Shown: in pieces, positions 1-64,000 of the stretch | How positions within the stretch are numbered: position 1 is the stretch's first letter | How the letters are laid out: each line of letters begins with the position of its first letter | IMG/VR virus record: IMGVR_UViG_3300030385_002649 | Span: 1 to 64,000 of that record | DNA length: 64,000 nt | Strand: one strand, 5' to 3' | Made by a program: the position numbers and the translations under genes | Notes under the pieces: generated by a model | What the model was told of the DNA's origin: nothing | What the model saw: the letters and a program-made list of their open reading frames with translations, nothing else | Database searches by the model: none

Positions 1-77
1 AGCTGACGAAACAGCAGAAGCTGACGAAACAGCAGAAGCTGACGAAACAGCAGAAGCTGACGAAACAGCAGAAGCTG
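1..77 (+). repeat. 18-bp tandem repeat (GAAGCTGACGAAACAGCA), about 4 copies, coding (EADETA)n
   Basis: Directly visible, no spacers; in frame with the open frame running from position 2 to the stop at 505. Confidence 0.95.
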
Positions 78-505
78 TTGTACCCACCGATCCTCTTGAG
101 CGCACCTGGGCCTGCCCGTACGATGGGACCACATTAAAGTTCAATCCTGCTGTACGATTCATCCAAGTCGTCGTTTCACGAAACGACCTCAAAATCGTCA
201 AAGAACGAGGGATGGTTGGGCGCAGATGGAACAATCTGCGGGATCGGGTTGATAGTTCGGTGGTTGCGATCATCAGAGGGATTAGGTTAAGCGGTTCAGA
301 CGAGGACTACAATCACGAACTTCCGAGCAATGTAGCTTATTCTTTGATCAGGCCAAGGCCCATGACCGAGGATGGCAACACGGCCTTTGATTTCAGAGTC
401 CAACGGCTTGAATTCGGCAAAAGCGAAATGCCTACCTCTTTCGCTATGGATGCGGCTAAGGCAATGGCTCATATTCATGATCGAATTAGGGAGGAATGCA
501 GGTGA
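2..505 (+). CDS. Hypothetical protein, 5'-truncated, with acidic ADETAE repeats
   Basis: Frame from position 2 is open and joins the listed ORF 212..505. Confidence 0.8.
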   Translation, partial: ADETAEADETAEADETAEADETAEAVVPTDPLERTWACPYDGTTLKFNPAVRFIQVVVSRNDLKIVKERGMVGRRWNNLRDRVDSSVVAIIRGIRLSGSDEDYNHELPSNVAYSLIRPRPMTEDGNTAFDFRVQRLEFGKSEMPTSFAMDAAKAMAHIHDRIREECR

Positions 506-828
506 TCGAGCCTAAGGAAGGAAACTGCTATAGGGTTAAGATTGCGTACAATCTAAAGGAAGGCAGCACAAACTGTCCTCCCCTTCACAACTATGAAGGC
601 CCTGCTTATTGTCAGAATGTAGCCGTTGGAGGGTTCATCTGTTTGCTGTTCCTCATCATGCATGAGGCCAGCCAAGTGGTTCGCGCGCATATCCTCACTC
701 AAGAAGGCAGCGTCATTATCGAAGACCTCGGCCCTGGCGTTCCATTTCTATTAAACACTCAACAAGGAGTTGATGCGGAAGCCTTCGGCGGTTATCAGCA
801 TCAACCAGCCTACACAGGCAAGGAATAA
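496..828 (+). CDS. Hypothetical protein
   Basis: GTG start after GGAGG, overlapping the upstream stop. Confidence 0.7.
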   Translation: MQVIEPKEGNCYRVKIAYNLKEGSTNCPPLHNYEGPAYCQNVAVGGFICLLFLIMHEASQVVRAHILTQEGSVIIEDLGPGVPFLLNTQQGVDAEAFGGYQHQPAYTGKE

Positions 829-829
829 C

Positions 830-1162
830 ATGAAGAAATCAGTCAAGCTTGAGGACATGATCGGCAAGGACCTGAAAATCCTAGTCCAAGCCAGGACCTG
901 GAACATGAAGGAGAAGAAAAACGACTTCTCGAGAAAGATCTTTGTCGGAACGCTCACAACAATTCGTCAAAGTTCGCTCGTCATCGAACCCTGGTTCGAA
1001 GTCTTGGAAGTGAAGGATGGCCGTATCGTCTCTCATAAGGACACCGACTCGAAGTGTGGTAAGTACATCATGCACAGTGGGACGACTAAGGAGATGCTCC
1101 AAGTCGATGAGCTCGACTACTCCGGAGGCCCTTGGGTCGACGGCAAGCCCAAGCGATCATAA
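830..1162 (+). CDS. Hypothetical protein
   Basis: ATG at 830, just after the upstream stop, AAGGA RBS. Confidence 0.7.
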   Translation: MKKSVKLEDMIGKDLKILVQARTWNMKEKKNDFSRKIFVGTLTTIRQSSLVIEPWFEVLEVKDGRIVSHKDTDSKCGKYIMHSGTTKEMLQVDELDYSGGPWVDGKPKRS

Positions 1163-1200
1163 GGTTAGAAGCCGGGGTGGGAAACTACCCCGGCTTACCT
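1162..1200 (+). terminator. GC-rich hairpin with GAAA loop (possible terminator or processing site)
   Basis: AAGCCGGGGTGG-GAAA-CTACCCCGGCTT directly after the stop; no clear U-tract. Confidence 0.45.
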
Positions 1201-1204
1201 TATC

Positions 1205-1447
1205 ATGAGATACTTACCATGGAGCATCTGCGAAAACGACCCATCGTTGGTCATAGACGCAGGAGGTTGTGTCGCTATCGACCTCTCAGTCTGGGGCGCG
1301 CTTGGAAAAGGGCACGACGCTAAAGAAGTGGTTGCGTTCATCGTAGAACGAGCCAATCGAGAACATGTCACAGACGAAGAACAACGTCTAAAGGACGAGT
1401 TTCAAAAGGAGGAGGTTGATGAAGATCTTCCAACAGAGATTTTGTGA
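1205..1447 (+). CDS. Hypothetical protein
   Basis: ORF track, operon-like packing. Confidence 0.6.
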   Translation: MRYLPWSICENDPSLVIDAGGCVAIDLSVWGALGKGHDAKEVVAFIVERANREHVTDEEQRLKDEFQKEEVDEDLPTEIL

Positions 1448-1715
1448 GTTGAAAGCGCTAGACGCGCCAGACTGGGTGAAAAGAGGAGCTTACCTTAATC
1501 TTCTCCATCACCTTCCAATTGGCGAAGACTGGCTAGAGTGCAAAGACCGTTTTGGGCTTTGGATTCTGCTTGAAACCGTTGGAGTCTCCTTGAGCGAGGA
1601 AGAAGTTGAAATCTTCGTCCGAGAACTGAGTGTCGGCGTCGAACACATCGACCAAATCCTGAGGACAAGAGGCCACGCTAAACTGTGGCAAGAAACGGAC
1701 AAGTCATGGGAGTAG
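1419..1715 (+). CDS. Hypothetical protein
   Basis: ATG after GGAGG, overlapping the upstream gene. Confidence 0.65.
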   Translation: MKIFQQRFCELKALDAPDWVKRGAYLNLLHHLPIGEDWLECKDRFGLWILLETVGVSLSEEEVEIFVRELSVGVEHIDQILRTRGHAKLWQETDKSWE

Positions 1716-1842
1716 AGACTAGACCCAAGATGATCATTCTTGGTGACTTCCGATATGTGTGATGCTGCGATCCTAGTGGTGTCTCATTATTTTGCAAGTG
1801 GGACTCACGGAAGCTACGGCGCTACAACTTACTGGAGATAAG

Positions 1843-2757
1843 ATGAGAAACTTCGTCAGAAAAAACACAATCTTCCTAACCCTAGCAGGCTCAAGGATGT
1901 ACGGCACCAGCACGCCAGAATCGGACACTGACATCCGAGGTGTCTGCGTTCCACCAAAAAACGTCGTGCTAGGCTTCGCCAACAAGTTCGAACAACAAAT
2001 GATTCCTGACGAGGAAGACTCAATCATCTACGGGCTAAAGAAGTTCATGGCCTTGGCCGCTGAGTGTAACCCTAACATATTGGAATTGTTGTTCGCACCT
2101 GAGTCAGCGATCATAACTTCAACACCAACATGGGAAGCTCTGATCGAACACCGTGAAATGTTTATCACCGCTGCGGCTTACCCCAAGTTCAGCGGTTACG
2201 CGCTTAGTCAGCTAAAGAGAATTAGGTCTCATAGGGCCTGGTTGCTTAGTCCTCCCGCCAAGAAACCAACTCGTGAAGAGTACGGGCTGACAGACCAGCC
2301 AAGTAGCGGGCTGACCTTGGGGACGGACATGCTGGAACCAGAGACTCTCAAGAGGATCAAATCTGAGCGTCAGTTCAAAACCGCTTTGCGAGCTTGGAAT
2401 CAGTATCAAGGTTGGAAAAAGGACCGCAACCCTAAACGGGCCGTCCTTGAGGCTAGCTTCGGCTATGACACCAAGCATGCCATGCACCTTGTCCGTCTCC
2501 TAAGAATGGGCGAGGAGATTCTCACTCAGGGCAAGGTGATCGTCGAGCGACCCGATGCTGAAGAACTGCTCGACATCCGTCGTGGGAAATGGACCTATGA
2601 CCAACTAATGGAAAACGTTGAGCCGATGAAGAATCGGTTGGATAAAATTTTCGAAACCAAGTCTTACTCAATTCCTGATAGGGCTGACATCAACGCACTC
2701 TCTGACCTGTGTGCGGAACTTCACGAGAGGTTCTGGCACGAAAAGGAAACAAAATGA
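1843..2757 (+). CDS. Predicted nucleotidyltransferase (PF10127/RlaP-like, Pol-beta superfamily)
   Basis: LAGSRMYGTSTPESDTDIRGV (GS...DxD) motif, CNPNILELLF, KHAMHLVRLL; GGAG RBS before ATG 1843. Confidence 0.85.
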   Translation: MRNFVRKNTIFLTLAGSRMYGTSTPESDTDIRGVCVPPKNVVLGFANKFEQQMIPDEEDSIIYGLKKFMALAAECNPNILELLFAPESAIITSTPTWEALIEHREMFITAAAYPKFSGYALSQLKRIRSHRAWLLSPPAKKPTREEYGLTDQPSSGLTLGTDMLEPETLKRIKSERQFKTALRAWNQYQGWKKDRNPKRAVLEASFGYDTKHAMHLVRLLRMGEEILTQGKVIVERPDAEELLDIRRGKWTYDQLMENVEPMKNRLDKIFETKSYSIPDRADINALSDLCAELHERFWHEKETK

Positions 2758-3071
2758 AGTTCCAACTCCTCATCCTAGCTCTGTTGTTCTCAATAGGCTG
2801 CAGTTCTCCCACTAAGGCGTACGAGATCGTTCTAGATAGCGAACAGCTGAAAGAACTTCAAGATTGGAATTATCTCACGGTGGTGCCGACGGATGTCACA
2901 GTTCCTTGGTTCAAGATTGTCTCAGAAGACGGACCTAAGGTGACTGTCAAATTGGCTCGGCCTTTTCAACTCTTCTATCACCCCATTCTGCGGCGAACGG
3001 GATCGGCCCCAGTGTCTTCGAAGGATCAAGGCGAGAAACCCCGCACTTGGCAATCGCTTCAAGGAAAGTAA
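2754..3071 (+). CDS. Putative lipoprotein
   Basis: MKFQLLILALLFSIGC: signal peptide with lipobox-like Cys. Confidence 0.6.
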   Translation: MKFQLLILALLFSIGCSSPTKAYEIVLDSEQLKELQDWNYLTVVPTDVTVPWFKIVSEDGPKVTVKLARPFQLFYHPILRRTGSAPVSSKDQGEKPRTWQSLQGK

Positions 3072-3081
3072 GACTAAAGCA

Positions 3082-3333
3082 GTGAATAGCAAAATCGTCA
3101 TCGATCGACGGGCCAACATTAATGGCCAACCAGTCGTTATGGTCTACGGAATCGTCGTCGGCCAAGATTATGGCCTTCCTAATGATGGCAAGCGACGCAT
3201 AGTTGCTGCTGACACGTTGATCACGCCAGAAAGGGTTTACGTTGAAGACACTAACGATCATCTTGGTAGTCCTGAGGACATCCTGGCGCGTCACCTAAAC
3301 TTCGACCACTGGATCAAAGAAAATGGACATTGA
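3082..3333 (+). CDS. Hypothetical protein
   Basis: ORF track, packing. Confidence 0.55.
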   Translation: MNSKIVIDRRANINGQPVVMVYGIVVGQDYGLPNDGKRRIVAADTLITPERVYVEDTNDHLGSPEDILARHLNFDHWIKENGH

Positions 3334-3727
3334 GGAACTAGCAGACGCTCGTCGCAAGAGAAATGACGAGCTAGCACTTTCACCAGGACGAGCACTCTTC
3401 GGAGATGGGCTCAATCCTGCTAGAGAGTTGATAGTGAAATCGCTCTTGCTAGCAACGAATCGCCACCCTTGGAAGATGCAGGCTGAAATTGTGATGGGGT
3501 ACTGCGCTCCATACGCCCGCAGAGACGAACAAAAAATTGTCATTCGTTTCAGACACAATAAGGAGCGCACTTCGTATTTGAGGTATTCATGCGGACCAGG
3601 CGCGGGATTCTTTTGGGACATGTCTGGTGATGATTTCTTGGATGTTGGCCTAGCGTTTAGGGCTCTACAAGAGGCTCATCGCCCACCTGGTCTTGCTTGG
3701 AAACGAGCAGAAGACGATGAACAATGA
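3323..3727 (+). CDS. Hypothetical protein
   Basis: ORF track, packing. Confidence 0.65.
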   Translation: MDIEELADARRKRNDELALSPGRALFGDGLNPARELIVKSLLLATNRHPWKMQAEIVMGYCAPYARRDEQKIVIRFRHNKERTSYLRYSCGPGAGFFWDMSGDDFLDVGLAFRALQEAHRPPGLAWKRAEDDEQ

Positions 3728-3925
3728 TTCAATGTTTAACATGGATGAGCCGAGGAACTTCTCGTTATTAACGAGTGAGGGAATCGAGCCTTTCACAGCC
3801 TTCAGGCTTCCTGGGGGCAAGATCGCCTTCCCTAAGAAGGCGATGATCAAAATCAACGCAGGGGGCGCAACCGTTATCTGGGATGACGACGGCACGACCT
3901 GGTATGAGAAGGGAATAAAGCGATA

Positions 3926-4144
3926 ATGTTGAAAATAGAAATTACTGTCGATTCTTCGCCCCAATGGGGCGAAGGATCCAGCGTAACAATCCGAAACTTG
4001 AATAAAGCTCCGGACTGTGATGACGCGGAATACACCGCATGGAACAAAAGATGGACGTCGGTTTGCCAAGGAATCCATCTCCTACTAAGTGAACTAGGCC
4101 CCATCCCTGATGGTGGTTGGAAAGTAGAGTATAGTGAGTGTTAG
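3926..4144 (+). CDS. Hypothetical protein
   Basis: TAATG overlap with the upstream ORF. Confidence 0.55.
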   Translation: MLKIEITVDSSPQWGEGSSVTIRNLNKAPDCDDAEYTAWNKRWTSVCQGIHLLLSELGPIPDGGWKVEYSEC

Positions 4145-4328
4145 AACCGAAGCGGATGACAATTTAGCTTCTGCTGAGACCAGCGTAAGACACGCAATTA
4201 GCAATCTGAGAGGCATCGTAATCGAACAATGCTGGGGCTATGATCAGTACGGCGAAGAATTTACGGCTGACATCCAAAAGAAGATAATGAATGAACTGAT
4301 ATCGATCAGGGATAGGCTAGCACAATGA
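4134..4328 (+). CDS. Hypothetical protein
   Basis: ORF track, packing. Confidence 0.55.
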   Translation: MSVRTEADDNLASAETSVRHAISNLRGIVIEQCWGYDQYGEEFTADIQKKIMNELISIRDRLAQ

Positions 4329-4936
4329 AAATGATAAAACTCGGAACTTTTCAATACCGAGAGCAGGCTTGGCAAAATGGCAACTTTACCATCTGTCACC
4401 GAGGTTTGAAAAGTCTCAAATTCGACCTTGACAAGAATTTCGCTTACGACGTGAGAATCTATAACACGAAGCCTAGAGGTGAAAGCCAAGTGGTGCTGAT
4501 GGTTCTCCGTTCAGACCCGTATTGGGACTCAGGTCAGGGTTCCAATGGGTCCTTCTGGAAACGGCCTGATTCTAAAATCAACAGATGGTATCGATTCGAC
4601 GCTCATTATATCCGTGATATGTTGAAGAAGATGTTCGGGTTGGATGCTTGGGATCCGTGTGAACTTTACGTGAAAGTGAAGAAGCTTGAAGAACCAGACC
4701 CTAAGTTCACTAAAGAGGAACTAAGTGCTGCGATGTTTGTGATCTCTGTGAGACTTAAGAACATCCACCCAACCTTCGCCCATGTCACTCATAGTGATGA
4801 GGAGATCAAAATCCACTTCACGGACGGTACGCCGATGGAATCTGGTGAATTCGCTCATAACAGCAAAACGCGAAACTTGTTGGAAAAGCTTGCTGGTCAT
4901 CTTAAGCTTGCAAGACGCAAAACTTTCAGAATATGA
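4325..4936 (+). CDS. Hypothetical protein
   Basis: 203-aa ORF, translationally coupled. Confidence 0.7.
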   Translation: MKMIKLGTFQYREQAWQNGNFTICHRGLKSLKFDLDKNFAYDVRIYNTKPRGESQVVLMVLRSDPYWDSGQGSNGSFWKRPDSKINRWYRFDAHYIRDMLKKMFGLDAWDPCELYVKVKKLEEPDPKFTKEELSAAMFVISVRLKNIHPTFAHVTHSDEEIKIHFTDGTPMESGEFAHNSKTRNLLEKLAGHLKLARRKTFRI

Positions 4937-5166
4937 AGCTCTCATGGGGCGTGAACAAGTGGGAATGGCTAGGATGGCAACCCCGCAGACTCGCTCCTGT
5001 GATCCGCATTGGCGGTAATTCTTCACGACCACCTAAACCCAAATGGTTTCGAGCCGGTCGAGTGCCTGGACCAATTTGGGCCTGGCGAATTCAAGTCTCG
5101 TTCGGTTATGGCACCTTTTGGGCCTGGATTGAGCGTCCAAACCACTATAGATTGGGTAAATCATGA
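4933..5166 (+). CDS. Hypothetical Trp-rich protein
   Basis: ATGA overlap coupling. Confidence 0.55.
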   Translation: MKLSWGVNKWEWLGWQPRRLAPVIRIGGNSSRPPKPKWFRAGRVPGPIWAWRIQVSFGYGTFWAWIERPNHYRLGKS

Positions 5167-5474
5167 AAACCGTAAGAATTCCGTTCATGGTCAGTGTTGG
5201 CCAGAATCTTTACATTCACTTCACCAAGCTTACAAAAGAGCAAGGACTTAAAGCTTATAAAGGAGATCTAAAATTTGTCACCGGACAGATTTTGAAGGAA
5301 ATGCTCGGACAACAACACGAGGTCGTGAAGGACAAGATTATCATTCACGGGATGTGCGCTTGGGCTCTCACGAAAGACACTATCAGCTTATCCGAGCACG
5401 GCCCCAGGTTGGGTCATCTCAACCCTTTGTGCCGGAATTACGGCGAGACAGGAGTGAAGGAATTGGCTGGGTAA
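5163..5474 (+). CDS. Hypothetical protein
   Basis: ATGA overlap coupling. Confidence 0.6.
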   Translation: MKTVRIPFMVSVGQNLYIHFTKLTKEQGLKAYKGDLKFVTGQILKEMLGQQHEVVKDKIIIHGMCAWALTKDTISLSEHGPRLGHLNPLCRNYGETGVKELAG

Positions 5475-5578
5475 ATTGTGGCGTATCTGATGACAGTCGC
5501 GCCTTTTGGGGCGGTCGTTATGTGGGACATCATTGGTTGGGATCACTTCCCATCGTACTCTAATCAACCTGGATGAAT

Positions 5579-5651
5579 GGGCTTGTAGCTCAGGGGTTAG
5601 AGCGCGACTCTTATAAGGTTGATGTCGATGGTTCGATTCCATCCTGGCCCA
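5579..5651 (+). tRNA. tRNA-Ile (anticodon TAT); CCA not encoded
   Basis: Cloverleaf: acceptor GGGCTTG/CTGGCCC, D-arm GCTC/GAGC, anticodon loop CT-TAT-AA, T-arm GATGG-TTCGATT-CCATC. Confidence 0.85.
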
Positions 5652-5654
5652 CTT

Positions 5655-5737
5655 GATCGAATGGCGGAATTTGGCAGACGCGCATGTTTCAAACACATGT
5701 TCCATTAGGAGTGAGGGTTCGAGTCCCTCTTCGATCA
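5655..5737 (+). tRNA. tRNA-Leu (anticodon CAA); CCA not encoded
   Basis: Acceptor GATCGAA/TTCGATC, anticodon arm CATGT-TTCAAAC-ACATG, long variable arm, GAGGG-TTCGAGT-CCCTC. Confidence 0.92.
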
Positions 5738-5752
5738 TGAAAATAATTTTCG

Positions 5753-5834
5753 GGACCTGTGGTGGAATTGGCATACACACAACACTTAAAATGTTGCGCC
5801 GCAAGGCTTGCGGGTTCGAGTCCCGCCAGGTTCA
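5753..5834 (+). tRNA. tRNA-Leu (anticodon TAA); CCA not encoded
   Basis: Acceptor GGACCTG/CAGGTTC, anticodon arm CAACA-CTTAAAA-TGTTG, long variable arm, GCGGG-TTCGAGT-CCCGC. Confidence 0.92.
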
Positions 5835-5883
5835 TGTAGAGGCAAAGCTCTCCTCTGCGCGTAGATACTCAAAAGGGTGTTAA

Positions 5884-6357
5884 ATGCCAGCGTGCAGAGG
5901 ATGTCAAGAAAATTTTCCTAATCGGGCAACGATAGGTGGAAAAACTTTTAGCTTAAGAAGTAGAAAATTCTGTTTGTCTTGTTCACCTTTTAAGAAAATT
6001 AGAACAAGGAAAGAACGAAAACTAACACCCAAAACTTGGATTTGTTTTAATTGTAAAAAAGAACGAACTGAAAAAACAAGAAATATAGTCTGTGGAACAT
6101 GTAGATCACAGATTAGAAGAGCAAAATCTAGAAGCCAAGCAATTGACATAATGGGTGGAAATTGCGCCCGATGTGGGTACGATAAATGCTATGATGCTTT
6201 AGATTTTCATCATATAGGAGAGAAGCTCTTCGCATTGGCAGCGAACTGGCATCGTTCATGGAAGTCTATAGAAGAAGAAATTAAAAAATGTGAATTGCTA
6301 TGCGCGAATTGTCATCGTGAAGAGCACGCCCAAACAATTTTTAACAACAACCGATAG
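5884..6357 (+). CDS. HNH endonuclease with N-terminal Zn-ribbons (free-standing homing endonuclease-like)
   Basis: CARCGY...ALDFHH...CELLCANCHREEH; visibly AT-rich relative to flanks; adjacent to the tRNA cluster. Confidence 0.85.
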   Translation: MPACRGCQENFPNRATIGGKTFSLRSRKFCLSCSPFKKIRTRKERKLTPKTWICFNCKKERTEKTRNIVCGTCRSQIRRAKSRSQAIDIMGGNCARCGYDKCYDALDFHHIGEKLFALAANWHRSWKSIEEEIKKCELLCANCHREEHAQTIFNNNR

Positions 6358-6449
6358 GATTGAATCATGACAGATAAAGAGTATCCCATGAGGCATAGCC
6401 GACGTAAGTGTCCTGGATGTGGACGGCAGAACCGGGATTGTGATTGTCG

Positions 6450-6932
6450 ATGAAAGTTCTCTTCCTCGACTTTGATGGGCCGATCATTCCTGGTAGGGCC
6501 TGGCTCTTAAACAATCATCCAGGCGGCCTTTGGGAGGAGCCCTGCAAAACCTCTGGTGTTCTTGTTAATGAGGTTTTGCACCGTGCTGACGCTAAGTTGG
6601 TCATTTCTTCTACTTGGAGGAAGACTGGTGGGCTGGATGGCTGTAAGGACCTCTTGTACAAGGCTGGCATTGATTTGACCAGGCTGCACGATGATTGGGC
6701 CACTATTGCTTTAAATTCCTCCGAGGGCCATGTTCGGTCAATGGAGATCCTAGAATGGGTTTCTCGTCATGATGTTGAAAGCTTTATTGCGATTGATGAC
6801 ATGGAATTGAGGGGCCTTCCCGATGAGAATCGGGTTAAGTGCACGACAGCTGATGGGGTCCTTATGGACCATTTTGTTGAAGCGTGCAATAAGCTGGGCG
6901 TGGCTCCTTTCGATGGGGTCATGCTCTTTTAA
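6450..6932 (+). CDS. HAD-family phosphatase (HAD_SAK_2, RNA-repair type)
   Basis: VLFLDFDG, LVISSTWR, EILEW, FIAIDD motifs. Confidence 0.8.
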   Translation: MKVLFLDFDGPIIPGRAWLLNNHPGGLWEEPCKTSGVLVNEVLHRADAKLVISSTWRKTGGLDGCKDLLYKAGIDLTRLHDDWATIALNSSEGHVRSMEILEWVSRHDVESFIAIDDMELRGLPDENRVKCTTADGVLMDHFVEACNKLGVAPFDGVMLF

Positions 6933-7020
6933 TTTAACAATTTTGCCAGTTAGGCAATTAATTTTACAGCCCGTTTGGGCACAACCAGCCTACAATAATG
7001 TGGGCACACTGGAGTCTATT

Positions 7021-7305
7021 ATGTCGATCCTCAACTCGTTCAACAGCAACAACAACAGCAACGTCGGCAGCCTCTCCTTCACCATTCAGTATGGTACGGA
7101 GAAGGTTCACGTCGACGTCCGTCCCGAAGATCCCACCAGTCCTCAGAGCCTCGACGCGGCTTTGAAGGTCTACGCTGGGGCGCTGGGTTACGACTTCTCG
7201 CGGCCCGTGACTTGGCGTCGCGGTAGTGAGAACGTCGAGGCTACGACTCGCCCGCAGGCGGGTGAGACGTACCAAGCTGCGATGTCGCACGAGCAGAAGG
7301 GCTAA
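7021..7305 (+). CDS. Ubiquitin-like (beta-grasp) protein, copy 1
   Basis: 94 aa; strand-strand-helix-strand pattern typical of the beta-grasp fold; C-terminal ...HEQKG; upstream of E2/JAB/E1 genes; GGAG RBS. Confidence 0.75.
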   Translation: MSILNSFNSNNNSNVGSLSFTIQYGTEKVHVDVRPEDPTSPQSLDAALKVYAGALGYDFSRPVTWRRGSENVEATTRPQAGETYQAAMSHEQKG

Positions 7306-7315
7306 GTTTGCCCAA

Positions 7316-7345
7316 GGCGGAGGCACCCTTCGGGGTGCCTCCGCC
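7316..7345 (+). terminator. 13-bp stem hairpin with TTCG loop after Ubl copy 1
   Basis: GGCGGAGGCACCC-TTCG-GGGTGCCTCCGCC. Confidence 0.6.
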
Positions 7346-7422
7346 ACCTCTCTAGCATCGAGTACAAGATGAACACGACGTTTTATGGAAACAATTTTGA
7401 GTACCCCCACAGAGGAAGAACG

Positions 7423-8364
7423 ATGAAATCTGAAGTGAAGACGATGACGAAGACGGTGGCGGGTGAGAGTGATCCGCGCAAGAAACTGCTCGAACGCGCT
7501 ATTAGCCAAGTGGCGGATCAGAAGGCTTTGTTGGAAGCGGATCCTGTTGCGGTTCGTCAAATTCAGGCTGCACAATTGGCGCAGCAAGCTGCCAAGAGTC
7601 GCTTTGATGCTGACGCTCTTTTGGTTAGGGCTGAGAAGGCAGCGGAGGAAGCTGAGCGTTTTCGCCTTGAGCAGATCGAAACCAAGATCGCAGCCGAAAT
7701 TGAGCATCGAGAGAAGCTCATAGAAACCGAGCAACGGTTGGCCGATGAAATGCGCCAAGAGAAGCTCAATGAGGAGAGGCGCACCCTTGAGAATAAGTAC
7801 AAGGAGGGCGAGTTTAGGGAGGCTGCTCTAACCTCTGAACGCCGCGCCGATGAGTTTGCTGAGTGCAAGGCGCGCGAGTTGGGGCTGGACGGGAAAGACG
7901 GAGACGCCGAAAATACCGAAAATACCGAAAGCGGTCCGCTCAGCAGTGAGGAGATTGGCGCTCTCCAATTGATCGCGTTAAGCCCTGAAGGCGCTTGCGA
8001 GCAGTACGCCAGGGTCAAGCTGAACACTATGATCAGCGTTATGGCTAAGATCAACCGTCAATTGGCACGTGCTGTCGCTGATAAGACGAAGATCGCCATC
8101 GATAAGACGCTGGTCGAGCCGGACGAGGAGGCTGATACTCTTTGTCTGATGAACGACACGGTCCGAGACGAGATCTTGGATAGTTATCGTTCGAAGGGTT
8201 GGAATGTAGAAATTATGACTGGTCACCTGGATCATACAATCTACGTATTTGAGCCTTCGGAAATGGGGAAGGCTGATAAGGACGTCGTGAAGGCAGCAGC
8301 TTTGCCACTTGGCGACGTTTTTGATCAGCCAGAGGACGATGAAGTCCTCGAATTCGGAATCTAA
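7423..8364 (+). CDS. Coiled-coil protein between the two Ubl genes
   Basis: Long E/K/R/A-rich helical region; AGAGGA RBS before ATG 7423. Confidence 0.75.
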   Translation: MKSEVKTMTKTVAGESDPRKKLLERAISQVADQKALLEADPVAVRQIQAAQLAQQAAKSRFDADALLVRAEKAAEEAERFRLEQIETKIAAEIEHREKLIETEQRLADEMRQEKLNEERRTLENKYKEGEFREAALTSERRADEFAECKARELGLDGKDGDAENTENTESGPLSSEEIGALQLIALSPEGACEQYARVKLNTMISVMAKINRQLARAVADKTKIAIDKTLVEPDEEADTLCLMNDTVRDEILDSYRSKGWNVEIMTGHLDHTIYVFEPSEMGKADKDVVKAAALPLGDVFDQPEDDEVLEFGI

Positions 8365-8365
8365 A

Positions 8366-8393
8366 ACACAACACACAACACACAACACACAAC
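8366..8393 (+). repeat. 7-bp tandem repeat (ACACAAC)x4
   Basis: Directly visible, intergenic, followed by hairpin 8401-8431. Confidence 0.95.
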
Positions 8394-8479
8394 AACTCAT
8401 TGTCCTCCCCCGCATGGTGTGAGGGAGGACATGGTTCGAACCGCACTTTTAAGTGCACATTTTTTGGAGAAAATTTCTT

Positions 8480-8779
8480 ATGTCGATTCTTAACAGCTTC
8501 TCAAGCAACAACGCCAACAACGCCAACAACGCCAGCATTGGCTCTTTCACCTTCACCATTCAGTATGGTACGGAGAAGGTTCACGTCGACGTCCGTCCGG
8601 ACGATCCCACCAGCCCCGAGTCGCTCGATGCAGCGCTGAAGGTCTACGCTGGTGCCCTCGGTTACGACTTCTCGCGGCCTGTGACCTGGCGTCGCGGTAG
8701 TGAGAACGTCGAGGCTACGACTCGCCCGCAGGCGGGTGAGACGTACCAAGCTGCGATGTCGCACGAGCAGAAGGGCTAA
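8480..8779 (+). CDS. Ubiquitin-like (beta-grasp) protein, copy 2
   Basis: 99 aa, near-identical to 7021..7305, same C-terminal ...HEQKG. Confidence 0.75.
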   Translation: MSILNSFSSNNANNANNASIGSFTFTIQYGTEKVHVDVRPDDPTSPESLDAALKVYAGALGYDFSRPVTWRRGSENVEATTRPQAGETYQAAMSHEQKG

Positions 8780-8801
8780 ACAACCCTTCTAGTTCAAGAG
8801 C

Positions 8802-8842
8802 GGGGGACGACGGGGTTAATTCCTCGTCGTCCCCCTTCTTTT
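8802..8842 (+). terminator. Rho-independent terminator after Ubl copy 2
   Basis: GGGGGACGACG...CGTCGTCCCCC followed by TTCTTTT. Confidence 0.7.
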
Positions 8843-8986
8843 AATGTTATCAAGTCACAAGATCGAGGTTGCCTTGAAGTTGATCGTGACATCATTTATA
8901 GCATTTAATACCTAGATGGGCGATAATTCAACCTCGTCGCCCTTTAAGGCGCTGACGCATTCAAATTCAACAGTCAGGAGACTACA

Positions 8987-10501
8987 ATGTCTATCTTCTC
9001 GTCTGGTCTAAGTAAAGACAAGCACAACGAGATCTTCAAGAGGGTAGTGGGTACAATCATCCCGATTCCAAGTGAATCAGGCGGCGTGATTGTCATGTGG
9101 GAGAAGGCGCGGCTCAAGATCAGCTGTATCCTTCCCCCAACCACACGAGTCTGTAAAGCCAAATGGACCAAGGTTTCAAACCGTTTCGACCAAAAGGACT
9201 TCGAGATTGACACACCCACGCTAATCATGTCAGGCACCTGTGGGTCTGACTTTGGCGGAGAAACCCCGCCGATTCCAATAGGAGAAAGCAACCGTGCTAT
9301 CGAATTCCGACGCGGGTCACACATCCGAGATAAGGTGTCGCTAGCAGCGCTTAACGTCAACGCCAAAGACCGTATCATGGTCAAGCCGTACCGACTGGCT
9401 AACGTCTACGACAACAGCAACATCTGCTGGGGAGGAAACAGCATCCCCAAAACTCTGCGAGAGGCAAACAATCTCTTCTGGAGCGCGCCGTTCAACTGCG
9501 ACTTTGGCGGGCCATTGCACGACAAGATGTGCAAAAACATCGAGCATATGAAAGATGCCGACATAGGCAACGGTTGTGGAACTGCAAGATTCGTCCACCG
9601 TCAAGCATTGCACTCGGTTTGCCAATGCAGCGAGGGCCGCGCAATACCCCCCCGCGAAGGAAGTTCTTTGTGTAGTTATTGCGGTATGATCTGGCCCGAC
9701 AAGGTTAGCCCAGAAATCGCAGAACGATCCAAAATTGTGGGTGGTCTTAACCTCTGCACTATTGGCTTATGCGACTCAATGGAATGCAGATGTCTGTGTC
9801 AGTGCTGTAGCAACAACTGTCGGTGTGTGTGCACGTGCGACCTCACTGACGCCTTCATCAAAGGTCTCAAGGATTACGCAACGTCTGATGAGAACGGCTC
9901 GCACTGGCAAGACTATTACCCTCTCGGCAGCCTGTCGTGGGAAGACTGGACTCGGCCTATCTGTGGGACACGCTACAATCGTGAAAACCCGCAGTTCATG
10001 TCGTACACCGGAAAGTGTGACGGAGTCTTCATCTCCTATGATAAGAAGTTCGTCTCTAGTCATCCTGAGGATGTCCAACGCAACCACGCTGGGCACAAGT
10101 GTATCATCGGTCTCTATACGATGACTCCGACCGGATACGAGATTGATCTTGGTAAGACTAAGATCAATCTCCCCAGCAAGAAGGTCCTCCAAGTCTACGA
10201 CATGTGGGAGACCCAAGATCAGCGCGTCGAGCGTGAGAACGAAGAATACCGTGTTCGTCAAGAACAAGAACGTGTCCGAGCGGCCCAACTTCGTGAAGAA
10301 CGACTCGCGCTCGTGCAATTGCGACGAATCCGAGACGATAAGGCACGAGCGATTGTCGCCAAGAGTGTTGCTGATACGGAACTCGCCGAGGACAAGGATG
10401 CACTTAGCATCTATACGAATTATTTCCTAAGGTTGGAAAACGCGGCAGTCATCGACGCGATGATCACTGCCGACGAACGACCCATCACTTATCAATACTA
10501 A
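8987..10501 (+). CDS. Prokaryotic E2-like protein (Prok-E2_D/PRTRC-B-like) fused to a Cys-rich cluster and a C-terminal coiled coil
   Basis: YRLANVYDNSNICWG...NLFWSAPFNCDF matches the prokaryotic E2-family pattern with the putative catalytic Cys; gene context. Confidence 0.7.
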   Translation: MSIFSSGLSKDKHNEIFKRVVGTIIPIPSESGGVIVMWEKARLKISCILPPTTRVCKAKWTKVSNRFDQKDFEIDTPTLIMSGTCGSDFGGETPPIPIGESNRAIEFRRGSHIRDKVSLAALNVNAKDRIMVKPYRLANVYDNSNICWGGNSIPKTLREANNLFWSAPFNCDFGGPLHDKMCKNIEHMKDADIGNGCGTARFVHRQALHSVCQCSEGRAIPPREGSSLCSYCGMIWPDKVSPEIAERSKIVGGLNLCTIGLCDSMECRCLCQCCSNNCRCVCTCDLTDAFIKGLKDYATSDENGSHWQDYYPLGSLSWEDWTRPICGTRYNRENPQFMSYTGKCDGVFISYDKKFVSSHPEDVQRNHAGHKCIIGLYTMTPTGYEIDLGKTKINLPSKKVLQVYDMWETQDQRVERENEEYRVRQEQERVRAAQLREERLALVQLRRIRDDKARAIVAKSVADTELAEDKDALSIYTNYFLRLENAAVIDAMITADERPITYQY

Positions 10502-10510
10502 GGATAACCA

Positions 10511-11962
10511 ATGTATTATGGTGACGAAGATTCTTATTTCGCAGAGTATTTTGATCATGGGCATGGCGCCCCTAAAAGTGGGAGCACTAACGTGAGCAAC
10601 ACAGAACCTGACAAGTCGAAAGCCGTCTGGCTAAACCGAGGCAACCGGAAGAAGGAACTCCCTCTTCCGTCTGAGATGGCAAACTTCGTCCGAGCCGAGG
10701 ACGGATGTTATGAAGTCATCAGTTCATCGGCGTGGGGTTCGGTAATTATCTCAGTCCGTGACCCTGATGCTAACACCAAGCTCACCCATCACGACAGGAA
10801 GGGAATCAAGCTGATTGACGACTTCCCAGTCCTCCCTAAGGAGCTGTGGGGTCCGATCATCGGATTGTACTTCCACTATTGCAAGCCGCCCAAGAATCAG
10901 TGGGCGAAGAGCGACGATAACGAGGTCAGTGTCGTCCTCCTGCGTCGGATGGATGACCTTTCCAAGTGGAAGGTTGTCGTGCCTAAGCAAATCGTTGATG
11001 GCGCGTCAGTTCGTGCCGACTTCGAGGAGTGCTGCGACATTGTGACCGGTGAGAAGTATGACAGCTTCCCCCCGATTGACAAGGACGATGACGGCAACGA
11101 TGTCTTTTGGGTCCACGCTGGTTCGTCTCACAGTCACAACACAATGGGAGCCTTCTTCTCCTCAACGGACGATGAATCTGAGCTTGGGGTGCCTGGCATG
11201 CACATCGTGGTTGGAAAGATTGACAACAAGAAGGGTGAGTATTGCCCTAAGGCGAGCATCGTTCTCCGAGGCGAGCGTAAGGAGATCGATATTGACGACG
11301 TTGTTGATACGACCCCTTTCAGTGCTGAATTCCACAAGAACTGTCTGGAGTTGGTGACTGAGAAATCGTACTCTTACAACACCACGCCGTACAGTTCTAA
11401 TCGGTATGGCAGTTACAATGGAGGGTACAATGGAGGGTACAACACGACGCCGATTTCTCGGCCTCTGTTCTTGACCGGTGGTCCGATTGATCAGGTTTGG
11501 GTGCCTGATGCTGAGTGGGACAACAAGAACAATTGTTGGACCTATGAGGGTCTTTTGGAGGGCTTTGACGTGGTTACCACGGTCGGCGAGACTGAGTATA
11601 TTGGTCGCGTCACCAAACATGATCTGCTCGGCCTCGGCATCAAGACTGGTACACATAACGGAGTCGAGCACTTTGTTGGATGGGCTAAGCTCAAGACTAC
11701 GGAAGTCCAGGAGTACGACTACGTTGAGTCAGCCTTAGAGGATACTGACGCCATGCTTCCCGTTCTTGATGAGGACGAAAATGAGTTTGGTATCTGGGGT
11801 TATCCTTCCTTACAATTGGCGGATGAGGAGGAAACTGCCAATCTAACAAGACAAAATCTTGATAAGAAGCACGAGGAAAGAGCGCTCACGCGACGTGAAG
11901 CTCTCGCGCAGCTTATCGGCAACCGCCGCCCTAACCCGAACATGCAACCTCCAATCGTTTAG
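10511..11962 (+). CDS. JAB/JAMM metallopeptidase (deubiquitinase-like, PRTRC-A-like) with N- and C-terminal extensions
   Basis: Exact HxH-x7-S-x2-D motif HSHNTMGAFFSSTD, upstream Glu in DNEVSVVL, downstream MHIVVGKI. Confidence 0.85.
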   Translation: MYYGDEDSYFAEYFDHGHGAPKSGSTNVSNTEPDKSKAVWLNRGNRKKELPLPSEMANFVRAEDGCYEVISSSAWGSVIISVRDPDANTKLTHHDRKGIKLIDDFPVLPKELWGPIIGLYFHYCKPPKNQWAKSDDNEVSVVLLRRMDDLSKWKVVVPKQIVDGASVRADFEECCDIVTGEKYDSFPPIDKDDDGNDVFWVHAGSSHSHNTMGAFFSSTDDESELGVPGMHIVVGKIDNKKGEYCPKASIVLRGERKEIDIDDVVDTTPFSAEFHKNCLELVTEKSYSYNTTPYSSNRYGSYNGGYNGGYNTTPISRPLFLTGGPIDQVWVPDAEWDNKNNCWTYEGLLEGFDVVTTVGETEYIGRVTKHDLLGLGIKTGTHNGVEHFVGWAKLKTTEVQEYDYVESALEDTDAMLPVLDEDENEFGIWGYPSLQLADEEETANLTRQNLDKKHEERALTRREALAQLIGNRRPNPNMQPPIV

Positions 11963-11971
11963 GAGAATACT

Positions 11972-12718
11972 ATGAAAATCGACCACGCAATCATTATCGG
12001 AGCCGGTGGTACTGGCTCACACCTCATCGAACCCCTCGTCCGACTGCTGCATTATCATGAGGATGGCACCAAGTCAATCACTGTTATCGATGGTGACCAG
12101 TACGAGGACTCCAACTCGACCCGCCAACTGTTCAGCAAAGAACTGATGGGGGTCAACAAGGCCGAGGCCCAGGGTCGCAAGATTGACTTCGCTGAGCTTC
12201 GGATCGTCCCAGAGTACGTCAACGACCTCAAGATGCGACGCGTCATGAACGAGATCGGAGCCGCTGAAGACGACATGATCCTTCTGATCCTTGCGGTGGA
12301 CAACCATGCCACCCGCAGCGCGGTCATGAAGATGTTGACGAGCGATGAATACCAGAACTTCGCTGTCCTATCACCGGGCAACGATTTCAGCCACGGCCAA
12401 GTGGTGTGTTGGGCTCGCATCAATGGGGAGGACAAGACTCAGCACCCGTTCGAGAGATACCCGCTCCTTGAATTCCCCGAGGACAACATTCCTGGGTTGG
12501 GTTGCGCGGAGGAAGCTGTTAGCACTCCTCAGTTGATCATGGCCAACGCTCTGGCAGCGGTCTCGACCAATCTCTACGTGTCTAACATCTTGGATAACAA
12601 GCCGATCCCTGATGAGATCCACTTCAACGTGTATAGCCTCAAGATTGTCCCGTCCGAGGGCACTGAGGTCATTCTCGCCTTAGAAACTGGCGAAACCTCC
12701 GAAGTCCTAGCTGGATGA
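11972..12718 (+). CDS. ThiF/E1-family Ubl-activating enzyme
   Basis: IIGAGGTG, DGDQYEDSNSTRQ, NKAEA, AVDNHATR, putative catalytic Cys in GLGCAEE, QLIMAN. Confidence 0.9.
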   Translation: MKIDHAIIIGAGGTGSHLIEPLVRLLHYHEDGTKSITVIDGDQYEDSNSTRQLFSKELMGVNKAEAQGRKIDFAELRIVPEYVNDLKMRRVMNEIGAAEDDMILLILAVDNHATRSAVMKMLTSDEYQNFAVLSPGNDFSHGQVVCWARINGEDKTQHPFERYPLLEFPEDNIPGLGCAEEAVSTPQLIMANALAAVSTNLYVSNILDNKPIPDEIHFNVYSLKIVPSEGTEVILALETGETSEVLAG

Positions 12719-12918
12719 CTGAGGCTCAGTTTGCCTGCCAGGTGGCTGAAATCCTGGCGGGCATGGGGAGGGACGATCTGGACGACAACGGAGTCGTCCT
12801 TCCTTTTCGGGGCCTTTCTCGTCCTGCTGTCCAAATTGTGGACAATTTAGTTACGGTTGTCGTTCAAGATAACGGCGGACAACCACAAACCTTTCAACTC
12901 CACGCTAAAAAGCTCTAG
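12715..12918 (+). CDS. Hypothetical protein coupled to E1
   Basis: ATGA overlap with the E1 stop. Confidence 0.6.
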   Translation: MTEAQFACQVAEILAGMGRDDLDDNGVVLPFRGLSRPAVQIVDNLVTVVVQDNGGQPQTFQLHAKKL

Positions 12919-12926
12919 GAGGATTT

Positions 12927-14426
12927 ATGACGACTGTTACTCAAAAGACCAAGAAAGCGCTAATTCCGGGCCTCAAAACGGAAGAAACCCCGCCACCCTT
13001 GCCTGCTCCACTCCCTGCTTTGCCTGGCTCGGTTGGCGCTAATTCTTCCACGTTCGGCAGGCATAAGGTTAACTATGAGCAGTTGCTGCTCATGGATACG
13101 CCGAAGTTCGTCGCAACTGGGAAAAACAATTACATCCAAAAAAACGCAATAGTTCACGTGACTGGTATCTCCGGTTGTGGGATGTACAAAACGTTCTTCT
13201 TCAAGGGCAAGCCCAAATGGGCTTATGCGAACGGCCTAACGCCGGTCTTTGAGGGCAAGCCTGAAGAGACCTATGAGAAGGAGCTTGGTGAGCACGAGGT
13301 CGGTCATCAAAAACTCGACCTCTATGCTGGATTTACTAATGGTGTCCCTAACGCAGTCGTTGGTTCCATAGCTAAGGGAACTCGAATCAACGTAGTCGAC
13401 GAAACCTCGTGTGGTTTATGGAAGGCGCTCTATAGGGAAGGTCAGAAGCTGTGGGTCTACTCCGCAGGGTTGATCCTAGTGATCAACGCAACCGCTGATG
13501 GTTGCCAGACCAGCAAAATCCGCACCTTCGAAGTAGACGGGGTTAAGTACGTAGTCAAGGATGGTGCACCTTACAAGAAGGTCGACAAGAGTGGTCAGCC
13601 TGGCGACTATTTCCTTCAACGGATGACGGTTGAGGACACTATGGAAGTTCTGCGCAAGCGTAAGGTGGCTATGGCCTTGTCAGGCGAGAAACCGATGATC
13701 GAAATCCCAAAGGTCATCGAGGAAGTGAAGGGCGCTCGGACGCCTAAACCTCTAACCACATTGGAGAAAGCTTTCATCCAGGAATGGAAGGGTAAGATAA
13801 ACCGAATCGTCGGAAAGCTCAGCGATGAAGCTTTCGTGACGGTTTTGTTGACCTTGGTGCCGAAGGGTAGCAGGCTCAACAAAGTGAAGGTGATGCACGG
13901 TCTCCTGGGCGATAGGTCTCCTTCTATGCGAGCGTGTCACAAGGCTATCAGTGGGGCGGTGGATATCCCTAACATCACTCTCCCTGAGAAGGTAGCTGGT
14001 CCTCTCTTCGGCCCTCTAGCTAAGGCGACAGCTACCAAGAAGCTGGAGCTTAAGGTTAGCGAACTCGAGCTTAAACTTGCTCAGGCGGAGCATAGGCTTG
14101 CTCAGGCGGAGCAGACCAACTATGGTGGCGTCCGTGAGGGTACGGTCACTGAACTGGAGACCACTAAAGGCAAGCTGACAGCGGCGTACATTGATATCGT
14201 AGACGTTCTGGCTGTCCAAGCTCAGGTCATCGAATTCGTCCAGGATAGCCTGGATGGGCTATTGAGTATCGGGGCTCTTGGTACTGGTGACGATGCGAAC
14301 GAACTCCGCAAGTCGTTTGCTTTCCTTCGTCGGACGCTGTCTAATGAGCAGAGTCGGGCTGAAGATTTGGAGGCTCATTCCAAGAAGTACTTGGAGGAGC
14401 ACCTTGGTTGCGATGAAGACTGGTAG
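12927..14426 (+). CDS. Protein with two SH3b-like repeats and a C-terminal coiled coil
   Basis: Internal repeats IQKNAIVHVTGISGCGMYKTFFFKGKPKWAYANGL / IAKGTRINVVDETSCGLWKALYREGQKLWVYSAGL; AGGAGG RBS. Confidence 0.6.
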   Translation: MTTVTQKTKKALIPGLKTEETPPPLPAPLPALPGSVGANSSTFGRHKVNYEQLLLMDTPKFVATGKNNYIQKNAIVHVTGISGCGMYKTFFFKGKPKWAYANGLTPVFEGKPEETYEKELGEHEVGHQKLDLYAGFTNGVPNAVVGSIAKGTRINVVDETSCGLWKALYREGQKLWVYSAGLILVINATADGCQTSKIRTFEVDGVKYVVKDGAPYKKVDKSGQPGDYFLQRMTVEDTMEVLRKRKVAMALSGEKPMIEIPKVIEEVKGARTPKPLTTLEKAFIQEWKGKINRIVGKLSDEAFVTVLLTLVPKGSRLNKVKVMHGLLGDRSPSMRACHKAISGAVDIPNITLPEKVAGPLFGPLAKATATKKLELKVSELELKLAQAEHRLAQAEQTNYGGVREGTVTELETTKGKLTAAYIDIVDVLAVQAQVIEFVQDSLDGLLSIGALGTGDDANELRKSFAFLRRTLSNEQSRAEDLEAHSKKYLEEHLGCDEDW

Positions 14427-14439
14427 GACTTAGCTTCCT

Positions 14440-14466
14440 AGTCCCGGGCAAGACTATAAACTGCCC
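14440..14466 (+). ncRNA. Putative H-type pseudoknot motif, copy 1
   Basis: AGTCC-CGGGCA-AGACT-ATAAAC-TGCCC; recurs at 23346 and 46442. Confidence 0.55.
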
Positions 14467-14481
14467 CTCGAAAGATAAATT

Positions 14482-14952
14482 ATGATAGAATATATCAAAG
14501 ATAACCTTGCTTTCACGACAGTATGTCTTGCTATGGCGTCAATTTTTTGTTTCAATATGGCTAGGCGTGTTGAAGTGAGAAGTACAGCGGACATTTTTAA
14601 GACTTCTCAGCCGATCCAGTACGATGACGTTTTCACTCTTGAAGAAAGATCTAAGATCTCGCGGTCGATCAAGTTGAATTTGCACGTTTGGCAGACTGAC
14701 TTCAATCAACCCATGCGGCGGACTAACATTAAGGTTGTCCGTGAGCTGTTTTTACACCCTGATACGGGTCAGTTGCTTGAGGGCTTGTACATCGATGATA
14801 GAAACATCGTCGTGTGGGCTGGTAAGAGTATGGAGGTTCCTGCTCTTTATCATGAGTTCTGTCACATGTACGACCATACGAAAGGGCACGCCAACCCTAA
14901 GTGGCCTGAGTGGGATGCCCGTGGCGATAGGATTGCTGGGATAGCGAGATGA
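14482..14952 (+). CDS. Membrane-anchored putative zinc metallopeptidase
   Basis: N-terminal hydrophobic helix; HExxH motif ALYHEFCH. Confidence 0.55.
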   Translation: MIEYIKDNLAFTTVCLAMASIFCFNMARRVEVRSTADIFKTSQPIQYDDVFTLEERSKISRSIKLNLHVWQTDFNQPMRRTNIKVVRELFLHPDTGQLLEGLYIDDRNIVVWAGKSMEVPALYHEFCHMYDHTKGHANPKWPEWDARGDRIAGIAR

Positions 14953-15461
14953 CCGAAAAGCCACAGGAGCAGGGAAAAGACCTTGTTGAGTGGCTAATTG
15001 AGAGCAGGATGACAAAGGATCAGCCCAATGCGTGTCCGGAGTGTGGGGAAACGGAGACAGGCGTCACTTTTATGCGGTTCGATTGTTTGAACCCTGGTTG
15101 TAAGCACTTTGCTGAGTATCTTGCAACTGATTGGTTGAATAACTTGGTGTATGCTGAGCCACAGTGGGGTCGCATCAGTCGTGAGACTCATGTTGATTTA
15201 ACGAAGAAGTGGACTCAGACCAAGTATCTCGGTTTGTATATTAATCGGGAAGAGGGTGTTGTCTGGGACCTTTGGTACGCTGAGTGGTGGGGCGGCAAGA
15301 TGTTGGTCGCTAATGCGGCGACTGGTGGTCGTGATCAAATTGATCTTGAACATGCTGATGGGTATCTTGCGGATGAGAATACGCGTAGGTATAAGCCTCA
15401 GGTTATTAATTTGATCAACCGTTGGAAGTTCAGCGTGAGGTTCAGGGAACTAGACCTTTGA
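14949..15461 (+). CDS. Hypothetical protein with Zn-ribbon
   Basis: CPECG...CLNPGC. Confidence 0.65.
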   Translation: MTEKPQEQGKDLVEWLIESRMTKDQPNACPECGETETGVTFMRFDCLNPGCKHFAEYLATDWLNNLVYAEPQWGRISRETHVDLTKKWTQTKYLGLYINREEGVVWDLWYAEWWGGKMLVANAATGGRDQIDLEHADGYLADENTRRYKPQVINLINRWKFSVRFRELDL

Positions 15462-15487
15462 GTTAGCCAAGTGGTGCGGGGGTCGTT

Positions 15488-15670
15488 ATGGGGAAATTAA
15501 AATTTAAATCTGTCAAGCAGGTATATAACTTGAAACCTGGAGAGTTGAACTCTGTCCTTGAAACGGACGGCTTGAATATCAAAATCAAGTGTGGAACTGA
15601 TGCCTGCATTGCGGCTCGGATCCTGAGAGTTTTAGCTTCAAGAATTGATCAAGCTAGAAATGAACACTAA
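15488..15670 (+). CDS. Hypothetical protein
   Basis: ORF track. Confidence 0.5.
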   Translation: MGKLKFKSVKQVYNLKPGELNSVLETDGLNIKIKCGTDACIAARILRVLASRIDQARNEH

Positions 15671-15876
15671 ATCGAGGAGACTAAGGTTTTATGATGTTGT
15701 GTTCAATTTGGGCTTGTTCCCACTGATTACTGCTTATGCGCTTTTTAAGTCGGGGGTGTTCTCTGACTTGGTGTATGGGTGGTTCGCAATATCCTCGATT
15801 GTGGTCCTAGTTCGGGTCGCAATCTTGGATTCTCGCCTGGCTCGTTGAGCCAACAGTTCTGTAGGAGGACTTTTTT

Positions 15877-16272
15877 ATGACTACTAGCAGCAACCATCTT
15901 TCCGTTCAGGATGCTCAGAACCTTGCCCGCCAGTTTTCGTCTCAGATTCAGGAGAACCAGCGCTTGCGCGATATCGTTCACACCCAGCAGGAGTCAACCT
16001 CCGGCTTGTACGAGACGAACTTTCGCGCGGCCTCGGATCGAACGAACCTGGAGCGTCAACTTCGGGAGACTCAGGGTGCCTTGGAGGCTGCGCGTTTCGA
16101 CGCTGATGCCACTAAGACTCTCATGAAGCGTAAGGAGGAGAACGCAGCACCGGTCGCTAAGACCAGCCGCTTCTCCAGCATTAAGCGAATCGGTCTCGGC
16201 CTTTTCTTTATTGCTCCGTACGCCTACCTGGGCGTGCAGGCTCTGCTCACCCAGACCACTCTGCTCGGTTAA
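15877..16272 (+). CDS. Coiled-coil protein with C-terminal membrane anchor
   Basis: AGGAGG RBS; C-terminal IGLGLFFIAPYAYLGV. Confidence 0.7.
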   Translation: MTTSSNHLSVQDAQNLARQFSSQIQENQRLRDIVHTQQESTSGLYETNFRAASDRTNLERQLRETQGALEAARFDADATKTLMKRKEENAAPVAKTSRFSSIKRIGLGLFFIAPYAYLGVQALLTQTTLLG

Positions 16273-16281
16273 CAGTTGAGG

Positions 16282-16313
16282 GGCGGGGAGAGGGGTTTTC
16301 CCCTCTCCCCGCC
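16282..16313 (+). terminator. 14-bp stem hairpin
   Basis: GGCGGGGAGAGGGG-TTTT-CCCCTCTCCCCGCC just after the stop. Confidence 0.6.
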
Positions 16314-16334
16314 ACCAACCACCAACCACCAACC
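16314..16334 (+). repeat. 7-bp tandem repeat (ACCAACC)x3
   Basis: Directly visible, abutting the hairpin. Confidence 0.9.
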
Positions 16335-16595
16335 ACAAATCGCATGATTCACGTGTGAATAAGGTCATGATCGAGATTGATGTTCACCCTGATGACTGAA
16401 AAAGAACGCCTTGTTCAGGAACTCCTGGATCTAGGCGGCTCCCTTCGACAAGAGAAGTTGGTCGAGCGAAGAAATCACGCCCGCTGAGATGCTGGCAATG
16501 CTAGAAAAAGACGCGGATCGTACCGATGATGAAGTGATTGGAAAGCTCCATGACTTCATCTATGTGTGGGATCTGCTAAGACAAGAAATGGAGAA

Positions 16596-17012
16596 ATGAT
16601 GAAAATCAAGCTAGACTTCAATAAGGACGATGGCAACTTCGTCGCCCCCATGCGACCATCGCCTAACAACAACTTGATTCAAGCGTGCGATTACATATAC
16701 TTGTGTCTCAAAGGCACGAGAGGAATGTTAGGGCTTGGAAAACGAGTTCAGGCATTCCGATTGACCATCCGGGATGGGGATGACCAACCTAAGAACTGGC
16801 CTGACAAGAAACCAGGATACGGTTGCAATTGGATTTGTGTCGATCTGATGCAATCCGTTGAAGGAGAAATTGTGATCGACACTATTGGGAACATGCGTTT
16901 CCTCGATGTGAATTGGGTGACTGACCAAATTCTGAGAAAGTTGTTTCCACAGCTAGATATTGTGGGCAGACGAGTCAAGATCTGGATTAAAGTCAGCAAG
17001 AAGCGAAAGTGA
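16596..17012 (+). CDS. Hypothetical protein
   Basis: GGAG RBS, ORF track. Confidence 0.65.
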   Translation: MMKIKLDFNKDDGNFVAPMRPSPNNNLIQACDYIYLCLKGTRGMLGLGKRVQAFRLTIRDGDDQPKNWPDKKPGYGCNWICVDLMQSVEGEIVIDTIGNMRFLDVNWVTDQILRKLFPQLDIVGRRVKIWIKVSKKRK

Positions 17013-17233
17013 TTGGCTGGCATGTATATCACAAGGATCAACCCGCTCATTGGTATTCGAAAACCGGCTTAAGCTGGTGCAAGCGATGGCGCGGTTCCGG
17101 CACACAATCCAGGGCTCCTGATTTTGTGTGCGAGGATTGCGCCGACCCTTGGCACAAAATCAAGTTCGGTTGGGCTCGACTGAAACAAAAAGCCAGATGG
17201 CTAAGGAGTAAACTCCGTGACAAGCGAGAATAA
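17009..17233 (+). CDS. Hypothetical protein
   Basis: GTGA overlap. Confidence 0.5.
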   Translation: MIGWHVYHKDQPAHWYSKTGLSWCKRWRGSGTQSRAPDFVCEDCADPWHKIKFGWARLKQKARWLRSKLRDKRE

Positions 17234-17492
17234 CGATAAGGCCGATGTTTTCAAGATCGATAAAGGGAGATGGTATCATATTCACTTCCTCTTGAAGATC
17301 CTCTATAGTGTCGTCTTCGAGTTAACGTTCGTATTTGCCGCTCCGATGATCGTGAGCGCGGTTCTTTTAGCTCTAGCGGTGGTGGCAGCTATTATGGTCG
17401 TCGTCGGCGGCGTGCTAATACCCTTTGCAGGGCCATATATCGTTTATCACGAAGTATGGTGCCCTCCAATCGAGGAAACCACAGAGTTATGA
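17217..17492 (+). CDS. Hypothetical membrane protein
   Basis: Long hydrophobic stretch. Confidence 0.6.
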   Translation: MTSENNDKADVFKIDKGRWYHIHFLLKILYSVVFELTFVFAAPMIVSAVLLALAVVAAIMVVVGGVLIPFAGPYIVYHEVWCPPIEETTEL

Positions 17493-17638
17493 AAAACAAA
17501 ATCAAGGAGATGATTTGGAAGAGTTGCTGCGTCATTGAGAACTTCTTCACGAAGTTGGACTTTAGCGAACAATTCCTGGTCATGTTTCCTTTTATCGTTT
17601 TACTTTTATACGCCCTCAGCTTTATCGGATAGGAACAA

Positions 17639-17893
17639 ATGGATATTTCATTGATCCAAAACATGGAGACGAGAACAGAGAAGATCAGAATTTTCTGGCC
17701 CGCTAGTGGGGACTCGTCTAAGAAGATTAGAGGCCCAGTACTTCTCATGACCGAAAGCGGTCACTGGATTGAAGAAGGACGACCAAGCGCTAGGTATAGC
17801 AAGATTAACGAGCTGATAACCTACCTTGCTGATTTCGAAGAAGCCAAAAGGCTCAAAATCTGGAACGATTCGTTCGCTGCTAGTGGGATTTAA
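17639..17893 (+). CDS. Hypothetical protein
   Basis: ORF track. Confidence 0.55.
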   Translation: MDISLIQNMETRTEKIRIFWPASGDSSKKIRGPVLLMTESGHWIEEGRPSARYSKINELITYLADFEEAKRLKIWNDSFAASGI

Positions 17894-17898
17894 TCCCT

Positions 17899-18171
17899 AT
17901 GTCGCGTGAAGACATAGACGGTTTCCCATATGAGCCAGGCTCGTATGAGTTCACTTCAAAACATTCTCCGAGATGGGTAGGAGTCATCATAAATTCTGAC
18001 AAGTATGCGCATGAAGTAGTTCGAGGGATTATCACTTATTGCCCAGAGGGGTTCACCCAGTATTCGGCCGGTAGTCCAGTGTCTCTGCTCTTGAGCGACC
18101 TAAGACGTCATGACAGAAATGTTAGCGACCTACAACAACCAAAGGACCTTTTTAATGTCAACTTTTCTTAG
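17899..18171 (+). CDS. Hypothetical protein, paralog of 20171..20461
   Basis: Shared YxPGxYxFT...PxW...PEG pattern. Confidence 0.65.
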   Translation: MSREDIDGFPYEPGSYEFTSKHSPRWVGVIINSDKYAHEVVRGIITYCPEGFTQYSAGSPVSLLLSDLRRHDRNVSDLQQPKDLFNVNFS

Positions 18172-18420
18172 CAATCAGGTGGATCCAGCCTCTACCTGTG
18201 AGAAGTGTGAAGGTTACACGGAAATCCCTAAGGCTTGGGTGTCGATCTATCCCCCGAGGATGTGCACTTGCCAGCCAAGTGGGGACAACGCATTGGTCGA
18301 CTGGGAAGCCAGAGCTAAGCGAGCCGAAAAAGAACTCAGAACAATGATCAGGGATCACGATGACTGCGGGTGTATGACTTGTCGATTCGCTGGCGTCTAC
18401 CTAAGAGAACTAACACCCAA

Positions 18421-18684
18421 ATGAAACACAAAGCCAACATCTCGTATGAAGATGACGTGGAAAAACGAGCACCCATCGACTTAACTGGTTTAAAGACTAG
18501 GCAGTTGATGAGTATGATGGCAACATCTCGCAAGTTCAACAACGGCATCTATAAAATCGGCACCGCTCAGTTCACATCTACTGAGTTGCTGAAGAAGGAA
18601 CTAGACACTAGGGAACATGTCCCTAACCGTGAAGAACGGAAGAAAACTCGCCAGGAGAAAGCTCGAAAGGGCCGCAACCGGTGA
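18421..18684 (+). CDS. Basic hypothetical phage protein
   Basis: LKKELDTREHVPNREERK. Confidence 0.65.
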   Translation: MKHKANISYEDDVEKRAPIDLTGLKTRQLMSMMATSRKFNNGIYKIGTAQFTSTELLKKELDTREHVPNREERKKTRQEKARKGRNR

Positions 18685-18962
18685 GTGCAGTGTGGCCGTA
18701 TGTGGACAACATGACGCAAGACATGTTGGATTTATTGTGGTCAGACGAGGCAATTGAAGCCGAGTGCCTATAACCACGAGAAAGCTCAGGTGGCTGTTGT
18801 TATGTTGCCAGCCAAAGCGGCCTCAGGTGAGTCAGTGGTACACGGTGCTAACATGGTTATGCATAGAATGGTCGATTATTGGAGAGACCGCATGTCCTTG
18901 ATAAAACCGTATAGACGACGGAAGCGGTAGGAATTTTAACATTAACACGGAAGGAGCTTCAA

Positions 18963-19727
18963 ATGAGTAGAGTCTTTGAAGCTGGAAAACAGTACATCTG
19001 TAGGGAGGCTCCGCAACCTGGGCATGGGCACCCATCATTTGCGCCAAACATGAGAGACGCAATTGGCGTCCCAATGACAGTCGCTAGCCGGTCTTGGTCT
19101 CCAGGGGACGGTTTCCCAACCGCAACGCTGAATCGTGTTGACGGCGGAGATGCGGGTCGCGGATATAGCTGGCACATCGACTGGATGGAAGAATACGTCC
19201 CAGAAGAGACAACTGTAGAGCGAAAGTTCGACGTCAGCAAATTGTACATCTGTCGAGCCGTTCCAGCAAGCATGGACGAGAACCCCATATTTGTCGGAGG
19301 TATGAGGGATCTTATCGGCGTACCGCTCAGGGTCTATAGAATAGATACTGACAACTGTGCGGGCTTGTGTGCCGTTGATAATCCAGATGGTACCAGATAC
19401 TCCTGGAACATCAAATGGGTCGAAGAATACAATGAGCCGCCTGCCGAGTTGACCAAGTTTATCGTTGGTGAGATATACATCTGCAACCAAGAACCAATAG
19501 ATCAAACACAAGAGCCCGTGTGGGTCACTGAAATGGAGAATTGCCTGCACAAGCCGCTGCGCTGTACTGTGACAAAGAGTTTCAGCGGCATCCCGTGCGG
19601 GTTCTTCTCTAACGGCTACTGGTACAACTTGAATTGGATGGAGAAGTATGGGTCTAAGTCGTCGCCTAGAGTGAAAGAGGCGGTTAAGGTTTCGGACTTG
19701 TTCGACTTTAACTTCACACCAAAATGA
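18963..19727 (+). CDS. Protein with three tandem ~75-aa repeats (small beta-barrel-like)
   Basis: Repeats begin F.xGKxYIC and end YSWHIDWMEEY / YSWNIKWVEEY / YWYNLNWMEKY. Confidence 0.75.
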   Translation: MSRVFEAGKQYICREAPQPGHGHPSFAPNMRDAIGVPMTVASRSWSPGDGFPTATLNRVDGGDAGRGYSWHIDWMEEYVPEETTVERKFDVSKLYICRAVPASMDENPIFVGGMRDLIGVPLRVYRIDTDNCAGLCAVDNPDGTRYSWNIKWVEEYNEPPAELTKFIVGEIYICNQEPIDQTQEPVWVTEMENCLHKPLRCTVTKSFSGIPCGFFSNGYWYNLNWMEKYGSKSSPRVKEAVKVSDLFDFNFTPK

Positions 19728-19948
19728 AGCGCAAAAAAGAATCAGCCCTTCCTAAGAAGAAAAAGGAGGGGTTGAATATCTTCATCTGCGAAACTCACAA
19801 CGCAGTGATGGTTGCTTATAACCGAGGACAAGCAGTCCAACTCCTTGGGAAGAAACTCAAGAAGGAGGGCAAGGTTCTGGAAAGGACTGATCCTGTGGTT
19901 GAGGTCGACTCAACTAAACCAACCGTGATAACTTGGGGAGAGGATTAG
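19724..19948 (+). CDS. Hypothetical protein
   Basis: ATGA overlap. Confidence 0.6.
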   Translation: MKRKKESALPKKKKEGLNIFICETHNAVMVAYNRGQAVQLLGKKLKKEGKVLERTDPVVEVDSTKPTVITWGED

Positions 19949-20170
19949 TGTATCATTTCGATGTTAGGAAGACGAGGTTAACGATTTGCTATCCGCGAAT
20001 TGCGAAACTTTTGAAGAAATACAAAGCCCGCTCGCCGAGACACGATGAGCATTATGACACTATCTTTTGGGATGGCGATACATGTCTCATCGTCGTATCG
20101 AAGTGGTACCTTGAGAGGGTCACGGACTCGGATCTAGTTGATGCGATCTGTAGGATTGATGAGGTTGAAA

Positions 20171-20461
20171 ATGGCTAAACCAGTTGATTATAATGGGAAG
20201 AAGTATCGGCCTGGCATTTACAAGTTTACCGATAGCCGGTATCCTCTATGGCTAGACACGGTTATCCGCAGCATTAAGATGAGCGGCACAGAAATGAGGT
20301 ACGAAATCATCGACAGCGTTCCTGAGGGGTACCGTGTTGGGCATACGGGTGGTATGCCATTGGTTTATTGGTCCCGATTTGAAACCGAAGAAGAAAAGCG
20401 TAAGTCGGCAACAATAAGTCCTACCAATTTATTCGATCACAATTTCAACAGTAGTATTTAA
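20171..20461 (+). CDS. Hypothetical protein, paralog of 17899..18171
   Basis: Shared motifs; GAGG RBS. Confidence 0.65.
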   Translation: MAKPVDYNGKKYRPGIYKFTDSRYPLWLDTVIRSIKMSGTEMRYEIIDSVPEGYRVGHTGGMPLVYWSRFETEEEKRKSATISPTNLFDHNFNSSI

Positions 20462-20482
20462 ATTTCTGAGAGAGAATCACAA

Positions 20483-20845
20483 ATGAGCAATTTCGACACG
20501 GAACTCCAAGAGTCTATCAACGATTTCACAGACAATCGTCAACCTTTCACGTCGTGGGACGTTCGAGATAAGTTGCGGGACCTTTATGGTCTGCAGGTGC
20601 GGTATCGTGAGACTAACTATGCTACGCTGACTTTCATGCAGCACAATAGTAGGGCCTTCGAGTATGTCGCACAGTCAATTGAAGTCTTAACGGGCGAGAC
20701 TGATCAAGCTACGGGTCAACCGGAGGTCGCTAACGTTTGGCAGTTCACTCCGGTTGAGGTCATGGTGAAGAGCTTGAAGAGCGTGGATCCGGCGAGTAAG
20801 ATCAAGACCCGCAAGGGCGGGTTCTTCTCTCGTCTCTTTAAGTAA
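20483..20845 (+). CDS. Hypothetical protein
   Basis: ORF track. Confidence 0.65.
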   Translation: MSNFDTELQESINDFTDNRQPFTSWDVRDKLRDLYGLQVRYRETNYATLTFMQHNSRAFEYVAQSIEVLTGETDQATGQPEVANVWQFTPVEVMVKSLKSVDPASKIKTRKGGFFSRLFK

Positions 20846-21042
20846 GATGTGGAGGGCATTGAATCTTTTCCTTATAGTTTCGCTCTTGAGTTTATCTGGA
20901 TCTGGATGTGGATCGAGGCGATGAGCAGTGCGATTGACTTTCCAGGGCTTATCGCGTGGACGATAAGCCCAATCGATTTTGTGTTTTGTCTAGCGTTCGA
21001 TCTGGTTCTATTGCCAATTGACATTTTGTTTGTGGTTTTTTA

Positions 21043-21447
21043 ATGGAAGAACACATAATCCCGGTTGAAATTATCACTCATGGTCATTTGATCATGATCG
21101 GTGATAAGGACGACATTATCAAGAAGTTAGAAAAGACACCCGTTAGGGAGTGGGAACCTCATGTGAGGGTAGACGCGTCTTTTCGAAAAATGCTCATCAG
21201 CCAAATTAGGAGGCGTGAAGATGAAGAAGTGGATGTTGACAGCAGCAATACTGGGCCTGACAATCTCCCTAACGGGGTGCTTGGGCCAGACGAAGCAGCT
21301 AGTAGCAGTGAACAATCAGGGGATCGCCAGTTGGAACAGCCAAGTGGCGGGGATCTCGACGAAGACCCTGTGGTGGCAGAAGACGACAGTGGGAGTGAGC
21401 AAGGAGAACAACCCTTGGGAGAAGTTCGTACGGACTCAACCGGTTGA
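21043..21447 (+). CDS. Hypothetical protein; 3' half overlaps the lipoprotein gene in another frame
   Basis: TAATG coupling to the upstream ORF. Confidence 0.5.
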   Translation: MEEHIIPVEIITHGHLIMIGDKDDIIKKLEKTPVREWEPHVRVDASFRKMLISQIRRREDEEVDVDSSNTGPDNLPNGVLGPDEAASSSEQSGDRQLEQPSGGDLDEDPVVAEDDSGSEQGEQPLGEVRTDSTG

Positions 21448-21667
21448 TAGCTGGCATAACCCTTGGGCTCAATCTGACCCTATCCTAGCGCCAGTGGGTA
21501 AATATCCACGGTCGAAAGAAATCCGAACAATTCGTCGGATTCATACTAAACACCAAGTTTATATTGTCCCTAAGGACAAGCTGAACGAGTTCTTGGAGAA
21601 GTATCCTGAATTCCGAAAGCAACTGTTCAAGGGCCACAAGAAGACTCAAACCGAGGAGGTTTATTGA
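21221..21667 (+). CDS. Putative lipoprotein
   Basis: AGGAGG RBS; MKKWMLTAAILGLTISLTGC lipobox. Confidence 0.75.
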   Translation: MKKWMLTAAILGLTISLTGCLGQTKQLVAVNNQGIASWNSQVAGISTKTLWWQKTTVGVSKENNPWEKFVRTQPVDSWHNPWAQSDPILAPVGKYPRSKEIRTIRRIHTKHQVYIVPKDKLNEFLEKYPEFRKQLFKGHKKTQTEEVY

Positions 21668-22173
21668 TGGATAATTTAATAGCAATCGTCTATAGTTTAG
21701 GAGCGTGCCTCCCAGCTGTGAGCCTGATTCTTTTTCTAGCGCACAAGCAACGAAAGAAGAAGAAGGTTTCTGAAGAAGAGCACTTCGAAGATCCAAACGT
21801 TTACATCAACGAGATGAAGACACAAGAGTTGATCGCTATCATCGAGCGGACGGCCCTTGAGGGATCCAAAATGTGGATGGACTGGGGTTTCTTCGGTTCA
21901 TCTGGCGACAACGCTCACACTCATAGTCGTTTGGCCCTAGAGCTTGAAAACGATGTGATGCTGTTCATTGACAAGGATGGCTCTGCTTATTATCGCAACA
22001 GTCACAGTGAAAAGAGTAACAGTTATGTTGAGGTAACTCTCCCTATCAACCCTGAAATGAAGGCCCGTCTTCAGTCTGTCTTCAACTGGATCATGGTTGA
22101 GCGAATTAGAGTGAGCATTGAGAATGCTCTCATGCCCGTAAAGAAAGAGGGAATTGATGTCGACACTGCGTGA
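21667..22173 (+). CDS. Hypothetical membrane-anchored protein
   Basis: N-terminal TM followed by a basic stretch. Confidence 0.65.
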   Translation: MDNLIAIVYSLGACLPAVSLILFLAHKQRKKKKVSEEEHFEDPNVYINEMKTQELIAIIERTALEGSKMWMDWGFFGSSGDNAHTHSRLALELENDVMLFIDKDGSAYYRNSHSEKSNSYVEVTLPINPEMKARLQSVFNWIMVERIRVSIENALMPVKKEGIDVDTA

Positions 22174-22666
22174 AGACTCGAACGAAGTCTATGGTGAGTT
22201 GAAGAGTGCTTTCGGACCCATTTTTAAGGTGGGGGCGTGTGGGATTCTCATGCTCTTCCTCCTTTTTGGAGTCGGTGGGATTCTGAGCTATGGGTTCGGG
22301 ATGGTCAGTGAAGCTGGTAGTGTTCTTCAAGAGGAAGCTGGTCCTCGTGCTCTGCTCAAGAAGTATGAGTGGTTCAAGGATGCAGCTGCTCGATTGAGCG
22401 CTTTGGATGCTGATCTTAAGGCATACGACGCTCGTATTGAGGACTTTGATGGCATGAAACGCTCAGATATGGACCGCACTGACAAGACTGAACTTAGCCA
22501 ATTGAAGGCTGAGCGAATTGGTCTGGTCGCTACTTACAACGGTCTGTCCGCTGAGTACAATTCTGCCATGAGCAAGGTCAATTATCGGTTCTGTAACGTC
22601 GGAGATCTGCCAGCTGGTGCTGAGCAAGTCTTGCCCCGAGGGTATCCGGTCTACAAGACTCGATGA
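22157..22666 (+). CDS. Membrane-anchored helical protein
   Basis: TM segment; KKYEWFKDA...YNGLSAEYNS. Confidence 0.7.
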   Translation: MSTLREDSNEVYGELKSAFGPIFKVGACGILMLFLLFGVGGILSYGFGMVSEAGSVLQEEAGPRALLKKYEWFKDAAARLSALDADLKAYDARIEDFDGMKRSDMDRTDKTELSQLKAERIGLVATYNGLSAEYNSAMSKVNYRFCNVGDLPAGAEQVLPRGYPVYKTR

Positions 22667-22742
22667 GTGATGACGATACCTACGAATGCGTATGGGCAAT
22701 CATCGTCGTTCTGTTTATTTTTTATTTTCTAGGAGGTTTCTG

Positions 22743-23339
22743 ATGCGTGTTGCGAATTGTGTTCTTGTTCTTGGTTTTGTTTTGTCATTGACAGCTTGTC
22801 CTGGCCCTAACGGGGCTGCTAAAGCTCCAGTCGCTGATACCGGTGTGAAACAAGCTCACGCTGACATCTCGACTGGCAATGATGGGATGACGACCGAGCA
22901 GCGAAACGTCAAGAAGCGATTGGAGATGGACAATAGCTCCGGATCGATCAAGCACTTGTACGTTGTCTCCTCCATGAGCGGAGACGTGATCGTCTATTCG
23001 ACGGTCAAGGGTAAGGTGACTTCTTCTGGGAAGAGGTTGACTCCTCGCACGGTTGACGCTGGAACTGAGACGACTGGTCAATACAATCGTCTAAACAAGT
23101 TCGGTGTTCCAGTCAACATTGGCGGCGCTAATTATCGTACCACTGAGGTGATCCAGGATGACGGCACGTTTGGGTCGTCTATTCCTTACCTCTACTGGTG
23201 GGATGCTCAAGGCCGCTATCACCAGCATTACGTCACTGGTGGACAAATCCTTCATATCTCGGATCAACCGATTCGGGCTGCGAAGGTCATTCTGAACATG
23301 GAAGTTCAGGGTGATTCTGAGGGTTCTTCCTCGGATTGA
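22743..23339 (+). CDS. Putative lipoprotein
   Basis: AGGAGG RBS; LVLGFVLSLTAC lipobox; YSTVKGKVTS...LTP, DGTFG. Confidence 0.75.
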   Translation: MRVANCVLVLGFVLSLTACPGPNGAAKAPVADTGVKQAHADISTGNDGMTTEQRNVKKRLEMDNSSGSIKHLYVVSSMSGDVIVYSTVKGKVTSSGKRLTPRTVDAGTETTGQYNRLNKFGVPVNIGGANYRTTEVIQDDGTFGSSIPYLYWWDAQGRYHQHYVTGGQILHISDQPIRAAKVILNMEVQGDSEGSSSD

Positions 23340-23345
23340 TGATCC

Positions 23346-23372
23346 CGTCCTGGGCAGGACGTTAAACTGCCC
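23346..23372 (+). ncRNA. Putative H-type pseudoknot motif, copy 2
   Basis: CGTCC-TGGGCA-GGACG-TTAAAC-TGCCC. Confidence 0.55.
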
Positions 23373-23394
23373 TTTATCCACACTAACGAACCTT

Positions 23395-23500
23395 TCATAC
23401 ATGAGATTGCAGTTATGATTTTTGCATGTTTGTTTTGCATATCGTAAGTTATAATTTCTTATATTTTATGATTGGTTAGATGATATTATAGTCACGTGGA
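23395..23500 (+). promoter_or_regulatory. AT-rich intergenic tract with TATAAT at 23450
   Basis: Strong local AT enrichment; no clean -35 at 17-bp spacing. Confidence 0.3.
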
Positions 23501-23704
23501 CGTTAAGCACAACCCTCCAGGGACGGAGACTAAACCGCCCGTTAGAATGATAGTTTAAGAGACAGTCTGCGCCCTGTTAGTTTGGGCGTTTAAACATTAG
23601 AGTTCTCATGGTAAAACGAGCGCATAACACAATTTGTGCTCATGCGGGTCCGAATCCCGTTCATTCTTTTTTCTAACCATTCCAACCCTTTATAAGGAGG
23701 AAAC

Positions 23705-24205
23705 ATGTCTCGATATACAATTGGGAAGAAAATTCATGAGATGCCTTTCAACCAAGGTAAGGCACTTGAGAACATATTGCATCCAGTGTGCCTCAAACTC
23801 GGGGTGCTCAGCCTAAGACACAGGATCGTCTGTCAAGAAGTAATCGACCGCGATTATTTGTTGCCAATCTTGGAAGAGGCTGAGCGCTGGTATCTAGATG
23901 ATTTCGAGCCTGACGAGGAACGTTCGATGATCGTCCCAAAGGAAGACATCAAACAATTCAAAGAACTGAACGAGATCCTAGAAACGATCATCAAGCGAAA
24001 CAGTCGCAAAAAAGAAAAGACCATCACCTACACAGAAGGCAAGAAATTGATTGATACATCCTCTTTCTTGCTTACCTTCGAACCAGAGGAGGATGACAGA
24101 ATTCGTTGTAAGGACGGTCACACTATGGAAAAGAAGACACTCCAAGATCTGGTGAACCACGTGAGGGACGCTAGTCCCGCTCTAATGCTCAAATGGCGAG
24201 ATTAA
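23705..24205 (+). CDS. Hypothetical protein
   Basis: AAGGAGG RBS. Confidence 0.7.
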   Translation: MSRYTIGKKIHEMPFNQGKALENILHPVCLKLGVLSLRHRIVCQEVIDRDYLLPILEEAERWYLDDFEPDEERSMIVPKEDIKQFKELNEILETIIKRNSRKKEKTITYTEGKKLIDTSSFLLTFEPEEDDRIRCKDGHTMEKKTLQDLVNHVRDASPALMLKWRD

Positions 24206-24604
24206 TGAGGGCAATTCTTTGGCCTCTATCATTGACCGTGTTCTTTGGATCAATGATAGTCCTGATTATTTCTTTATTGTATGGTGCTAGTGACAACACG
24301 ATAGAGGCGATCACGCCGTTCGTTGCTGTCTCAGAAGCGACGGCCATTTTCTGTGGATTATCTTTCCTGGTTTATGAGGACGGACCGGAGAACAACGGGT
24401 AATGTGCATAATTTGCGTCGATTTCATGAAACAATCTATTACTGTCAATGAGGCACATGGTATTTTATCAGAGATGCAGTCCGATTTGGACAAAGAACAC
24501 CTATTAGAGATTGAGGAGATGCTTAAAGCCGAACAAGAACACGACGATACTTAACAATACCATCATCAAGCCAAGTGGGTGCTATAACCCACTAAGGAAG
24601 AAAA

Positions 24605-24970
24605 ATGAAGCCTTCTACCATCACAAAACAAATCATCGCCTTGATGCAAGACCTCCCTGACGATTGGAGCGTTATCAAGGCGGAAGGCGGTGTTCTTTAT
24701 CTCAGGCACAAGTCCCAGATTGACGTCAAGCTAAAAGGCTATCATTACGTTGACGTCAATCTTGACGGTGAGGATACGCAGGTTATTCTGGGCTACTGGA
24801 ATTATCGAAAGATCAGGAAGGCCGCTCAAACTCTAGTCCGTGAGAAGACGATGAGGGCTATTGAACGGCATGACTTGCTTATCCCTGAGGACGAGATCAA
24901 GATCGGAGGTCTGGGCTCACTGGCTCTCCTCTCCAGCTCGGCGCTCGTTCGGCTGCCTCTTGAGTACTAG
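24605..24970 (+). CDS. Hypothetical protein
   Basis: ORF track. Confidence 0.6.
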   Translation: MKPSTITKQIIALMQDLPDDWSVIKAEGGVLYLRHKSQIDVKLKGYHYVDVNLDGEDTQVILGYWNYRKIRKAAQTLVREKTMRAIERHDLLIPEDEIKIGGLGSLALLSSSALVRLPLEY

Positions 24971-25174
24971 TGGGCGAGTTCAAGCCGAAAAGTCCGGGTT
25001 GGAAAAGCATTGAGGATCCCTCGGTGCAGACCACTCTTGGTAGGCTCAAAACAGTCAACGCTAAGAAGCGGACTGCTAGGAATAAGACGGTCAGAACAGT
25101 CCTGACCGTTATTTGTGGAGTTGCTCTCACTTTGTGGGTGTGCTTCCGTCTAATCCCCCAATTTTAGGAGAGTT

Positions 25175-25555
25175 ATGATTGAATTCGGAGATTCGGACAC
25201 TTCTGGTGACGCTGTTGCGAAGAAAACGCTTCATATTGTTACCGAGTGTACCGCAGCCGCAGCCGACAAAGGATTGGAGATTAAATTCCCAGAGGGAACT
25301 CTCTCTTATGTCCTAACGTTCAATCTCAGGCACCTTGCTAATGAGATTGACCGAATTGCCACCCTCACTCCGGAAGGAGCAGCTGAGCACGTTGCAAGTG
25401 CGAAGAGAATCAGTGAAGGAATCGAGAAGCTCTTAGACAGGGTTCAAGGTGTCGACAACGCTAACGTTGAATTCGATATTAATACTGAGGAAGATCTGGT
25501 TGATTTTTATCGTCGGGAAGGCTTGGAGCCTCCTGATGAGTCCGGAGAGGTTTAA
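25175..25555 (+). CDS. Hypothetical protein
   Basis: AGGAG RBS. Confidence 0.65.
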   Translation: MIEFGDSDTSGDAVAKKTLHIVTECTAAAADKGLEIKFPEGTLSYVLTFNLRHLANEIDRIATLTPEGAAEHVASAKRISEGIEKLLDRVQGVDNANVEFDINTEEDLVDFYRREGLEPPDESGEV

Positions 25556-25883
25556 CTCCGAGTGTCCCAAGTGTGGAGAGGGAATTTACTCTCTTTCTAA
25601 ATTCAGTTATTGTTGGCGGCATTTACAGCAGAAATGCCCCATCTGGAAGACATACGGTGGAGAACACCTGCACCGTACGTGCACTTGTGGATACATTTAT
25701 GCTATCCTCCCAAAAGACCAAAGTGACGAACTCGCAGAAGGAGAGTCGCAGGCGTGGTTGGATAGAAAAGTCGACGAAACTCTAGACATTACGGAAGATT
25801 CCGTCTTAATCCTTCCTGAGGATATAGATTGGGAGCCTCCTAGTGAAGATTTTCATAAACGTTCTGATATAGGATGAAACACA

Positions 25884-27071
25884 ATGGAATCAATTATTCA
25901 ATTCTTGCGTGACGCTAAGAATAGAGGACAGGACCCTCTACAAGCTCTACGTGATAGGAAAACCAACATCCAGATCTACCGAAATCCAGCCTACGATGAT
26001 CTCGTTGGCCTGAAATGCCTCGGAAAGGAACTCGGAAAGATTGATCGTGAGTGCAATGGGATTGTTATCGATGTGAGACGCATAATCCCAATTGCTGTGC
26101 CTTTCAATGTCTGGCGCAATGACAATGACAACGGCGATGCGCTATTCAATTGGTGTAACTTTAGCTATACTGACAAGGAAGATGGCTTTCTGGCTATCTT
26201 GTATTACTACGATGATCACTGGCAGGTTAACACCGATGACTCGTTCGGGTATGGCAAGGTGCCTAACTTTTCGGGAAACTGGAGAGACCTGTTCTGGAAG
26301 CACGCGCCTGAAAGTCTGATCGATGGGCTGCGGACGTATGATCGGAACGCGCACACCACTTTCTTGTTTGAGGTGTGCGCTCCTGAGATACGGACGGTCC
26401 GTAAGCATGCTGAGCCTAAGATCACGCTGGTGGGGATCAATAACTTCGATAGTCGTAGAATGCTGACTGACTATGGCGTCTATGATGTGATGAGTATGGC
26501 AAACAGGTTCGGCGTCAATGCCATCAAGTTCACCGAGTTCTACGCTCGTGGAGTCTCCAGAGCGAGAATAAATGCCATGGCAGAGATTAACGCTTATCTA
26601 GCGTCTAAGACCGAAAACGATCCGACCTTTGAAGGTGTCGTCCTTAGGGATGATCACAATCGGAGGCTTGTCATACAGACTGAGACTTTCAAAACTCTCA
26701 GGCGGTTGAAGGGCATCAAGTCCATGAAACCTGAGAACATCGTCCCGCTCTGTATGAAGGGCGAAAACGAACAGTTCTTTAGTGCTTTGCCAGATTGTGT
26801 TAGCGCTTTCAAGACGGTTAGCGGAAAGCTGACAGAGGCTTTTAAGGACCTGAGCGAGACTTGGATGTCACACAGGGAGCTTGAGACCAACAAGGACTTC
26901 GCCGAGCAAGTTAAGGAACACCCATTCGGTTGGCTCCTTTTTAAAATGCGTAAGATCAATCCTGGGGGCAGCCCTGAGGATCTTAGGCAACTTTGGCGCG
27001 ATAAGTGCCATCACCAAAAGATTTCCGAGAAGCTTTTCGGGGATCAAGTTCTAGAGTACACGGAGATTTAA
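25884..27071 (+). CDS. T4 Rnl1-like RNA ligase homolog, apparently degenerate
   Basis: KEDG (motif I), FLFEVCAP, EGVVL (motif IV) retained; motif V reads RLVIQ instead of KxK. Confidence 0.65.
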   Translation: MESIIQFLRDAKNRGQDPLQALRDRKTNIQIYRNPAYDDLVGLKCLGKELGKIDRECNGIVIDVRRIIPIAVPFNVWRNDNDNGDALFNWCNFSYTDKEDGFLAILYYYDDHWQVNTDDSFGYGKVPNFSGNWRDLFWKHAPESLIDGLRTYDRNAHTTFLFEVCAPEIRTVRKHAEPKITLVGINNFDSRRMLTDYGVYDVMSMANRFGVNAIKFTEFYARGVSRARINAMAEINAYLASKTENDPTFEGVVLRDDHNRRLVIQTETFKTLRRLKGIKSMKPENIVPLCMKGENEQFFSALPDCVSAFKTVSGKLTEAFKDLSETWMSHRELETNKDFAEQVKEHPFGWLLFKMRKINPGGSPEDLRQLWRDKCHHQKISEKLFGDQVLEYTEI

Positions 27072-27073
27072 TC

Positions 27074-27721
27074 ATGACGAAGAAAACCACCACTGCACTG
27101 CAAATCGACATCAACAAGATCGAGGTTAACACTGAGTTGACCAAGGATGACCTGATTGCCGTCGCGGTTAGTCATTACGAGCAAGGGCTGCTAGCCCAAC
27201 GCGATGAGTTGCAAAAGACCATCGCGGCGGCGCGGAAGGAACTCAAGACTAAGTACGCAGGCCGTGATAGCCTTATCAAGGCGGTGGTCATCGCTGAATA
27301 CGCTGACAAGGCAGCGGCGGTTGTTAACGCAATTGCAGCCCTAGGAAAGAAAGCGACCTTTAAGACTCGCTGGGTTTTCATCAACGAGCAGGAGTGGAAT
27401 GACCCCAAGATCCCTGAAGTTAAGGGTTATCTTGGGATCAATTCTACGAACAACTGTTATGAGTTCGTGTCAAATGACTTCGATTTCCCGCTGAGCGGTG
27501 ACATCCTCGTTGAGCAAAACGAGATCAATGCGCTTGACGACAAGCTAATCGAGCATATGGAAGAGATGACCGAGGTTCGTAAGGGACTGAATGGAATCTC
27601 CACCAAGGAGCGACAGGTTAAGGCTTCGTTTGCTGTCAACTTGCTGCAGAACGATGAGAAGGGCAAGGCTCTCCTTGCTTCGATCATGAACTCTGACTCT
27701 CCTTTCCCCATGCTGACTTAA
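27074..27721 (+). CDS. Hypothetical coiled-coil protein
   Basis: GGAG RBS. Confidence 0.7.
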   Translation: MTKKTTTALQIDINKIEVNTELTKDDLIAVAVSHYEQGLLAQRDELQKTIAAARKELKTKYAGRDSLIKAVVIAEYADKAAAVVNAIAALGKKATFKTRWVFINEQEWNDPKIPEVKGYLGINSTNNCYEFVSNDFDFPLSGDILVEQNEINALDDKLIEHMEEMTEVRKGLNGISTKERQVKASFAVNLLQNDEKGKALLASIMNSDSPFPMLT

Positions 27722-27761
27722 GAGGACGAGCGGGCGATCTTAGGGTCGCCCGCTCCTTCTT

Positions 27762-28655
27762 ATGAAATTGCATTATACAAACCGTCGACTTGATCTTGAC
27801 GGTTCCAAGGAATTCATCGCAGCAATAAAGCGTGATGCCCGCTCGTGGAGCAAATCGTCTGTCAAGGACCAGGACCCCGGAGAGTGTTGGTATCTGACTA
27901 AGTCTCATGAGGATATTGAGAAAAAAGATGATGGCGACGTAATTTTTGTAGATAACTACGACGATTTGCTCCACGAGCTTTACGTCAGGCATCCGAAGGA
28001 TGAGAATGGCTTATCTCCTGTGCAGCCAAATTCTGGGGGCTACATTTACATCGACGATACTAACCGTCACGTTGCTGATGACACGTCTCCCGATCTTCTA
28101 GCTGAGTACGCTAAGAAATATCCGTTAGTACTGTGCACGCTAAAACTACGTAATTCTGAAAAATGTGTTGACATCTCGGAAAGGTATTCTACTCAGTGGA
28201 TCTGGCGCGGAGAATATTTAGTCAATGCACGGTCGATTGAATACAACCCGAAGATGGCCAAGGAAAAGGTCGCTAAGAGAAAAGCTTTAATCGGACGACG
28301 CATCAAGAATAACAAACTTGGTGTTAAGACTTTGAAGTCGATTTATTGGAGGCTTGGAAGCGTGATCTTCGACTTCATACAAGAAGACGAGCACGATTGG
28401 TTCCACGTTGGCAGAAAAACCAGAGATCGTTTGATAAAGAGGATCAACCATTATGTTATGGTTGTTAAGAAACTGAAGCTTAGTTTCAGAGATCAGACAA
28501 CCTGGGGATCCATCGTTGAGCTTAAACCGTTCGTCCCTAATTTGTTGAAGCATAAAAACGAGGAATACGTCAAGCTTGGCAAGTTTTTACGTGCTGAATT
28601 GCGCAGGAAGAAGGATTATCATGCCAATGTTCCGAGTTGTGATAAACCGTCATGA
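27762..28655 (+). CDS. Hypothetical protein
   Basis: 297-aa ORF. Confidence 0.7.
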   Translation: MKLHYTNRRLDLDGSKEFIAAIKRDARSWSKSSVKDQDPGECWYLTKSHEDIEKKDDGDVIFVDNYDDLLHELYVRHPKDENGLSPVQPNSGGYIYIDDTNRHVADDTSPDLLAEYAKKYPLVLCTLKLRNSEKCVDISERYSTQWIWRGEYLVNARSIEYNPKMAKEKVAKRKALIGRRIKNNKLGVKTLKSIYWRLGSVIFDFIQEDEHDWFHVGRKTRDRLIKRINHYVMVVKKLKLSFRDQTTWGSIVELKPFVPNLLKHKNEEYVKLGKFLRAELRRKKDYHANVPSCDKPS

Positions 28656-29015
28656 CACTGACACCCTAAATTATGGGGGACCGCTGCTGAACGTGACCGT
28701 AACCGCTGACAGCAAGAAGCAAATTGAGGATATGTTCGACAAAGCAACTGGGCAATGCTTTGAACTTTACATTAAGGAATTTGAACCTGATGGGATTGAC
28801 GCTCTAAAGGAGCACATTCGAGAATTTGAGGATCGATACCTGTGACCTGCACTGTTAATGGTTGTACAAAAACCGCAACAGCGGATGATCCAGACGTGAT
28901 TTGTAACGATCACTGGCGCATCTGGTATAATTGCGACTGCAGCAGAATGTGCGAAAACTGTCTGTTAAAGCCACAATAGCACTGAACGTATTTAGACAAC
29001 GTACTTGGAGGCCAA

Positions 29016-30098
29016 ATGGCTACTAAAGCACCACTATTGCCAGACATTATGGCATCCGACCTAACCAAAGTCGCAATTTTTCTAGGGGCTCAACCAGATC
29101 CTGACGGGCTGGCTTCCCAGCACATGATGGCCGAACTCATCAGGATCAAGAACCCATCAGTGATAATTGGAAAATTCCATCGAGGAGACTTCAGTCATCC
29201 CCAGAACTCCACCATGGTGCAACTGTTAGGAATGGACTCTATTCCCTACAGCGAGTTCAATAAGGATGACGGTTGGTCTACTATCATTTCATGCGATGGA
29301 CCGCCGAGCGTGTGCCCAAGCTATCGGACTGAAAGCGGCGGGACTAAGACTGTAATTCCTGATTTCGTAATTGACCACCATGAGCAGAAGGGGCCCAAGC
29401 CAAGTGGTGGGGCCGACGTTCGCCCAATCGGGTCTTGCTCATCGATAATGTGGGAATACGCCATGGAGTCTGGTTACGACTTCGGCACAGAAGAGGGAGT
29501 AAAGCTGGCGACAGCACTCGGCGTCGGAATCAACACTGACACCCGGTTTGGAGGGGAAGAATCCTGTTCTCCCCTTGACTATGAGGCCCTAGCTTATTGC
29601 CAGATTAACAAGGATGATAAGCTTTACCGCGACATTCTTAATTATCCTAAGCCTGAGTACTTCATGGACTTGATGGTGGATGGGTGGAAGCATAAAGTTC
29701 CTGAAGGTAACGTTCTTGTTACAGGAATTGGGACTCTTAACCCGGCTCGTGTCTGGGTCGTACCGGCTCTGGCCGAAGAGTATCTTAAAATGTCCGGGGT
29801 CGATACGACCGTGGTTTTCGCCATCATTGAAGGGCCGGAAGGCAACTATATCAAGATTAGCGTCCGCTCGAACCGATCATCCCTTAACGTGGACACCTTC
29901 ACTAGACAAGCTTTTGGCTCTGGAGGCGGCAAGCGTGGCGCTGGAGCAGCGACTGTTAGTGTTCCCCCTCTGCTTCAGTGTTCTGAGGCAAGCCAAAGAG
30001 ATAAGTTCTATGAGGCTGTCCGAGAAATGATCATCCACAAGACGCTTCAAACTGCCAATGACGGGGCTAGGTCTAAGAAGGAAGAAGCAGCAGAATGA
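29016..30098 (+). CDS. DHH/DHHA1-family phosphoesterase (NrnA-like)
   Basis: QPDPDGLAS, IISCDG, VIDHH, GINTDT, ISVRS, GSGGGKRGAGAA. Confidence 0.85.
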   Translation: MATKAPLLPDIMASDLTKVAIFLGAQPDPDGLASQHMMAELIRIKNPSVIIGKFHRGDFSHPQNSTMVQLLGMDSIPYSEFNKDDGWSTIISCDGPPSVCPSYRTESGGTKTVIPDFVIDHHEQKGPKPSGGADVRPIGSCSSIMWEYAMESGYDFGTEEGVKLATALGVGINTDTRFGGEESCSPLDYEALAYCQINKDDKLYRDILNYPKPEYFMDLMVDGWKHKVPEGNVLVTGIGTLNPARVWVVPALAEEYLKMSGVDTTVVFAIIEGPEGNYIKISVRSNRSSLNVDTFTRQAFGSGGGKRGAGAATVSVPPLLQCSEASQRDKFYEAVREMIIHKTLQTANDGARSKKEEAAE

Positions 30099-30958
30099 TC
30101 ACTGAAGCAACAGTAAAAGCTGGTTGGCCTAGCACCTTAGGATCACTGAAGGATAGAACCTTCAAATTCACAAAAGGGGTCAACATCCTGTTCGGCCCTA
30201 ACGGGTGCGGCAAGACAACGCTGATGCAAATAATGGGTTCCTATTCTGGATGCCCGGAATTTGGAGGCTGGTCCAAATTTGTCGATCCTTACATCAAAAA
30301 AGGCCGTCCGTTTCCTCAGGGGTTCCAGGATTTGGCCCCTGGTGGTAAGTCCCTTAGCGAGAACGAGGAATTGGCTTCTATCGTGTGGAATGGGGCTCCC
30401 AGCTTCTTGCATATGGCGCACAGGTCTGACCAAGACATGCAGTACTTCGGTGAAGAGCACGATTTGCTGACCGACATGCAGCGATTAAGTTCCGTCTTAA
30501 AGCGTAGGTCTTCTGGCCAAGAACGGTTAGCTCGGATTGCTGCTCTGTGTGAAACTCTTCAAGCTCCTCCTGATCTTAGCGTTGTTAATGATTTGGTCAA
30601 GAACGCTAATGATGAGTTTGTTAACGCTGAGGACGAGTTTAGGGCTTTCGTCGCTAGGTGCAAGGAGGAGAACGAGGATGGCCCGGTAACTTGCTTGTTG
30701 GATGAACCGACCCGTTCTATGGACATCATCACGACGGTTGCTTTTTGGCGGAATGTCGTGCCTCGGTTGGCCGAGAGTTGTCAATTGATTATTGCTACTC
30801 ATTGTCCTCTTGTTTTGCTAGCTCCGCCTCCGGGCGATGGTTATTACAACATGGTTGATATGAGAGAAGGTTATGAGAAACTCGCCAGGAGTTACATGGC
30901 TGCGATGATTGATGATGAGAAACTCCCTAGCGTCAACGGAAGTTGGTGGGCTAGCTAA
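30095..30958 (+). CDS. ABC-type ATPase (AAA_21-like)
   Basis: Walker A GPNGCGKTT, signature SSGQE, Walker B LLDEPT, IATH. Confidence 0.85.
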   Translation: MITEATVKAGWPSTLGSLKDRTFKFTKGVNILFGPNGCGKTTLMQIMGSYSGCPEFGGWSKFVDPYIKKGRPFPQGFQDLAPGGKSLSENEELASIVWNGAPSFLHMAHRSDQDMQYFGEEHDLLTDMQRLSSVLKRRSSGQERLARIAALCETLQAPPDLSVVNDLVKNANDEFVNAEDEFRAFVARCKEENEDGPVTCLLDEPTRSMDIITTVAFWRNVVPRLAESCQLIIATHCPLVLLAPPPGDGYYNMVDMREGYEKLARSYMAAMIDDEKLPSVNGSWWAS

Positions 30959-31299
30959 GTGGTAATTAAGGACCCTAGCCCTTGTTATTTCTGTGGTAAA
31001 CCCATCCATCGGGTGTTAAGACTTTATTGCTGGGGTTGCTCTTCGGTCATTTGTAATGACTGTGAGGTTGACCCTAATAATCCCCCACAGGGTGAACATT
31101 GGCCTGAGGCCCATAACTTATTGGTTTGTGAATAGTTCTTGAGGAGGAATTATGACTTCTACTTTAAAGAGAGTATATAAAGTGCAATGTTTGAATCGGA
31201 GATGCCGCGTTCCATTGAAAGATAGTGAACGCTCACACTGTAAAGTGTGCAAAAGCATCATCGAGAACACTCTACGAGTGGCAAACGGAAGGAAACGGA

Positions 31300-31803
31300 A
31301 TGAAATTAACAGGGAAAACATTTGTAATTGAGAGACCAGGAGCCACTGACGGGCCGTTCTGGACTGAGAGTATGAACGAATTCGTGGGTCGTAGCTGTGT
31401 TGTGACTCGTGAAAATGCTAGTGCTTGGGTCTATATCGACGCGGACAAAGGACTTTACTTGTGGCACAAGGAATGGCTAAAACCAGTTTTTAAAGCTAAA
31501 AAGCTTAAGAAACGAACTCTACAGGATGAAATGATGGACATTGATGTCAAAGCTGACGCTGATATCAGTAAGATTAAGCGGGCTGGTTTCGTTCGACGCC
31601 GTAAGATTCGCGAGGAAAGCGAAGTCAAGAAACGTCAAATCAAGGACGACAACACGTCGGCTCTCCTGGATGGTTTCCTTAAGAGGAACAAGGAAAAGCG
31701 TGGCGAGACGAAGAAGACTGGATGGTCTACGAAAGCTAAAGTGGCTCTCGTTAGCGTCCCAGGCGCGGGATTGCTCGTCGCCTTGCTTTACCACCTAATT
31801 TAA
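31300..31803 (+). CDS. Tail-anchored protein with an N-terminal domain shared with 18963..19727
   Basis: PFWTESMNEFVG...YLWHKEWLKPV; C-terminal TM. Confidence 0.7.
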   Translation: MKLTGKTFVIERPGATDGPFWTESMNEFVGRSCVVTRENASAWVYIDADKGLYLWHKEWLKPVFKAKKLKKRTLQDEMMDIDVKADADISKIKRAGFVRRRKIREESEVKKRQIKDDNTSALLDGFLKRNKEKRGETKKTGWSTKAKVALVSVPGAGLLVALLYHLI

Positions 31804-31808
31804 AAACT

Positions 31809-31873
31809 GATCAACCCCCGACAATAGCGACCTCCAAGTTGCATCCCCTCCTTTCTAGTTGTCGGGGTTGATC
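31809..31873 (+). other. Intergenic stem-loop with a C-rich anti-Shine-Dalgarno-like loop
   Basis: GATCAACCCC(C)GACAA / TTGTCGGGGTTGATC arms; loop contains CCCCTCCTTT. Confidence 0.5.
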
Positions 31874-31889
31874 TCTATCTGGAGATAAA

Positions 31890-32027
31890 ATGATCGAATC
31901 TTTAAATTCCGTTCTGACTTTCCTAAGAAATGACCCTGGTCTCATGTTGGGGTTGCTAGTATTGATCCCATTAGTGATCATCTTCTTCTTCGGAAAGGAA
32001 CCATCTGGGCCGGGAAGTGCAGTGTGA
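31890..32027 (+). CDS. Small single-TM protein (45 aa)
   Basis: GGAG RBS, hydrophobic core; below the ORF-track length cut-off. Confidence 0.5.
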   Translation: MIESLNSVLTFLRNDPGLMLGLLVLIPLVIIFFFGKEPSGPGSAV

Positions 32028-32217
32028 GCAATATCCCCGGCCATAGTTTCAGTGGTGTACGGGCCATCACTTGGAACCCACAAGTCCCGCAAAAATTCAT
32101 GTTTCAGAATAAGACCATCGGCATTTTATCATCTGAGCCGTGGAAACACGAAACCGAAGAAGGCGACCTCCTCCTGGTGAGAGTTGCCATCTTTAAGCCA
32201 ATAGTGGAAAAAGAAGA

Positions 32218-33885
32218 TTAATCTAAATTTAAGACCCATTTCTTTTTTCCATAATCCATTATTTTGTATAGACCCTGAGCGCGCCTCAATTGTTCTTCAG
32301 TTTTGTCAGAGGCGCGCTCAATTGTTGTTTTGCGAAATTTTGACTTGTGAAATCTAGATCTGTGGTCGGTATACCAGTAATCCGGCTTTACATCATGTAT
32401 AAAGTTAAACCCGCATTTGCTATAAACGGTTCCGTTTGACAATCTGTTATCACTAAAAGAGGAAACGCTCCCGGTTATTCCGAATGACGATAACCTTTTT
32501 ATGAGATAAGACCATAACCCATGCACTAAAAATGAAGGATGAGAGCACATTCTGACAATTTCATAATTCTCGTCCGATTGCCTACTAGGAGTATGGATGC
32601 TTAAAGCGCCAACTAATTGTCCTTCAAAATACACACCGAGATGAAGCTTAGCAGACCTGAACCCTAAGTAATGATAAGAATCGTAAAATTGCCTCACTTC
32701 GTTAGCTCGCACGATTCTTATCGAGCATTTCTGAGGTCTGATTTTGGTTCTTATCGCGGTGTGCGTTTTAGACAACAAGTAATTCTTGACAAGATCTTTC
32801 TTGTTGTCCCACTCGTCTGAGTACAAAACAATAACATCATAATTCTTGCTTAAAGACTCAAATTTGGCTTGATCAGTTCGATTTTTCCTAAAATAAGATG
32901 AATGATATCTTAAACCATTAAATTCAATAATTAATGAGTGCTCGCGTATTAATAGGTCGACAGAATAATTATCAACTTTAGCTTCTAATTCGGACTTTAC
33001 GCCATTTTGCTGCAAAAAATTTTTAATACTGACGACTGGAGCAGAAACTTTAAAACTTGCGCAGCCACACGATTTTATTTGTTTTAGAAAGATATCATAA
33101 AATCGTGGAGAAAAAACTTTATGGCATAACAAGCACTCAATTTTTGGTTTTTTCTTAGAAAATGTGATTGGTTTTAAAAAAGAACCATTTAGTGATTCTT
33201 GAAATTCAACGAAGTTTGACGGATAGGATCCTTTCTTAAAACCGCTATCTTTCCACCATTCAGCCGCTTTAATAGAGCAATTACCACAGCTTTTAATTTT
33301 TCCAGAGGTAAGATGCGATACTCTTGCTGTGTGATTGCTTCCGCACGCACATTTACATAATAATTTAATTTCAGAATTTACCGATATTGGTTTTTTAGGG
33401 ATCGCTTCAACAGTTAAACGTCCAAACGTGTTTCCAACCCACCATTTTGGGTCCTTTATGTTGGGGTTGATCGTTTTTGTTTTCTTTGTCTTTTTCCCTT
33501 TAAAATTTAGAGAATGCTCAGCGAACTTGGCAGATTTGCTTTTTAATAAGCACCCGCAGGATTTGGTTAAGCCGTTTATCACTGATTTCAAAACAATTGA
33601 CTTAACATTCCCGCATTTGCAGTTGAATTTAACTTTTTTGTTTTTCGAAATCGGGAATGTTAAGTCATCAATGATTGGGTTCAGTAAAATTAACGACAGG
33701 TTTTGCGATAGGTTTAATAGGTCTTCTTTTAACAAAAAAGAACATTTTCCACATGATTTGGATACGCCAGTAGCGAAGTTTTTCCAAGGGAATGTTTTTA
33801 CAGTTTTTAACCGACACTGGCATTGGAATTTTACTAGTTGTCGGCTGTGTTTTTTTAAAGGAGTATTGTTTAATGGGATCCACAT
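32218..33885 (-). CDS. Hef-like homing endonuclease: repeated Zn-ribbons, PD-(D/E)xK/Vsr-like nuclease and C-terminal GNAT/Mom-like domain
   Basis: Repeated CxCG...SCG units; VDLLIREHSLIIEFNGLRYHS; FYDSYHYLG...YEIVRMC...FSDNRLSNGTVYSKCGF...PDYWY; AT-rich and inverted relative to neighbours. Confidence 0.75.
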   Translation of the reverse strand: MWIPLNNTPLKKHSRQLVKFQCQCRLKTVKTFPWKNFATGVSKSCGKCSFLLKEDLLNLSQNLSLILLNPIIDDLTFPISKNKKVKFNCKCGNVKSIVLKSVINGLTKSCGCLLKSKSAKFAEHSLNFKGKKTKKTKTINPNIKDPKWWVGNTFGRLTVEAIPKKPISVNSEIKLLCKCACGSNHTARVSHLTSGKIKSCGNCSIKAAEWWKDSGFKKGSYPSNFVEFQESLNGSFLKPITFSKKKPKIECLLCHKVFSPRFYDIFLKQIKSCGCASFKVSAPVVSIKNFLQQNGVKSELEAKVDNYSVDLLIREHSLIIEFNGLRYHSSYFRKNRTDQAKFESLSKNYDVIVLYSDEWDNKKDLVKNYLLSKTHTAIRTKIRPQKCSIRIVRANEVRQFYDSYHYLGFRSAKLHLGVYFEGQLVGALSIHTPSRQSDENYEIVRMCSHPSFLVHGLWSYLIKRLSSFGITGSVSSFSDNRLSNGTVYSKCGFNFIHDVKPDYWYTDHRSRFHKSKFRKTTIERASDKTEEQLRRAQGLYKIMDYGKKKWVLNLD

Positions 33886-33936
33886 TATGTATCTTACCTT
33901 TGCTTATTTACCCCCAAATATATCAATGGAGAAATC

Positions 33937-35064
33937 ATGCAGCGAAGTAAAGTTAATTTTATAGTCGATGGACAATGGGGTAGTTGTGGAAAGGGCCTAA
34001 TTGCTGGCTACTTAGCTGAAAAACACAAGGTTAACGTCTGCTCTACTAACAACATGCCCAACGCTGGGCACACCATGGTCCTAGAAGATGGAACCAAGTT
34101 CATTTCTAAGATCCTCCCCGTCACCGCTTTCCTCAATACCGTTGGACAACGATCTAATATCCTTATCGGGCCAGGAGCGGGATTTTGTCTTGACCGCCTC
34201 TTCATGGAAATCGAACGATGCGGTTTAGACGAGGAAGACGTTTTGATCCATCCAAGGGCTATGGTGGTCACCCAAGAGCATGCTGCGGCTGAGCGAGGCG
34301 ACTCAAGTGGTGTATCAACCAAGCACATTGCTAGTACCATGCAAGGTTGTGGGACGGCTCGGGCTGAAAAGATTATGCGGGGCGCACACGTAGAACTAGC
34401 ACGTGATTTCGATGTTCTCAAGGGCCTCGTGACGAACAACGGAGATGAGTGGTTCACCCTGGTCCACAACATCCTCAAGGGCGATAAGACCATGTGGTTG
34501 CACGAGGGCTCACAAGGGTTCAGCTTAGGTATGAATCACGGCAGCCATTATCCACAATGCACCTCACGAGAATGTACGACCGCTCGCGAAATCGCTGACA
34601 TGGGAATTTCCCACCAGAAAGTCGGTGACGTCTACCTAGTCATCCGCCCCTTCCCAATTCGAGTCGGCAACGTCATCGAGGACGGCAAGGAGGTTGGATA
34701 CTCAGGAGACTGCTACGACGACCAAGAGGAAATCTCCTGGGCTGACCTGAAGGCACAATCCGGCTACCCCGCCGATTTCGATCTGAAGGAATTGACCACG
34801 GTGACCAAGCGTCTTCGTCGTTGCTTCACCTACTCGGATTTCCAGGTCAGGATGGCGGCGGAAATCAACGGTGCTACTAAGATTGCATTGAACTTCGCTA
34901 ATTATCTTGATTACTCAATCTTCCAAACTAGTGGAAACAACATTAAAGACCTTCCTGATAAGGTTCGGGATTTTATCGCCATGATCGAGGACCAAACTGG
35001 CCTCCCTGTGACGCTGGTGGGTACCGGACCTGGCAACAACCACGTCTGGGATTTAGAAGAATAG
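33937..35064 (+). CDS. purZ: Adenylosuccinate-synthetase homolog with PurZ signature (N6-succino-2-amino-dAMP synthase)
   Basis: GQWGSCGKG (Ser where PurA has Asp), PNAGHT, EGSQGFSL, YPQCTSR, RPFPIRV, ELTTVTKRLRR, ALNFANY (NF rather than TKLD). Confidence 0.75.
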   Translation: MQRSKVNFIVDGQWGSCGKGLIAGYLAEKHKVNVCSTNNMPNAGHTMVLEDGTKFISKILPVTAFLNTVGQRSNILIGPGAGFCLDRLFMEIERCGLDEEDVLIHPRAMVVTQEHAAAERGDSSGVSTKHIASTMQGCGTARAEKIMRGAHVELARDFDVLKGLVTNNGDEWFTLVHNILKGDKTMWLHEGSQGFSLGMNHGSHYPQCTSRECTTAREIADMGISHQKVGDVYLVIRPFPIRVGNVIEDGKEVGYSGDCYDDQEEISWADLKAQSGYPADFDLKELTTVTKRLRRCFTYSDFQVRMAAEINGATKIALNFANYLDYSIFQTSGNNIKDLPDKVRDFIAMIEDQTGLPVTLVGTGPGNNHVWDLEE

Positions 35065-35073
35065 GCCGAAGCA

Positions 35074-35532
35074 ATGACTAATACCTATAAGTATGACGAG
35101 AAAGAGGCGATCAACCCTGTCATTCTTTCTTTCGGAATGCGAGATTTGAGGGGCAAGGAACGTGAAGCTCTCCGAGAACTTAAGGGGGTCGACTTTAGGA
35201 CTCAGTGCGTGTTTAGTATCACCATAGAGTGCGATACTAAACACATTAAGACTAAACTGCTCATGTCGGAAGAGAGCCCTGAGTGGACTTACCAACATGC
35301 AAGAGAATTATGTGCTTATGACCAGACTGAAAAGTTTCACGTCCCTTATATCGACATTGCTAATGTTGAAGACCTGTGGTGGAAAGAGCCAAAGGAATGG
35401 GAACACGCTACACTTGTGGATGGCGAGTTAATCAAGACTGAGAGCGACAAGGTTTACTTGTTTGCTGTCAACCTGCCCGACAGATTGTGTCGAGTGGATT
35501 TTATGTTGAGTACAGAGGTACAAGATGGCTGA
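35074..35532 (+). CDS. Hypothetical protein downstream of purZ
   Basis: ORF track, packing. Confidence 0.7.
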   Translation: MTNTYKYDEKEAINPVILSFGMRDLRGKEREALRELKGVDFRTQCVFSITIECDTKHIKTKLLMSEESPEWTYQHARELCAYDQTEKFHVPYIDIANVEDLWWKEPKEWEHATLVDGELIKTESDKVYLFAVNLPDRLCRVDFMLSTEVQDG

Positions 35533-35815
35533 AGAAGAGAAATCGTGTCTAATTGAAGCGCACGACATTGTTAGAAGTCGAAACAAGAACTATGGCGATC
35601 CTGTGACCACAGCTGGTCAGGTTGCCAGAGCTTTTAACGCGCTTAAGGGTGAGGAACTTCTCACTCCTGCGGACATCCCTTTGGTGCAAATGCTGTATAA
35701 GATCATTCGGTCTGAACACGGTTATAAACGAGATAACAACGTTGATCTGTCCGGGTATACTGACATCCGCGAGAGAATCTTCCTAAGCGAACAGGAGTTG
35801 AAAAGTGCGAACTAA
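35525..35815 (+). CDS. DUF6378-like small helical protein (possible nucleotide pyrophosphohydrolase fold)
   Basis: RNKNYGDP...YKIIR...RDNNVDLSGY. Confidence 0.65.
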   Translation: MAEEEKSCLIEAHDIVRSRNKNYGDPVTTAGQVARAFNALKGEELLTPADIPLVQMLYKIIRSEHGYKRDNNVDLSGYTDIRERIFLSEQELKSAN

Positions 35816-36263
35816 GAATAAGAGTGACAGTTGTATTAGCTTCGGCCATGTGACGGATCTGGTTGAGCAAATGCACACTAATCTTGAGCCTAAGATCATG
35901 GCTGAAGTTAGTGAGCTAGAAAGGGACGTCGAGTACGCGCGCATGGATTTACGCTCGACTAAGAAGGACAACCCTGGGATTTATGACGCCCTCATCTCCC
36001 TGGTGTGCGAAATGCAACGCATTATTCCTAGGATTAACAGCGTGGATAACCTCACTTTCATCAAGGGCTTGGAGATGTTGCTTGGTAATTGGCCTAATCC
36101 TTGTCGTCAAATCAATGAGGTGCGTAAGTTGGTGCACCGAACGATGCTCTTGAACAGGATGGTCAGGGTGAAGCAAGGCATGACTCAGATTCTTATCGGT
36201 GGGTGTGAGCTTGTCCGTGAGGAAACTCGAAAGTTCGATAAGAAATTGATCATGGCTGATTGA
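35805..36263 (+). CDS. Hypothetical protein
   Basis: ORF track. Confidence 0.6.
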   Translation: MRTKNKSDSCISFGHVTDLVEQMHTNLEPKIMAEVSELERDVEYARMDLRSTKKDNPGIYDALISLVCEMQRIIPRINSVDNLTFIKGLEMLLGNWPNPCRQINEVRKLVHRTMLLNRMVRVKQGMTQILIGGCELVREETRKFDKKLIMAD

Positions 36264-36351
36264 TGAGTGAATATATATATTGACCGAATTGAAAATGACC
36301 TAACCCATAACGGTCGGTTTACAGCATCTGCATTTTACCAAGGAGAAGACA

Positions 36352-36750
36352 ATGAGCCAGGAGACTGGTGGAAACCCGGGCGAGGTAAATGATCTGAGCC
36401 AAGTGGTGGCCGACATCCGAAAGGGCGTCAATAAACTGAATATGATCACCTCTGGCTTAAACGCTTATTCTGGTAAGTGTGGAACATTCAAAGAAGCCGA
36501 GGGCGGATTTCTCGTAATCTACGAAGTCGATTCAGAGACAATAGAAATCAACGTTATCGAAGTTGAAGTGACCGGTGAAGAAAACCACTGGGTAGTTCGG
36601 TGGGGCAGGCACTTACTTGCGGTTTGTCAGAACTATCACGAGTTAGTTGGGGCTCTAGTCGGAGATTATGCTTTAAAACTTGTGAAAGTGGCTAAGAAAT
36701 TCGACGAGAAAGGCTGGCCTAGAATAGCCTTAAGAGAGGAGACAAAGTGA
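36352..36750 (+). CDS. Hypothetical protein
   Basis: AAGGAG RBS. Confidence 0.7.
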   Translation: MSQETGGNPGEVNDLSQVVADIRKGVNKLNMITSGLNAYSGKCGTFKEAEGGFLVIYEVDSETIEINVIEVEVTGEENHWVVRWGRHLLAVCQNYHELVGALVGDYALKLVKVAKKFDEKGWPRIALREETK

Positions 36751-38972
36751 AACTCGATATTGGACACCATGACGTTGTAACGTCAACGGACTTCGAAACA
36801 ACGAAGTTCTCCGCAGGGAACCTAGCAGTTCTATTTAAAATCCTGCGAAAGAAAATGTACTCGGACCCAATCTACACCATCTGTCAAGAGGTGATGAGCA
36901 ACGCCCGAGACGCGCATATCGAGGCTGGCAAAGCACACGTGCCAATCCTCGTAAAACTCCCCGATGATTTCGAATCATCAATACGAATCCAAGACTTCGG
37001 GCCGGGCATCAGTCCCAGCCGAATGGCAGGAGTCGTCTGCAAATACGGAGAATCGACAAAAAGAGAGGCCAACGACGAATCGGGAGGCTTCGGGCTAGGG
37101 TTCAAAACACCCTTCGCTTACGTTCCAACCTTCACCATTATCGCTACCACTCCCGAACCAGGCGGCGAAGGAGTAGAGTACATCACTCGACAATACCAAG
37201 CTTACATTGACAAGACTGGTGTCGGAGCGATTAGCCTCTTAAGAGAATACGAGGGAACCGCTGAAGAACAAGGCACGTCCATCATCATTCCGGTCATGGA
37301 AAAAGACTATAGCCGATTCTCGGATTGCGTCCTTAATGCGGCTTTTTTCTGGAACGTACGTCCTAAGGTCGTCGACCTCAGACTCGCGGCGAACGCTAAA
37401 GTCTCATTTTCCACGGCTGACAAGTACAAAAAACCACAAGACTGGCGATGGATTAAGATAGATTGGAAATTCGAGGGATACGGAGACCGCTGGAAAGTTT
37501 TAAACACTCAGAACATTTCATACGGTGGTGGGCGAACTCGTGCTTCTGGGGTGATTATTGATGGTATTCAATATCCTCTGCACCTTAGTAAAATCTACGA
37601 AGATGGAACAGTTCCAGGCTATATTCGGCGAATTGTCGAGAAATCCTGCTTAAAACTGTTCTTTTCCGTTGGTGATCTAGAGGTAACATCTAACCGTGAG
37701 GACCTAGACTACAACGATGACGTTCGCCGGAAGCTCAAGTATTTGCTTTACCGTGCTAAGGCAGAACTGTTAGGTTCGGCTAGAGAACGACTTTCTAGCG
37801 CTAACAACATCTACGAAGCAACGTCTCTCTTCAGAAAACTCAAAGATGACCCTGCTTATCCAATGGTAAGCAATGTGTGGGACGGGGCAGCGTTACAAGA
37901 GAAAATCAGCTTTGGTAGTTCAGCCGAAATCTATAAGTATGAGTATTATGGTGGTGGGTCGGTTACCCGTACTGGAAAGTACACTTCTTACTCCTCACAA
38001 TACAATTATAATCTAAACATTCCAATCCGTTCGGATGTGATGATAATTGAAGACGACTTGTGGCAAAACCGCCCGTCGATCCCCAGGATCGAGACAATTT
38101 TCGAGCTTAACCCAAAACTTGATTCTGTCTACGTTGTCAAGTTTCCTAAACCTGAAACACCAGGCGACAAAGTTGAGGCTCACAACAACTGGGAGAAGGC
38201 AAGAGTTAAGTGGGATCGTTTTAAGGTTCCATTACTGTCATCATTCCCCAAGAAGAGAAAATCGGTAACTAGAGCTAAGTCGAGAATTAGCAAGGTAAAA
38301 CTCGCTAGGGGAAGCGGATGGGATCACACTGATATCAGCCCTGAGTCAGGTTCTGGTCTTTGTGTCATCCTGAAGGGTAAGGATATTTACTCTGACTGGG
38401 AGAAGAAAAAACTTGTTAGTCGAAGAAACTCTATAGCAATAGCGGATTTCTTCAACATGGACTTGTATGGGGTTTTTTCCCGTTGGGTTCCTAAAATGGG
38501 GAGTGGCTGGAAGAACGTAAGGGATTTCGCTTTCAAGAAGCTGGAGAAAATGCGCAAGGATCCTGAGATCATAATTGGTCTTAAGCAGGATCCGGCATGG
38601 AACCCTAATGAAGGTCTTCCGACATACTTGTACAATTTTCTCGTTAAGTGGAGAGATGATCTGGATCCGATGGGGGTTGCTCGGTCTTATCTTGATGCTG
38701 CGGTTGATGACAAAACTGACGGCAAGATTGAAGAACTTAATAACTTGGAAGGGTTGCTTGGTCAACCTCAATCTACGAGGGAGAAAAATGCGACTCTTCA
38801 GAACTTGCATGACAAGTTTTGGAAAGCCTACACGATGATTGAGAAGCATCATCGTGCTTTTGGCGTTAAAGAAGAAGAAATCAAGTTTTATATCATGGCT
38901 AAGGACGCGCATATGGCGCAAGAAGCCAACATTATACCTGTCAACATTGTTGACGCAGAAGGAGACGACTGA
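36747..38972 (+). CDS. rIIA: RIIA-like protein (GHKL/Hsp90-type ATPase N-terminus)
   Basis: KMYSDPIYTICQEVMSNARDAH, IQDFGPGIS, YGESTK, GGFGLGFKTPFAY; directly upstream of rIIB. Confidence 0.85.
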   Translation: MKLDIGHHDVVTSTDFETTKFSAGNLAVLFKILRKKMYSDPIYTICQEVMSNARDAHIEAGKAHVPILVKLPDDFESSIRIQDFGPGISPSRMAGVVCKYGESTKREANDESGGFGLGFKTPFAYVPTFTIIATTPEPGGEGVEYITRQYQAYIDKTGVGAISLLREYEGTAEEQGTSIIIPVMEKDYSRFSDCVLNAAFFWNVRPKVVDLRLAANAKVSFSTADKYKKPQDWRWIKIDWKFEGYGDRWKVLNTQNISYGGGRTRASGVIIDGIQYPLHLSKIYEDGTVPGYIRRIVEKSCLKLFFSVGDLEVTSNREDLDYNDDVRRKLKYLLYRAKAELLGSARERLSSANNIYEATSLFRKLKDDPAYPMVSNVWDGAALQEKISFGSSAEIYKYEYYGGGSVTRTGKYTSYSSQYNYNLNIPIRSDVMIIEDDLWQNRPSIPRIETIFELNPKLDSVYVVKFPKPETPGDKVEAHNNWEKARVKWDRFKVPLLSSFPKKRKSVTRAKSRISKVKLARGSGWDHTDISPESGSGLCVILKGKDIYSDWEKKKLVSRRNSIAIADFFNMDLYGVFSRWVPKMGSGWKNVRDFAFKKLEKMRKDPEIIIGLKQDPAWNPNEGLPTYLYNFLVKWRDDLDPMGVARSYLDAAVDDKTDGKIEELNNLEGLLGQPQSTREKNATLQNLHDKFWKAYTMIEKHHRAFGVKEEEIKFYIMAKDAHMAQEANIIPVNIVDAEGDD

Positions 38973-40054
38973 TGAAGTACGTCAATCATATTATGGGAGC
39001 TGGTCACGTCACTATGATCTTCTCAGATCGTGACCCGATTAACATTCTAAGTGACAACCCTCAATATCACGCCATCGTCGGATGTCTAAGACAGCAGCAG
39101 TTCGACAAGGCTGCAACGCTTGCCGATAGGGCTTCGATGGTCGCGGAGACGACGAAGGGTAAGTTCGTCGTTAGGAATGGTGTCATTGTTATCGACGGTG
39201 AGTTGATTCCTCGCGTCTTGTCCAATCGGTTGCTTCAATTTGTGGAGCATCACTTGGATACGTCCGCTCTGGAGAACTTCTGGGACAACCTTAAGGAGAA
39301 CCCGAGCGAGGAATCGAAGAAGGACCTTTTCCTTTTCTTGGAGAAGAATCACATTCCCTTGACCGAAGATGGGTGCTTCATTGGTTATAAGAAGGTGAAT
39401 GACGATTTCACTGACTGTCATACCGGCTCGATTGACAACACGCCCGGTATTGTTGTTAGGATGCCTAGGGATAAGGTGAGCGCCGATCGAACTGTGCACT
39501 GTGGCCCTGGTCTTCACGTCGCTGACTTCTCCTACGCCGATAAGGCAATGGGTACTGGAGTAATGTTGAAGGTCAAGGTCCACCCTAAGGACGTGGTGTC
39601 GGTGCCTAATGACCACAATGCGAAGAAGATGCGAGTTTGTCGTTATCAGTCTCTTGAGGTGTATGGTGACGACGTTGAGATTCCTGAGCAACTTGTGGTT
39701 GAACCTACTGAGGCTAAGGAAGTTAAGCGTCGAGTTGTTGGCAAGAGGGCTAAGTCTGCTGTCCTTAAGGCTGACAAGGAAGGTCGGATCAGAATTCCTG
39801 GTAAGATTATGCGTCAGATCGGTGCTGGTGTTGGGCACAAGGTTAAGGCGTTTGTCAATAACGTTCGTAGTCGTAACGTCATGGTTGTCTTTCATAAGAC
39901 CAACGCGACTTTCCACGCTTCTAACGAGTACAGAGTGGGTGACGATAACAGCATCCGTCTTTCGCCATCTTTCTTGCGCAACGCTAAGATCGACGGGTAT
40001 GATGAATACAAGGTGCGCCTTAAGGATGACGCTCTAGAAATCCGGGTTAACTAA
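38972..40054 (+). CDS. rIIB: RIIB-like protein with C-terminal AbrB-like extension
   Basis: IPLTEDGCFIGYKKV, CGPGLHV, VKVHPKDVVSVP..KMRVCRY. Confidence 0.85.
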   Translation: MKYVNHIMGAGHVTMIFSDRDPINILSDNPQYHAIVGCLRQQQFDKAATLADRASMVAETTKGKFVVRNGVIVIDGELIPRVLSNRLLQFVEHHLDTSALENFWDNLKENPSEESKKDLFLFLEKNHIPLTEDGCFIGYKKVNDDFTDCHTGSIDNTPGIVVRMPRDKVSADRTVHCGPGLHVADFSYADKAMGTGVMLKVKVHPKDVVSVPNDHNAKKMRVCRYQSLEVYGDDVEIPEQLVVEPTEAKEVKRRVVGKRAKSAVLKADKEGRIRIPGKIMRQIGAGVGHKVKAFVNNVRSRNVMVVFHKTNATFHASNEYRVGDDNSIRLSPSFLRNAKIDGYDEYKVRLKDDALEIRVN

Positions 40055-40138
40055 TGGGCTATAACCCTGCGGACCCCTGGCCATCGAACACGGCGGTCAG
40101 TGGGGTCGGCATCCAATTTCTAGCAGAGAGATTTAAGA

Positions 40139-40390
40139 ATGAACATTCAACAACAACGTGAGTTTTTCAAAAAGGAGGCTAAGAGGTGTGGTCTCTGTCC
40201 AGGTTATCAACAATTAACTGAAGAACAGGCAAGTGAGTCCTTGAGGAAAGTTTGTGATAACCTGGACGATGACACCACGACTGTTCTGATTAGGGGAGCG
40301 GGGATGACATCTGGGGCTAGGTGTTTGATGGGTTCTCGTGCTCTCCTTGCATATTTTGAGGAAGGAGGGAGTGTTACGGATGAGCAATGA
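40139..40390 (+). CDS. Hypothetical protein
   Basis: ORF track. Confidence 0.55.
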   Translation: MNIQQQREFFKKEAKRCGLCPGYQQLTEEQASESLRKVCDNLDDDTTTVLIRGAGMTSGARCLMGSRALLAYFEEGGSVTDEQ

Positions 40391-40868
40391 AGCTTTCTGC
40401 CCAGAGTTTCAACTTGAAGTTGGAAACGACAGCTATCACTGGGGGTCGGCGGTAGGTCTCGAGTTGATTGCGAAGCTGAACATTCCAACTGGGTATAGTT
40501 ATGGGCAAGCCCTTATGCGGCTTGCCCAGTACGAGAGCAATTTCGGGTTGTATTTAAGAGATTTTTTGGAAGAAATGGCCGATGAGAAGGACAACCGAGA
40601 GCCTCCTTTTGAGGATGTCGACGAACTTCTTGAAGAGGAGAACGTTGATGAACATCAAGTTCATCGATTTAAATCGTTTTTGTTTGTTGATAGAGATTGT
40701 GCCTCGACAACTATCATTTCTTTTGATGAATTCATCCAGAAGGCGAAAAAAGAAGTGTGGGATCGCGAGCAGAAGTTCGTTGGTTTCAACTCTTGGCGCT
40801 ATGGGTGTAAGATTTCAGAAAAAGACCCATATTGGTCTTGGAAAGGATTTGTAACGGATGCCAACTGA
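40380..40868 (+). CDS. Hypothetical protein
   Basis: GGGAG RBS. Confidence 0.65.
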   Translation: MSNEAFCPEFQLEVGNDSYHWGSAVGLELIAKLNIPTGYSYGQALMRLAQYESNFGLYLRDFLEEMADEKDNREPPFEDVDELLEEENVDEHQVHRFKSFLFVDRDCASTTIISFDEFIQKAKKEVWDREQKFVGFNSWRYGCKISEKDPYWSWKGFVTDAN

Positions 40869-41018
40869 TGAGACGAAGACTAATGAGGATGACAAGCCAA
40901 GTGGTGGCGGCGAGGTTCAATACGAACGCATCGCTAACATCTGGACCCTTATCCCAATCAGTAAGTAAGCAGAGACGATGATCTCTGAGAAACATACAAA
41001 GGATTGGTACCGGGATAA

Positions 41019-41726
41019 ATGAAAATCACACGAGGACAGGCATCGCTAATCGCAGACCTCCAAGCGAGGTTGGTTGATAAACTCAACATCAAGGTAGGCT
41101 ATGCGCACCCAAGTATCACTATCTTACCTGATGATGTAGACTTCATCATCTGCGAAACGGAAGAAGCTGACGACGAGGAGATCCAACTGATACACAGGGA
41201 TGATCTAATTGTTGAATGGGTTGATGAAAGCACAATGCGTATCCTCGCTGATGAAGAACCAAAGCATGACAGCATCGTTGTAGAATTCCTCGGAAGGATC
41301 GACGAGTGGCTGACCGAAGGGGTTCTCTGGTTTGATCCTTCCATCACGAAGGAAGTGGATGGGGTCCAAGTGAGTGTCACAAAGAAGTGTGGTATCTCCG
41401 AAGCGGACGCTATCTATGACACCAATCTGCTAAGTCCAAATTCCGGGTCTTTATATCGTTACGGTCAGATTTCTTTTGCAGCTAAGTTGGACCGACGATT
41501 TAGGGCTTTGAAGAAAGTTATTGATGAAGAATGGCCTCAGGACAAGGCTAATTTCGCGTCTAAGATGCGTGCTATTCATCATAAGTCGGCGCGTCTCCCT
41601 ATTGAGGAGATTGTGCAGCAGAAGAGGGTTGTCGAGTCTGCTCCCTCGTTAAAGAATTTCGCCAAGGATGTAGTGAAGTATTTGATAAAGCAGTTTCGCA
41701 AAAAAGCGTTTCGCACAGACATTTAA
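41019..41726 (+). CDS. Hypothetical protein
   Basis: 235-aa ORF. Confidence 0.7.
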   Translation: MKITRGQASLIADLQARLVDKLNIKVGYAHPSITILPDDVDFIICETEEADDEEIQLIHRDDLIVEWVDESTMRILADEEPKHDSIVVEFLGRIDEWLTEGVLWFDPSITKEVDGVQVSVTKKCGISEADAIYDTNLLSPNSGSLYRYGQISFAAKLDRRFRALKKVIDEEWPQDKANFASKMRAIHHKSARLPIEEIVQQKRVVESAPSLKNFAKDVVKYLIKQFRKKAFRTDI

Positions 41727-41758
41727 AATCACCCTTTGTTCCTTTTAGGAGTATTATC

Positions 41759-42250
41759 ATGGACCGTTCGTATATCTTCATGAGCGAAATCGGAATTTCG
41801 CTCGCAATGGAGTTCACGCCTGAGAACACGGAGAGTCTCAAATTCGCAATCGCTTTCTGCAACAAGAAGGACAACTTCAACCGTAAGACAGCCCGGGGCA
41901 TTCTGGACAAGCGTTTGGAAAAAGAAGCTTCGACATACCTACGATCAACCGCTTTCGAAGGTGACAAGCCTCGCAAGGACGTCTTGATCCCGTTTGCTAA
42001 CGCTCTTGGTGATTATGTCCAGGAGAACGTCATCATCCGTTTGAAATCTGGCGATGAAATCCGAGGATTTCTCTGTGAGAACCCGAATGGTGACACTGTA
42101 ATTCGGCGTGGTCGTGACACTATCACGATTGATACTGGGAATATTGACAGTATCACCACGACGAGCTGTCGTCGCAACGTAGATAATGTGTTGGAGGCGT
42201 TCCAGCAAGTCAACATCAACCAAGAACAAGAAGACCTAGTGGTCGTCTAG
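41759..42250 (+). CDS. Hypothetical protein, possible C-terminal Sm-like barrel
   Basis: AGGAG RBS; VIIRLKSGDEIRGFL...TIDTGNIDSI. Confidence 0.6.
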   Translation: MDRSYIFMSEIGISLAMEFTPENTESLKFAIAFCNKKDNFNRKTARGILDKRLEKEASTYLRSTAFEGDKPRKDVLIPFANALGDYVQENVIIRLKSGDEIRGFLCENPNGDTVIRRGRDTITIDTGNIDSITTTSCRRNVDNVLEAFQQVNINQEQEDLVVV

Positions 42251-42262
42251 CGAGGAGATCAA

Positions 42263-43375
42263 ATGGTCAAGGCATTTGAAATTGGAAAATGGTATAGGGT
42301 TAAGAAGCCCGCCGAAGAAGCAGCCCCAGCACCATCTCGGGTAAGATGGGAGAATGACTATGACGACTACGATGGCAAAGTGTTGCAATGTCGTTACGTC
42401 TTCTTTAACAAGATCCACGGATTTCTAGGAGCCTCACGACTTTTTGGTTTCCACGCTAGCTGGGTTGAAGGCCCGTTCGACTCTAAAGAAGAAGCCGAAA
42501 AGCTTGGAAATTTCGTTGGGGCCCATTGGGACTCGATGAACCAAACCGGTTATCACGCCTATAAGAACGAACTCGGGGTCGTCACTGAGATTAAGCAGCC
42601 AACTGCTGCCGAGCAAGTTTCTTACCTGACTGCCACCGCGAAGAAAGAAATCTTCGACACTAGAGATAATTTCCGTGACCGCATGCTTCAGGCCGGAGTG
42701 GGAATCCCCGATCATTACATCGATCAGATCGCCAATCACAAGAAGCCCAAGATTTGGAAATCTACAGTTCCCTATGACGGTTCTAAAAAAATCGTCATGG
42801 TTTCGTCAGTGTCTGAGTCAAGCGCTTTGCAGCGTAAAGTTGATGACATGTTGACAGGGTTGCGCCAAACGTCTAAGTCTCAGCGTGAGATCCAACGACG
42901 TTTGGACTCCCTGGAGTTGAAGAATTTGACGGATATGGGCAGGGTGACTAAGATCATCGAAGATCGTCTAAACAAGTTCGAAGGTCAGAATTTCAACAGT
43001 GCATTCCAAGGCAAGGATGGAAAGCTGTACTGCGTAACTTCGGATAAGGGCCTGTTCGTTTATGACGATGAGGCTGGCGCTGGCAGTTGGTCGCTGATGA
43101 TGCCATCTGATTCTCTATCCTCGACGGAGAAGATGAAGGTTGAAATGAAGCGGATCGATGAGGAAGCTGACCGTGATATCGACAATATTATCGAAAATTA
43201 CAACAAGCGCCGCGCCGCTGACCGGAAGCACAGTGAGAAGCTCCGCAAGAACTTCGACAATAACAAGACCGTCCCGGTGAAAAAGAAGAGCCTCCCTCTT
43301 TGGTTGGCCGTTGGGCTGGGCTCGATCAGCGCTACAGCTGCCACGCTTGGGACTGTCTTTTACTGGTTGTTCTAA
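42263..43375 (+). CDS. Tail-anchored coiled-coil protein with the shared N-terminal barrel-like domain
   Basis: FEIGKWYRV...FGFHASWVEGP; C-terminal TM; GAGGAG RBS. Confidence 0.7.
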   Translation: MVKAFEIGKWYRVKKPAEEAAPAPSRVRWENDYDDYDGKVLQCRYVFFNKIHGFLGASRLFGFHASWVEGPFDSKEEAEKLGNFVGAHWDSMNQTGYHAYKNELGVVTEIKQPTAAEQVSYLTATAKKEIFDTRDNFRDRMLQAGVGIPDHYIDQIANHKKPKIWKSTVPYDGSKKIVMVSSVSESSALQRKVDDMLTGLRQTSKSQREIQRRLDSLELKNLTDMGRVTKIIEDRLNKFEGQNFNSAFQGKDGKLYCVTSDKGLFVYDDEAGAGSWSLMMPSDSLSSTEKMKVEMKRIDEEADRDIDNIIENYNKRRAADRKHSEKLRKNFDNNKTVPVKKKSLPLWLAVGLGSISATAATLGTVFYWLF

Positions 43376-43767
43376 TGGCGAAGAAGAAATCGAAGCTCGC
43401 CCGAGTTGAGATTAAGTGTACTGAGCCGGGTTGCGATGCAACCCGGCTCATTCACCATGCGTCCATCAAGGAGACAACCAGGTGTTGTGGTTGTCAAGAA
43501 GAAGCTAAAAGGCGAAAAGGCCGCGAGCGCTATCGAAGGCGTAAGGGCTTGCCTATTGAGGATCACTTGCAGAATCAGAACCAGAAGGATGAATACGTCG
43601 AAGAGGTTAAGAAAGCGCATGAAAGTGCATGGGAGAATATCGGTCCTCGTGATCCTGACGCTCCTAAACCTAAGACTCGACCTGAAGAGCAATCCTCCGA
43701 AATGTTGGGTCGGATTGCTAGTTTGTTAGACATGACCGGCGACGACGCCACAGACGATGATTGGTAG
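43375..43767 (+). CDS. Zn-finger/basic protein
   Basis: CTEPGC...RCCGC followed by KRRKGRERYRRRK. Confidence 0.65.
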   Translation: MAKKKSKLARVEIKCTEPGCDATRLIHHASIKETTRCCGCQEEAKRRKGRERYRRRKGLPIEDHLQNQNQKDEYVEEVKKAHESAWENIGPRDPDAPKPKTRPEEQSSEMLGRIASLLDMTGDDATDDDW

Positions 43768-43899
43768 GATTATGAGTTGTGAAGACTGTAACTGTGAGTC
43801 AGGGACCCCGGATGGTACCTGTAATTATCGAAGCGCCATGGATGTACTAGGCGCAATTATGCAAGGCACGGCACTCGTCGGAATCCTTGTTGCGACCTT

Positions 43900-44265
43900 T
43901 TGGTTGCTACTGTAACGGTGAGCGACCAAAAATTGTCGAAGCTATCAAATGGGGATTACCTGTTTGAGCTACCAAGCGGATATACAATGCGAATCATGTC
44001 AGATGAACATTGTATATCCGCTTCTTTGTATAAGGACTCGGAGGGTGATGACTCGCCCCCGATAAAAGATTTTCAATTCAATCATGGTGACCCTCCCGAG
44101 GTTGATCCGTTGATTGAAATTGAACGTCAGAAGAGACTCTCTGAGGTCTATGCTGACCCTGACCTTTCTGACGAAGACCACGGGTATTGGCGCGGTAGAG
44201 TCGATGGCCTGGACCAGTTGGAGCGCTTCGTAAATTGCGGAGAGATCCAACCCCTTGAGGATTAG
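43900..44265 (+). CDS. Hypothetical protein
   Basis: ORF track. Confidence 0.5.
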   Translation: MVATVTVSDQKLSKLSNGDYLFELPSGYTMRIMSDEHCISASLYKDSEGDDSPPIKDFQFNHGDPPEVDPLIEIERQKRLSEVYADPDLSDEDHGYWRGRVDGLDQLERFVNCGEIQPLED

Positions 44266-44363
44266 GGGTTTCCGAGAGGAAGTCCTTGTATCTAAGAGCA
44301 AACGGACGAAAAGTCCACCCTGTTTCGAAATCTGTTTTTTCAACCTCAACATTGTGAGGAATC

Positions 44364-45680
44364 ATGAATATTTCAATTGGTAAGAAAGCTGTGCTGCTCT
44401 GTCGTGCGGCGGGAATCACGTCCTTTATGTGGGGATTCCACGGGCTCGGCAAGTCGTCGATCCACAAGCAAGTCTGCCGAGAGCGTTTCTGGGGTTTCAT
44501 CGACGAGCGGTGCTCTCAGATGGAAGCGAGCGACCTGCGCGGTCTGCCTGACAAGCAGAACCAACGGACCGTCTATCTTCCCCCCGGTTCACTCCCCCGT
44601 GAGCATGAGGTCGGCCCAAACTGTCCCGCTTGCTTCTACGACGAGGAGTTCGGCCATGACCCGAAGGACGAGGCCAATAAGACGAAGTTCGACGAGATCC
44701 TGAAGACGACGCCCGACGCTGACTACTGCAAGGGTATGCTCTTCCTTGACGAGCTTAACCGTGCGGAGGACGACGTTCTCCAGGCTGCTTTCCAGCTTGT
44801 TCTCGACCGGGAAATCGGCATGTACAAGCTTCCGCCTGGTTGGTCGGTGCACGTTGCCGGTAACTTCGGTGGTGGGCAGGGAATGTATAGCGTCAACAAC
44901 TTCGACGACGCTGCGTTCCTTGACCGATTCTGTCACTTGACCCTTTCGCCTGACGACCGATATATGGAAGACTGGTCTAAGTACATGGTCGAGCGGGAGG
45001 AAGACGGGATTATCAACAAGATCTTGCAGTTCGTTTCCTTCAACGAGGATCACTTGACTGGTAAGCTAACCGGGTCGAACGACATCAGTATCCAACCATC
45101 GCCACGCTCTTGGGAGATGGTGAGTAAGGTTGAGGCTGCGTGTCGCAAACACCCAGAGTTGATCGAGGGTCGTAAGACCGTCATCTCTGGCCTCATCGGT
45201 CATGGCTTGGTCGAGACTTACGAGCAGTTCACTTGTAAGGTCACGCCCAACGAGATCATGAACCAGGGCCTCCGGAGCATTCAAAAGAAGCTGGAAGACC
45301 TTAACCGTAACGAGCTGGTCGGTCTCGTCTGGGCCCTTGGTGCTAACGCCAAGAAGCTTGAGAGGCCAACCACGACGGTGTGCAACAACGTGATTGACTT
45401 CTTGGAGTGGCTGGCCAACGTGAACGCTGAGCGAGATCTCGCCGTTTCGCTGTCCACCAACCTGGTGACCCTTGACGGAACCGAGCGTTCCCTAAGTGGC
45501 GCACTAGTTAGCAACCCTAGCCTGGCTAAGCTTGCTAAGAAGTACGGCATCGAGCCGGATAAGTCTAAGAACGATACCGGGTCCAACCCCTGGCTTGAGG
45601 GCTTGACCAATCGTCCTAGCCTCCAGGATTTGCTGTCTAGCATCACCAAAGCTAACGATTCAGCCACGAGCACTAAGTAG
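44364..45680 (+). CDS. MoxR-like AAA+ ATPase
   Basis: GFHGLGKSS, LFLDELNRA, VAGN, DAAFLDRF, PSPRSWE. Confidence 0.85.
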   Translation: MNISIGKKAVLLCRAAGITSFMWGFHGLGKSSIHKQVCRERFWGFIDERCSQMEASDLRGLPDKQNQRTVYLPPGSLPREHEVGPNCPACFYDEEFGHDPKDEANKTKFDEILKTTPDADYCKGMLFLDELNRAEDDVLQAAFQLVLDREIGMYKLPPGWSVHVAGNFGGGQGMYSVNNFDDAAFLDRFCHLTLSPDDRYMEDWSKYMVEREEDGIINKILQFVSFNEDHLTGKLTGSNDISIQPSPRSWEMVSKVEAACRKHPELIEGRKTVISGLIGHGLVETYEQFTCKVTPNEIMNQGLRSIQKKLEDLNRNELVGLVWALGANAKKLERPTTTVCNNVIDFLEWLANVNAERDLAVSLSTNLVTLDGTERSLSGALVSNPSLAKLAKKYGIEPDKSKNDTGSNPWLEGLTNRPSLQDLLSSITKANDSATSTK

Positions 45681-45906
45681 TGATCGACGGCGAACCCCGC
45701 CCCGTTTGGGAGGACTTTCTCAGGGATCCCCCTGAGCCGGTCCTCTCGTGGGCTCGATTTTGGAGCGCCCTAGACCGTTGTTTGGTGGCGGTGCTCTTGC
45801 TCAGTATCTTCAGCTTCTCTTATTTCCACTTGAGATCGCTTGAAGCCGCTGAAGCGTGTCTTGATTTGAATTGTGAATGTAGTACCCCTTACGGAGAGTA
45901 GGAAAA

Positions 45907-46410
45907 ATGACGATTTACTGTGATATGGACGGAGTTGTGGCCTCGTGGGAGAAAGCGAGGGACAATCTCGTCGGTCCAGGTGCTAGCAAATCCCAAACGT
46001 GGAAGGCCATTAGCAAAGCCGGACACAGCTTCTGGGCTAGCATCCCAGAATTTAAGTGGTCTCGGAAGTTTTACGACGATTTGAAGAGGACCGATGACAC
46101 TTGTTTTTTAACCAGCCCTAGTTTGGACCCTAGCTCGTGCTCTGGTAAGTTGGAATGGTTGCAAAGGTTCACTGAAGACAGGAACTTCCGTAATTACATT
46201 ATCACTAACCAAAAGTATCGCCTGGCGTACGGACCCGGAGCCATCCTAATCGATGACAAAGAGAAGCACGTCGATGCTTTCAATAAGAAGGGTGGGATCG
46301 GAATCCTATTTCCACGGCCTTACAACCGAGCAAGGGATCGCGCCGATGATCCGGTGAGCGCAGTGATGGAAACACTGTCTCTAATTTATCCGGGGCGCAT
46401 CCAAGTCTAG
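45907..46410 (+). CDS. 5'(3')-deoxyribonucleotidase (NT5C-like HAD)
   Basis: IYCDMDGVV, FLTSP, GKLEWL, ILIDD. Confidence 0.8.
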   Translation: MTIYCDMDGVVASWEKARDNLVGPGASKSQTWKAISKAGHSFWASIPEFKWSRKFYDDLKRTDDTCFLTSPSLDPSSCSGKLEWLQRFTEDRNFRNYIITNQKYRLAYGPGAILIDDKEKHVDAFNKKGGIGILFPRPYNRARDRADDPVSAVMETLSLIYPGRIQV

Positions 46411-46441
46411 GTCAAGAGGGAGAAATCGGTCTCCCGCTTGG

Positions 46442-46468
46442 CGTCCTGGGTAAGATGTAAAACTGCCC
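46442..46468 (+). ncRNA. Putative H-type pseudoknot motif, copy 3
   Basis: CGTCC-TGGGTA-AGATG-TAAAAC-TGCCC. Confidence 0.55.
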
Positions 46469-46494
46469 TCCTTCGGGACAACCACTAACAAGAG

Positions 46495-46911
46495 ATGATT
46501 ATGCAACTAAATCCAAGACACCCCTGGGGCTTCGGCCCAAGCATCTTCGAAGAAGCAATTGACGCCCTTGTCGAAAAACGATGCGGGAAAGTGATTGACC
46601 AAAACAACGAACTCCAAAAGCAACTCAACGCTTCCCGTCATACTTCAGTTGTCGGAAAAGCGTGGATCTCGAGAGTTGTGCCCGGATCATACTTTAATGG
46701 AAGGTGGGGTTATTTTAAAGTTGAAAAAGTTGATGGCGATGACGTTAAGGTTTTTCAACTTTTAGCAAATGGAGAATGGAATCCTTCCTCAATGACGATT
46801 TCAATGTATGAAGCTGCTCGTCATTGGTCCGAAGTTGACTCTGACCATGCCAATAGAGAAGCGCGGAGATTGAAAGATCAGTTAAAGAAGGATAAAAAGG
46901 ACAAGAAATGA
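46495..46911 (+). CDS. Hypothetical protein
   Basis: ORF track. Confidence 0.65.
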   Translation: MIMQLNPRHPWGFGPSIFEEAIDALVEKRCGKVIDQNNELQKQLNASRHTSVVGKAWISRVVPGSYFNGRWGYFKVEKVDGDDVKVFQLLANGEWNPSSMTISMYEAARHWSEVDSDHANREARRLKDQLKKDKKDKK

Positions 46912-47162
46912 GTGACCTAGATGACATCGATGATTTCCTTAAAGTTTATAAGGGGTTGAAGCCTAGGGAACGCAAATTATTGAAGCATATCACTAGGCTT
47001 CAAGAAACGTCTTTTTCTGCACCTGCGCATTGGAACCGCGAGCCAACTAAAGCGATGTTGGATCGTGAAGAGCAATGCCGGATTCAAAGCGTTAAAGACT
47101 CTGCTAAGTTAGCAGATGCGGTCACGGAATTGTCCAGCAGTCTAAGGTCCCCTTTTCTGTGA
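46908..47162 (+). CDS. Hypothetical protein
   Basis: ATGA overlap. Confidence 0.6.
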   Translation: MSDLDDIDDFLKVYKGLKPRERKLLKHITRLQETSFSAPAHWNREPTKAMLDREEQCRIQSVKDSAKLADAVTELSSSLRSPFL

Positions 47163-47389
47163 TCCATCACTCAAACAATAGATCGTCAATCTCAAGGAGA
47201 GAGGATGAATAACGAATACTTTGTTTTTATCGACGAAGACCATGGAACTGTTCTGCTGTTCAGCGACCTAGAAAAAGCCCAAGCTGAGGGTTGGCCTGAA
47301 GAGGACGAATGGGAACAACAAACCGACGACGAGTGGCGTCGAGGTGAACACTGCGCAATTTATCGCAGAGAAGCGGACCAATACGACTG

Positions 47390-47641
47390 ATGAAAATCCT
47401 AAAGTTTTACACCGAAACATGCGGCCCATGCCGCCTGATGGCTGCGATTGTACAAAAAGTATCAACCGAGTACGAGGTTGAGCTAGAATCAATTGATGCC
47501 AGTCAAGACGAGAGGGCCAGCCAGTACAAGATTACTGCTGTCCCAACTTTTGTTCTAGTTTCAGAAGAGGGCGAACTCGACCGAAAGACCGGGGTCGTTC
47601 CTTATCCACAGTTTAAGGATTGGGTAGATGAATATCGATAG
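47390..47641 (+). CDS. Thioredoxin
   Basis: KFYTETCGPC, ITAVPTFVL. Confidence 0.9.
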   Translation: MKILKFYTETCGPCRLMAAIVQKVSTEYEVELESIDASQDERASQYKITAVPTFVLVSEEGELDRKTGVVPYPQFKDWVDEYR

Positions 47642-47882
47642 CCTTATAAGTCACCTTTCTACAATTTTTTTAATAGCAGCGGTTCTGATCTTTGTGGTCG
47701 GAGCTTTCATCATCTATGAGGTTAAACAAGAGCCTATTAAGAAGCAAGCCAAGGAGGGCGGTGCCATGCTAGTTAGCAAGGTCAAGACGGTTCTGGAGTA
47801 CGCGAAGTTGACAGCCCTCTGTCTCCTGATGTATACCGTGCCTGTTGCGGTGTCGATTATTTGTCTCTACTTCAAACCGTAG
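47628..47882 (+). CDS. Hypothetical membrane protein
   Basis: Two hydrophobic segments. Confidence 0.6.
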   Translation: MNIDSLISHLSTIFLIAAVLIFVVGAFIIYEVKQEPIKKQAKEGGAMLVSKVKTVLEYAKLTALCLLMYTVPVAVSIICLYFKP

Positions 47883-47894
47883 GAGTTATTATGA

Positions 47895-48449
47895 GTGACT
47901 ATTATGATGATCGCTCAACTTATGACGGATGAGAAGGTTGAAACCAGGAACATCATCGACCCATATTGGTATTGGGATACTGAGGCTATTAAAGCTGATC
48001 TTGATACCAAGCGTCATCCTTTTGGAGTGTTGATTTCCAACCTTCAGAACGATTTTAACATTGCTACCGTTATCCGCAACTCTAACGCTTTCATGGCTAA
48101 AATGGTTTACTATTATGGTCGGAGGAAGTGGGATCGTCGCGGGGCGGTTGGCACTCATAACTATATCCATTATAAGCATGTGCCTGAGGGTTCTCTAGAC
48201 GAGATTAAGGGTTATGCCTTGGTTGGGATTGATAATCTTCCTGGTGCTGAGCCTATGGATGATTTCGTTTGGCCTGAGAATACTTTAATGTGTTTTGGTC
48301 AGGAACAATCAGGGTTACCTGATTGTATCTTAGAAAGATGCGAGAAACTAGTTTACATTCGTCAATTCGGGAGTGTGCGCAGCTTAAATGTGGGTTGTGC
48401 CTCTTCAGTGGCAATGTACGATTGGTGCAAGAAAAATGCCAGTGATTGA
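47895..48449 (+). CDS. TrmH/SpoU-family RNA methyltransferase
   Basis: NLQNDFNIATVIRNSNAF, FGQEQSGL, SVRSLNVGCASSVAMY; start position uncertain. Confidence 0.85.
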   Translation: MTIMMIAQLMTDEKVETRNIIDPYWYWDTEAIKADLDTKRHPFGVLISNLQNDFNIATVIRNSNAFMAKMVYYYGRRKWDRRGAVGTHNYIHYKHVPEGSLDEIKGYALVGIDNLPGAEPMDDFVWPENTLMCFGQEQSGLPDCILERCEKLVYIRQFGSVRSLNVGCASSVAMYDWCKKNASD

Positions 48450-48678
48450 TCAGAGTTCTTTGGATGGCGCTGTAACGGATATTGAGGACTTGTTAGGGTG
48501 TGCGATAGGTAGTATGACCTTTTTCCAAGCTCTTGCAGTCTGTAAAAGGAACAACGAAGCTTTAGGGGTTTTGGAAAGTCATGGTATTTCTATTGAAGAA
48601 CTTACTGAGTACCTTAACCCTTAGGGTTCTTAGTCGTATATAACTTAAGCCCGAATGGGAAAGTAAGGCAAGCTACGA

Positions 48679-49023
48679 ATGAGCGAAGGCAAGGAAAATC
48701 CGGCTTCTCTGGAACCGGACGACGACAACGAGGACACGATCACCATTGACGAGTTCATTGAACTTTACGTTGAGTTTAGAGGTGTTCTGTTTGAAAAGGA
48801 AAAGAAGAAATACGGCAAAGGAATGTTGCTAACTTCTGTCCGAGAAGCGTCCTCTTTGTTCAAGCTGTGGTTTATCGACATGACGGATAGAGAAATGATC
48901 CATCGTTTGAAAGACTTAGATCCTTTCGGTGACGACGATAATGTCGACGATGACGATGACGATAATGACGACGACGACCAATCGGACCCCGATTGGTGGA
49001 AAAAAACACAAGGAGATAATTAA
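48679..49023 (+). CDS. Hypothetical protein with an acidic tail
   Basis: ORF track. Confidence 0.65.
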   Translation: MSEGKENPASLEPDDDNEDTITIDEFIELYVEFRGVLFEKEKKKYGKGMLLTSVREASSLFKLWFIDMTDREMIHRLKDLDPFGDDDNVDDDDDDNDDDDQSDPDWWKKTQGDN

Positions 49024-49317
49024 ATGTCCATTTTAAAAATGATGAATGAGCGTATTCTGCTAGAACTAGTGGATTACGATGATAGGGAGTCAACCACCCT
49101 CATTCTGCCAGAGGGAGCACACAAGACCCACCTTTATTTTAGGGTTCTGGCAGTTGGGCCTGGAATGGTGACTCACAACGGGCAACGGGTCGAACCGACC
49201 GTAAAGGAAGGCGACATGGTTATCATGGTTGGCGGTGGTACGCCCATCAGGATTGACAGGAAGGATTACCGTATTGCCACTGAGCGAGATTTCATTGCTG
49301 TAGTCCCTGAAAAATAG
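49024..49317 (+). CDS. groES: GroES-like co-chaperonin
   Basis: ERILLE, LILPE, RVLAVGPG, VKEGDMV, IATERDFIAV. Confidence 0.85.
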   Translation: MSILKMMNERILLELVDYDDRESTTLILPEGAHKTHLYFRVLAVGPGMVTHNGQRVEPTVKEGDMVIMVGGGTPIRIDRKDYRIATERDFIAVVPEK

Positions 49318-49337
49318 GGGGTTCCCAAAAATAATGC

Positions 49338-49733
49338 GTGAAACATAACCTCTTCAAATTCACTTTGCGAGCGGAATTCGACCCGGCCATTGCAGCTGGA
49401 GAGCAAATAGAAAGTTATGTTTCACGCATTACACGCAGCCTTAGTTTCGACCAGGCTGATCTAGAAGACATTTACACAATCCCAATCAAGGGGCAAGAAA
49501 ATTTAGCGTTATCTTACGTTAAACTTCTCGTTCGTGATTATGGTGTTGGCCAAGTGGGTGTCGATATTGTGAACGGCTGGATGTATAGGTTATTCGTCGG
49601 TTCACTTAAATCCAGTCTGAACGTTAAAATTCAGGCTGTAGTTGCTCATCCCCTAGTGTACGTTGCTACCGGTGCACTCATAGAATGGGATTGGGAGCAC
49701 AACAAGCCTATAATTTACGAACTCGAACTTTAA
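49338..49733 (+). CDS. Hypothetical protein
   Basis: ORF track. Confidence 0.55.
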   Translation: MKHNLFKFTLRAEFDPAIAAGEQIESYVSRITRSLSFDQADLEDIYTIPIKGQENLALSYVKLLVRDYGVGQVGVDIVNGWMYRLFVGSLKSSLNVKIQAVVAHPLVYVATGALIEWDWEHNKPIIYELEL

Positions 49734-49844
49734 CCCTTTTTTAGAAAGGTGTCATTATGATCACCATCCAAAAGAGTAAGAAAATCGAACTCCCGAGCGA
49801 AGATTGTCAGATCGAATCGTTTAGCCGAGCAGACGGTTTAATGG

Positions 49845-50042
49845 ATGACTGATCATAAGTTCTTCCTTGATAGGTTCTTTTGTCGCTGCTCCCACACAAT
49901 AAGCAGTCACGGCTTGGACCTTGAACGAGGGTGGGATCAGAGAACTAATTGTAGAAAGTGCAACTGTGGTGAGTCTCTTCGATGGTTCTCAAGAAGAATT
50001 GCCTCTAGAAATAGCGCTGGCTTAGAAAAGGCTTTGAAATAA
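49845..50042 (+). CDS. Small CRCxH-x4-H Cys/His protein, family member 1
   Basis: CRCSHTISSH...CRKCNCGESLRWFS. Confidence 0.65.
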   Translation: MTDHKFFLDRFFCRCSHTISSHGLDLERGWDQRTNCRKCNCGESLRWFSRRIASRNSAGLEKALK

Positions 50043-50209
50043 TGCCAGTGCGAGAAGTGAGTAGCGCGGAGACATGTAGGTGTTCTCACACTTTCTACGA
50101 TCATGATTGGTTGACAAGGTCAATATGGAAATGCACCTTGTGTAATTGTACGGATCATGGCCCATGGCTTTCACATTTCTTGCACCATGTATTGCACTAC
50201 AAATTTTAG
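50042..50209 (+). CDS. Small CRCxH-x4-H Cys/His protein, family member 2 (55 aa, not in the ORF track)
   Basis: TAATG coupling; CRCSHTFYDH...CTLCNCTDHGPWLS. Confidence 0.65.
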   Translation: MPVREVSSAETCRCSHTFYDHDWLTRSIWKCTLCNCTDHGPWLSHFLHHVLHYKF

Positions 50210-50264
50210 TTCGCGATTACTAATTTTTCAACAAGTATTTTATAATCTCAAAAGGAGGTGCCAA

Positions 50265-51680
50265 ATGGGAACTGGCGAACGTTTAATGGACGCCCGCTGC
50301 CGATTGGTGACGAGACTGCCATGGTATGGAACGATGGCACAACAATTCACCTGGGTATCCGACCCAAGCGTGAAGACGATGGGCGTGTCGATTGTCCAAG
50401 GTGGCAGGGTCATTTGCTATTACGCACCTGACTTCTGCGACTCGCTGACAATCATGGAAATGGCTGCCGTCGTCCGGCACGAGATCGAGCACATTGTCCG
50501 GCTCCATATTCTCCGTGTTGGAAGTCGAAAGCACAAAATGTGGAACATCGCGGGTGACATGGTCATCAACGGTAAGAAATCCAACCCCCAAATTCCCGAG
50601 CTACCAGGCGGGAAGTTCGAGGGCACCTACTATCCCGAAGAATGGGATTGGGGGATGACGACCGAAGAAGTCTACCACAAGCTCGACAACATTAAGGTCA
50701 TCGCCCACATTAAGGGTGGTTGTCCAAAATGCGGAAAGGGAGAACGTCCCCAGCCCGAGCCAAGTGGGGGCGATCAAGAGGGCAATCAAGAACCCAAAAA
50801 TGGCGATGAGAAGCAAGATGGGTCCGAAGGCGGCGACGAGCCAGGCGAAAATGCCGAAAATGGTGAATCCGGCGATGGTGGTCCTGGTGGCGGATGCGGT
50901 ACCCAAGGCCCTCCAGAGGATTGCCCAAGCTGTGGTGAACAGGCAGGTGGCAGTGGCGAAAGTCGCACTGAGATTTGGGGCAACCCGAACGGAACCGAGG
51001 TCATCGAGATCGAAATTGGCGACGGAATGGATAACCACGACCCCTGGCGTCAATCGACGGCATCAGAGGAAGAGGCCCGCCAACGCGTCAAGGAAATGTG
51101 TCGGAGAGCCAGCCAAACCGCTGGGGCAACTCCTGGCCACATGATTGACGCCATCTCCGCCCTTGATGATCCAGTCATTAGCTGGCGATACGAGCTAAAG
51201 CAAGTCTTCGGTCGCGTCCTAGGTGGGCGTCGTAGGACTTGGGCACGTGTCAACCGACGAGACCCTCGCTTCGGCACAAAGGGTAAGTCGAGCCACGCTA
51301 GGACACCGATCACCCTCGCGGTCGATACTTCAGGATCCATGTGCAAGAAACGACTAGAACAAGCTTTCGGCGAAATCGAAGGGGCCGCCCAGAAAACGAA
51401 GACGACTCTGGTGCAATTTGATCACGGCTACCAGTGCCACTCTCGCTACCGCAAGGGTGATTGGGCTAGGATCGAGATTAAGGGCCGTGGCGGCACGTCA
51501 TTCGTCAAGGCTTTTCAGGCTATGGAGACGCAACGATTGGTCGGGAAACTCAACATTATCATCACTGATGGTGAAGCTCCCTGGCCTCCGGAACCAGACT
51601 GGCCCATCCTCTGGGTCATTCTCAACTCGAAAGACAGGATCAAGCCACCGTTTGGTCGCGTGATTTACATCGACAAGTAA
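50265..51680 (+). CDS. VWA-domain metallopeptidase-like protein (DUF2201 type), MoxR partner
   Basis: VRHEIEH, WNIAGDMVIN, AVDTSGSM (MIDAS), GRGGTSF; AAAGGAGG RBS. Confidence 0.85.
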   Translation: MGTGERLMDARCRLVTRLPWYGTMAQQFTWVSDPSVKTMGVSIVQGGRVICYYAPDFCDSLTIMEMAAVVRHEIEHIVRLHILRVGSRKHKMWNIAGDMVINGKKSNPQIPELPGGKFEGTYYPEEWDWGMTTEEVYHKLDNIKVIAHIKGGCPKCGKGERPQPEPSGGDQEGNQEPKNGDEKQDGSEGGDEPGENAENGESGDGGPGGGCGTQGPPEDCPSCGEQAGGSGESRTEIWGNPNGTEVIEIEIGDGMDNHDPWRQSTASEEEARQRVKEMCRRASQTAGATPGHMIDAISALDDPVISWRYELKQVFGRVLGGRRRTWARVNRRDPRFGTKGKSSHARTPITLAVDTSGSMCKKRLEQAFGEIEGAAQKTKTTLVQFDHGYQCHSRYRKGDWARIEIKGRGGTSFVKAFQAMETQRLVGKLNIIITDGEAPWPPEPDWPILWVILNSKDRIKPPFGRVIYIDK

Positions 51681-51681
51681 T

Positions 51682-52197
51682 ATGGATACCATCACTGTCA
51701 TAAGCTCCCTCGGTTATGCCGAGGGAGCGCACCCTGCCGTGTTGATCTGGAATTATCTTGGTCATGAAAAACTGTCTGCCAAAAAATATGTTGATGACCT
51801 AGCCAACGTTTTCGTTTCTTTCGCCAAAACTCAGCATGCCACAACCGTATGTTGTAAAGAATCAAAGCCCAGGAAAGGGGCTAAATTTTGTGACAGTTGT
51901 GGCAGAGCGATTGAAGATCCCCTAGATCAAGCTTACATTTTGAAAAATGCAATAGCTAATTATCTTGAAGATCTTCATGGACTCACGAACGATTCAATCA
52001 GCGGTGACCTTTATGAGTTTCTTCAGAGTAACGACTGGAACTTTCACGGTAGTGTTACTGGAACTGGCAAGCTGATCACTGTGGACAACTTCGACAATTA
52101 CATCTTCCAAAACTCTGAAGTTTTCGGCGATGAAACGGAGAGCTGGCATGAGTCAATCGAAGAACGATTTCCGATACTGCAACGCCAACCTTGGTAA
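51682..52197 (+). CDS. Hypothetical protein with Zn-ribbon
   Basis: VCC...FCDSCG. Confidence 0.65.
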   Translation: MDTITVISSLGYAEGAHPAVLIWNYLGHEKLSAKKYVDDLANVFVSFAKTQHATTVCCKESKPRKGAKFCDSCGRAIEDPLDQAYILKNAIANYLEDLHGLTNDSISGDLYEFLQSNDWNFHGSVTGTGKLITVDNFDNYIFQNSEVFGDETESWHESIEERFPILQRQPW

Positions 52198-52815
52198 ACA
52201 ACGAAAATTCATACTTACCAAAGCCCGCACCGTGTCGGTTAAATGAAAGGTGATCAATAATGTACGTTCCGATTAAGATTTACGATGACACTCTAATTGG
52301 GTGTAGAATTCAACATAAGAGTCTTTCCGATAACTATGGTTTTCTGCGTGGTAAGATAACAATGGTTAGCCCTGACATGGGAACTATTCTGGTAGAATTG
52401 AATGACAATTCGCTGAGACGATTTGGTATTGGCGAAGTTAAAATCGTCTCAGCGTGAAGTATGAACGAAAATTCCAACTTTCCTGAGAGGTACTGGTATT
52501 CTAAACTGCCCTCTATCTCTAAAAGGTTGGAGTACCTGTTAAGTTTTCAAGCTCCTGTGGTTGGTACCGTTGATGAGCTTACAGAGTATTACTGCTTGGT
52601 CGATGAAGTCTATTTTAATTATCCTAACTTGTTTGCAACGATAATCAAATGGGAAACTGGTATTCTAGAATTCCCGAGCTTAAACGAAAGCTAGACACGG
52701 CTAAGGATAGATTCAAGGCCAATTTGTCGAAGGGACCATGCTCGCCAAGAGAATATTGGGATTGCATCGACAACATTGGAGATTATTATCCTAGCTTAAT
52801 GCCAATGGTGGATGA

Positions 52816-53100
52816 ATGGTCCAAATTGAGGTTAAGATAACGCAAGAGCACATCGACGATGGCTACGCAGGTAGTTGCGTTCGTTGTCCAATTGCTTTAT
52901 GTCTTATTGAAATGGGTTTTAACAACGTTTATGTGAGCGATAAGGTCATCAAAATAGACAATGAGGGTGGGGAGTCAATTCTCCACAAGGTCCCTAGGGC
53001 TGCTGATTTGTTCATTTATGATTTCGATCACTGTAATGAAGTTGAACCTTTTGTTTTTGAAATTTCTGATTTCCAGGTCCACCAAGGAGGACTAACATGA
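52816..53100 (+). CDS. Hypothetical protein
   Basis: ITQEHIDDG...CPIAL. Confidence 0.6.
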   Translation: MVQIEVKITQEHIDDGYAGSCVRCPIALCLIEMGFNNVYVSDKVIKIDNEGGESILHKVPRAADLFIYDFDHCNEVEPFVFEISDFQVHQGGLT

Positions 53101-53699
53101 ATGCTAACGCATTGTTTAAGAAGGCTGCGAAGGCTACCGCGTCGGTGAAGAAGGATGCAACCCCTGAGTTTCAGGATGCGTCGCTTGAAGCTGCTATCAA
53201 CTTGTTCCTAGAGGGCAAGAAGATGGAGAAAACCGCGAAGGCGCAAATCAAGATGGCTGAGGTCACCTTGCTTCCTCGTGCTACCGAGGCGCGCTATGAG
53301 ACATGCCGGAATGAAGGGGAGTATTTCTCTTCGATTAAGGCGTGTGTTGGGGATTTGAAGGTCACGGTGTCCTTCCCTAACAAGTATTCGAAGATTCCGA
53401 CTGATCGGGAGGATGATCTTCGGGGGATTTTCGCTGATCGTTATGATGCGTTGTTTGAGGAGAAGACGATTGCGTCTCTTTCTCCGATGGCGATGAAGGA
53501 TGAGGAATTTATCCAGACGGTTATCGATGCAATTGGGGCTGATAAGTTCGCTTTGTATTTCAAGGTTGAACAATTCATCGCTCCTAAGAGTGAGTATCAC
53601 GAAGCGCGAGCTAAGGATGAAGACCTTAGTGAGCTTCATCAACAAGCCTATGAGGCTGGTCTGATCAATCCGGTCAAAGCCAGCGTCAAGGCCGGTTAA
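53097..53699 (+). CDS. Hypothetical phage protein
   Basis: AAGGAGG RBS. Confidence 0.75.
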   Translation: MNANALFKKAAKATASVKKDATPEFQDASLEAAINLFLEGKKMEKTAKAQIKMAEVTLLPRATEARYETCRNEGEYFSSIKACVGDLKVTVSFPNKYSKIPTDREDDLRGIFADRYDALFEEKTIASLSPMAMKDEEFIQTVIDAIGADKFALYFKVEQFIAPKSEYHEARAKDEDLSELHQQAYEAGLINPVKASVKAG

Positions 53700-53728
53700 G
53701 TTTTTCAACTGTAAATTGGAGGGTTAAA

Positions 53729-54091
53729 ATGGACCTTATGCAAGTCGTCCCCGCTATTCGGGGCTTGGTGGAAGAAGAAGGATTCAAGTGCGAGTACGAG
53801 AACAAGGATTACGCGATCATCATCGCTAGCCTTGGGGACAAGCACTTCGAGTTCAATGTCGATACGGAGAAGCGAAACAACGCGGAGGAACGAGTCCTCC
53901 TTTTTGTTGGCGCGATGAACCGTCAATGGAACGAAGAGGATGAGCAGGAGAACCCGGTAAAGGAAATCTGCCGGGTTGACATTCACGACCCTGACTCCTT
54001 GGACAAGGTTCGCGTCCTCCTGCAAGGGATCCGGGACGAGCCTGAGAGCGTAGAAAGCGCTACGGCGACTGCTGAGCCAGCGGCTGAGTAA
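53729..54091 (+). CDS. Hypothetical acidic protein
   Basis: GGAGG RBS. Confidence 0.7.
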   Translation: MDLMQVVPAIRGLVEEEGFKCEYENKDYAIIIASLGDKHFEFNVDTEKRNNAEERVLLFVGAMNRQWNEEDEQENPVKEICRVDIHDPDSLDKVRVLLQGIRDEPESVESATATAEPAAE

Positions 54092-54122
54092 TCGCCACCT
54101 GCCGACGTAAGTTGGCGAATTT

Positions 54123-54164
54123 TGAGAGAGGTCCCAGGAATGAGTTTTCCTGGGACCTCTCTCA
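54123..54164. repeat. Perfect 18-bp inverted repeat with a 6-nt loop
   Basis: TGAGAGAGGTCCCAGGAA-TGAGTT-TTCCTGGGACCTCTCTCA. Confidence 0.9.
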
Positions 54165-54191
54165 TTGACAATAACTCCAAAGGAGACGATT

Positions 54192-54746
54192 ATGGCTGAA
54201 AAAGTTTTGTGGGGAAATTTGAGTTACGATGTTCCTCTTAAAAATCGCGCGGCTTACAGCAAGTTGCGAGCCTTGTTCAAGCGCAAGGCTGTGATGCAAA
54301 CAGCGTCATCCTACCTCTTCCCATGGGGTATGGCAAAAATCATCGAAGACGGAATCAAGAAGATCAACACTGACTCTGACGGATTCCCCCTTCAAGCGGA
54401 CCGCCTAGTGCGATACCGCCTCTTCAAGTTCGACGAGGAAGTCTCCGGCGAAGAACTGAGGAACAGCGCCGAGAGCGCTCTAAGTATGACGATGGCCAAC
54501 GCCAAGGAGCAAGTTAACAAGCTTGTTAACTCCCTCAAAAACGAGGACCTTGACGCCCCGGTGGACACCATTAAAAGTGCCAAAGTGGCGTGCCGTCGTG
54601 CGATCAACAAGCTGCGGGACGCTCGTGCCCTTGCTCTCTTGTTCAACATGACTGGTGATATGAACGCTGGTTTCCTCGCTTACGAGGCTTACATTATGGC
54701 GAAGCGCGGTGAAGTTGACACCATCGCGAAAAGTCTGGCAATTTAA
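54192..54746 (+). CDS. Hypothetical protein
   Basis: AAGGAG RBS before ATG 54192. Confidence 0.7.
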   Translation: MAEKVLWGNLSYDVPLKNRAAYSKLRALFKRKAVMQTASSYLFPWGMAKIIEDGIKKINTDSDGFPLQADRLVRYRLFKFDEEVSGEELRNSAESALSMTMANAKEQVNKLVNSLKNEDLDAPVDTIKSAKVACRRAINKLRDARALALLFNMTGDMNAGFLAYEAYIMAKRGEVDTIAKSLAI

Positions 54747-54748
54747 CC

Positions 54749-54772
54749 GATGGGGCCTTTCGGGGCCCCATC
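54749..54772 (+). terminator. Hairpin after the stop codon
   Basis: GATGGGGCC-TTTCGG-GGCCCCATC. Confidence 0.55.
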
Positions 54773-54792
54773 TTCAACATAAAGGGAAAATT

Positions 54793-56172
54793 ATGAGCGG
54801 TTTTGATTTTAAGAGTGATTGGGCTGGACATGATCGTTTCGATGACACGCTCCGAGAGCTTTCTGAGGGAAGACTTCCAGGAAAGTGGGGCGTCCTCCAA
54901 CAACTAGTTGGACATTGGGCTATCTCCAAAGGAGACCGAGGTATCGCTCGCTACGGTAAGGCTTCCCTAGACAGCCTAGGAACGGTGATTGGTTATCATC
55001 ACAAAAAGAAAAAGGTCCTAGAGATTGACGAGGATCACTGCAAGGAATGGCTCAACACCGGAGGTTACGCACTCGCCTATCCTGGAGCCTCTAGTTCCCT
55101 CAGCAATTTCATCTCGGCGGCTCTCAAGCCGATCCCGTTCAAGAAGAAGAAGATCCGAAACAAGCTTGGTGAGACCGGCAACGCCTGTCTCTTCGAGTTC
55201 ATCATGGAAGACGGCGACGATCCGAAGTACGTCTACTTTTATGACTCCTTTGGTGACTCTAGCTTGTCAAAGAAAACAGACACCTCCAAGTCTTCCTCAT
55301 TCTGGGAAGGGCCTTTCGTCAAGGCGGAACACAAGCAAGACCTTGTCAAGTTTATCCGCGACACGATCTGGACCCAACTTGACAGCACGACCGCTATGCT
55401 CGGTAAGAGTCCTAGCCCTTACAGTCCCAATCAGCTGAAGTTCAGTGCCTTCGATCCAGACTTCGATTTCCAATCCGGAAATGATGTCTGGAACGACATT
55501 GACACTCTGTCCCACCGATGTAAGGCGTTCTTGGACAACGGACAATCGAGGAGCATGCTCTTCTTTGGCCCTCCAGGAACTGGAAAGTCCACGATGGCTC
55601 GCGCTATCGCTAAGAAGCTCGACTTCAAGGTGTTGCTCATCGACCACGAAGCTATCAATCAGATCTCGAACACTAGCATCAGCCGGATCATCTCTTTGAT
55701 CGGCCCTGGGATGGTGGTCTTGAATGACGTTGATCGTCAGGATAGCAACACGGCTTCCCTCCTCCAGTCTTTGGAAATGCATTGTGATAATGACCAGTAC
55801 TTGGTTGTTTTGACGGTGAACGACATCTCTCGGTTGGACCCAGCGATGCTTCGTCCTGGTCGAATCAACGAGGTACGCAAGATTCCTGAACCTTCTAAGG
55901 AATCCAGGCGGGTAATCCTTGAGTATTATATGACGAAGTTCAAGCTCGATCTCAATTATGAGCAGATTGAACTCTTCATGGACAAGAGCGATGGCTTCTC
56001 TCCTGCGGACGTTAGAGAGTTCTGTGAGACCGCTGGTGCGATGAGTGTTGAACTTGCAATTGGTGAACTTCAACGAATCGAAGAGCAACGGGCGCTCTAT
56101 GCTGGAACCAACTGCGAGGATTTCAATAGTGGCATCCGATTTCAAGGGAAAGAATCTTCGTCACGGCGGTAG
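54793..56172 (+). CDS. Classical-clade AAA+ ATPase with a long N-terminal domain
   Basis: GPPGTGKST, VVLNDVD, LDPAMLRPGRI, GFSPADVRE. Confidence 0.85.
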   Translation: MSGFDFKSDWAGHDRFDDTLRELSEGRLPGKWGVLQQLVGHWAISKGDRGIARYGKASLDSLGTVIGYHHKKKKVLEIDEDHCKEWLNTGGYALAYPGASSSLSNFISAALKPIPFKKKKIRNKLGETGNACLFEFIMEDGDDPKYVYFYDSFGDSSLSKKTDTSKSSSFWEGPFVKAEHKQDLVKFIRDTIWTQLDSTTAMLGKSPSPYSPNQLKFSAFDPDFDFQSGNDVWNDIDTLSHRCKAFLDNGQSRSMLFFGPPGTGKSTMARAIAKKLDFKVLLIDHEAINQISNTSISRIISLIGPGMVVLNDVDRQDSNTASLLQSLEMHCDNDQYLVVLTVNDISRLDPAMLRPGRINEVRKIPEPSKESRRVILEYYMTKFKLDLNYEQIELFMDKSDGFSPADVREFCETAGAMSVELAIGELQRIEEQRALYAGTNCEDFNSGIRFQGKESSSRR

Positions 56173-56575
56173 CGTAGAGCGGCTGAAGCGACAAATGAAT
56201 TCGATTCAGCGTCACGTTAATTTAGGGCACATGAGTATAGTCGATGCACAACGATACATGTCTGATTATCGTCGACGTCTTAGGGACGAAGGAGACGAGG
56301 ACAAACGGCGTCGTGCTGATCTCAATAAAAGAAAGAGGAATAAATGATAGTTAATTATGGCGGCAAACCATTTATCATTAAAGCAACCCTAGAAGAAGTG
56401 ATTAGGGGTTATTTGATTTATCTTGAAGAACAATGTGAACTTGACGAGGATTGTGATTCCGCTGAAGCCAACATTCGTCAAGTTCACATTGGGCCGAACG
56501 ACAGCGGAACCTTCAAGGAAATCAGTGAAGTGAAAGTCACGATCAACTGTTCGACGGAGAATTAGCCAAGTGGGG

Positions 56576-56983
56576 CTAGTCGGCCATCAATTCTCGCAGG
56601 TTGTGTTCTAAACCTTGTGGGATTTCGATCTCCTCGTTAGTATCCGGGTCTACTAAGTCCTCGTCCATACTTCCCACGTATTCATCAAGAGTGGTGAAGT
56701 CATTAGGGTTGTTTGGATCGGGGATTTTTTTCTTTCGGTACCAAGAGTGGTCTGGTGGTCGATCCGCGTGATAATGGGTTGGTTTTAGATAATACCACCA
56801 TTCGTTCCAGGTGTAACCGCCAAACGTTTTCCGAACACCGTTAATTTCTACACCAATGGCTGGGTCTTCTTCTCGGCCTTTGGCGTTCCACCATACATCA
56901 GTTATCTCACTGCCGTACAACCCCATTATTTCTCCTGGGACTGGTGCGGCGTCTGCTGGTTTTGATTGATTGATGTCTTCCAT
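56576..56983 (-). CDS. Hypothetical protein (one of only two clear minus-strand genes)
   Basis: 135-aa ORF filling a gap in + strand coding. Confidence 0.65.
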   Translation of the reverse strand: MEDINQSKPADAAPVPGEIMGLYGSEITDVWWNAKGREEDPAIGVEINGVRKTFGGYTWNEWWYYLKPTHYHADRPPDHSWYRKKKIPDPNNPNDFTTLDEYVGSMDEDLVDPDTNEEIEIPQGLEHNLRELMAD

Positions 56984-57033
56984 ATCTTATATTTACTAGG
57001 AGCAATAATGACCCAATCACACATTGTTGATAA

Positions 57034-57321
57034 ATGAATGCTGACGATTCGTTTTTAAAAGTTTTTAGTGCTGACGGTCTTTCTCATTATTATGTGGATA
57101 TTTTAAATCTTCATAGCAACCCTAAAGAAGTGACTCATTTCAAGTTTTATCACAAGGACGTGTCAAGACTTCAGAATTACAACGGAACACCGTGGTTTAT
57201 TTGTTGGAAAGGTCGAGAAGAACCGACTGATGAACAAATTGATGTCCTCATTGGCGATTCCTACGAAGCGTGGTTCTCGCATCAAATTCGTTATGACAAT
57301 GAGGACATGAGAAACTCATGA
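57034..57321 (+). CDS. Hypothetical protein
   Basis: ORF track. Confidence 0.55.
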   Translation: MNADDSFLKVFSADGLSHYYVDILNLHSNPKEVTHFKFYHKDVSRLQNYNGTPWFICWKGREEPTDEQIDVLIGDSYEAWFSHQIRYDNEDMRNS

Positions 57322-57438
57322 CTAGAGTTTCTCCAACAACATTAGATTCTGGATTCAACTCAGTGAGAACCTGGCACAGTAACCTCATCAGAAACTGGCA
57401 CAAAAGCAGTATAATTAGGAGAGGGTTCAGGAGGAAAC

Positions 57439-57723
57439 ATGGGTGGTTTCAATAAACGTTTTAAAAGAAAATGGCACAGCAACCGAATTCGACAATATGG
57501 TATCCTTATACACAAGTTCAGTGGGAAAGGTTTTACAGTTCCAACAGAAAACACGAGAACGATCTCAAGACTCTGGTATAGTCATCACGTTTTTGAAGAC
57601 ATATTCATGCACGACTTGGTGCACGGAATCGACAGGAGCACGAAAAAATGGTGGCGAAAACAAGAAGAAATGATCCGAGAAAAATTTGGTTTAGCCGACA
57701 CATTAGAATCTTCCGTGCTTTAG
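57439..57723 (+). CDS. Hypothetical protein
   Basis: AGGAGG RBS. Confidence 0.6.
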   Translation: MGGFNKRFKRKWHSNRIRQYGILIHKFSGKGFTVPTENTRTISRLWYSHHVFEDIFMHDLVHGIDRSTKKWWRKQEEMIREKFGLADTLESSVL

Positions 57724-57957
57724 ACCTAATGGCTGAGGCAGCAGCGGAACTGAATAAATGAAACCCGTGCCCCGCACTTGGTGCAGCCAAATGATCGCTC
57801 TAAACGAGTGGATCTTAAGAATGAAGTACGTCCCAACTTACGAAGACTGAGTATCTGCGCCATCTTACCATTACCACAAGGAGAACGATTATGTCCGACC
57901 AAAAAGACGATGAAGAGATCGAATTGAAAAACGGGTCACCAACATTGAGCATTTCTA

Positions 57958-58182
57958 TTGAAACTCCGAATAATGCCTGTTGACTTACGGCCAGGAACGT
58001 CTAGAGAAGAAATTTGTAGATGTGATCATTGCGTGGATGAACATCACTGGATAAGCGATTATGCCATTGAAGGGCCATGTGAAATTTCGTTGTATGATGA
58101 CAAAGTAAAATGCTCATGTCTTTATTTCGGCCCGTGGTACTCATCAATAATCTATGAAGAATATGAAGAAGAGGTAACATGA
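57958..58182 (+). CDS. Small CRCxH-x4-H Cys/His protein, family member 3
   Basis: CRCDHCVDEH...KCSCLYFGPWYS. Confidence 0.6.
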   Translation: MKLRIMPVDLRPGTSREEICRCDHCVDEHHWISDYAIEGPCEISLYDDKVKCSCLYFGPWYSSIIYEEYEEEVT

Positions 58183-58290
58183 TGTTAAGAGCATGGTTTA
58201 GTTTTCTAGTTTGGTATGATAATGAGGCGTACCACAATAACGCTTACGCGGACATGGAGTATTAATGAATAAACGAGAACGATTAATCTA

Positions 58291-58632
58291 TTGCAACTGG
58301 AGAAAGAAATGATGTATGAAACGGATGGTGGGTGGACTGTAATTGGAAACGTTGCAGTTGACACTGGACGATTGACGATTGCTGACCCTTGCAATTTTAG
58401 TAAGGTGACAAACGCTCATGGTGACGAAGGACATCCTGGCACGATACAAGCTCTAAGTAGGCGTTTCATTCGCTCAGACCATGAGATTGATGTGGGCATT
58501 ACATTTAACACCGGATTTGGTGATGGGTGTTATGAAGTTATGGCCCGATATGACAAATCCTCACCTGATTGGGGAAACCGAATCGCCGAAATTCGGATCG
58601 TGTTTATCCCAGAGGACGAAAATGACAGCTGA
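58291..58632 (+). CDS. Hypothetical phage protein
   Basis: IGNVAVDTGRLTIADP...TGFGDGCYEV. Confidence 0.65.
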   Translation: MQLEKEMMYETDGGWTVIGNVAVDTGRLTIADPCNFSKVTNAHGDEGHPGTIQALSRRFIRSDHEIDVGITFNTGFGDGCYEVMARYDKSSPDWGNRIAEIRIVFIPEDENDS

Positions 58633-58885
58633 AGAAATGATCACTGATGGTGAATACGTATGATTGTGTCAGTTAATGACTGGAATCTTCATCTAAGATT
58701 TTATGAAATTGAGGAGGAAAAATTCACAGAAATGATGAGCCTTCTTAGAAATGACAGAAGAAAATTTTTCAACAAAAACACGAAGATGGCTAAAGTTCAC
58801 TGTGATTCTGATGCGGATTGGCACCCCCCCCCAATCTACACTAACCGTGATGAGGAATGGGACGAATTTGAAGAGGAGTGGAACA

Positions 58886-59143
58886 ATGACTGCTAAAATT
58901 ACAATTGTCAACATGTACACCAAGGTAAAAGACCGTGGGGCCGCAGTTGTTAACACCACAAGTAAATCCGAGTCGGACTGGCAGTCCGATCCTAGCCCAT
59001 TTAAGATCGGATTGTGTAGGTGTGGTCATCTTCGTGGTGACCACAGTCAAGAACAAAAAGAGTCCGATTGCCTTGAACGCTGTGATTGCCAGCATTTTAA
59101 TAGATGGCTTTCTTGGTGGATTTGGGTGACATCTATTTATTAA
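58886..59143 (+). CDS. Small CRCxH-x4-H Cys/His protein, family member 4
   Basis: GAGGAG RBS; CRCGHLRGDH...CLERCDCQHFNRWLS. Confidence 0.65.
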   Translation: MTAKITIVNMYTKVKDRGAAVVNTTSKSESDWQSDPSPFKIGLCRCGHLRGDHSQEQKESDCLERCDCQHFNRWLSWWIWVTSIY

Positions 59144-59225
59144 CAATTCAATGATCAAGTGACATTTTAACGGTTATGTCGCTTGTATTTTACAAATCAA
59201 CCGTCAATTTGAAAGAGGTGTTTTT

Positions 59226-59612
59226 ATGGCTCGTACGCCAAACCAGTGGAATTTTGCAAGTACTCGTATTCTTAACCAACTGATCGGTGATTTCGGTCAA
59301 GATGAGCTTGCGCTGAGACTTGGTGTGTCTTATACCACTGTTCGCAACTGGACTAAGGGTTCGATTCCTTCGGATCGTTTCCAAATCGCTATGGCCAACT
59401 TGACGCAACCCGTTAAGAAGACCAATATCGGTTCGGTTCCGGCCAGGATTGCGAATTACTTGAAGGCCACTAAGGTGACCCGTGAGGACTTTGCTACTCT
59501 CGTCGGCAAGTCGGAAACGACCGTGACCAATTGGATCAACAGGAAGAGCAATCCGCGCTCCTTGAAGAACCTGAACTTGGTTCTTCAGAACCCCCGTCCT
59601 TTTAGCGAGTAG
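59226..59612 (+). CDS. Tandem double XRE-type helix-turn-helix regulator
   Basis: QDELALRLGVSYTTVRNW and TREDFATLVGKSETTVTNW; GAGG RBS. Confidence 0.85.
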   Translation: MARTPNQWNFASTRILNQLIGDFGQDELALRLGVSYTTVRNWTKGSIPSDRFQIAMANLTQPVKKTNIGSVPARIANYLKATKVTREDFATLVGKSETTVTNWINRKSNPRSLKNLNLVLQNPRPFSE

Positions 59613-59623
59613 TCCCCCAACCA

Positions 59624-59670
59624 ACGACGATACCCCGCACACACTTTATTGTGACGCGGGGTATCGTCGT
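59624..59670 (+). terminator. 15-bp stem hairpin after the HTH gene
   Basis: ACGACGATACCCCGC...GCGGGGTATCGTCGT. Confidence 0.6.
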
Positions 59671-59694
59671 ATTTGAAAGGTCGGAGGCTGCGGC

Positions 59695-60105
59695 GTGCCA
59701 AAAACCGAAGAAGTTAATCCAAAGAATTTTCTAAGTATAGGATGGGAAGAAAAACGTGGAACACTGACGAGGGTAACGACAATTGAATCGGCAAGGATTA
59801 GAAGTCTAGCTTCAATTGTTAAAAACAACATTATCAAAGAAGAAGCTTATGGCGATGTACGGCCATGGTTCTTGTTTGATTGCACCGCCCCAGGATGGAA
59901 CGGTGCTAAGTTTTGGCTATTATCGGACGGGGAAGAATGGCACGGAGTAGACGAATACGTCGCAGGTCACTTCCGTGTAACAAACAACCTTCGCCCGAAA
60001 AATTCAGTCAACTTACGCCACTTATCAGCATTCGACAAAGGAATGCTCCAAAAAATGATAAGAAGTTTCATAAGGGCAAAAAGTGAAAAGAAAAGTATGG
60101 TTTAG
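59695..60105 (+). CDS. Hypothetical protein
   Basis: ORF track. Confidence 0.6.
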   Translation: MPKTEEVNPKNFLSIGWEEKRGTLTRVTTIESARIRSLASIVKNNIIKEEAYGDVRPWFLFDCTAPGWNGAKFWLLSDGEEWHGVDEYVAGHFRVTNNLRPKNSVNLRHLSAFDKGMLQKMIRSFIRAKSEKKSMV

Positions 60106-60271
60106 CAAAACGATATGCGTTCTAAATTTTGTAAATGAAGATGACGCTAAAGACATAAAATACTTCTACAATTACAAGCTTAGGAAAAACAACAGCCGTT
60201 ATGTTGACAGGCGAATTGAATTGCTCTTAGACGCAATAATATTACACAAAGACATACAGGACAAATGAATC

Positions 60272-60913
60272 ATGTTGACAAAGCTGCAAGTAAGATGTCC
60301 TGACAAACCGATCAGGATCGCACAAGACCAACTAGAAATGATGAACCAATTAGGAGGGTACATCGCAACGGCCAAATACGACGGATGGAGGACAATCGTC
60401 GACTGGACAGGAAGCCAAGTGGGGTTCTTCTCCCGCAGAGGAATGTCCAAAGGAGGGCCAACTGAAATCCCAGTAAGCGAAAAGATCGCCGAAGACACCA
60501 AGACATTCCTGATTGACAACAAAATCCCAGCTGACACACGGTTAGACGCCGAGTGGCTCGGACGACGTCATGACGGGAAAGAACAACTGTTCATCTTCGG
60601 AGTTCAATTCTACAACGGATCCTGGGTTGGAAGTGACCCGGAAAGGATCCGTTGGGAGATAGTAAAAGGGCTCTCATACAACTCCGATCTAGTCCAACTA
60701 GCTGAAAACTCTGAGTCCTCTTATGACGAGTTTTTTCAAAAGTTGAAAAATGATGACTTGAAGCGCAATGAGGACTCGTGGATCCTTGAGGGCATTGTCC
60801 TTAAGCACGAGTCTAGTTCTCTTCTTGGCAACATTATGGAGAGTAAGAAAAACGGCATGTGGTTCAAAACCAAATGGCGTGACGGAGCTACAGGAAAGGT
60901 AGAGACATTTTGA
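60272..60913 (+). CDS. Stand-alone ATP-dependent ligase adenylation domain
   Basis: KYDG (motif I), FFSRRG, DAEW (III), EGIVLK (IV), WFKTK (V); only 213 aa, no OB domain. Confidence 0.75.
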   Translation: MLTKLQVRCPDKPIRIAQDQLEMMNQLGGYIATAKYDGWRTIVDWTGSQVGFFSRRGMSKGGPTEIPVSEKIAEDTKTFLIDNKIPADTRLDAEWLGRRHDGKEQLFIFGVQFYNGSWVGSDPERIRWEIVKGLSYNSDLVQLAENSESSYDEFFQKLKNDDLKRNEDSWILEGIVLKHESSSLLGNIMESKKNGMWFKTKWRDGATGKVETF

Positions 60914-61488
60914 ATAAATTCTTAAAAGACTGCGAGTATTGTGAAGACAACAAAGCCGTATTCTTGAAGCACACTTATTCGGGCAGACCTCTTCGGTGGT
61001 TTTGTGAAAAATGCTCTCTGATAGAAAAAGAGAGTGATTGGCGGTGTCCGAATGACGCCTGGGAGAAGCTAGACCTTACCAAAGAAGCAAGCGGGCGAGC
61101 TAAGAAGGTGATTGAAGGTTTCAATAGTCGCCGCCATGAACTTCTTGATCTGGAGCTTGAGCGTGACTTGGACATCGAGGAGACAAAAGAACTTCTGGGT
61201 CTTCAACGGCATTATGAAGAAGCTGTGAGTGTTGCTTATCCAGTAGACAGGACTGTTGTTGACAGGTTGATGAACAAGCTTGATCAGATCCAAGCACGGC
61301 TAACCGACGACGACGACGACGAGGCGGAAGACAGCACCACATGTGGAGACTGTGGTGGGTTTCCACCAATCTGGGTAAGACAAACTCAATTCGCTGGTAA
61401 TCATTACTTCTGCCAAATGGACGCTGAAAAACAGAAGGATTTTCAAAGTTCACATCCCTCTTACTACCAATGGAAAAAGATCTTATGA
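60910..61488 (+). CDS. Hypothetical protein with Zn-ribbons
   Basis: CEYC, CEKC, CGDCG. Confidence 0.6.
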   Translation: MNKFLKDCEYCEDNKAVFLKHTYSGRPLRWFCEKCSLIEKESDWRCPNDAWEKLDLTKEASGRAKKVIEGFNSRRHELLDLELERDLDIEETKELLGLQRHYEEAVSVAYPVDRTVVDRLMNKLDQIQARLTDDDDDEAEDSTTCGDCGGFPPIWVRQTQFAGNHYFCQMDAEKQKDFQSSHPSYYQWKKIL

Positions 61489-61700
61489 CAAAGAAAGACT
61501 TGATAAACGCCTTGTCAGAATTCGACGATGACTTAGAAATAAGGCTAGAAATTACCAACTCAGAAAGTGTCGATGACATTCTTATCTCAGATGTAGGAGA
61601 CATGGAAATGTCGTCATGCAATGGCAAGCTCTATATTGGCGCATACTATACGTATAATCCGGATGATTATGATTCCAGAGGATTTTTAAAGAGGTTCTAA
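61470..61700 (+). CDS. Hypothetical protein
   Basis: MTKKDLINALSEFDDDLEI. Confidence 0.6.
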   Translation: MEKDLMTKKDLINALSEFDDDLEIRLEITNSESVDDILISDVGDMEMSSCNGKLYIGAYYTYNPDDYDSRGFLKRF

Positions 61701-62240
61701 TCGATGGCCAAATTCAAGTGGTTTCGAAGCAATAGCGACCGTTACTTTTTCGAGTACCATTTGGAGAAAAACTGGTCTAGTGAAGAGTTTCTAAAAGGGT
61801 TGATAACACAGGCTGTCTCCGCTTTTTATCTTGGGAACAATGGCAATATTTATAAACAATTCATAAAAAACGAAAGGGGTCATACGAGAATGTGGTTTTC
61901 TTATATGATCAGCGCCAGTGGCTTCTGAGGGTTTCTGGTGGTGGACCTTTGACGGCAATAACTTTTATAAATATCGATACCCATGGAAACCACACGGCGA
62001 CGTGTTTTACACGGCTGACATGGTCACATCTGGCACGACGATTATAAAAACAAGATCCGGATGCCTTACTGACAAAATCTGGTATTCAGCACTTTTAGGA
62101 GCCAACAATATACAATGAATATGTATGATTACAACAACGAAGGTAAAATGCACCTCTAGCCGATATCATTCGAGGCTGGCTTCAAGAGACCTGTCCTGAC
62201 TTAACCGTAGTTAAAAACGTCTACGCTAAGCTCCACCTCA

Positions 62241-62275
62241 AATCAACAATCAACAATCAACAATCAACAATCAAA
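62241..62275 (+). repeat. 7-bp tandem repeat (AATCAAC)x4 plus a near-copy
   Basis: Directly visible, intergenic. Confidence 0.95.
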
Positions 62276-62600
62276 GAGCATGACTGGCTTCACCTTAACA
62301 TAATTGTCAGCAGAGCAACGCTCAACCCCAAGATTATGATCACTGTGGATCGTGATGGCGATGACGAAGTCATGTATTTTCACGAGTTTGTGATTATTGG
62401 AGACGGAATCAAGGACTGTAACAATCCTGATGACATCAATTTCGCTTACGACGACGCTTTTCTTGACCGATTTAAGGTTGAGATCGATAAGATCGTAAGC
62501 GGAGAATGGTTCGACCAATCCGGGGTCGACGCTGTATCTTGACGCTTGGGACTTTCCGTGTTCCAATTTTCTTTCACTTCCAACCCCAAGAGGGTAATCA

Positions 62601-63065
62601 ATGACTACTGCTAAAATGACCAACGTTGCTGTGGGCCAAGTGTGGTATTGTAACGAGGGCTCAGGCACTCGTTACATCGAAATCACAGGTGTCGTCCCAG
62701 GACAAAGCGTCCGATACACAACTTACGCTAAATGGGCCTGGCCTGACCGTAAGCGTTATCCGACCGACTCCACCATGAAAACGCAATCGTTGATCGCTAG
62801 CTATAAGTTGGCAACTTCGATTCAAGTGGCAACTTTGTTGCGCCGTCAACCGGTGACCGGAACCAAGACTGCTGGCGCTCCTCCGTATGACGCTGCTCGC
62901 CACGTCGCAGCCGAAATGATATCTATCAATAAAAAGCTGGGCGTTATCGGCCAAAACCAAGCTCAATTTCGGGCTGACTTCGCAAACACCATGAAGCGTC
63001 TGCATGACAAACAGAACCGACTTGAAGAGAAGCTCGACAGCCTTCTCGAATCCCTTGGAGGGTAA
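62601..63065 (+). CDS. Hypothetical protein
   Basis: ORF track. Confidence 0.65.
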   Translation: MTTAKMTNVAVGQVWYCNEGSGTRYIEITGVVPGQSVRYTTYAKWAWPDRKRYPTDSTMKTQSLIASYKLATSIQVATLLRRQPVTGTKTAGAPPYDAARHVAAEMISINKKLGVIGQNQAQFRADFANTMKRLHDKQNRLEEKLDSLLESLGG

Positions 63066-63067
63066 TC

Positions 63068-63349
63068 ATGAGAGACACAATGCAAGACCCAATCGTACGG
63101 TACACGTGCGATTGGTGTAAAAAGGTCGACTACGTTCGGAATCTTAAGGACGTCTATAAGAAAACCAGTCCAGAGACGTGGGTTCACAACAACGGGGAGG
63201 GGCCAGGAGAGGATTTCTGCTCCTCCGGGTGTCGATCACAGTCTGAAGTCGCCTGGGAGCAAGGAATAGACGCTGCTCTTAACGCTCAGACTGACAAATG
63301 GGAGACGATCCGAATAGCTAGCGCGCTGGAGCGTCGAGCCTTCAAATGA
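63068..63349 (+). CDS. Hypothetical protein with Cys motifs
   Basis: CDWC...DFCSSGC; GGAGG RBS. Confidence 0.6.
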   Translation: MRDTMQDPIVRYTCDWCKKVDYVRNLKDVYKKTSPETWVHNNGEGPGEDFCSSGCRSQSEVAWEQGIDAALNAQTDKWETIRIASALERRAFK

Positions 63350-63567
63350 GCAACATGACTACTAATACAAAGACTGATATGCTTAAACTGTTACGACCTG
63401 ATTGGACCGAAGAGGATCTTGCAGTTCATGGCCCTAATTGTAGGTGCGGACATAGCATTTACAACCATGAGGGCGGTCAATGGCCTATGGAACAATGTTG
63501 TTATCTTGATTGCGATTGTATTACCAACGCTACGTGGTTATCAAGCACGATTAAATGGGAGGCTTAA
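63346..63567 (+). CDS. Small CRCxH-x4-H Cys/His protein, family member 5
   Basis: CRCGHSIYNH...CDCITNATWLS. Confidence 0.65.
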   Translation: MSNMTTNTKTDMLKLLRPDWTEEDLAVHGPNCRCGHSIYNHEGGQWPMEQCCYLDCDCITNATWLSSTIKWEA

Positions 63568-63620
63568 TATTTATTTTGTTTATGATAAGTATTTAACAAT
63601 TAACCAAAGGAATAATTCCT

Positions 63621-64000
63621 ATGAAACTGGAATCAAGACCATACCAGGAACGGATCCACGCTAAAGCGTTGGGTTTCCTGGAGACTGACACCGGTAACGT
63701 AACCAACTCCGTAATGATCGAATCCCCCACAGGGTCCGGCAAAACCATTATGGGGTTGAAACTTGTCCAGCACCTAGCTGAGCAAGGTATGAACATTGGG
63801 TGGGTTGCGCACAGACGCGAACTTCTCAAACAAGCGATGGGCGCTAACAGGGACTTCTTTGGAATCGAAGGAGTTGAGTATATCTCGCTGTTTACTCGTC
63901 AACCACAGCAATACGCCCATTGCGACGTGATCGTGGTTGACGAGTGCCAGCACGACGCTAGCAAAACAGCAACAATGCTGCACGACGTGATCCGTCCTAA
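63621..64000 (+). CDS. SF2 (DEAD/DEAH-like) helicase, 3'-truncated
   Basis: RPYQ, ESPTGSGKT, VAHRRELLKQ, IVVDECQH; runs off the window end. Confidence 0.85.
   Translation, partial: MKLESRPYQERIHAKALGFLETDTGNVTNSVMIESPTGSGKTIMGLKLVQHLAEQGMNIGWVAHRRELLKQAMGANRDFFGIEGVEYISLFTRQPQQYAHCDVIVVDECQHDASKTATMLHDVIRP

What the first reader, a model, noticed from the sequence alone, without database searches (positions are those of the whole stretch)
670..60422. Strand-polarised decamer AGCCAAGTGG scattered every few kb across the window
Seen: exact + strand copies start at 670, 4484, 7504, 15465, 18273, 21338, 24569, 29398, 36397, 40895, 50758, 56564 and 60413. That is 13 copies; uniform-composition expectation is about 64000/4^10, roughly 0.06 per strand. 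GGCCAAGTGG variants occur near 12375 and 49548. I found no exact reverse-strand copy. Copies fall in two reading frames (SQV in six genes; QPSG/KPSG/EPSG in others) and in intergenic DNA, so a peptide motif does not explain them. The extension AGCCAAGTGGNG holds in 11 of 13. Inference: a DNA-level, orientation-dependent signal. Candidates are a Chi-like site protecting against or recruiting RecBCD/AddAB (several copies end GTGGTGG), a KOPS-like translocase or packaging signal, or the binding site of a phage genome-organising protein.
Basis: seen in the sequence. Interest (0 to 1): 0.75.

Follow-up and report, generated by a model that had tools for sequence, protein, structure and literature searches.

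The report
One-strand decamer array in jumbo phage
An uncultivated 371-kb marine jumbo phage carries 28 exact copies of AGCCAAGTGG, all on one strand and evenly spaced, confined to a 91-kb block of fast-evolving accessory genes; it is a real DNA-level signal that is neither a peptide motif nor the block's promoter, and its reader is still unknown.

Summary
The window is the first 64 kb of a complete 370,804-bp IMG/VR/TARA jumbo myovirus. AGCCAAGTGG is the most frequent 10-mer in the genome: 28 + strand copies, all in one arc (340,190 through the contig junction to 60,413), and a single - strand copy elsewhere. A shuffle that keeps every protein gives 1.3 copies on average. The flanks are not conserved and near-variants are few. 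Spacing is far more even than chance, and density falls away from a non-coding hub at 345-348 kb.

The arc is compositionally distinct (GC 0.485 against 0.444) and made almost entirely of orphan genes. Copies lie in tiny spacers, on stop codons and inside genes in two frames. Only 4 of 66 sizeable upstream gaps carry it, so it is not the arc's promoter. Two complete relatives lack the word; their own high-GC arcs carry ordinary degenerate promoters.

My best reading, at about 0.3, is a set of orientation-dependent binding sites that control transcription elongation, as stoperators do in mycobacteriophage L5. The main rival, at about 0.2, is an end-associated Chi-like array. The host, the genome ends and the transcripts could not be tested.

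The parts
670..679 (+). decamer copy
   Evidence: It is 93 nt upstream of the next + gene. One set of gene calls places it in a 108-aa ORF (S-Q-V frame) and the other calls it intergenic.
4484..4493 (+). decamer copy inside a 203-aa gene
   Evidence: It is 159 nt from the gene start and 443 nt from its end, in the S-Q-V frame.
7504..7513 (+). decamer copy inside a 313-aa gene
   Evidence: It is 81 nt from the start and 851 nt from the end, in the S-Q-V frame.
12395..12404 (+). one-mismatch variant GGCCAAGTGG
   Evidence: It lies within the longest gap in this part of the array (7504 to 15465).
15465..15474 (+). decamer copy filling a 26-nt intercistronic spacer
   Evidence: It is 3 nt after a stop codon and 13 nt before the next start codon.
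18273..18282 (+). decamer copy inside an 89-aa gene
   Evidence: It is in the x-P-S-G frame.
21338..21347 (+). decamer copy inside a 134-aa gene
   Evidence: It is in the x-P-S-G frame (QPSGG in an acidic low-complexity stretch), 100 nt from the gene's end.
24569..24578 (+). decamer copy in a 50-nt spacer
   Evidence: It is 14 nt after a stop and 26 nt before a start, and is directly followed by a GTGCTATAAC box that resembles an extended -10 element.
29398..29407 (+). decamer copy deep inside a 360-aa gene
   Evidence: It is 382 nt from the start and 691 nt from the end, encoding KPSGG.
36397..36406 (+). decamer copy inside a 132-aa gene
   Evidence: It is 45 nt from the start, in the S-Q-V frame.
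40895..40904 (+). decamer copy 26 nt after a stop codon
   Evidence: It is 114 nt before the next start. A doubtful 36-aa ORF call overlaps it.
49548..49557 (+). one-mismatch variant GGCCAAGTGG
50758..50767 (+). decamer copy inside the DUF2201/VWA gene
   Evidence: It encodes EPSGG in a low-complexity linker that is longer in this phage and absent from 10 homologues.
56564..56573 (+). decamer copy overlapping a TAG stop codon
   Evidence: It sits at the end of a 73-aa gene and is followed by a convergent - strand gene.
60413..60422 (+). last decamer copy of the array, inside a 213-aa DNA-ligase-like gene
   Evidence: It is 141 nt from the start, in the S-Q-V frame. Genes with homologues in the relatives resume at about 63.6 kb.

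Best explanation
Shown: AGCCAAGTGG is a selected, strand-specific DNA word. It is not a peptide motif, a repeat-element remnant or the arc's promoter. It is spread at regular intervals through one 91-kb hypervariable, leftward-to-rightward transcribed block of accessory genes in a jumbo myovirus. The array starts at a non-coding hub at about 345.6 kb, where two gene arcs diverge, and thins with distance from it.

Inferred, as the most likely mechanism: each copy is a high-affinity asymmetric binding site for a sequence-specific factor that acts on RNA polymerase travelling through the arc. The factor is probably a small phage-encoded DNA-binding protein. One version is an orientation-dependent roadblock that silences the arc as a block, as the L5 repressor does at its stoperators. 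The other version is a reloading point for an elongation or antitermination factor read on the non-template strand, as ops is for RfaH.

This reading accounts for four features. The copies need the exact word but are indifferent to gene boundaries and reading frame. They share the orientation of transcription. They are spaced so that no long stretch is free of a site. They are densest next to the hub from which arc transcription would start.

The general statement (a DNA-level, polar, non-promoter signal) I hold at about 0.85. The specific elongation-control mechanism I hold at about 0.3.
For: - Enrichment, polarity and regional restriction: 28 + copies against 0 - copies in the arc, and 1 copy in the other 280 kb. 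It is the top 10-mer of the genome. The protein-preserving shuffle gives a mean of 1.3.
- Exactness: 28 exact copies against 12 one-mismatch variants. All 10 positions matter, there is no flanking information upstream, and only a weak G/T preference for 3-5 nt downstream.
- DNA level, not peptide.
- Not the promoter: only 4 of 66 spacers of at least 45 nt upstream of + genes hold it. Other spacers hold TATAAT-like boxes. Copies fill a 26-nt spacer, overlap stop codons, or lie 400-900 nt from the next start. The right arc shows no excess of sigma-70-type sites.
- Co-orientation with transcription: 27 of 28 arc copies, and the lone copy at 171,333, are on the sense strand of the local genes.
- Even spacing: the minimum gap is 973 bp (P about 1e-4 in each half) and the gap CV is 0.46 against 0.90 for random placement. 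Spacing is also even when counted in genes.
- Density gradient from the hub.
- The neighbouring leftward arc uses a different, degenerate word resembling an extended -10 element (TGGTWTAG, 34 copies in 27 kb). The two arcs are therefore separately controlled modules.
- Precedent: L5 and cluster A phages have 20-30 asymmetric 13-14-bp sites, oriented with transcription, mostly not at promoters and some within genes. They block elongation only in one orientation (PMC9283540; PMC6550527).
- Small HTH proteins are encoded in the arc, for example window 59226-59612.
Against: - No reader protein has been identified. No NusG, sigma or RNAP homologue is detectable.
- No transcript data exist, so the direction of transcription is inferred from gene orientation alone.
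- Stoperators are known only in temperate actinophages. They are 13-14 bp and more degenerate, and they flip orientation between the two genome arms. Here only one arm carries sites, so tracking of transcription cannot be separated from a fixed DNA polarity.
- Copy 340190 lies in the leftward-transcribed arc, antisense to the local genes.
- ops elements occur once per operon in a leader, not every few kb.
- The density gradient and the raised GC of the arc are also what an end-associated recombination-hotspot array would give.
Confidence: 0.3

Rival explanations
1. Chi-like array tied to DNA ends. The word, or its complement, switches a host or phage helicase-nuclease that enters at a genome end from degradation to recombination. 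This would protect the first-entering end and promote circularisation or recombination-dependent replication. If packaging starts near the 345-348 kb hub and runs rightward by headfuls, the last-packaged and first-injected right ends, together with the terminal redundancy, would fall progressively across exactly this arc. The + strand words would then be met from their 3' side, as E. coli Chi is.
For: - Exactness, absolute polarity, clustering with a density gradient, even spacing, and placement wherever the word is tolerated.
- Direct precedent: phage LLS has 20 top-strand against 3 bottom-strand Chi sites concentrated near one end. Pseudomonas phage MD8 has 32 against 0. P1 has 50 (PMC12315714).
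- The phage has a T4-type TerL and an SbcC-like nuclease.
- The arc is GC-enriched and strain-variable, as a recombination-hot region could be.
- The relatives lack the word, as expected if it depends on the host or on carrying an anti-RecBCD function.
Against: - The unit is 10 nt, whereas known Chi sites are 5-8 nt. A 10-mer Chi would have to be massively over-represented in a host genome, and no such genome is known to me (from memory, not tested).
- The word does not resemble known Chi sequences.
- The phage encodes no RecB-type nuclease.
- TerL lies 175 kb from the hub, and the physical ends are unknown. The contig breaks sit at tandem repeats and SNP bubbles, not at termini.
- The densest stretch has lower, not higher, assembly depth.
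- The exact coincidence with the orphan arc and with its transcription direction would be an accident under this model.
Confidence: 0.2
2. Promoter for a phage-specific RNA polymerase or sigma-like factor, in the manner of T7 promoters or the T4 late promoter. It would drive a temporal class of genes restricted to this arc.
For: - Phage-specific promoters are the usual explanation for exact, co-oriented words in phage genomes.
- 15 of 27 copies lie within 150 nt upstream of a + gene start, against about 31% expected.
- There is G enrichment just downstream of the word.
- The relatives' high-GC arcs and this phage's left arc each have an arc-specific promoter class.
Against: - Only 4 of 66 sizeable upstream spacers carry it.
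- 14 copies are inside genes, and 7 of them are more than 300 nt from the gene's end.
- Some copies leave 13 nt or less to the next start, or overlap stop codons.
- There is no second promoter element and no AT-rich melting region.
- No RNAP or sigma gene was found by Pfam or PHROGs among the large proteins, or by six-frame search.
- The true promoter classes in the relatives are degenerate and strictly upstream of genes, unlike this word.
Confidence: 0.08
3. Sites of strand-specific DNA processing. These could be programmed single-strand nicks, as in T5, tf and phiKMV-like phages, or another replication or packaging enzyme site such as a priming or polar fork-barrier site.
For: - An exact asymmetric word confined to one strand, at about one copy per 1.5-5 kb.
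- The phage encodes several HNH nucleases, including a 1,309-aa protein with an N-terminal HNH domain.
- The hub has iteron-like repeats and sits at the minimum of cumulative GC skew.
- Depth is lower over the densest stretch.
Against: - Known nick systems are not confined to a quarter of the genome (from memory).
- The depth drop has a simpler explanation in strain heterogeneity.
- No read-level data are available.
- No link exists between any nuclease and the word.
Confidence: 0.1
4. RNA-level signal in arc transcripts. The word would be the recognition or cleavage site of an RNA-binding protein or endoribonuclease, as in the early-mRNA shut-off by T4 RegB, or a seed match for a small guide RNA.
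For: - 28 of 29 copies are on the sense strand.
- Exactness without flanking conservation resembles a base-pairing seed.
- The word forms a minimal CC-AAGU-GG hairpin.
- 11 copies lie within 32 nt after a stop codon.
Against: - No complementary stretch, even allowing G-U pairs, exists in any non-coding part of the genome apart from the sites' own opposite strand.
- Extended structure is present at only a few copies, and the closing positions do not covary.
- Rfam finds only tRNAs.
- There are no RNA data.
Confidence: 0.1

Closest known systems
Stoperators of mycobacteriophage L5 and cluster A phages (repressor gp71/Rep sites)
   Same: Both have tens of short asymmetric sites per genome with one orientation relative to transcription. 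Most are not at promoters. They lie in short intergenic spaces and sometimes within genes, at about one per 2-3 kb (PMC9283540, PMC6550527).
   Different: Here the word is 10 bp and essentially invariant, against a 13-14 bp word with variants. It is confined to one arm of a lytic-looking 371-kb myovirus. Half the copies are inside genes. No repressor homologue and no operator copy at a promoter has been identified. The orientation flip between arms that defines the L5 system cannot be seen.
Terminally clustered, co-oriented Chi sites in phages lacking anti-RecBCD (LLS, MD8, P1)
   Same: An exact word with near-absolute strand bias, clustered towards one part of the genome, at a density of about one per 1.5-3 kb and independent of gene context (PMC12315714).
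   Different: In those phages the word is the host's known 8-mer Chi and the cluster abuts a mapped DNA end. Here the word is a 10-mer unlike any known Chi, the host and the ends are unknown, and the array spans 91 kb.
ops element and RfaH (from memory)
   Same: An exact word of about 10-12 nt, read on the non-template strand, forming a tiny hairpin and acting on elongating RNA polymerase in long operons.
   Different: ops occurs once in an operon leader. No NusG paralogue is encoded by the phage.
Phage-specific promoters (T7-type; T4 late TATAAATA) (from memory)
   Same: Exact, co-oriented words that are few per genome.
   Different: Those lie upstream of genes at a fixed distance and come with a cognate polymerase or sigma factor. 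Neither condition holds here.
Localized single-strand interruptions of T5, tf and phiKMV-like phages (from memory)
   Same: A consensus confined to one strand, with sites a few kb apart.
   Different: Those are defined by physical nicks, which could not be examined here, and they are not restricted to one genome quarter.
DNA uptake sequences (DUS/USS) and KOPS (from memory)
   Same: Highly over-represented exact 8-12-mers, enriched in intergenic DNA, with frame preferences inside genes that look like tolerance-driven placement. KOPS are also polar.
   Different: DUS and USS are genome-wide in bacteria and not strand-polar. KOPS switch polarity at dif and point towards the region where they are densest, whereas this array has one polarity and points away from its densest end.

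Membership tests
Chi (RecBCD/AddAB hotspot) | Short exact word, strongly over-represented | tested here: met
   28 copies against about 0.1-1.3 expected.
Chi (RecBCD/AddAB hotspot) | Length of 5-8 nt, as in all characterised Chi sites | tested here: not met
   All 10 positions are constrained. 28 of the 32 arc copies of CCAAGTGG on the + strand are preceded by AG.
Chi (RecBCD/AddAB hotspot) | Same word over-represented and skewed in the host chromosome | not testable with these tools
   The host is unknown. The PurA probe found no informative cellular lineage.
Chi (RecBCD/AddAB hotspot) | Active orientation faces a DNA end at which the enzyme enters | tested here: inconclusive
   The array is polar and graded, but termini cannot be mapped from Logan contigs. 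The contig breaks are at repeats and SNP bubbles.
Stoperator system (cluster A actinophages) | About 20-30 asymmetric sites without dyad symmetry dispersed in the genome | tested here: met
   28 asymmetric copies, with no inverted partner.
Stoperator system (cluster A actinophages) | Site orientation follows the direction of transcription on both arms | tested here: inconclusive
   27 of 28 copies are co-oriented with local genes, but only one arm carries sites. Copy 340190 is antisense.
Stoperator system (cluster A actinophages) | Cognate monomeric HTH plus stoperator-domain repressor, and an operator copy in the early promoter | not tested
   No candidate was scanned specifically. Only faint HTH hits were seen, at window 59226-59612.
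Phage-specific promoter | Located upstream of genes at a constrained distance | tested here: not met
   Only 4 of 66 upstream spacers carry it, and 14 copies are inside genes.
Phage-specific promoter | Cognate phage RNAP or sigma factor encoded | tested here: not met
   PF00623, PF04542 and PF00940 gave no match. The PF00940 search lacked a positive control. The large proteins show no RNAP hit in Pfam or PHROGs.
ops/RfaH-type recruitment site | NusG paralogue present; a single site in the operon leader | tested here: not met
   PF02357 is absent from the phage, and the sites recur every 1-10 kb. A host paralogue cannot be tested.
T5/tf/phiKMV nick sites | Physical single-strand interruption at the consensus | not testable with these tools
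   Only assembled contigs of the runs are available.
KOPS/SRS translocase-guiding words | Polarity switches at a target site and density rises towards it | tested here: not met
   There is a single polarity, no mirrored - strand array, and the words point away from the dense end.
Dispersed repeat / MITE / tRNA-derived element | Conserved flanks or structure beyond the core | tested here: not met
   There is no information outside the 10-mer. Self-BLAST finds no repeat family. Rfam and ARAGORN find nothing at the sites.

The most novel reading that the evidence does not exclude
A lytic jumbo phage uses its own 10-nt, strand-specific word to govern a whole 91-kb hypervariable counter-defence/accessory arc. 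The word would be read by a so far unrecognised phage protein. That protein would either stop or license RNA polymerase in an orientation-dependent way, or act as a phage-specified Chi-like switch for end processing. Either case would be a new reader-word pair outside the actinophage stoperator family and the host-Chi paradigm.
Probability: 0.3. Interest if true: 0.8.

Novelty: new variant of a known kind. Interest (0 to 1): 0.6.

Why it matters
Jumbo phages keep their fastest-evolving genes (host takeover and counter-defence) in dedicated arcs, and how such arcs are controlled as units is largely unknown. This array is an unusually clean handle: one exact 10-mer, 28 copies, one strand, one arc. 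It can be used directly as bait for pull-down or EMSA, and it can be flipped or deleted in reporters.

If it is an elongation-control site, it extends stoperator-type regulation from small temperate actinophages to marine jumbo phages. If it is Chi-like, it would reveal both the phage's packaging geometry and an unknown host's recombination hotspot, which would give a sequence-based host link for an uncultivated virus.

The work also gives a practical lesson for annotation. Arc-specific words in this clade come in two kinds: degenerate promoters, and this exact non-promoter word.

Tried and rejected
- Peptide motif: rejected.
- Chance or composition: rejected.
- Repeat element, MITE or tRNA remnant: rejected. 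Flanks are not conserved, and self-BLAST, Rfam and ARAGORN find nothing at the sites.
- A resemblance recalled from memory to the tRNA D-arm / eukaryotic Pol III A-box consensus (TRGCNNAGTGG) was noted. No D-stem partner follows the word, and none of the phage tRNAs contains it, so I treat it as coincidence.
- Conserved extended hairpin: rejected. Only a few copies have long stems, and the closing positions do not covary.
- Main promoter of the arc: rejected.
- MotA-box-like activator site: no -10 element lies at a fixed distance.
- Link to intrinsic terminators: none is consistent.
- Phage-encoded guide RNA: no complementary locus exists.
- Conservation in relatives: the word is absent from five IMG/VR relatives, from about 475 kb around relatives' sheath genes, and from two complete genomes.
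- Nearer relatives (72-75% sheath identity) sit on metagenome contigs that could not be searched whole.
- Arc proteins retrieve only identical TARA copies or distant homologues.
- An 8-mer in relative G2 (GAAGCTCA, 11:0, ignoring gene orientation) looked analogous but is not a statistical outlier.
- Host identification through PurA failed.
- No RNA run was listed.
- DNA runs are held only as contigs, so read ends, termini and nicks could not be examined.
- Complex prediction, structure prediction and fold search were not used, because no candidate reader protein was singled out.

Full report
**1. What the sequence is**

The window is bases 1-64,000 of a single 370,804-bp contig. IMG/VR holds it as a complete virus. 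The contig ends overlap by 46 bp and sit in short tandem repeats. The map is therefore an assembly circle, and position 1 is arbitrary.

Identical copies occur on TARA Oceans scaffolds. The only sequencing runs that hold it are marine metagenomes.

It is a jumbo myovirus. It encodes a tail sheath, baseplate proteins, a tape measure, a T4-type large terminase interrupted by inteins, a DnaE-type polymerase, an SbcC-like nuclease and a UvrD-like helicase. It carries about 36 tRNA genes. No cultured relative exists at the DNA level, and even the polymerase is below 30% identical to any GenBank phage. The sheath has many environmental homologues at 55-75% identity on contigs of up to 400 kb.

**2. 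The observation**

Dinucleotide shuffles give 0.09.

Genome-wide there are 28 + copies and one - copy. Every + copy lies between 340,190 and 60,413 across the junction, an arc of about 91 kb. The other 280 kb hold only the - copy, at 171,333.

The decamer is the commonest 10-mer in the genome, ahead of all low-complexity words.

A shuffle that permutes synonymous codons within each gene, and so keeps every protein and each gene's codon usage, and that also shuffles spacers, yields on average 1.3 arc copies (maximum 5 in 300 trials).

**3. Anatomy of the word**

- Nothing upstream of the word is conserved. Downstream there is only a weak G/T preference for 3-5 nt.
- All ten positions count. Of the 32 arc copies of CCAAGTGG on the + strand, 28 are preceded by AG and 2 by GG.
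- One-mismatch variants number 12 on the arc's + strand and 1 on its - strand.
- The word can form a minimal CC-AAGU-GG hairpin. Long stems exist at only a few copies, and the positions that would extend the stem do not covary.

**4. Spacing**

- No two copies are closer than 973 bp. The probability of that under random placement is about 1e-4 in each half of the array.
- The coefficient of variation of the gaps is 0.46-0.47, against 0.90 for random placement (P = 0.003-0.004).
- Spacing is also even when counted in genes.
- Density falls with distance from about 345.6 kb. It is about one copy per 1.5 kb up to 365 kb, then one per 3-10 kb.

**5. The arc**

- GC rises abruptly at about 340 kb, from 0.43 to 0.50-0.52. 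It averages 0.485 in the arc and 0.444 elsewhere.
- Non-coding DNA makes up 18% of the arc and 8% of the rest.
- Genes in the arc are small and nearly all on the + strand.
- None of about 95 predicted genes at 330-371 kb has a homologue in either of two complete relatives. Only a handful at 0-60 kb do. Conserved genes resume at about 63.6 kb. The array coincides with a hypervariable accessory region.
- The annotatable genes are of the counter-defence or host-takeover kind. They include an E1/E2/JAB set, a T4-type RNA ligase, a Mom-like protein, a MoxR-type AAA protein with a VWA/DUF2201 partner, a DNA ligase, Cpn10, thioredoxin and a SpoU methylase.
- In Logan contigs of the source sample, the 20.5-kb contig carrying the densest part of the array has 0.60-0.65 of the word depth of the contig to its left. 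A 2.9-kb hub at 345.4-348.3 kb has about 1.6 times that contig's depth.
- The simplest reading of the depth step is that co-occurring strains share the hub and differ in their arcs.
- The hub is poorly coding. It has iteron-like CCTAATGTTAG repeats, an 850-bp G/T-rich block and a (GTGGTTGAGG)5 array. The minimum of cumulative GC skew lies there.

**6. Position relative to genes**

Independent database gene calls cover 27 of the 28 copies and were mapped.

- 11-13 copies are intergenic or overlap a stop codon.
- 14 copies are inside + strand genes. Of these, 9-10 are in the S-Q-V frame, 5-6 in the x-P-S-G frame, and none in the third frame.
- In my own gene set, all 9 S-Q-V tripeptides and 4 of 5 P-S-G tripeptides in arc genes are spelled by the decamer. 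Elsewhere the figures are 1 of 13 and 0 of 25.
- The copy in the DUF2201/VWA gene encodes EPSGG in a low-complexity linker. That linker is longer in this phage and is not shared by ten homologues.

The peptides are therefore by-products of the DNA word, and the word is placed where proteins tolerate it.

**7. Is it a promoter?**

Fifteen of 27 copies lie within 150 nt upstream of a + gene start, against about 31% expected. That is a two-fold enrichment.

However, of 66 spacers of at least 45 nt upstream of + genes in the arc, only 4 contain the word in their last 110 nt. Several others contain ordinary TATAAT-like boxes. One copy fills a 26-nt intercistronic spacer. Three overlap stop codons. 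Seven lie more than 300 nt from the end of the gene that contains them.

No second promoter element accompanies the word. Sigma-70-type matches are not in excess. No RNA polymerase, sigma factor or NusG homologue was found.

The adjoining leftward arc (about 320-346 kb) behaves differently. It carries about 34 copies of a degenerate TGGT[AT]TAG word that looks like an extended -10 element, each roughly 30 nt upstream of a conserved ribosome-binding site.

The relatives also differ:
- Relative G1 has a high-GC arc with about 39 co-oriented bipartite TTTACGG-N12-CYGCCACA promoters, 20-60 nt upstream of start codons.
- Relative G2 has a high-GC arc with GTGCTATAA(C) boxes on both strands that follow gene orientation.

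Arc-specific promoters in this clade are therefore degenerate and strictly upstream of genes. The decamer is neither. I reject the promoter reading as the main explanation and retain it at 0.08.

**8. Relatives**

The word is not enriched in five IMG/VR relatives. It is absent from about 475 kb around relatives' sheath genes. It is not matched by any comparable exact polar word in two complete genomes. A one-strand 8-mer in G2 was not a statistical outlier.

Nearer relatives could not be searched. Arc proteins retrieve only identical copies or distant homologues. The word is lineage-specific as far as it can be tested.

**9. Mechanism**

The shown facts call for a reader that has four properties. 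It needs the exact word. It distinguishes the two strands or directions. It acts throughout one transcription-co-oriented module. It benefits from regularly spaced sites that are densest near the module's start.

Two documented phage systems have this anatomy.

*(a) Stoperators.* L5 and cluster A mycobacteriophages carry 20-30 asymmetric 13-14-bp repressor sites. These are oriented with transcription, mostly away from promoters, and block elongation only in one orientation.

*(b) Terminally clustered Chi arrays.* These occur in phages that lack anti-RecBCD functions. LLS has 20 against 3, MD8 has 32 against 0, and the sites are concentrated near one DNA end.

I favour an elongation-control role, either as a stoperator-like roadblock or as an ops-like loading site. 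It needs no further coincidence: orientation, module boundaries and the gradient from the hub all follow from transcription. A 10-bp asymmetric site also suits a small DNA-binding protein.

The Chi-like model needs three things that could not be tested. The first is a fixed end or pac site at the hub. The second is rightward headful packaging that spreads the first-injected ends over the arc. The third is a helicase-nuclease that reads a 10-mer, longer than any known Chi. It nevertheless explains the gradient, the even spacing and possibly the raised GC, and it has the closest published pattern.

Strand-specific nicking or another DNA-processing site, and an RNA-level site, remain possible. 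No phage-encoded complementary RNA exists.

My weights are:
- elongation control 0.3
- Chi-like 0.2
- DNA processing 0.1
- RNA-level 0.1
- promoter 0.08
- something else for the remainder

**10. Novelty and verdict**

The literal word appears in the searchable literature only in unrelated primer lists. The feature is real, statistically extreme and cleanly defined, and it is not explained by any annotated function.

It resembles known kinds of polar DNA words but fails or cannot complete the membership test for each. I class it as a new variant of a known kind, with interest 0.6.

Noticed in passing
G000 about 320,000-346,000 (loci L015/L016), outside the window: There is a second arc of small orphan genes, transcribed leftward, with its own polarised word. 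TGGT[AT]TAG has 35 of its 48 - strand copies here and looks like an extended -10 promoter. It is usually followed about 30 nt later by a conserved ribosome-binding region, TGTAGGTGTGGnCATG.
   Followed up: partly
G000 345,400-348,360 (L016:13400-16360): This is a poorly coding hub between the two divergent arcs. It contains a C-rich block, a terminator-like hairpin that includes decamer copy 345650, iteron-like CCTAATGTTAG repeats (3 direct, 1 inverted) at about 347.2 kb, an 850-bp G/T-rich block and a (GTGGTTGAGG)x4.9 array. The minimum of cumulative GC skew is at 345.8 kb. It may be an origin or a control region.
   Followed up: partly
G000 343,000-348,900 in runs X1/X2: Assembly word depth steps from 285 to about 455 to 185 (X2), and from 58 to 34.9 (X1), across the hub. 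SNP bubbles occur at 345,364-345,454. This suggests co-occurring strains that share the hub but differ in their arcs.
   Followed up: no
window 8987-14426: This is a ubiquitin-like conjugation gene set. It comprises a weak Prok-E2-like protein (504 aa), a weak JAB-like protein (483 aa), a ThiF/E1-like protein (248 aa, window 11972-12718) and an unassigned 499-aa protein.
   Followed up: no
window 32218-33885 (- strand): A 555-aa protein with a Mom-family domain and a weak REase_MTES_1575 match. It is one of the few - strand genes inside the arc.
   Followed up: no
window 33937-35064; locus L136:734-1837: This is a phage-type adenylosuccinate synthase. In this phage it lies in the arc. In a relative with 74% sheath identity it lies 9 kb upstream of the sheath gene, beside a glutamine-synthetase-like gene, so the gene has moved between modules.
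   Followed up: partly
window 5579-5834; G000 348,611-348,686 and 350,222-350,293; G000 about 216,000-241,000: Five tRNA genes lie on the + strand within the arc, apart from the main cluster of about 31 on the - strand. The main cluster includes one tRNA with anticodon TCA (called tRNA-SeC by ARAGORN) and one with an apparent four-base anticodon. No sign of an altered genetic code was looked for or seen.
   Followed up: no
G000 165,747-169,439 (- strand): The large terminase gene (T4-type N-terminal domain) is interrupted by intein and LAGLIDADG domains, giving a 1,230-aa product.
   Followed up: no
relative G1 (loci L099-L116), 222,000-277,000: This arc has GC of 0.43-0.50 against 0.37 for the rest of the genome. 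It holds about 39 co-oriented bipartite promoters, TTTACGG-N12-CYGCCACA, 20-60 nt upstream of SD+ATG. Several are embedded in inverted repeats, which recalls the promoter-stem-loop cassettes of T4-type hyperplastic regions.
   Followed up: partly
relative G2 (loci L117-L135), 57,000-95,000: This arc has GC of about 0.50 against 0.41 elsewhere. GTGCTATAA(C) boxes lie on both strands and track gene orientation. The 8-mer GAAGCTCA occurs 11 times on one strand and never on the other, regardless of gene orientation, but it is not a statistical outlier.
   Followed up: partly
window 24569-24588: One decamer copy is directly abutted by GTGCTATAAC, the promoter-like box typical of relative G2's arc. 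This is the only such juxtaposition.
   Followed up: no
G000 315,338-319,267 (+ strand): A 1,309-aa protein with an N-terminal HNH nuclease domain and no other recognisable domain. Three small HNH genes also exist, at 276.4 kb, 235.3 kb and window 5884-6357.
   Followed up: no

Follow-up and report, generated by a model that had tools for sequence, protein, structure and literature searches.

A predicted ubiquitin-like protein tagging cassette encoded by a large uncultured phage

The PRTRC-type cassettes, described as operon class 6d in the 2006 survey of Iyer, Burroughs and Aravind (PMC1779556), combine a small ubiquitin-like protein (Ubl) with a JAB peptidase, an E1 and an E2-like protein, and are represented by the NCBIfam models PRTRC_A/B/C/ThiF and the Pfam families Prok-E2_D and Prok-JAB. 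However, no experiment on any system of this type was found, and the E2 assignment of Prok-E2_D itself rests on profile and threading arguments from 2006. The characterised bacterial Ubl systems, namely type II CBASS and Bil (bacterial ISG15-like), are all anti-phage (PMC11601596, PMC11601603). Here we describe a cassette with the same types of components in a 370.8-kb uncultured phage contig, IMG/VR UViG_3300030385_002649, of which the first 64,000 nucleotides (hereafter the window) were analysed. The contig is viral: it is an IMG/VR UViG and carries rIIA/rIIB, PurZ-like, Rnl1-like ligase and homing endonuclease genes as well as three tRNAs.

Components and predicted folds

Six co-oriented genes were identified in the cassette (Table 1). 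The start of Ubl1 was assigned at position 7021, since the longer ORF from 6823 is a stop-to-stop artefact overlapping the upstream HAD gene, homologues start at MSIL, and a GGAG lies 6 nt upstream. Both Ubl proteins end in ...HEQKG, while the motifs ANVYDNSNICWG (E2-like protein, residues 137-148), HSHNTMGAFFSSTD (JAB, residues 207-220) and GAGGTG, DGD..N..RQ and GLGC (E1) are all present. The E2-JAB and JAB-E1 gene pairs are each separated by only 9 nt.

Table 1 Coordinates of the cassette and associated features in the 64,000-nt window
Feature	Position	Strand	Description
Ubl1	7021-7305	+	94 aa; ubiquitin-like (predicted β-grasp) protein
Hairpin	7320-7343	+	GC-rich, 10-bp stem, TTCG loop, no T-run; not scored as a terminator by the scan
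Helical protein	7369-8364	+	331 aa; orphan; charged, helix-type central region (residues 41-180 are 71% E/K/R/A/Q/L), C-terminal part of unknown fold
Ubl2	8480-8779	+	99 aa; paralogue of Ubl1
Hairpin	8802-8835	+	Strong, intrinsic-terminator-like; 14 pairs (11 G-C) followed by a T-run
E2-like protein	8987-10501	+	504 aa; Prok-E2_D-type core (about 20-175, active-site loop N139...C147), Cys/His-rich insert (about 176-290, 17 Cys), conserved β-rich domain (about 320-400), long helical tail (410-494)
JAB/JAMM metallopeptidase	10511-11962	+	483 aa; JAB-N-like N-terminal extension, variable C-terminal tail
E1	11972-12718	+	248 aa; single-domain ThiF-type adenylating enzyme
Small ORF	12715-12918	+	67 aa; ATG overlaps the E1 stop (ATGA); membership of the cassette uncertain
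Terminator-like hairpin	12780-12799		Inside the small ORF
AAA-type ATPases	30095-30958, 44364-45680, 54709-56172		No link to the cassette

To assess the fold of the small proteins, Ubl1 was modelled with AF2. The model, which rests on only 10 sequences (pLDDT 75), showed a β-grasp with ββ-α-ββ-β order and a disordered tail at residues 89-94, and its top 50 Foldseek matches in the PDB were SUMO, ubiquitin or other ubiquitin-like chains, including the bacterial Ubl 8tyx. The tail ends in an invariant Lys-Gly, rather than Gly-Gly, across 17 copies from 16 contigs, 6 of which carry 1-2 extra residues. The two Ubls of this contig are 94% identical over 80 aa and 89% identical in DNA over 265 nt. 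Residues 43-94 (Ubl1 numbering) are identical in protein, whereas the flanks are unrelated, and a dN of 0.054 and dS of 0.306 (dN/dS 0.18) indicate purifying selection on both copies.

The E1 matched Pfam ThiF (PF00899) above the cut-off (7e-12; 45.4 bits against 28.1), and its best family was PRTRC_ThiF (4e-18), although at 65.6 bits against a TIGR03736 cut-off of 144.75. Residues G10/G12/G13/G15, D42, N48, R51, K63, D110, R115 and C178 were invariant in 37 sequences, including named PRTRC ThiF proteins and two cultured phages, and the family profile hit ThiF, SUMO E1, Uba4, UBA5 and MoeB at 1e-12 to 1e-14. In the JAB protein, E138, H207, H209, S217 and D220 were invariant in 24 sequences that include bacterial PRTRC_A-like proteins, whereas R61 and W75 of the N-terminal extension were invariant in the 5 closest sequences but not in the 24-sequence alignment. 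Its scores were below the cut-offs for both Prok-JAB (4e-4) and PRTRC_A (1.4e-4; 21.4 bits against 101.8).

The E2-like assignment is less certain. The protein itself scored 21.4 bits (2e-4) against a Prok-E2_D gathering cut-off of 25, PRTRC_B gave only 0.07, and a Foldseek search of the whole AF2 model, though not of the 20-175 core alone, found nothing significant in the PDB. Nevertheless, it belongs to a family of 266 representatives (E<=1e-3), and of 70 sampled members, 54 hit Prok-E2_D (best 6e-10), Cys147 was the only invariant column and Asn139 was present in 69. Short E2 relatives lack the Cys-rich insert yet keep Cys147.

The helical protein had no Pfam, PHROG or PADLOC family, only a sub-threshold NCBIfam match, no PDB relative and no IMG/VR relative other than its own contig. 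It occupies the place where class 6d operons carry a fast-evolving α-helical protein, but no homology was shown. The 67-aa ORF likewise matched no family and is not conserved in relatives.

Distribution among viral contigs

To investigate whether this arrangement recurs, related loci were searched in IMG/VR and other assemblies. As a result, the Ubl-JAB-E2-E1 set was found with conserved synteny in 18 further IMG/VR contigs and several other assemblies. The set recurs in about 20 large viral contigs, and these four genes were the only ones conserved around each other in 21 loci. One relative showed Ubl-JAB-E1 with no E2 in the 17 kb fetched. Identities to relatives were 44-61% for E1, 40-49% for the JAB core, 23-39% for E2 and 27-34% for Ubl. 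In one relative, an endonuclease-like insertion splits the JAB gene exactly in the JAMM motif, the kind of site that mobile introns favour in conserved genes. A phylogenetic tree analysis showed that the E1s of these contigs form a clade with 99/99 support, separate from bacterial PRTRC. Bacterial E2-JAB-E1 triads were hit by the same profiles, and one of their E1s passed the TIGR03736 cut-off at 148.1 bits. No close relatives were found in 185,579 species genomes.

These results support the original prediction of a Ubl, E2, JAB and ThiF/E1 operon related to PRTRC-type cassettes, with each component assignment holding up as far as these tools can test it. However, the extended E2 and JAB proteins, regarded there as making the arrangement unusual, are typical of the whole phage clade, and only the Ubl duplication and the intervening helical gene are unique to this contig. 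The uses proposed there, such as tagging host proteins, decoying defences or feeding AAA ATPases, remain speculative, and the AAA link has no support.

Possible mechanism and role

The most likely explanation, held with moderate confidence, is a phage-borne Ubl conjugation and deconjugation module belonging to a phage-restricted clade of the PRTRC/class 6d cassettes. In the inferred mechanism, the Ubl is made from two paralogous genes, each followed by a strong hairpin, and exposes a flexible tail ending in Lys93-Gly94. The E1 would bind ATP and adenylate Gly94 through its GxGGxG loop, Arg51 and Asp110, and take up the Ubl as a thioester on Cys178. The Ubl would then be passed to Cys147 of the E2-like protein, whose loop N-V-x3-G/S-x-I-C places the Asn eight residues before the Cys, probably as in the HPN...C motif of canonical E2s, and be transferred to lysines of target proteins. 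The JAMM metallopeptidase would remove the tag and, in relatives whose Ubl carries 1-2 residues after the Gly, also mature the precursor. Every chemical step is inferred, as is the role of the two Cys residues as thioester sites, and no target, E3 or effector was identifiable. With regard to the biological role, the phage may tag host or phage proteins during infection for its own benefit, by host takeover or counter-defence. This inference rests only on the character of neighbouring genes. The cassette sits among counter-defence-type genes (RNA-repair set, rIIA/B, PurZ-like), while the target-facing parts (Ubl, E2) evolve much faster than E1 and JAB. A more far-reaching version is possible but tentative, in which a clade of large bacteriophages runs its own complete cascade, covalently tagging host proteins such as defence or proteostasis factors or shielding its own proteins, with the Cys/His-rich insert of the E2 acting as a built-in E3-like targeting domain. 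This would be the first virus-side protein-tagging system among viruses of bacteria, mirroring the host-side Bil and CBASS systems.

Alternatively, the same biochemistry might serve as a weapon against competing phages or other mobile elements (superinfection exclusion), working like Bil, which tags a phage tail protein. The anti-phage role of the characterised bacterial systems, the location of bacterial PRTRC/6d relatives on mobile elements, and the behaviour of the cassette as a self-contained module with varying neighbours are in line with this view. It is nevertheless unlikely, as no PADLOC model matched the Ubl, E2 or JAB and only the generic E1 core did, close relatives were absent from the species genomes searched, and neighbouring genes in the window look like counter-defence rather than exclusion genes. 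Less likely still, the cassette could be centred on the peptidase, stripping host Ubl or CD-NTase conjugates (Bil, type II CBASS) from phage or host proteins, with the phage Ubl, E1 and E2 as decoy or regulator. By best BLAST hit, E1 (61%) and JAB (48%) are indeed the most conserved cassette genes, and deconjugating enzymes are a natural counter to Bil and CBASS. However, E1 Cys178, E2 Cys147 and the Ubl terminal Gly are as strictly conserved as the JAMM site, which would not be expected if conjugation were dispensable, and a peptidase alone would be enough for stripping.

A sulfur-carrier function, in which E1 adenylates the Ubl to form a thiocarboxylate for thiolation of tRNA, DNA or a cofactor, as with ThiS/MoaD/TtuB, and the E2-like protein is a sulfur relay or metal-cluster protein, is very doubtful. 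The E1 is closest in sequence to ThiF, MoeB and Uba4, the window is rich in tRNA and RNA-modification or repair genes, and the E2-like insert is Cys-rich. Against this, the E1 has no rhodanese domain and no CxxC zinc site, no sulfurtransferase, PP-loop, thiamine or molybdopterin family was found among the 40 window ORFs scanned against Pfam, the Ubl ends in K-G, short E2 relatives dispense with the insert, and the JAB plus E2 context is that of class 6d. A role as virion assembly chaperones like lambda tail assembly proteins I and K is equally improbable, because although a Ubl plus JAB pairing is known in lambdoid tail assembly (PMC1779556), no structural gene flanks the cassette here or in relatives, the JAB is not fused to NlpC/P60, and the 'structural proteome' of Salmonella phage Arash lists 116 proteins, including ribonucleotide reductases and RNA polymerase, and so shows expression rather than virion location.

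Comparison with known systems

The locus shares with eukaryotic SUMO/ubiquitin cascades a modifier whose best structural matches are SUMO and ubiquitin, as well as the E1 adenylation core, but there is no sequence similarity in the modifier, the E1 has a single domain, the terminus is K-G, and no E3 is recognisable. Similarity to type II CBASS is seen in the E1 core (PADLOC E1-E2 2e-7; PDB Cap2 3e-7) and the JAB partner. However, Cap2 is an E2-E1 fusion whose substrate is a CD-NTase, not a Ubl, whereas E2 and E1 are separate genes here and no nucleotidyltransferase partner was found. Bil systems also have separate Ubl, E2, JAB and E1 genes with reversible conjugation to lysines as the proposed chemistry. 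Nevertheless, the single-domain E1 differs from the Bil type I/II E1, with its tandem inactive/active adenylation domains and Cys domain, PADLOC BilD scored only 0.009, there were no BilA/B/C hits, and Bil is host-encoded and targets phage.

Weaker E2-JAB-E1 triads, in the same gene order, were found in the cultured Bacillus phage vB_BceM_WH1 (gp214-216; also phage Edson) and Salmonella phage Arash (gp248c-246c), where they are annotated only as hypothetical, ThiF or 'structural'. They are very distant (E1 about 27% identical) and fall outside the 99/99 phage clade as separate long branches in the E1 tree. Their E2s are short and lack the Cys-rich insert, and no Ubl was recognised next to them.

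The PRTRC/class 6d cassettes are the closest described systems, sharing the small Ubl with a conserved terminal Gly, what appear to be an E2-like protein that lacks the HPN histidine but keeps the Cys and a JAB with an N-terminal extension, a single-domain E1 without rhodanese, an extra helical protein, and the E2-JAB-E1 gene order of the Microcoleus and Desulforudis loci. However, all three enzymes of the window score below the curated PRTRC cut-offs, and an NCBIfam scan, whose library should include the PRTRC models, returned no match for the Ubl. No ParB-related gene or further PRTRC protein (D, E, F) was found among the 10 cassette and flanking proteins scanned against NCBIfam or the 40 window ORFs scanned against Pfam, and the downstream His reported for 6d E2s is not conserved. 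Furthermore, the E2 is enlarged by its Cys/His-rich insert and helical tail, the JAB is about twice as long, and the cassette is carried by large phages, in a separate E1 clade.

Gene content and viral context

The cassette comprises six co-oriented genes, and all motifs cited in the original prediction were present. An ORF of 160 aa listed from position 6823 was a stop-to-stop artefact overlapping the upstream HAD gene; all homologues start at M-S-I-L and a GGAG lies 6 nt before the ATG of Ubl1. The E2-JAB and JAB-E1 gene pairs are each separated by 9 nt. The stop codon of E1 overlaps the ATG of a 67-aa ORF (ATGA) that was not conserved in relatives; a terminator-like hairpin lies inside this ORF, and it is unclear which of the two is real. 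A run of ACACA-type repeats, followed by two small hairpins, lies between the 331-aa gene and Ubl2.

The window is part of the 370,804-bp contig IMGVR_UViG_3300030385_002649 and belongs to a deep-branching uncultured jumbo phage. Its proteins matched PHROG families for rIIA and rIIB, a PurZ-type adenylosuccinate synthetase, a T4 Rnl1-like RNA ligase, a nucleotidyltransferase and several HNH homing endonucleases, and nearly all large ORFs are located on one strand. A blastn search of the cassette against 50,697 GenBank phages found nothing, and the rIIA protein was at most 29% identical to that of any deposited phage over the matched part, which covered half to three-quarters of its length. An RNA-repair-type gene set is spread around the cassette, and the HAD-then-Ubl order was retained in the related locus L010. 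Furthermore, a low-GC island (0.373 against about 0.47-0.50) holds the only large minus-strand gene, encoding HNH plus Mom-like domains, directly before the PurZ-type gene, which hints at 2-aminoadenine DNA. The suggestion in the original prediction that tagged proteins might be routed to AAA ATPases encoded later in the window was rejected, as these genes lie 17-42 kb away and are not conserved with the cassette.

Coordinates of the cassette genes, surrounding features and features in related loci
Sequence	Feature	Coordinates	Strand	Length
Window	RlaP nucleotidyltransferase	1792-2757		
Window	Three tRNA genes	5579-5834		
Window	HAD_SAK_2	6444-6932		
Window	Ubl1	7021-7305	+	94 aa
Window	Conserved Ubl N-terminus	7021-7060		
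Window	331-aa protein	7369-8364	+	331 aa
Window	ACACA-type repeats	8366-8395		
Window	Ubl2	8480-8779	+	99 aa
Window	E2-like protein	8987-10501	+	504 aa
Window	JAB peptidase	10511-11962	+	483 aa
Window	E1	11972-12718	+	248 aa
Window	ORF overlapping the E1 stop	12715-12918		67 aa
Window	Terminator-like hairpin	12780-12799		
Window	T4 Rnl1-like ligase	25884-27071		
Window	DHHA1 phosphoesterase	29016-30098		
Window	Low-GC island	32001-35064		
Window	Gene with HNH plus Mom-like domains	32218-33885	-	
Window	PurZ-type adenylosuccinate synthetase	33937-35064		
Window	MoxR-like ATPase	44364-45680		
Window	DUF2201 VWA/metallopeptidase protein	50157-51680		
Window	Classical AAA ATPase	54709-56172		
Window	Second ligase	60272-60913		
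L002	JAB frame split in public gene calls	6844-8004		386 aa
L003	JAB frame split in public gene calls	701-1861		386 aa
L029 (IMGVR_UViG_3300035681_000001)	Split JAB gene	5965-8711		
L029 (IMGVR_UViG_3300035681_000001)	Endonuclease-like ORF	6484-7389		301 aa
L015	Helical protein after E1	8879-9280		roughly 110 aa
L017	Helical protein after E1	2902-3258		roughly 110 aa
L018	Helical protein after E1	8795-9256		roughly 110 aa
L022	Helical protein after E1	10099-10464		roughly 110 aa
L024	Helical protein after E1	8907-9251		roughly 110 aa
L027	Helical protein after E1	8806-9177		roughly 110 aa
L028	Helical protein after E1	9979-10329		roughly 110 aa
L031-L034 (Promethearchaeum, including strain MK-D1 chromosome)	Loci with adjacent JAB-E1 gene pairs	449053-461313 (MK-D1)		

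Sequence and structure analyses of the cassette proteins

Ubl1 and Ubl2 were 94% identical over 80 residues and 89% identical in DNA, with a dN of 0.054, a dS of 0.306 and a dN/dS of 0.18. Their flanks were unrelated, whereas residues 43-94 were identical in protein, indicating an old duplication of the coding sequence alone with both copies kept under purifying selection. A word-indexed search of 5.8 billion proteins returned only 7 members of the family. However, divergent copies were located immediately upstream of the enzymes in related contigs. An alignment of 17 copies from 16 contigs showed an invariant Lys-Gly, which forms the very end of the protein in 11 copies and is followed by one or two residues (L, F, Y, RH, LG, VY) in the other 6. 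A conserved glycine that is either terminal or followed by a short removable tail is the classic signature of a conjugatable modifier. The N-terminus was also conserved across the clade (M-S/G-I/F/L-L/F-N/D...) and is followed by a low-complexity Asn/Ser/Thr/Ala-rich linker of variable length. An AlphaFold2 model built from 10 sequences (pLDDT 75, pTM 0.59) showed the order ββ-α-ββ-β with the last six residues disordered. The 50 best Foldseek matches in the PDB were SUMO, ubiquitin or other ubiquitin-like chains, including the bacterial Ubl 8tyx, with a best E-value of 6e-4 and a TM-score normalized to the target of about 0.65. The viral structure library likewise returned mostly ubiquitin-like proteins.

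For the E1, the Pfam ThiF model passed its cut-off at 7e-12, and the best NCBIfam model was PRTRC_ThiF at 4e-18, although its 65.6 bits fell below the cut-off of 144.75. An alignment of 37 relatives included two proteins named PRTRC ThiF by their source and the E1s of Bacillus phage vB_BceM_WH1 and Salmonella phage Arash. In this alignment, the nucleotide loop (G10, G12, G13, G15), D42, N48, R51, K63, D110, R115 and a single cysteine, C178, were invariant. The family profile hit structures of ThiF, SUMO E1, Uba4, UBA5 and MoeB at 1e-12 to 1e-14. Neither a rhodanese domain nor a CxxC zinc site is present.

The JAB retained the complete JAMM constellation, with E138, H207, H209, S217 and D220 invariant in 24 sequences that included bacterial PRTRC_A-like proteins and the two cultured phages. 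It is about twice the length of its bacterial counterparts. R61 and W75 in its N-terminal extension were invariant among the five closest relatives, recalling the JAB-N domain with a conserved Arg and Trp described for class 6d, but this did not hold in the wider alignment. A PDB search with the JAB family profile found nothing. In the related viral contig L029, the JAB gene is split exactly inside the JAMM motif, with the first part ending ...HSHNTM plus a few residues, the second starting at ...AFFSG and an endonuclease-like ORF between them, probably reflecting a mobile intron or homing-endonuclease insertion at the active-site codons. In another relative (L002/L003), the public gene calls divide the JAB gene into small opposite-strand ORFs, but a continuous frame was 40% identical to the JAB of the window, so the annotation is wrong there.

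The E2-like protein was the weakest assignment and was therefore examined most extensively. On its own it hit Prok-E2_D at 2e-4, below Pfam's cut-off, and word-indexed searches returned only 3 relatives. An exhaustive HMMER search of 1.84 billion representatives with a profile of five relatives identified 266 proteins at E<=1e-3 and 132 at E<=1e-10. Among 70 of them, Cys147 was the only invariant column, N139 was present in 69 of 70, G144, G149 and W165 were nearly invariant, and 54 of the 70 hit Prok-E2_D, with a best value of 6e-10. The loop reads N-V-x3-G/S-x-I-C-W/F-G, placing the Asn exactly eight residues before the Cys, a spacing that appears to match the HPN...C motif of canonical E2s. 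The AlphaFold2 model (pLDDT 77) showed confident domains at about 20-175 and 320-400, a poorly defined stretch at 176-310 and long helices at 410-494. Nevertheless, a Foldseek search, conducted with the whole chain rather than with the core alone, found no significant PDB match, so the UBC-like fold was not confirmed, and the E2 family profile gave only spurious coiled-coil or surface-protein hits in the PDB. The stretch at 176-316 carries 17 Cys, and the equivalent stretch has 17-31 Cys in a long subgroup (about 25 of 70 representatives), whereas a short subgroup lacks the insert but keeps Cys147. This Cys/His-rich insert is probably a metal-binding module, while an E3-like action would be speculative.

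Distribution of the cassette in viral contigs

To investigate the distribution of the cassette, contigs encoding E1 relatives were examined and showed the same neighbours. A scan of IMG/VR with the JAB profile returned 19 viral contigs of 39-284 kb, and local profile searches showed Ubl-JAB-E2-E1 as the commonest order, or Ubl-E2-JAB-E1 as in the window, in nearly all of them. L002/L003 showed Ubl-JAB-E1 with no E2 in the 17 kb fetched. All-against-all clustering indicated that these four genes were the only ones consistently conserved around each other, with the exception of a helical protein that follows E1 in seven related viral contigs. This protein is absent from the window and may be a fifth cassette component, analogous to the helical protein of class 6d. 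Identity to relatives fell in the order E1 44-61%, JAB core 40-49%, E2 23-39% and Ubl 27-34%; the likely target-facing parts therefore evolve fastest.

A phylogenetic tree of E1 showed that these loci form a clade with 99/99 support, separate from bacterial PRTRC E1s and from the long branches of phages WH1 and Arash. Of the 22 rows of the clade, 14 came from IMG/VR viral contigs, 4 from general assemblies labelled viral from their phage-like gene content, and 3 were unlabelled metagenomic proteins. A scan of one genome for each of 185,579 species found no close relatives or prophages, so no host could be inferred, and revealed only distant E2-JAB-E1 triads in Microcoleus, cyanobacterial MAGs and Desulforudis. 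The Microcoleus E1 passed the PRTRC_ThiF cut-off (148.1 against 144.75), whereas the Desulforudis E1 fell just short (132.3). In both loci, the neighbouring genes aligned over about 160-170 of the roughly 190- and 230-position PRTRC_A and PRTRC_B models. Adjacent JAB-E1 gene pairs in Asgard archaea (loci L031-L034) were also picked up by the phage JAB and E1 profiles at weak scores, but no E2 or Ubl was detected with these profiles.

The second Ubl and the intervening 331-aa gene occurred only in this contig. The 331-aa protein had no family, no PDB relative and no IMG/VR relative, and its residues 41-180 are 71% E/K/R/A/Q/L. It sits where class 6d operons carry a fast-evolving helical protein, although no homology was shown. 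Ubl1 is followed by a 10-bp GC-rich hairpin without a T-run, Ubl2 is followed by a 14-bp hairpin with a T-run, and a promoter-like site precedes the E2 gene. We infer that this layout would suit high expression of the Ubl relative to the enzymes. The paired Ubl genes and the Cys/His-rich insert of the E2 are new architectural features that may bear on how targets are chosen.

Inferred mechanism and comparison with known systems

The original prediction that the phage carries its own protein conjugation and deconjugation pathway was supported. In the best-supported mechanism, which is the canonical one and is inferred at every chemical step, E1 adenylates the terminal Gly, the Ubl forms a thioester on E1 Cys178, is transferred to E2 Cys147 and is conjugated to lysines of target proteins, while JAB reverses the conjugation and in some relatives also matures the precursor. 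The role is unknown, but a pro-phage function during infection is favoured, because the window is rich in counter-defence-type genes (RNA-repair set, rIIA/B, PurZ-like) and because the Ubl and E2 evolve fast. Inter-phage exclusion is the next most likely alternative, followed by a peptidase-centred counter-defence. Sulfur transfer is less likely still; sulfur-carrier systems fail a defining feature. Virion assembly is the least likely; the lambda tail-assembly pair also fails a defining feature, and the 'structural protein' label on two Arash homologues comes from a particle proteome of 116 proteins that includes ribonucleotide reductases and RNA polymerase and thus shows expression rather than location.

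Every experimentally characterized bacterial Ubl conjugation system so far (type II CBASS, Bil, Bub) is host-encoded, and where the role is known, it is anti-phage. A conserved, phage-restricted cassette with all four predicted activities suggests that phages use the same chemistry from their side of the conflict. No description of a phage-borne cassette of this kind was found in full-text searches, although the collection searched was incomplete and prior description cannot be excluded. Distant E2-JAB-E1 triads exist, unrecognized, in the cultured phages vB_BceM_WH1 (gp214-216), Edson and Arash (gp248c-246c).

PHROGs had no family for the Ubl, E2, JAB or 331-aa protein, and PADLOC matched only the generic E1 core. 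Bil and type II CBASS each failed a defining feature. In contrast, the cassette appears to match part for part class 6d of Iyer, Burroughs and Aravind (PMC1779556), now called PRTRC, which was predicted in 2006 and for which no experiment was found: a small Ubl with a terminal Gly, an E2-like protein without the HPN histidine, a JAB with an N-terminal extension, an E1 without rhodanese and a helical protein. However, all curated PRTRC score cut-offs were missed, no ParB-like partner is present, and the downstream histidine reported for 6d E2s is not conserved in this family. The cassette is therefore regarded as a phage-restricted variant related to PRTRC rather than as a member by the curated definition.

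Follow-up and report, generated by a model that had tools for sequence, protein, structure and literature searches.

A compact H-type RNA pseudoknot located just behind stop codons in unrelated phages and in bacteria of many phyla

Compact H-type pseudoknots of about 26-28 nt are known from the luteovirid (BWYV-type) -1 frameshifting signals, which have a very short L1 containing a conserved C, an A-rich L3 ending in AAAC/AAA that can line the minor groove of stem 1, and a location 5-8 nt downstream of the codon in the ribosomal A site. The pseudoknot examined here shares these properties, but the upstream codon is a stop codon rather than a slippery heptamer (X XXY YYZ, 5-9 nt upstream), there is no overlapping -1 ORF, and it is found in DNA phages and bacteria, often in multiple copies, and also before tRNAs and promoters. 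The preQ1-I riboswitch aptamer (Rfam RF00522) is likewise a very small H-type pseudoknot in which the P1 hairpin loop pairs with a 3′ tail and an A-rich L3 ends in AAAC immediately before the 3′ strand of P2. In contrast to preQ1-I, the present element has a strong P2, an L2 of one variable nucleotide (U 62%, A 21%, C 14%, G 3%) instead of the conserved ligand-pairing C, no que genes nearby, flanking genes from unrelated families, and a location after ORFs instead of in a 5′ leader with an expression platform; a cmscan search gave no match to this family even at E ≤ 10.

The RNase III sites of T7 and the enterobacterial REP elements are intercistronic stabiliser and processing elements that, as here, are repeated, co-oriented, structured, placed just after stop codons inside polycistronic units and indifferent to the identity of the flanking genes; however, they are long hairpins specific to a phage or species, whereas this element is a 27-nt pseudoknot with the same tertiary-contact nucleotides across phyla. 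The MuLV-type read-through signal has the same order of stop codon, short spacer and H-type pseudoknot, and a spacer of 5-7 nt was found in 43% of 412 instances of the present element, but no conserved in-frame coding extension follows: in a multi-copy contig (L034) the gaps of 52-67 nt to the next ORF fall in all three frames, the 55-nt gap from stop to next ORF around the first copy described below is out of frame, and in one frame the pseudoknot itself supplies UGA or UAA. Type III antitoxin RNAs (ToxI family) are also small pseudoknot-forming, phage- or defence-associated RNAs with an A-rich segment, but work as tandem direct repeats immediately upstream of a ToxN/AbiQ-type endoribonuclease gene. 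Searches with cmscan against Rfam 15 gave no hit at the gathering threshold and no relevant hit at E ≤ 10 on short stretches, and literature searches with the literal sequence found no paper.

Copies of the pseudoknot in a jumbo phage

The 64,000-nucleotide stretch of phage DNA analysed (positions 1 to 64,000 of IMG/VR record IMGVR_UViG_3300030385_002649; the window) had been proposed in a first-pass annotation to contain three copies of a 27-nt intergenic motif, and this observation is confirmed, with all three copies present at the positions and with the sequences given there. The degenerate consensus TCCYGGGYARGAYKWWAAACTGCCC, allowing up to 3 mismatches, matched only at 14442, 23348 and 46444, all on the + strand, and none of 100 dinucleotide-preserving shuffles gave a match. 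The gaps from the upstream stop codon to the first paired base are 13, 6 and 31 nt, in agreement with the 6-31 nt originally noted. The 370.8-kb genome holds three further copies outside the window, at 355437, 369584 and 370455, giving six copies that are all on the + strand and all intergenic, within about 62 kb, in a region that includes rIIA/rIIB.

Copy 1 (14440-14466, +) reads A-GUC-CC-GGGCA-A-GAC-U-AU-AAAC-UGCCC, where P1 is formed by 14440-14443 with 14452-14455, P2 by 14446-14450 with 14462-14466, and L3 is 14456-14461; a structure scan gave 4/4 P1 and 5/5 P2 pairs, and the covariance model R1 gave E = 1.2e-6. It follows the TAG stop (14424-14426, +) of a 499-aa ORF (12927-14426), the next ATG is at 14482, 15 nt after the pseudoknot, and neither flanking ORF has a Pfam or PHROG hit. 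Copy 2 (23346-23372, +) reads C-GUC-CU-GGGCA-G-GAC-G-UU-AAAC-UGCCC, with P1 formed by 23346-23349 with 23358-23361 and P2 by 23352-23356 with 23368-23372 (R1 E = 2.1e-9). It follows the TGA stop (23337-23339, +) of a 217-aa ORF (22686-23339) at the minimal spacing, which is the modal position of the family, and a 332-nt AT-rich non-coding stretch lies before the next long ORF at 23705. Copy 3 (46442-46468, +) reads C-GUC-CU-GGGUA-A-GAU-G-UA-AAAC-UGCCC, with a G1.U14 wobble in P1 and a U9.G23 wobble in P2 (R1 E = 5.4e-7). It follows the TAG stop (46408-46410, +) of a 5′-3′ deoxyribonucleotidase-like ORF (45907-46410; Pfam NT5C and phrog_2643 hits), and the next ATG is at 46495. The sixth copy in this genome carries two compensated changes, AUC/GAU and GGACA/UGUCC.

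Two details of the first-pass annotation required correction. Stem 1 had been drawn with 5 bp, but contains 4 bp (positions -1 and 1-3 with 12-15), as the innermost C4:N11 'pair' is complementary in only 5 of 107 instances. A weaker fourth candidate had been placed at 23514-23540 (+; CCUCC-AGGGAC-GGAGA-CU-AAAC-CGCCC), and is not supported: although the P1 core CUC/GAG pairs, P2 has only 3 of 5 pairs, the otherwise invariant A10-U22 pair is replaced by C.C, position 5 is A, and the sequence is absent from both the structure scan and the R1 hits at E ≤ 1. It is at best a degenerate relative, and the minus strand at this site scores as a terminator-like hairpin.

Covariation and distribution of the family

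In order to determine whether the motif is conserved as RNA structure, pairing was scored in a larger alignment, as the first-pass annotation had set out. In 129 instances, 96.9% of 1161 cells pair and 7 of 9 pairs change on both sides, values that 0 of 500 shuffles reached, while slid controls gave 26-54%. The outer pair -1:15 pairs in 84 of 107 instances against 52.9 expected, with all six pair types represented, and variants of P2 are compensated (GAGCA/UGCUC, GGACA/UGUCC, AAACA/UGUUU, GGCCA/UGGCU and GAGUA/UACUC). When both sides of a P1 inner pair were forced off consensus, they still paired in 97/97, 102/103 and 40/40 cases (239 of 240 overall; chance is 44%). The G.U-compatible variation works only on the + (coding) strand, so the element acts as RNA and not as duplex DNA. 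The central inference of the first-pass annotation, a conserved structured RNA that folds as an H-type pseudoknot with compensatory changes, is strongly supported by independent covariation across hundreds of instances, and its statement that no named family could be matched also held.

The resulting fold has a P1 of 4 bp of free sequence, an L1 of C-Y, a P2 of 5 bp that is usually GGGYA with UGCCY, an L2 of 1 nt and an L3 of WWAAAC, with C4, the A10-U22 pair and the AAAC linker being invariant. The element was found in hundreds of unrelated phage contigs from IMG/VR, in cultured Moorella, Nostoc and Synechococcus phages, and in bacterial contigs labelled with about a dozen phyla. In bacteria it is fused to a conserved ...AHCxxGC small ORF of ~20 aa, encoding an Arg/Lys-rich, Cys/His-containing peptide with which it co-occurs strictly.

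Placement relative to flanking genes

In 412 unique viral instances, the distance from the upstream stop to position 1 is 6 (102 instances), 7 (48) or 8 (27), and only 17 instances are closer. A stop triplet, not a slippery site, ends 6-8 nt before position 1 in 177 of these 412 and in up to 73% of the first set of 123 instances, and no slippery heptamers precede the element. In this first set, the 59 upstream ORFs at distance 6-8 fall in 33 unrelated families. The upstream gene is on the strand of the pseudoknot at 88% of junctions, and the pseudoknots are not enriched at convergent gene ends (15% against 23.5% background).

What lies downstream varies. The distance to the downstream ATG is broad, and 47 downstream and 51 upstream protein families flank the first 93 ORFs on each side. 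A tRNA (Asn, Thr or Asp) begins 3-5 nt after the pseudoknot in 6 loci, extended -10 promoters follow it in a leaderless-gene group, and in five cyanophages TGCTATAAT begins 6 nt after it; the spacing to downstream -10 boxes varies from 6 to 25 nt. The element does not have the form of an intrinsic terminator, as no U tract follows and the tail is A27 and then C/U/A-rich, and canonical terminators follow within 110 nt in only 6% of viral and 18% of bacterial loci. One contig has 8 copies in 14 kb, each in a 52-67-nt gap after an ORF. In bacteria, the pseudoknot sits at a fixed 8-nt distance from the last conserved Cys codon in nearly all of 98 small ORFs, whose stops lie 5 nt before it or 1, 13 or 19 nt into it, always in one frame, with about 60% of the ORFs ending inside it. 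Similarly, the cyanophage gene T4-GC_147 ends ...PSWV-UGA inside the pseudoknot.

Possible functions

The analysis establishes that each copy is transcribed-strand RNA folding on its own into a compact 27-nt pseudoknot of a very large family shared by many unrelated phages and by bacteria of many phyla; everything said about its function is inferred. It is inferred to be a constitutively folded structural module, as both helices covary freely and only the nucleotides expected to build the loop-helix tertiary contacts are invariant (C4, A10-U22, A18-A20, C21), and to be an end-of-cistron element placed as close behind the stop codon as a terminating ribosome allows, with 5 nt between the stop and the first pair, such that it would stay folded while the upstream ORF is translated, whatever lies downstream. 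Of the functions listed in the first-pass annotation (3′-end protector, processing signal, ligand- or protein-binding regulator, or mimic of type III antitoxin pseudoknots), 3′-end protector or processing signal fits this context best, although this is not proven. The tentative proposal, with a probability of about 0.35, is a mechanical roadblock: after read-through transcription and endonucleolytic cutting in the G-poor tail, or RNase P cutting at an adjoining tRNA, 3′-to-5′ exonucleases would stop at the pseudoknot, the upstream cistron would keep an intact stop codon and a defined, stable 3′ end, and neighbouring cistrons would be insulated from one another, a role like that of the T7 RNase III hairpins or REP elements. 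In bacteria and in T4-like cyanophages, where the module is overlapped by the end of an ORF, ribosomes would in this view have to melt it, which could gate translation of the next gene. The position after stops and before tRNAs and promoters is consistent with this class of element, but only DNA metagenome runs hold this phage, so the 3′-end role is inference from position alone. Furthermore, a simple exonuclease barrier does not obviously need such strict conservation of loop nucleotides across phyla, the terminator hairpin following 18% of bacterial loci would make a separate protector redundant, the pseudoknots are not enriched at convergent gene ends, the fixed spacing in the bacterial small ORFs points to coupling with the ribosome rather than to decay, and the pile-up at the minimal distance (102 : 48 : 27) is steeper than a mere 'not closer than' rule needs, so that direct contact with the terminating ribosome may be what is selected.

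The less likely but possible alternative is a ribosome-coupled element, selected to abut the mRNA entry site of a ribosome whose A site holds the stop codon, or in bacteria the codons after ...HCxxGC, and modulating termination, pausing, recycling or reinitiation, that is, translational coupling or gating of the next cistron. The distance distribution has its sharp boundary and mode at a 5-nt spacer, which is the position of the ribosomal helicase site, and the bacterial spacing and the end of T4-GC_147 are consistent with this reading. Some Rrf2 genes also start 8-14 nt after the pseudoknot with no Shine-Dalgarno sequence, where de novo initiation next to a folded pseudoknot is unlikely and coupling to the small ORF is implied. 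However, pseudoknots directly followed by tRNA genes or promoters have no downstream cistron to couple, some bacterial units end in a terminator facing a convergent gene, and there is no consistent frame relation between the upstream stop and the next ORF, so read-through fusion is excluded. A binding site or decoy for a conserved trans-acting factor, such as a host RNA-binding protein, the basic ...AHCxxGC peptide, or RNA polymerase as in put-type antitermination, which phages would display in early transcripts to use or titrate the factor, is considered unlikely. The multiple co-oriented copies in phage regions rich in early-type genes, the strict co-occurrence with the peptide in bacteria and the placement outside ribosome footprints in phages are in its favour, but an unsystematic comparison gave no candidate protein that co-occurs across the very different phages, terminators to be overridden are rarely nearby, and the peptide genes appeared only in bacterial contigs, while the cultured phage hosts found (Moorella, Nostoc and Synechococcus) may or may not carry the small ORF.

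Similarly doubtful is a minimal riboswitch-like aptamer with a preQ1-I-like fold, in which a small planar ligand or an ion would bind at the P1/P2 junction lined by C4, C21 and A18-A20 and the element would report a global or stress signal. Invariant unpaired nucleotides alongside variable helices are the usual signature of aptamers, and the bacterial neighbours are stress genes (Rrf2 and, judged by N-terminal sequence, Hcp, superoxide reductase, flavodiiron protein, ArsR, a P-type ATPase and USP). Against this, P2 with three G-C pairs plus two more should fold without a ligand, no Shine-Dalgarno sequence or terminator overlaps the element as an expression platform, it follows genes rather than preceding a defined regulon, and no Rfam riboswitch model matches. 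A mimic of type III antitoxins is not supported, as the six copies in the jumbo phage are single and 0.9-190 kb apart, and the flanking ORFs scanned showed no toxin-like hit in Pfam or PHROGs. A DNA-level signal (a phage RNA polymerase promoter, an operator or a small mobile repeat) is very unlikely: although a conserved sequence of ~25 nt is repeated upstream of genes, as T7-type promoters are, and in some phages lies just upstream of -10 boxes, this is largely refuted by covariation that keeps Watson-Crick and G.U pairing on one strand only. In addition, the spacing to -10 boxes varies, no T7-like RNA polymerase (PF00940) was found in the jumbo genome, and the same element sits in bacterial chromosomes inside small-ORF transcripts.

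A more far-reaching reading, unlikely but compatible with the evidence, is that the element is a universal, previously uncatalogued RNA class that engages a conserved partner rather than a passive barrier, either as the smallest natural aptamer yet (27 nt), sensing a global or stress signal, or as a pseudoknot that docks on the ribosome at the mRNA entry or decoding site. In favour of docking, the loop C-U-GGG-Y-A pairing with a CCY triplet looks like an anticodon loop on its codon, with wobble exactly at Y26. In bacteria the element would then form a two-part module with the conserved peptide ...[KR][KR]x[FYW]M[IL][PR]xVAHCxxGC, of which phages would have captured the RNA half to tap into or titrate that host system. 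The H-C-x-x-x-C spacing of this peptide equals that of the Ni-hook of NiSOD.

Copies of the element in the jumbo phage genome

In order to verify the 27-nt motif in the window, the three sequences listed in the first-pass annotation were located, and are present on the + strand at 14440-14466, 23346-23372 and 46442-46468, so that the original observation holds. A search with a degenerate consensus allowing up to three mismatches identified these three sites and no others on either strand, and none of 100 dinucleotide-preserving shuffles gave a match. The window is the first 64 kb of a 370,804-bp IMG/VR virus record, and almost all of its long ORFs are on the + strand. The record has a "direct terminal repeat" (window 1-77 and genome 370741-370804), which is only a 46-63-nt overlap of a GAC-rich repeat with an 18-nt period, located inside an ORF that spans the junction (poly-Asp); the record is therefore an assembled circle and this is not a real long terminal repeat.

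A structure-based scan of the whole genome, in which both helices were left free and only C4, Y5 and AAAC were fixed, identified six copies on the + strand, none on the - strand at the same stringency, and 0-1 in shuffled sequence. A covariance model identified the same six copies, with E-values between 2e-9 and 5e-5. The copies are at 14441, 23347, 46443, 355437, 369584 and 370455, and on the circle they all fall within about 62 kb. All six are intergenic, and the gaps from the upstream stop to position 1 are 14, 7, 32, 6, 7 and 7 nt, respectively. The copy at 355437 carries two compensated changes (P1 AUC/GAU and P2 GGACA/UGUCC), and the ORF just upstream of this sixth copy (genome 355233-355430; positions 334-531 of the fetched locus L245) encodes a 65-aa Cys-rich, zinc-ribbon-like protein that ends 6 nt before the pseudoknot. 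A weaker fourth candidate had been proposed in the first-pass annotation at 23514; although its P1 core pairs, P2 has only three pairs, the invariant A10-U22 pair is lost and the covariance model gives E > 1, and it is not counted here.

The window encodes rIIA and rIIB, an RNA ligase, a deoxyribonucleotidase, an HNH endonuclease, three tRNAs and an adenylosuccinate-synthetase homologue, and looks like the accessory, early-type region of a very large T4-like-lineage phage from a marine metagenome. The adenylosuccinate-synthetase homologue (33937-35064) is 375 aa in length (Pfam E = 2.6e-34); phage homologues of this size include PurZ enzymes of 2-aminoadenine (Z-base) genomes. The only large minus-strand ORF in the window (32218-33885) sits in a 37% G+C island (the window is about 47-50%), carries Mom-like and restriction-endonuclease-like domains, and looks like a recently acquired DNA-modification or defence gene. 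A perfect DnaA-box-like nonamer, TTATCCACA, is located at 23374-23382, starting 2 nt after the copy at 23346-23372, and opens a 332-nt AT-rich non-coding stretch (23373-23704). Within this stretch, at 23584-23668, is a tRNA-like remnant with a good T-arm (GCGGGTCCGAATCCCGT), which matches tRNA-Sec only weakly (E = 3), is not called by ARAGORN, and may be a decayed tRNA or a small RNA gene. Megablast and blastn searches with the window returned no GenBank phage matches, and no relatives of the 499-aa ORF upstream of the first copy were found in IMG/VR, leaving no orthologous sites of this particular phage for comparison. Only two DNA runs, from one marine sample, were found to hold the phage.

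Structure and distribution of the pseudoknot family

Positions are numbered from G1 of the common GUCC. P1 is formed by positions -1 and 1-3 with 12-15, L1 is C4 and Y5, P2 is formed by positions 6-10 with 22-26, L2 is N11, and L3 is positions 16-21 (WWAAAC). The first-pass annotation had included C4:N11 as a fifth pair of stem 1; however, this pair is complementary in only 5 of 107 instances. The outer pair -1:15, which was free in the search pattern, pairs in 84 of 107 instances against 52.9 expected (0 of 5000 permutations), with all six pair types represented. Position 26, which lay outside the search pattern, is a pyrimidine in 106 of 107 instances and pairs with G6. Further copies in the fetched loci, found with P2 left free, show the compensated P2 variants GAGCA/UGCUC, GGACA/UGUCC, AAACA/UGUUU, AAGCA/UGCUU, GGCCA/UGGCU and GAGUA/UACUC. 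In an alignment of 129 sequences, 96.9% of cells pair and 7 of 9 pairs change on both sides; none of 500 shuffles reaches any of the five measures used, and sliding the partners reduces pairing to 26-54%. IMG/VR was then scanned with patterns that force both sides of one inner P1 pair off consensus, and the two bases were complementary in 97/97, 102/103 and 40/40 unique instances, where 44% is expected by chance. P1 is therefore a helix of free sequence, and the apparent GUC/GAC invariance is attributed to the initial search pattern. The positions that remain invariant are C4, the A10-U22 pair, A18-A20 and C21, which in H-type pseudoknots are the nucleotides expected to build loop-helix contacts. 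The G.U-tolerant variation works only on the + strand, so the element acts as RNA. The interpretation offered in the first-pass annotation, a conserved structured RNA folding as an H-type pseudoknot with compensatory changes, is thus supported.

An exact-pattern scan of IMG/VR identified at least 119 contigs, ranging from 4 to 428 kb and with unrelated flanks, and the same pattern identified at least 120 contigs in one-genome-per-species bacterial assemblies, with record titles naming Omnitrophota, Desulfobacterota, Zixibacteria, Planctomycetota, Bacillota (Peptococcaceae, Moorella, Desulforudis, Desulfotruncus), Chloroflexota, Actinomycetota, Spirochaetota and others. The abundance and host range from all collection scans are lower bounds, and the instance sets were shaped by the patterns used. 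Among cultured phages, the element is present in Moorella phage MTATph1, Nostoc phage NMeng1 (Autographiviridae) and the T4-like Synechococcus phages S-MbCM7, Syn33, S-MbCM6, S-CAM8 and ACG-2014b; it is also present in jumbo phages and in many small podovirus-size contigs.

Genomic context in phages and bacteria

Of 412 unique viral instances, the distance from the stop of the upstream ORF (at least 40 aa; ORFs in fetched loci are simple longest-ORF calls) to position 1 is 6 nt in 102, 7 nt in 48 and 8 nt in 27, and is closer than 6 nt in only 17. In the first set of 123 instances, the 59 upstream ORFs at a distance of 6-8 nt fall in 33 unrelated families. A 5-nt spacer to the first pair is, according to ribosome helicase studies, the closest a structure can sit without being opened by a ribosome holding the stop codon in its A site. 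[quoted passage not shown] By contrast, the distance to the next ATG is broad, and what follows is heterogeneous: unrelated ORFs (47 families among 93), including an endolysin, a Dps-like protein, Hsp20 and polymerase parts; tRNA genes (Asn, Thr, Asp) starting 3-5 nt after the pseudoknot in six loci, and a pseudo-tRNA that does the same in Nostoc phage NMeng1 (fetched loci L007, L044, L060, L098, L099, L151 and L256); and extended -10 promoters of leaderless genes. RNase P cleavage at the tRNA loci would leave the pseudoknot at the very 3' end of the upstream RNA. Canonical terminators follow in only 6% of viral loci, the pseudoknots are not enriched at convergent junctions, and about eight nucleotides after the pseudoknot are G-poor. 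One 14-kb locus has eight copies, each in a 52-67-nt gap behind an ORF.

In five cyanomyovirus genera (loci L259-L263 and L258, from Synechococcus phages Syn33, S-MbCM6, S-CAM8, ACG-2014b and S-MbCM7), the pseudoknot overlaps the last four codons (...PSWV-UGA) of the conserved "DNA binding protein" T4-GC_147, and the TGCTATAAT promoter of cobS follows 6 nt later. The synonymous third base of the Val codon covaries with its P2 partner (GGGUU/AACCC, GGGUC/GACCC). Syn1 and B3, which have different synteny, lack the element.

Bacterial genomes carry one to three copies, and every chromosomal copy inspected is fused to a small ORF with a strong Shine-Dalgarno sequence, for example MLRKRYMLRATAHCKEGCSL, MKHFMIPRVAHCSDGCSL and MDITIKYMLRPVAHCKEGCSRVSWA. 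These small ORFs (bacterial loci L125-L255, e.g. L246:1440-1530, L147 and L192) are 14-31 aa in length, conserved and unannotated, with the consensus ...[KR][KR]x[FYW]M[IL][PR]xVAHCxxGC, and third-codon-position variation shows that they are coding. The H-C-x-x-x-C spacing of the peptide, a metal-binding-like motif, equals that of the Ni-hook of NiSOD. In 98 of 117 bacterial hits the last conserved Cys codon lies 8 nt before position 1, and the stop falls 5 nt before the pseudoknot, overlaps G1, or uses the UGA (11-13) or UAA (17-19) inside the pseudoknot, always in one frame. Searches of Pfam and NCBIfam returned no family for the peptide. The neighbouring genes recur and indicate stress and metal-resistance loci: an Rrf2 regulator, identified from its N-terminus, and genes with identities inferred from N-terminal sequences rather than from family scans, namely a ferredoxin, hybrid-cluster protein (Hcp), superoxide reductase (SOR) and flavodiiron protein (FDP) following Rrf2, ArsR-type regulators, P-type ATPases, an RND pump and universal stress proteins (USP).

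Proposed role, comparison with known elements and a second motif

The analysis establishes that the element is an RNA pseudoknot under strong purifying and compensatory selection, that it is anchored to the 3' side of ORFs at the edge of the terminating ribosome, and that it is indifferent to what lies downstream. That it is a constitutively folded module is inferred, because P2 is strong and there is no expression platform, as is the view that it serves the upstream cistron or the boundary between cistrons; every functional step proposed here is likewise inferred from sequence and position alone. The favoured, tentative reading (probability of about 0.35) is a compact roadblock, at which 3'-to-5' exonucleases would stop after endonucleolytic cuts in the G-poor tail, or after RNase P cuts at an adjoining tRNA, leaving a stable message with an intact, accessible stop codon and insulating neighbouring cistrons. 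In this view it would be the functional analogue of T7 RNase III hairpins or REP elements. Where an ORF runs into the pseudoknot (bacterial small ORFs and cyanophage T4-GC_147), ribosomes would have to melt it, and in Rrf2 loci that lack a Shine-Dalgarno sequence 8-14 nt downstream this probably gates reinitiation.

The strongest rival, somewhat less likely than the roadblock, is a ribosome-coupled role, which is favoured by the pile-up at exactly the minimal spacer and by the fixed spacing to the last conserved codon of the small ORF. A site or decoy for a trans-acting factor and a minimal aptamer are both doubtful but cannot be dismissed, whereas a DNA-level signal is essentially excluded. 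A promoter for a T7-like polymerase was rejected because no PF00940 match was found in the 370.8-kb genome, the 882-aa ORF in the multi-copy contig is a family A DNA polymerase, and the covariation argues against it. A terminator was rejected due to the lack of a U tract and the lack of enrichment at convergent junctions, read-through or frameshifting on frame and slippery-site grounds, and an IRES-like start directly after the pseudoknot because the gaps to the ATG are not multiples of three.

In architecture the element is closest to luteovirid (BWYV) frameshifting pseudoknots and to the preQ1-I aptamer, and it fails the defining tests of both; it also fails the tests for read-through signals (MuLV), type III antitoxins, intrinsic terminators and phage-polymerase promoters. 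A gathering-threshold search of the whole window against Rfam 15 identified only three tRNAs, E-value searches with the first copy, a consensus-type copy and a bacterial small-ORF unit returned nothing relevant, and ten bacterial loci gave only a T-box and tRNAs elsewhere. Literature searches with the literal RNA and peptide sequences and with keywords, and text searches of 2026 preprints on non-coding element discovery, found no description, although it cannot be excluded that the element sits unnamed in a large candidate catalogue such as the 2023 catalogue of over 10,000 phage RNA candidates (PMC10690425); a prior description is considered unlikely. Small H-type pseudoknots are already known, and what appears to be new is a very widespread family of them with an unusual stop-codon-anchored placement and, in bacteria, a fused micro-ORF. 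If the family really is undescribed, it is one of the most widely spread small structured RNAs still missing from Rfam. A 27-nt, covariation-validated module at a precise distance from stop codons makes it possible to ask how phages and bacteria set the ends and lifetimes of cistrons inside operons, and whether terminating ribosomes sense downstream structure, and is a compact, portable candidate part for insulating or stabilising cistrons in synthetic operons.

A second recurrent intergenic motif was identified in the same podovirus-size contigs, consisting of CUGGGCA, a hairpin of variable length and sequence, and GUGUAAGUCCCAG, with 22 phage instances found (L034, at 1655-1686, 2283-2314 and 7088-7122; also the fetched loci L013, L019, L038, L058, L091, L096, L097, L107 and L118). 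It is followed by the same G-poor, Shine-Dalgarno-less leaders, and shares CUGGGCA and a GU(A)AA linker with the pseudoknot, but is nested, not knotted.
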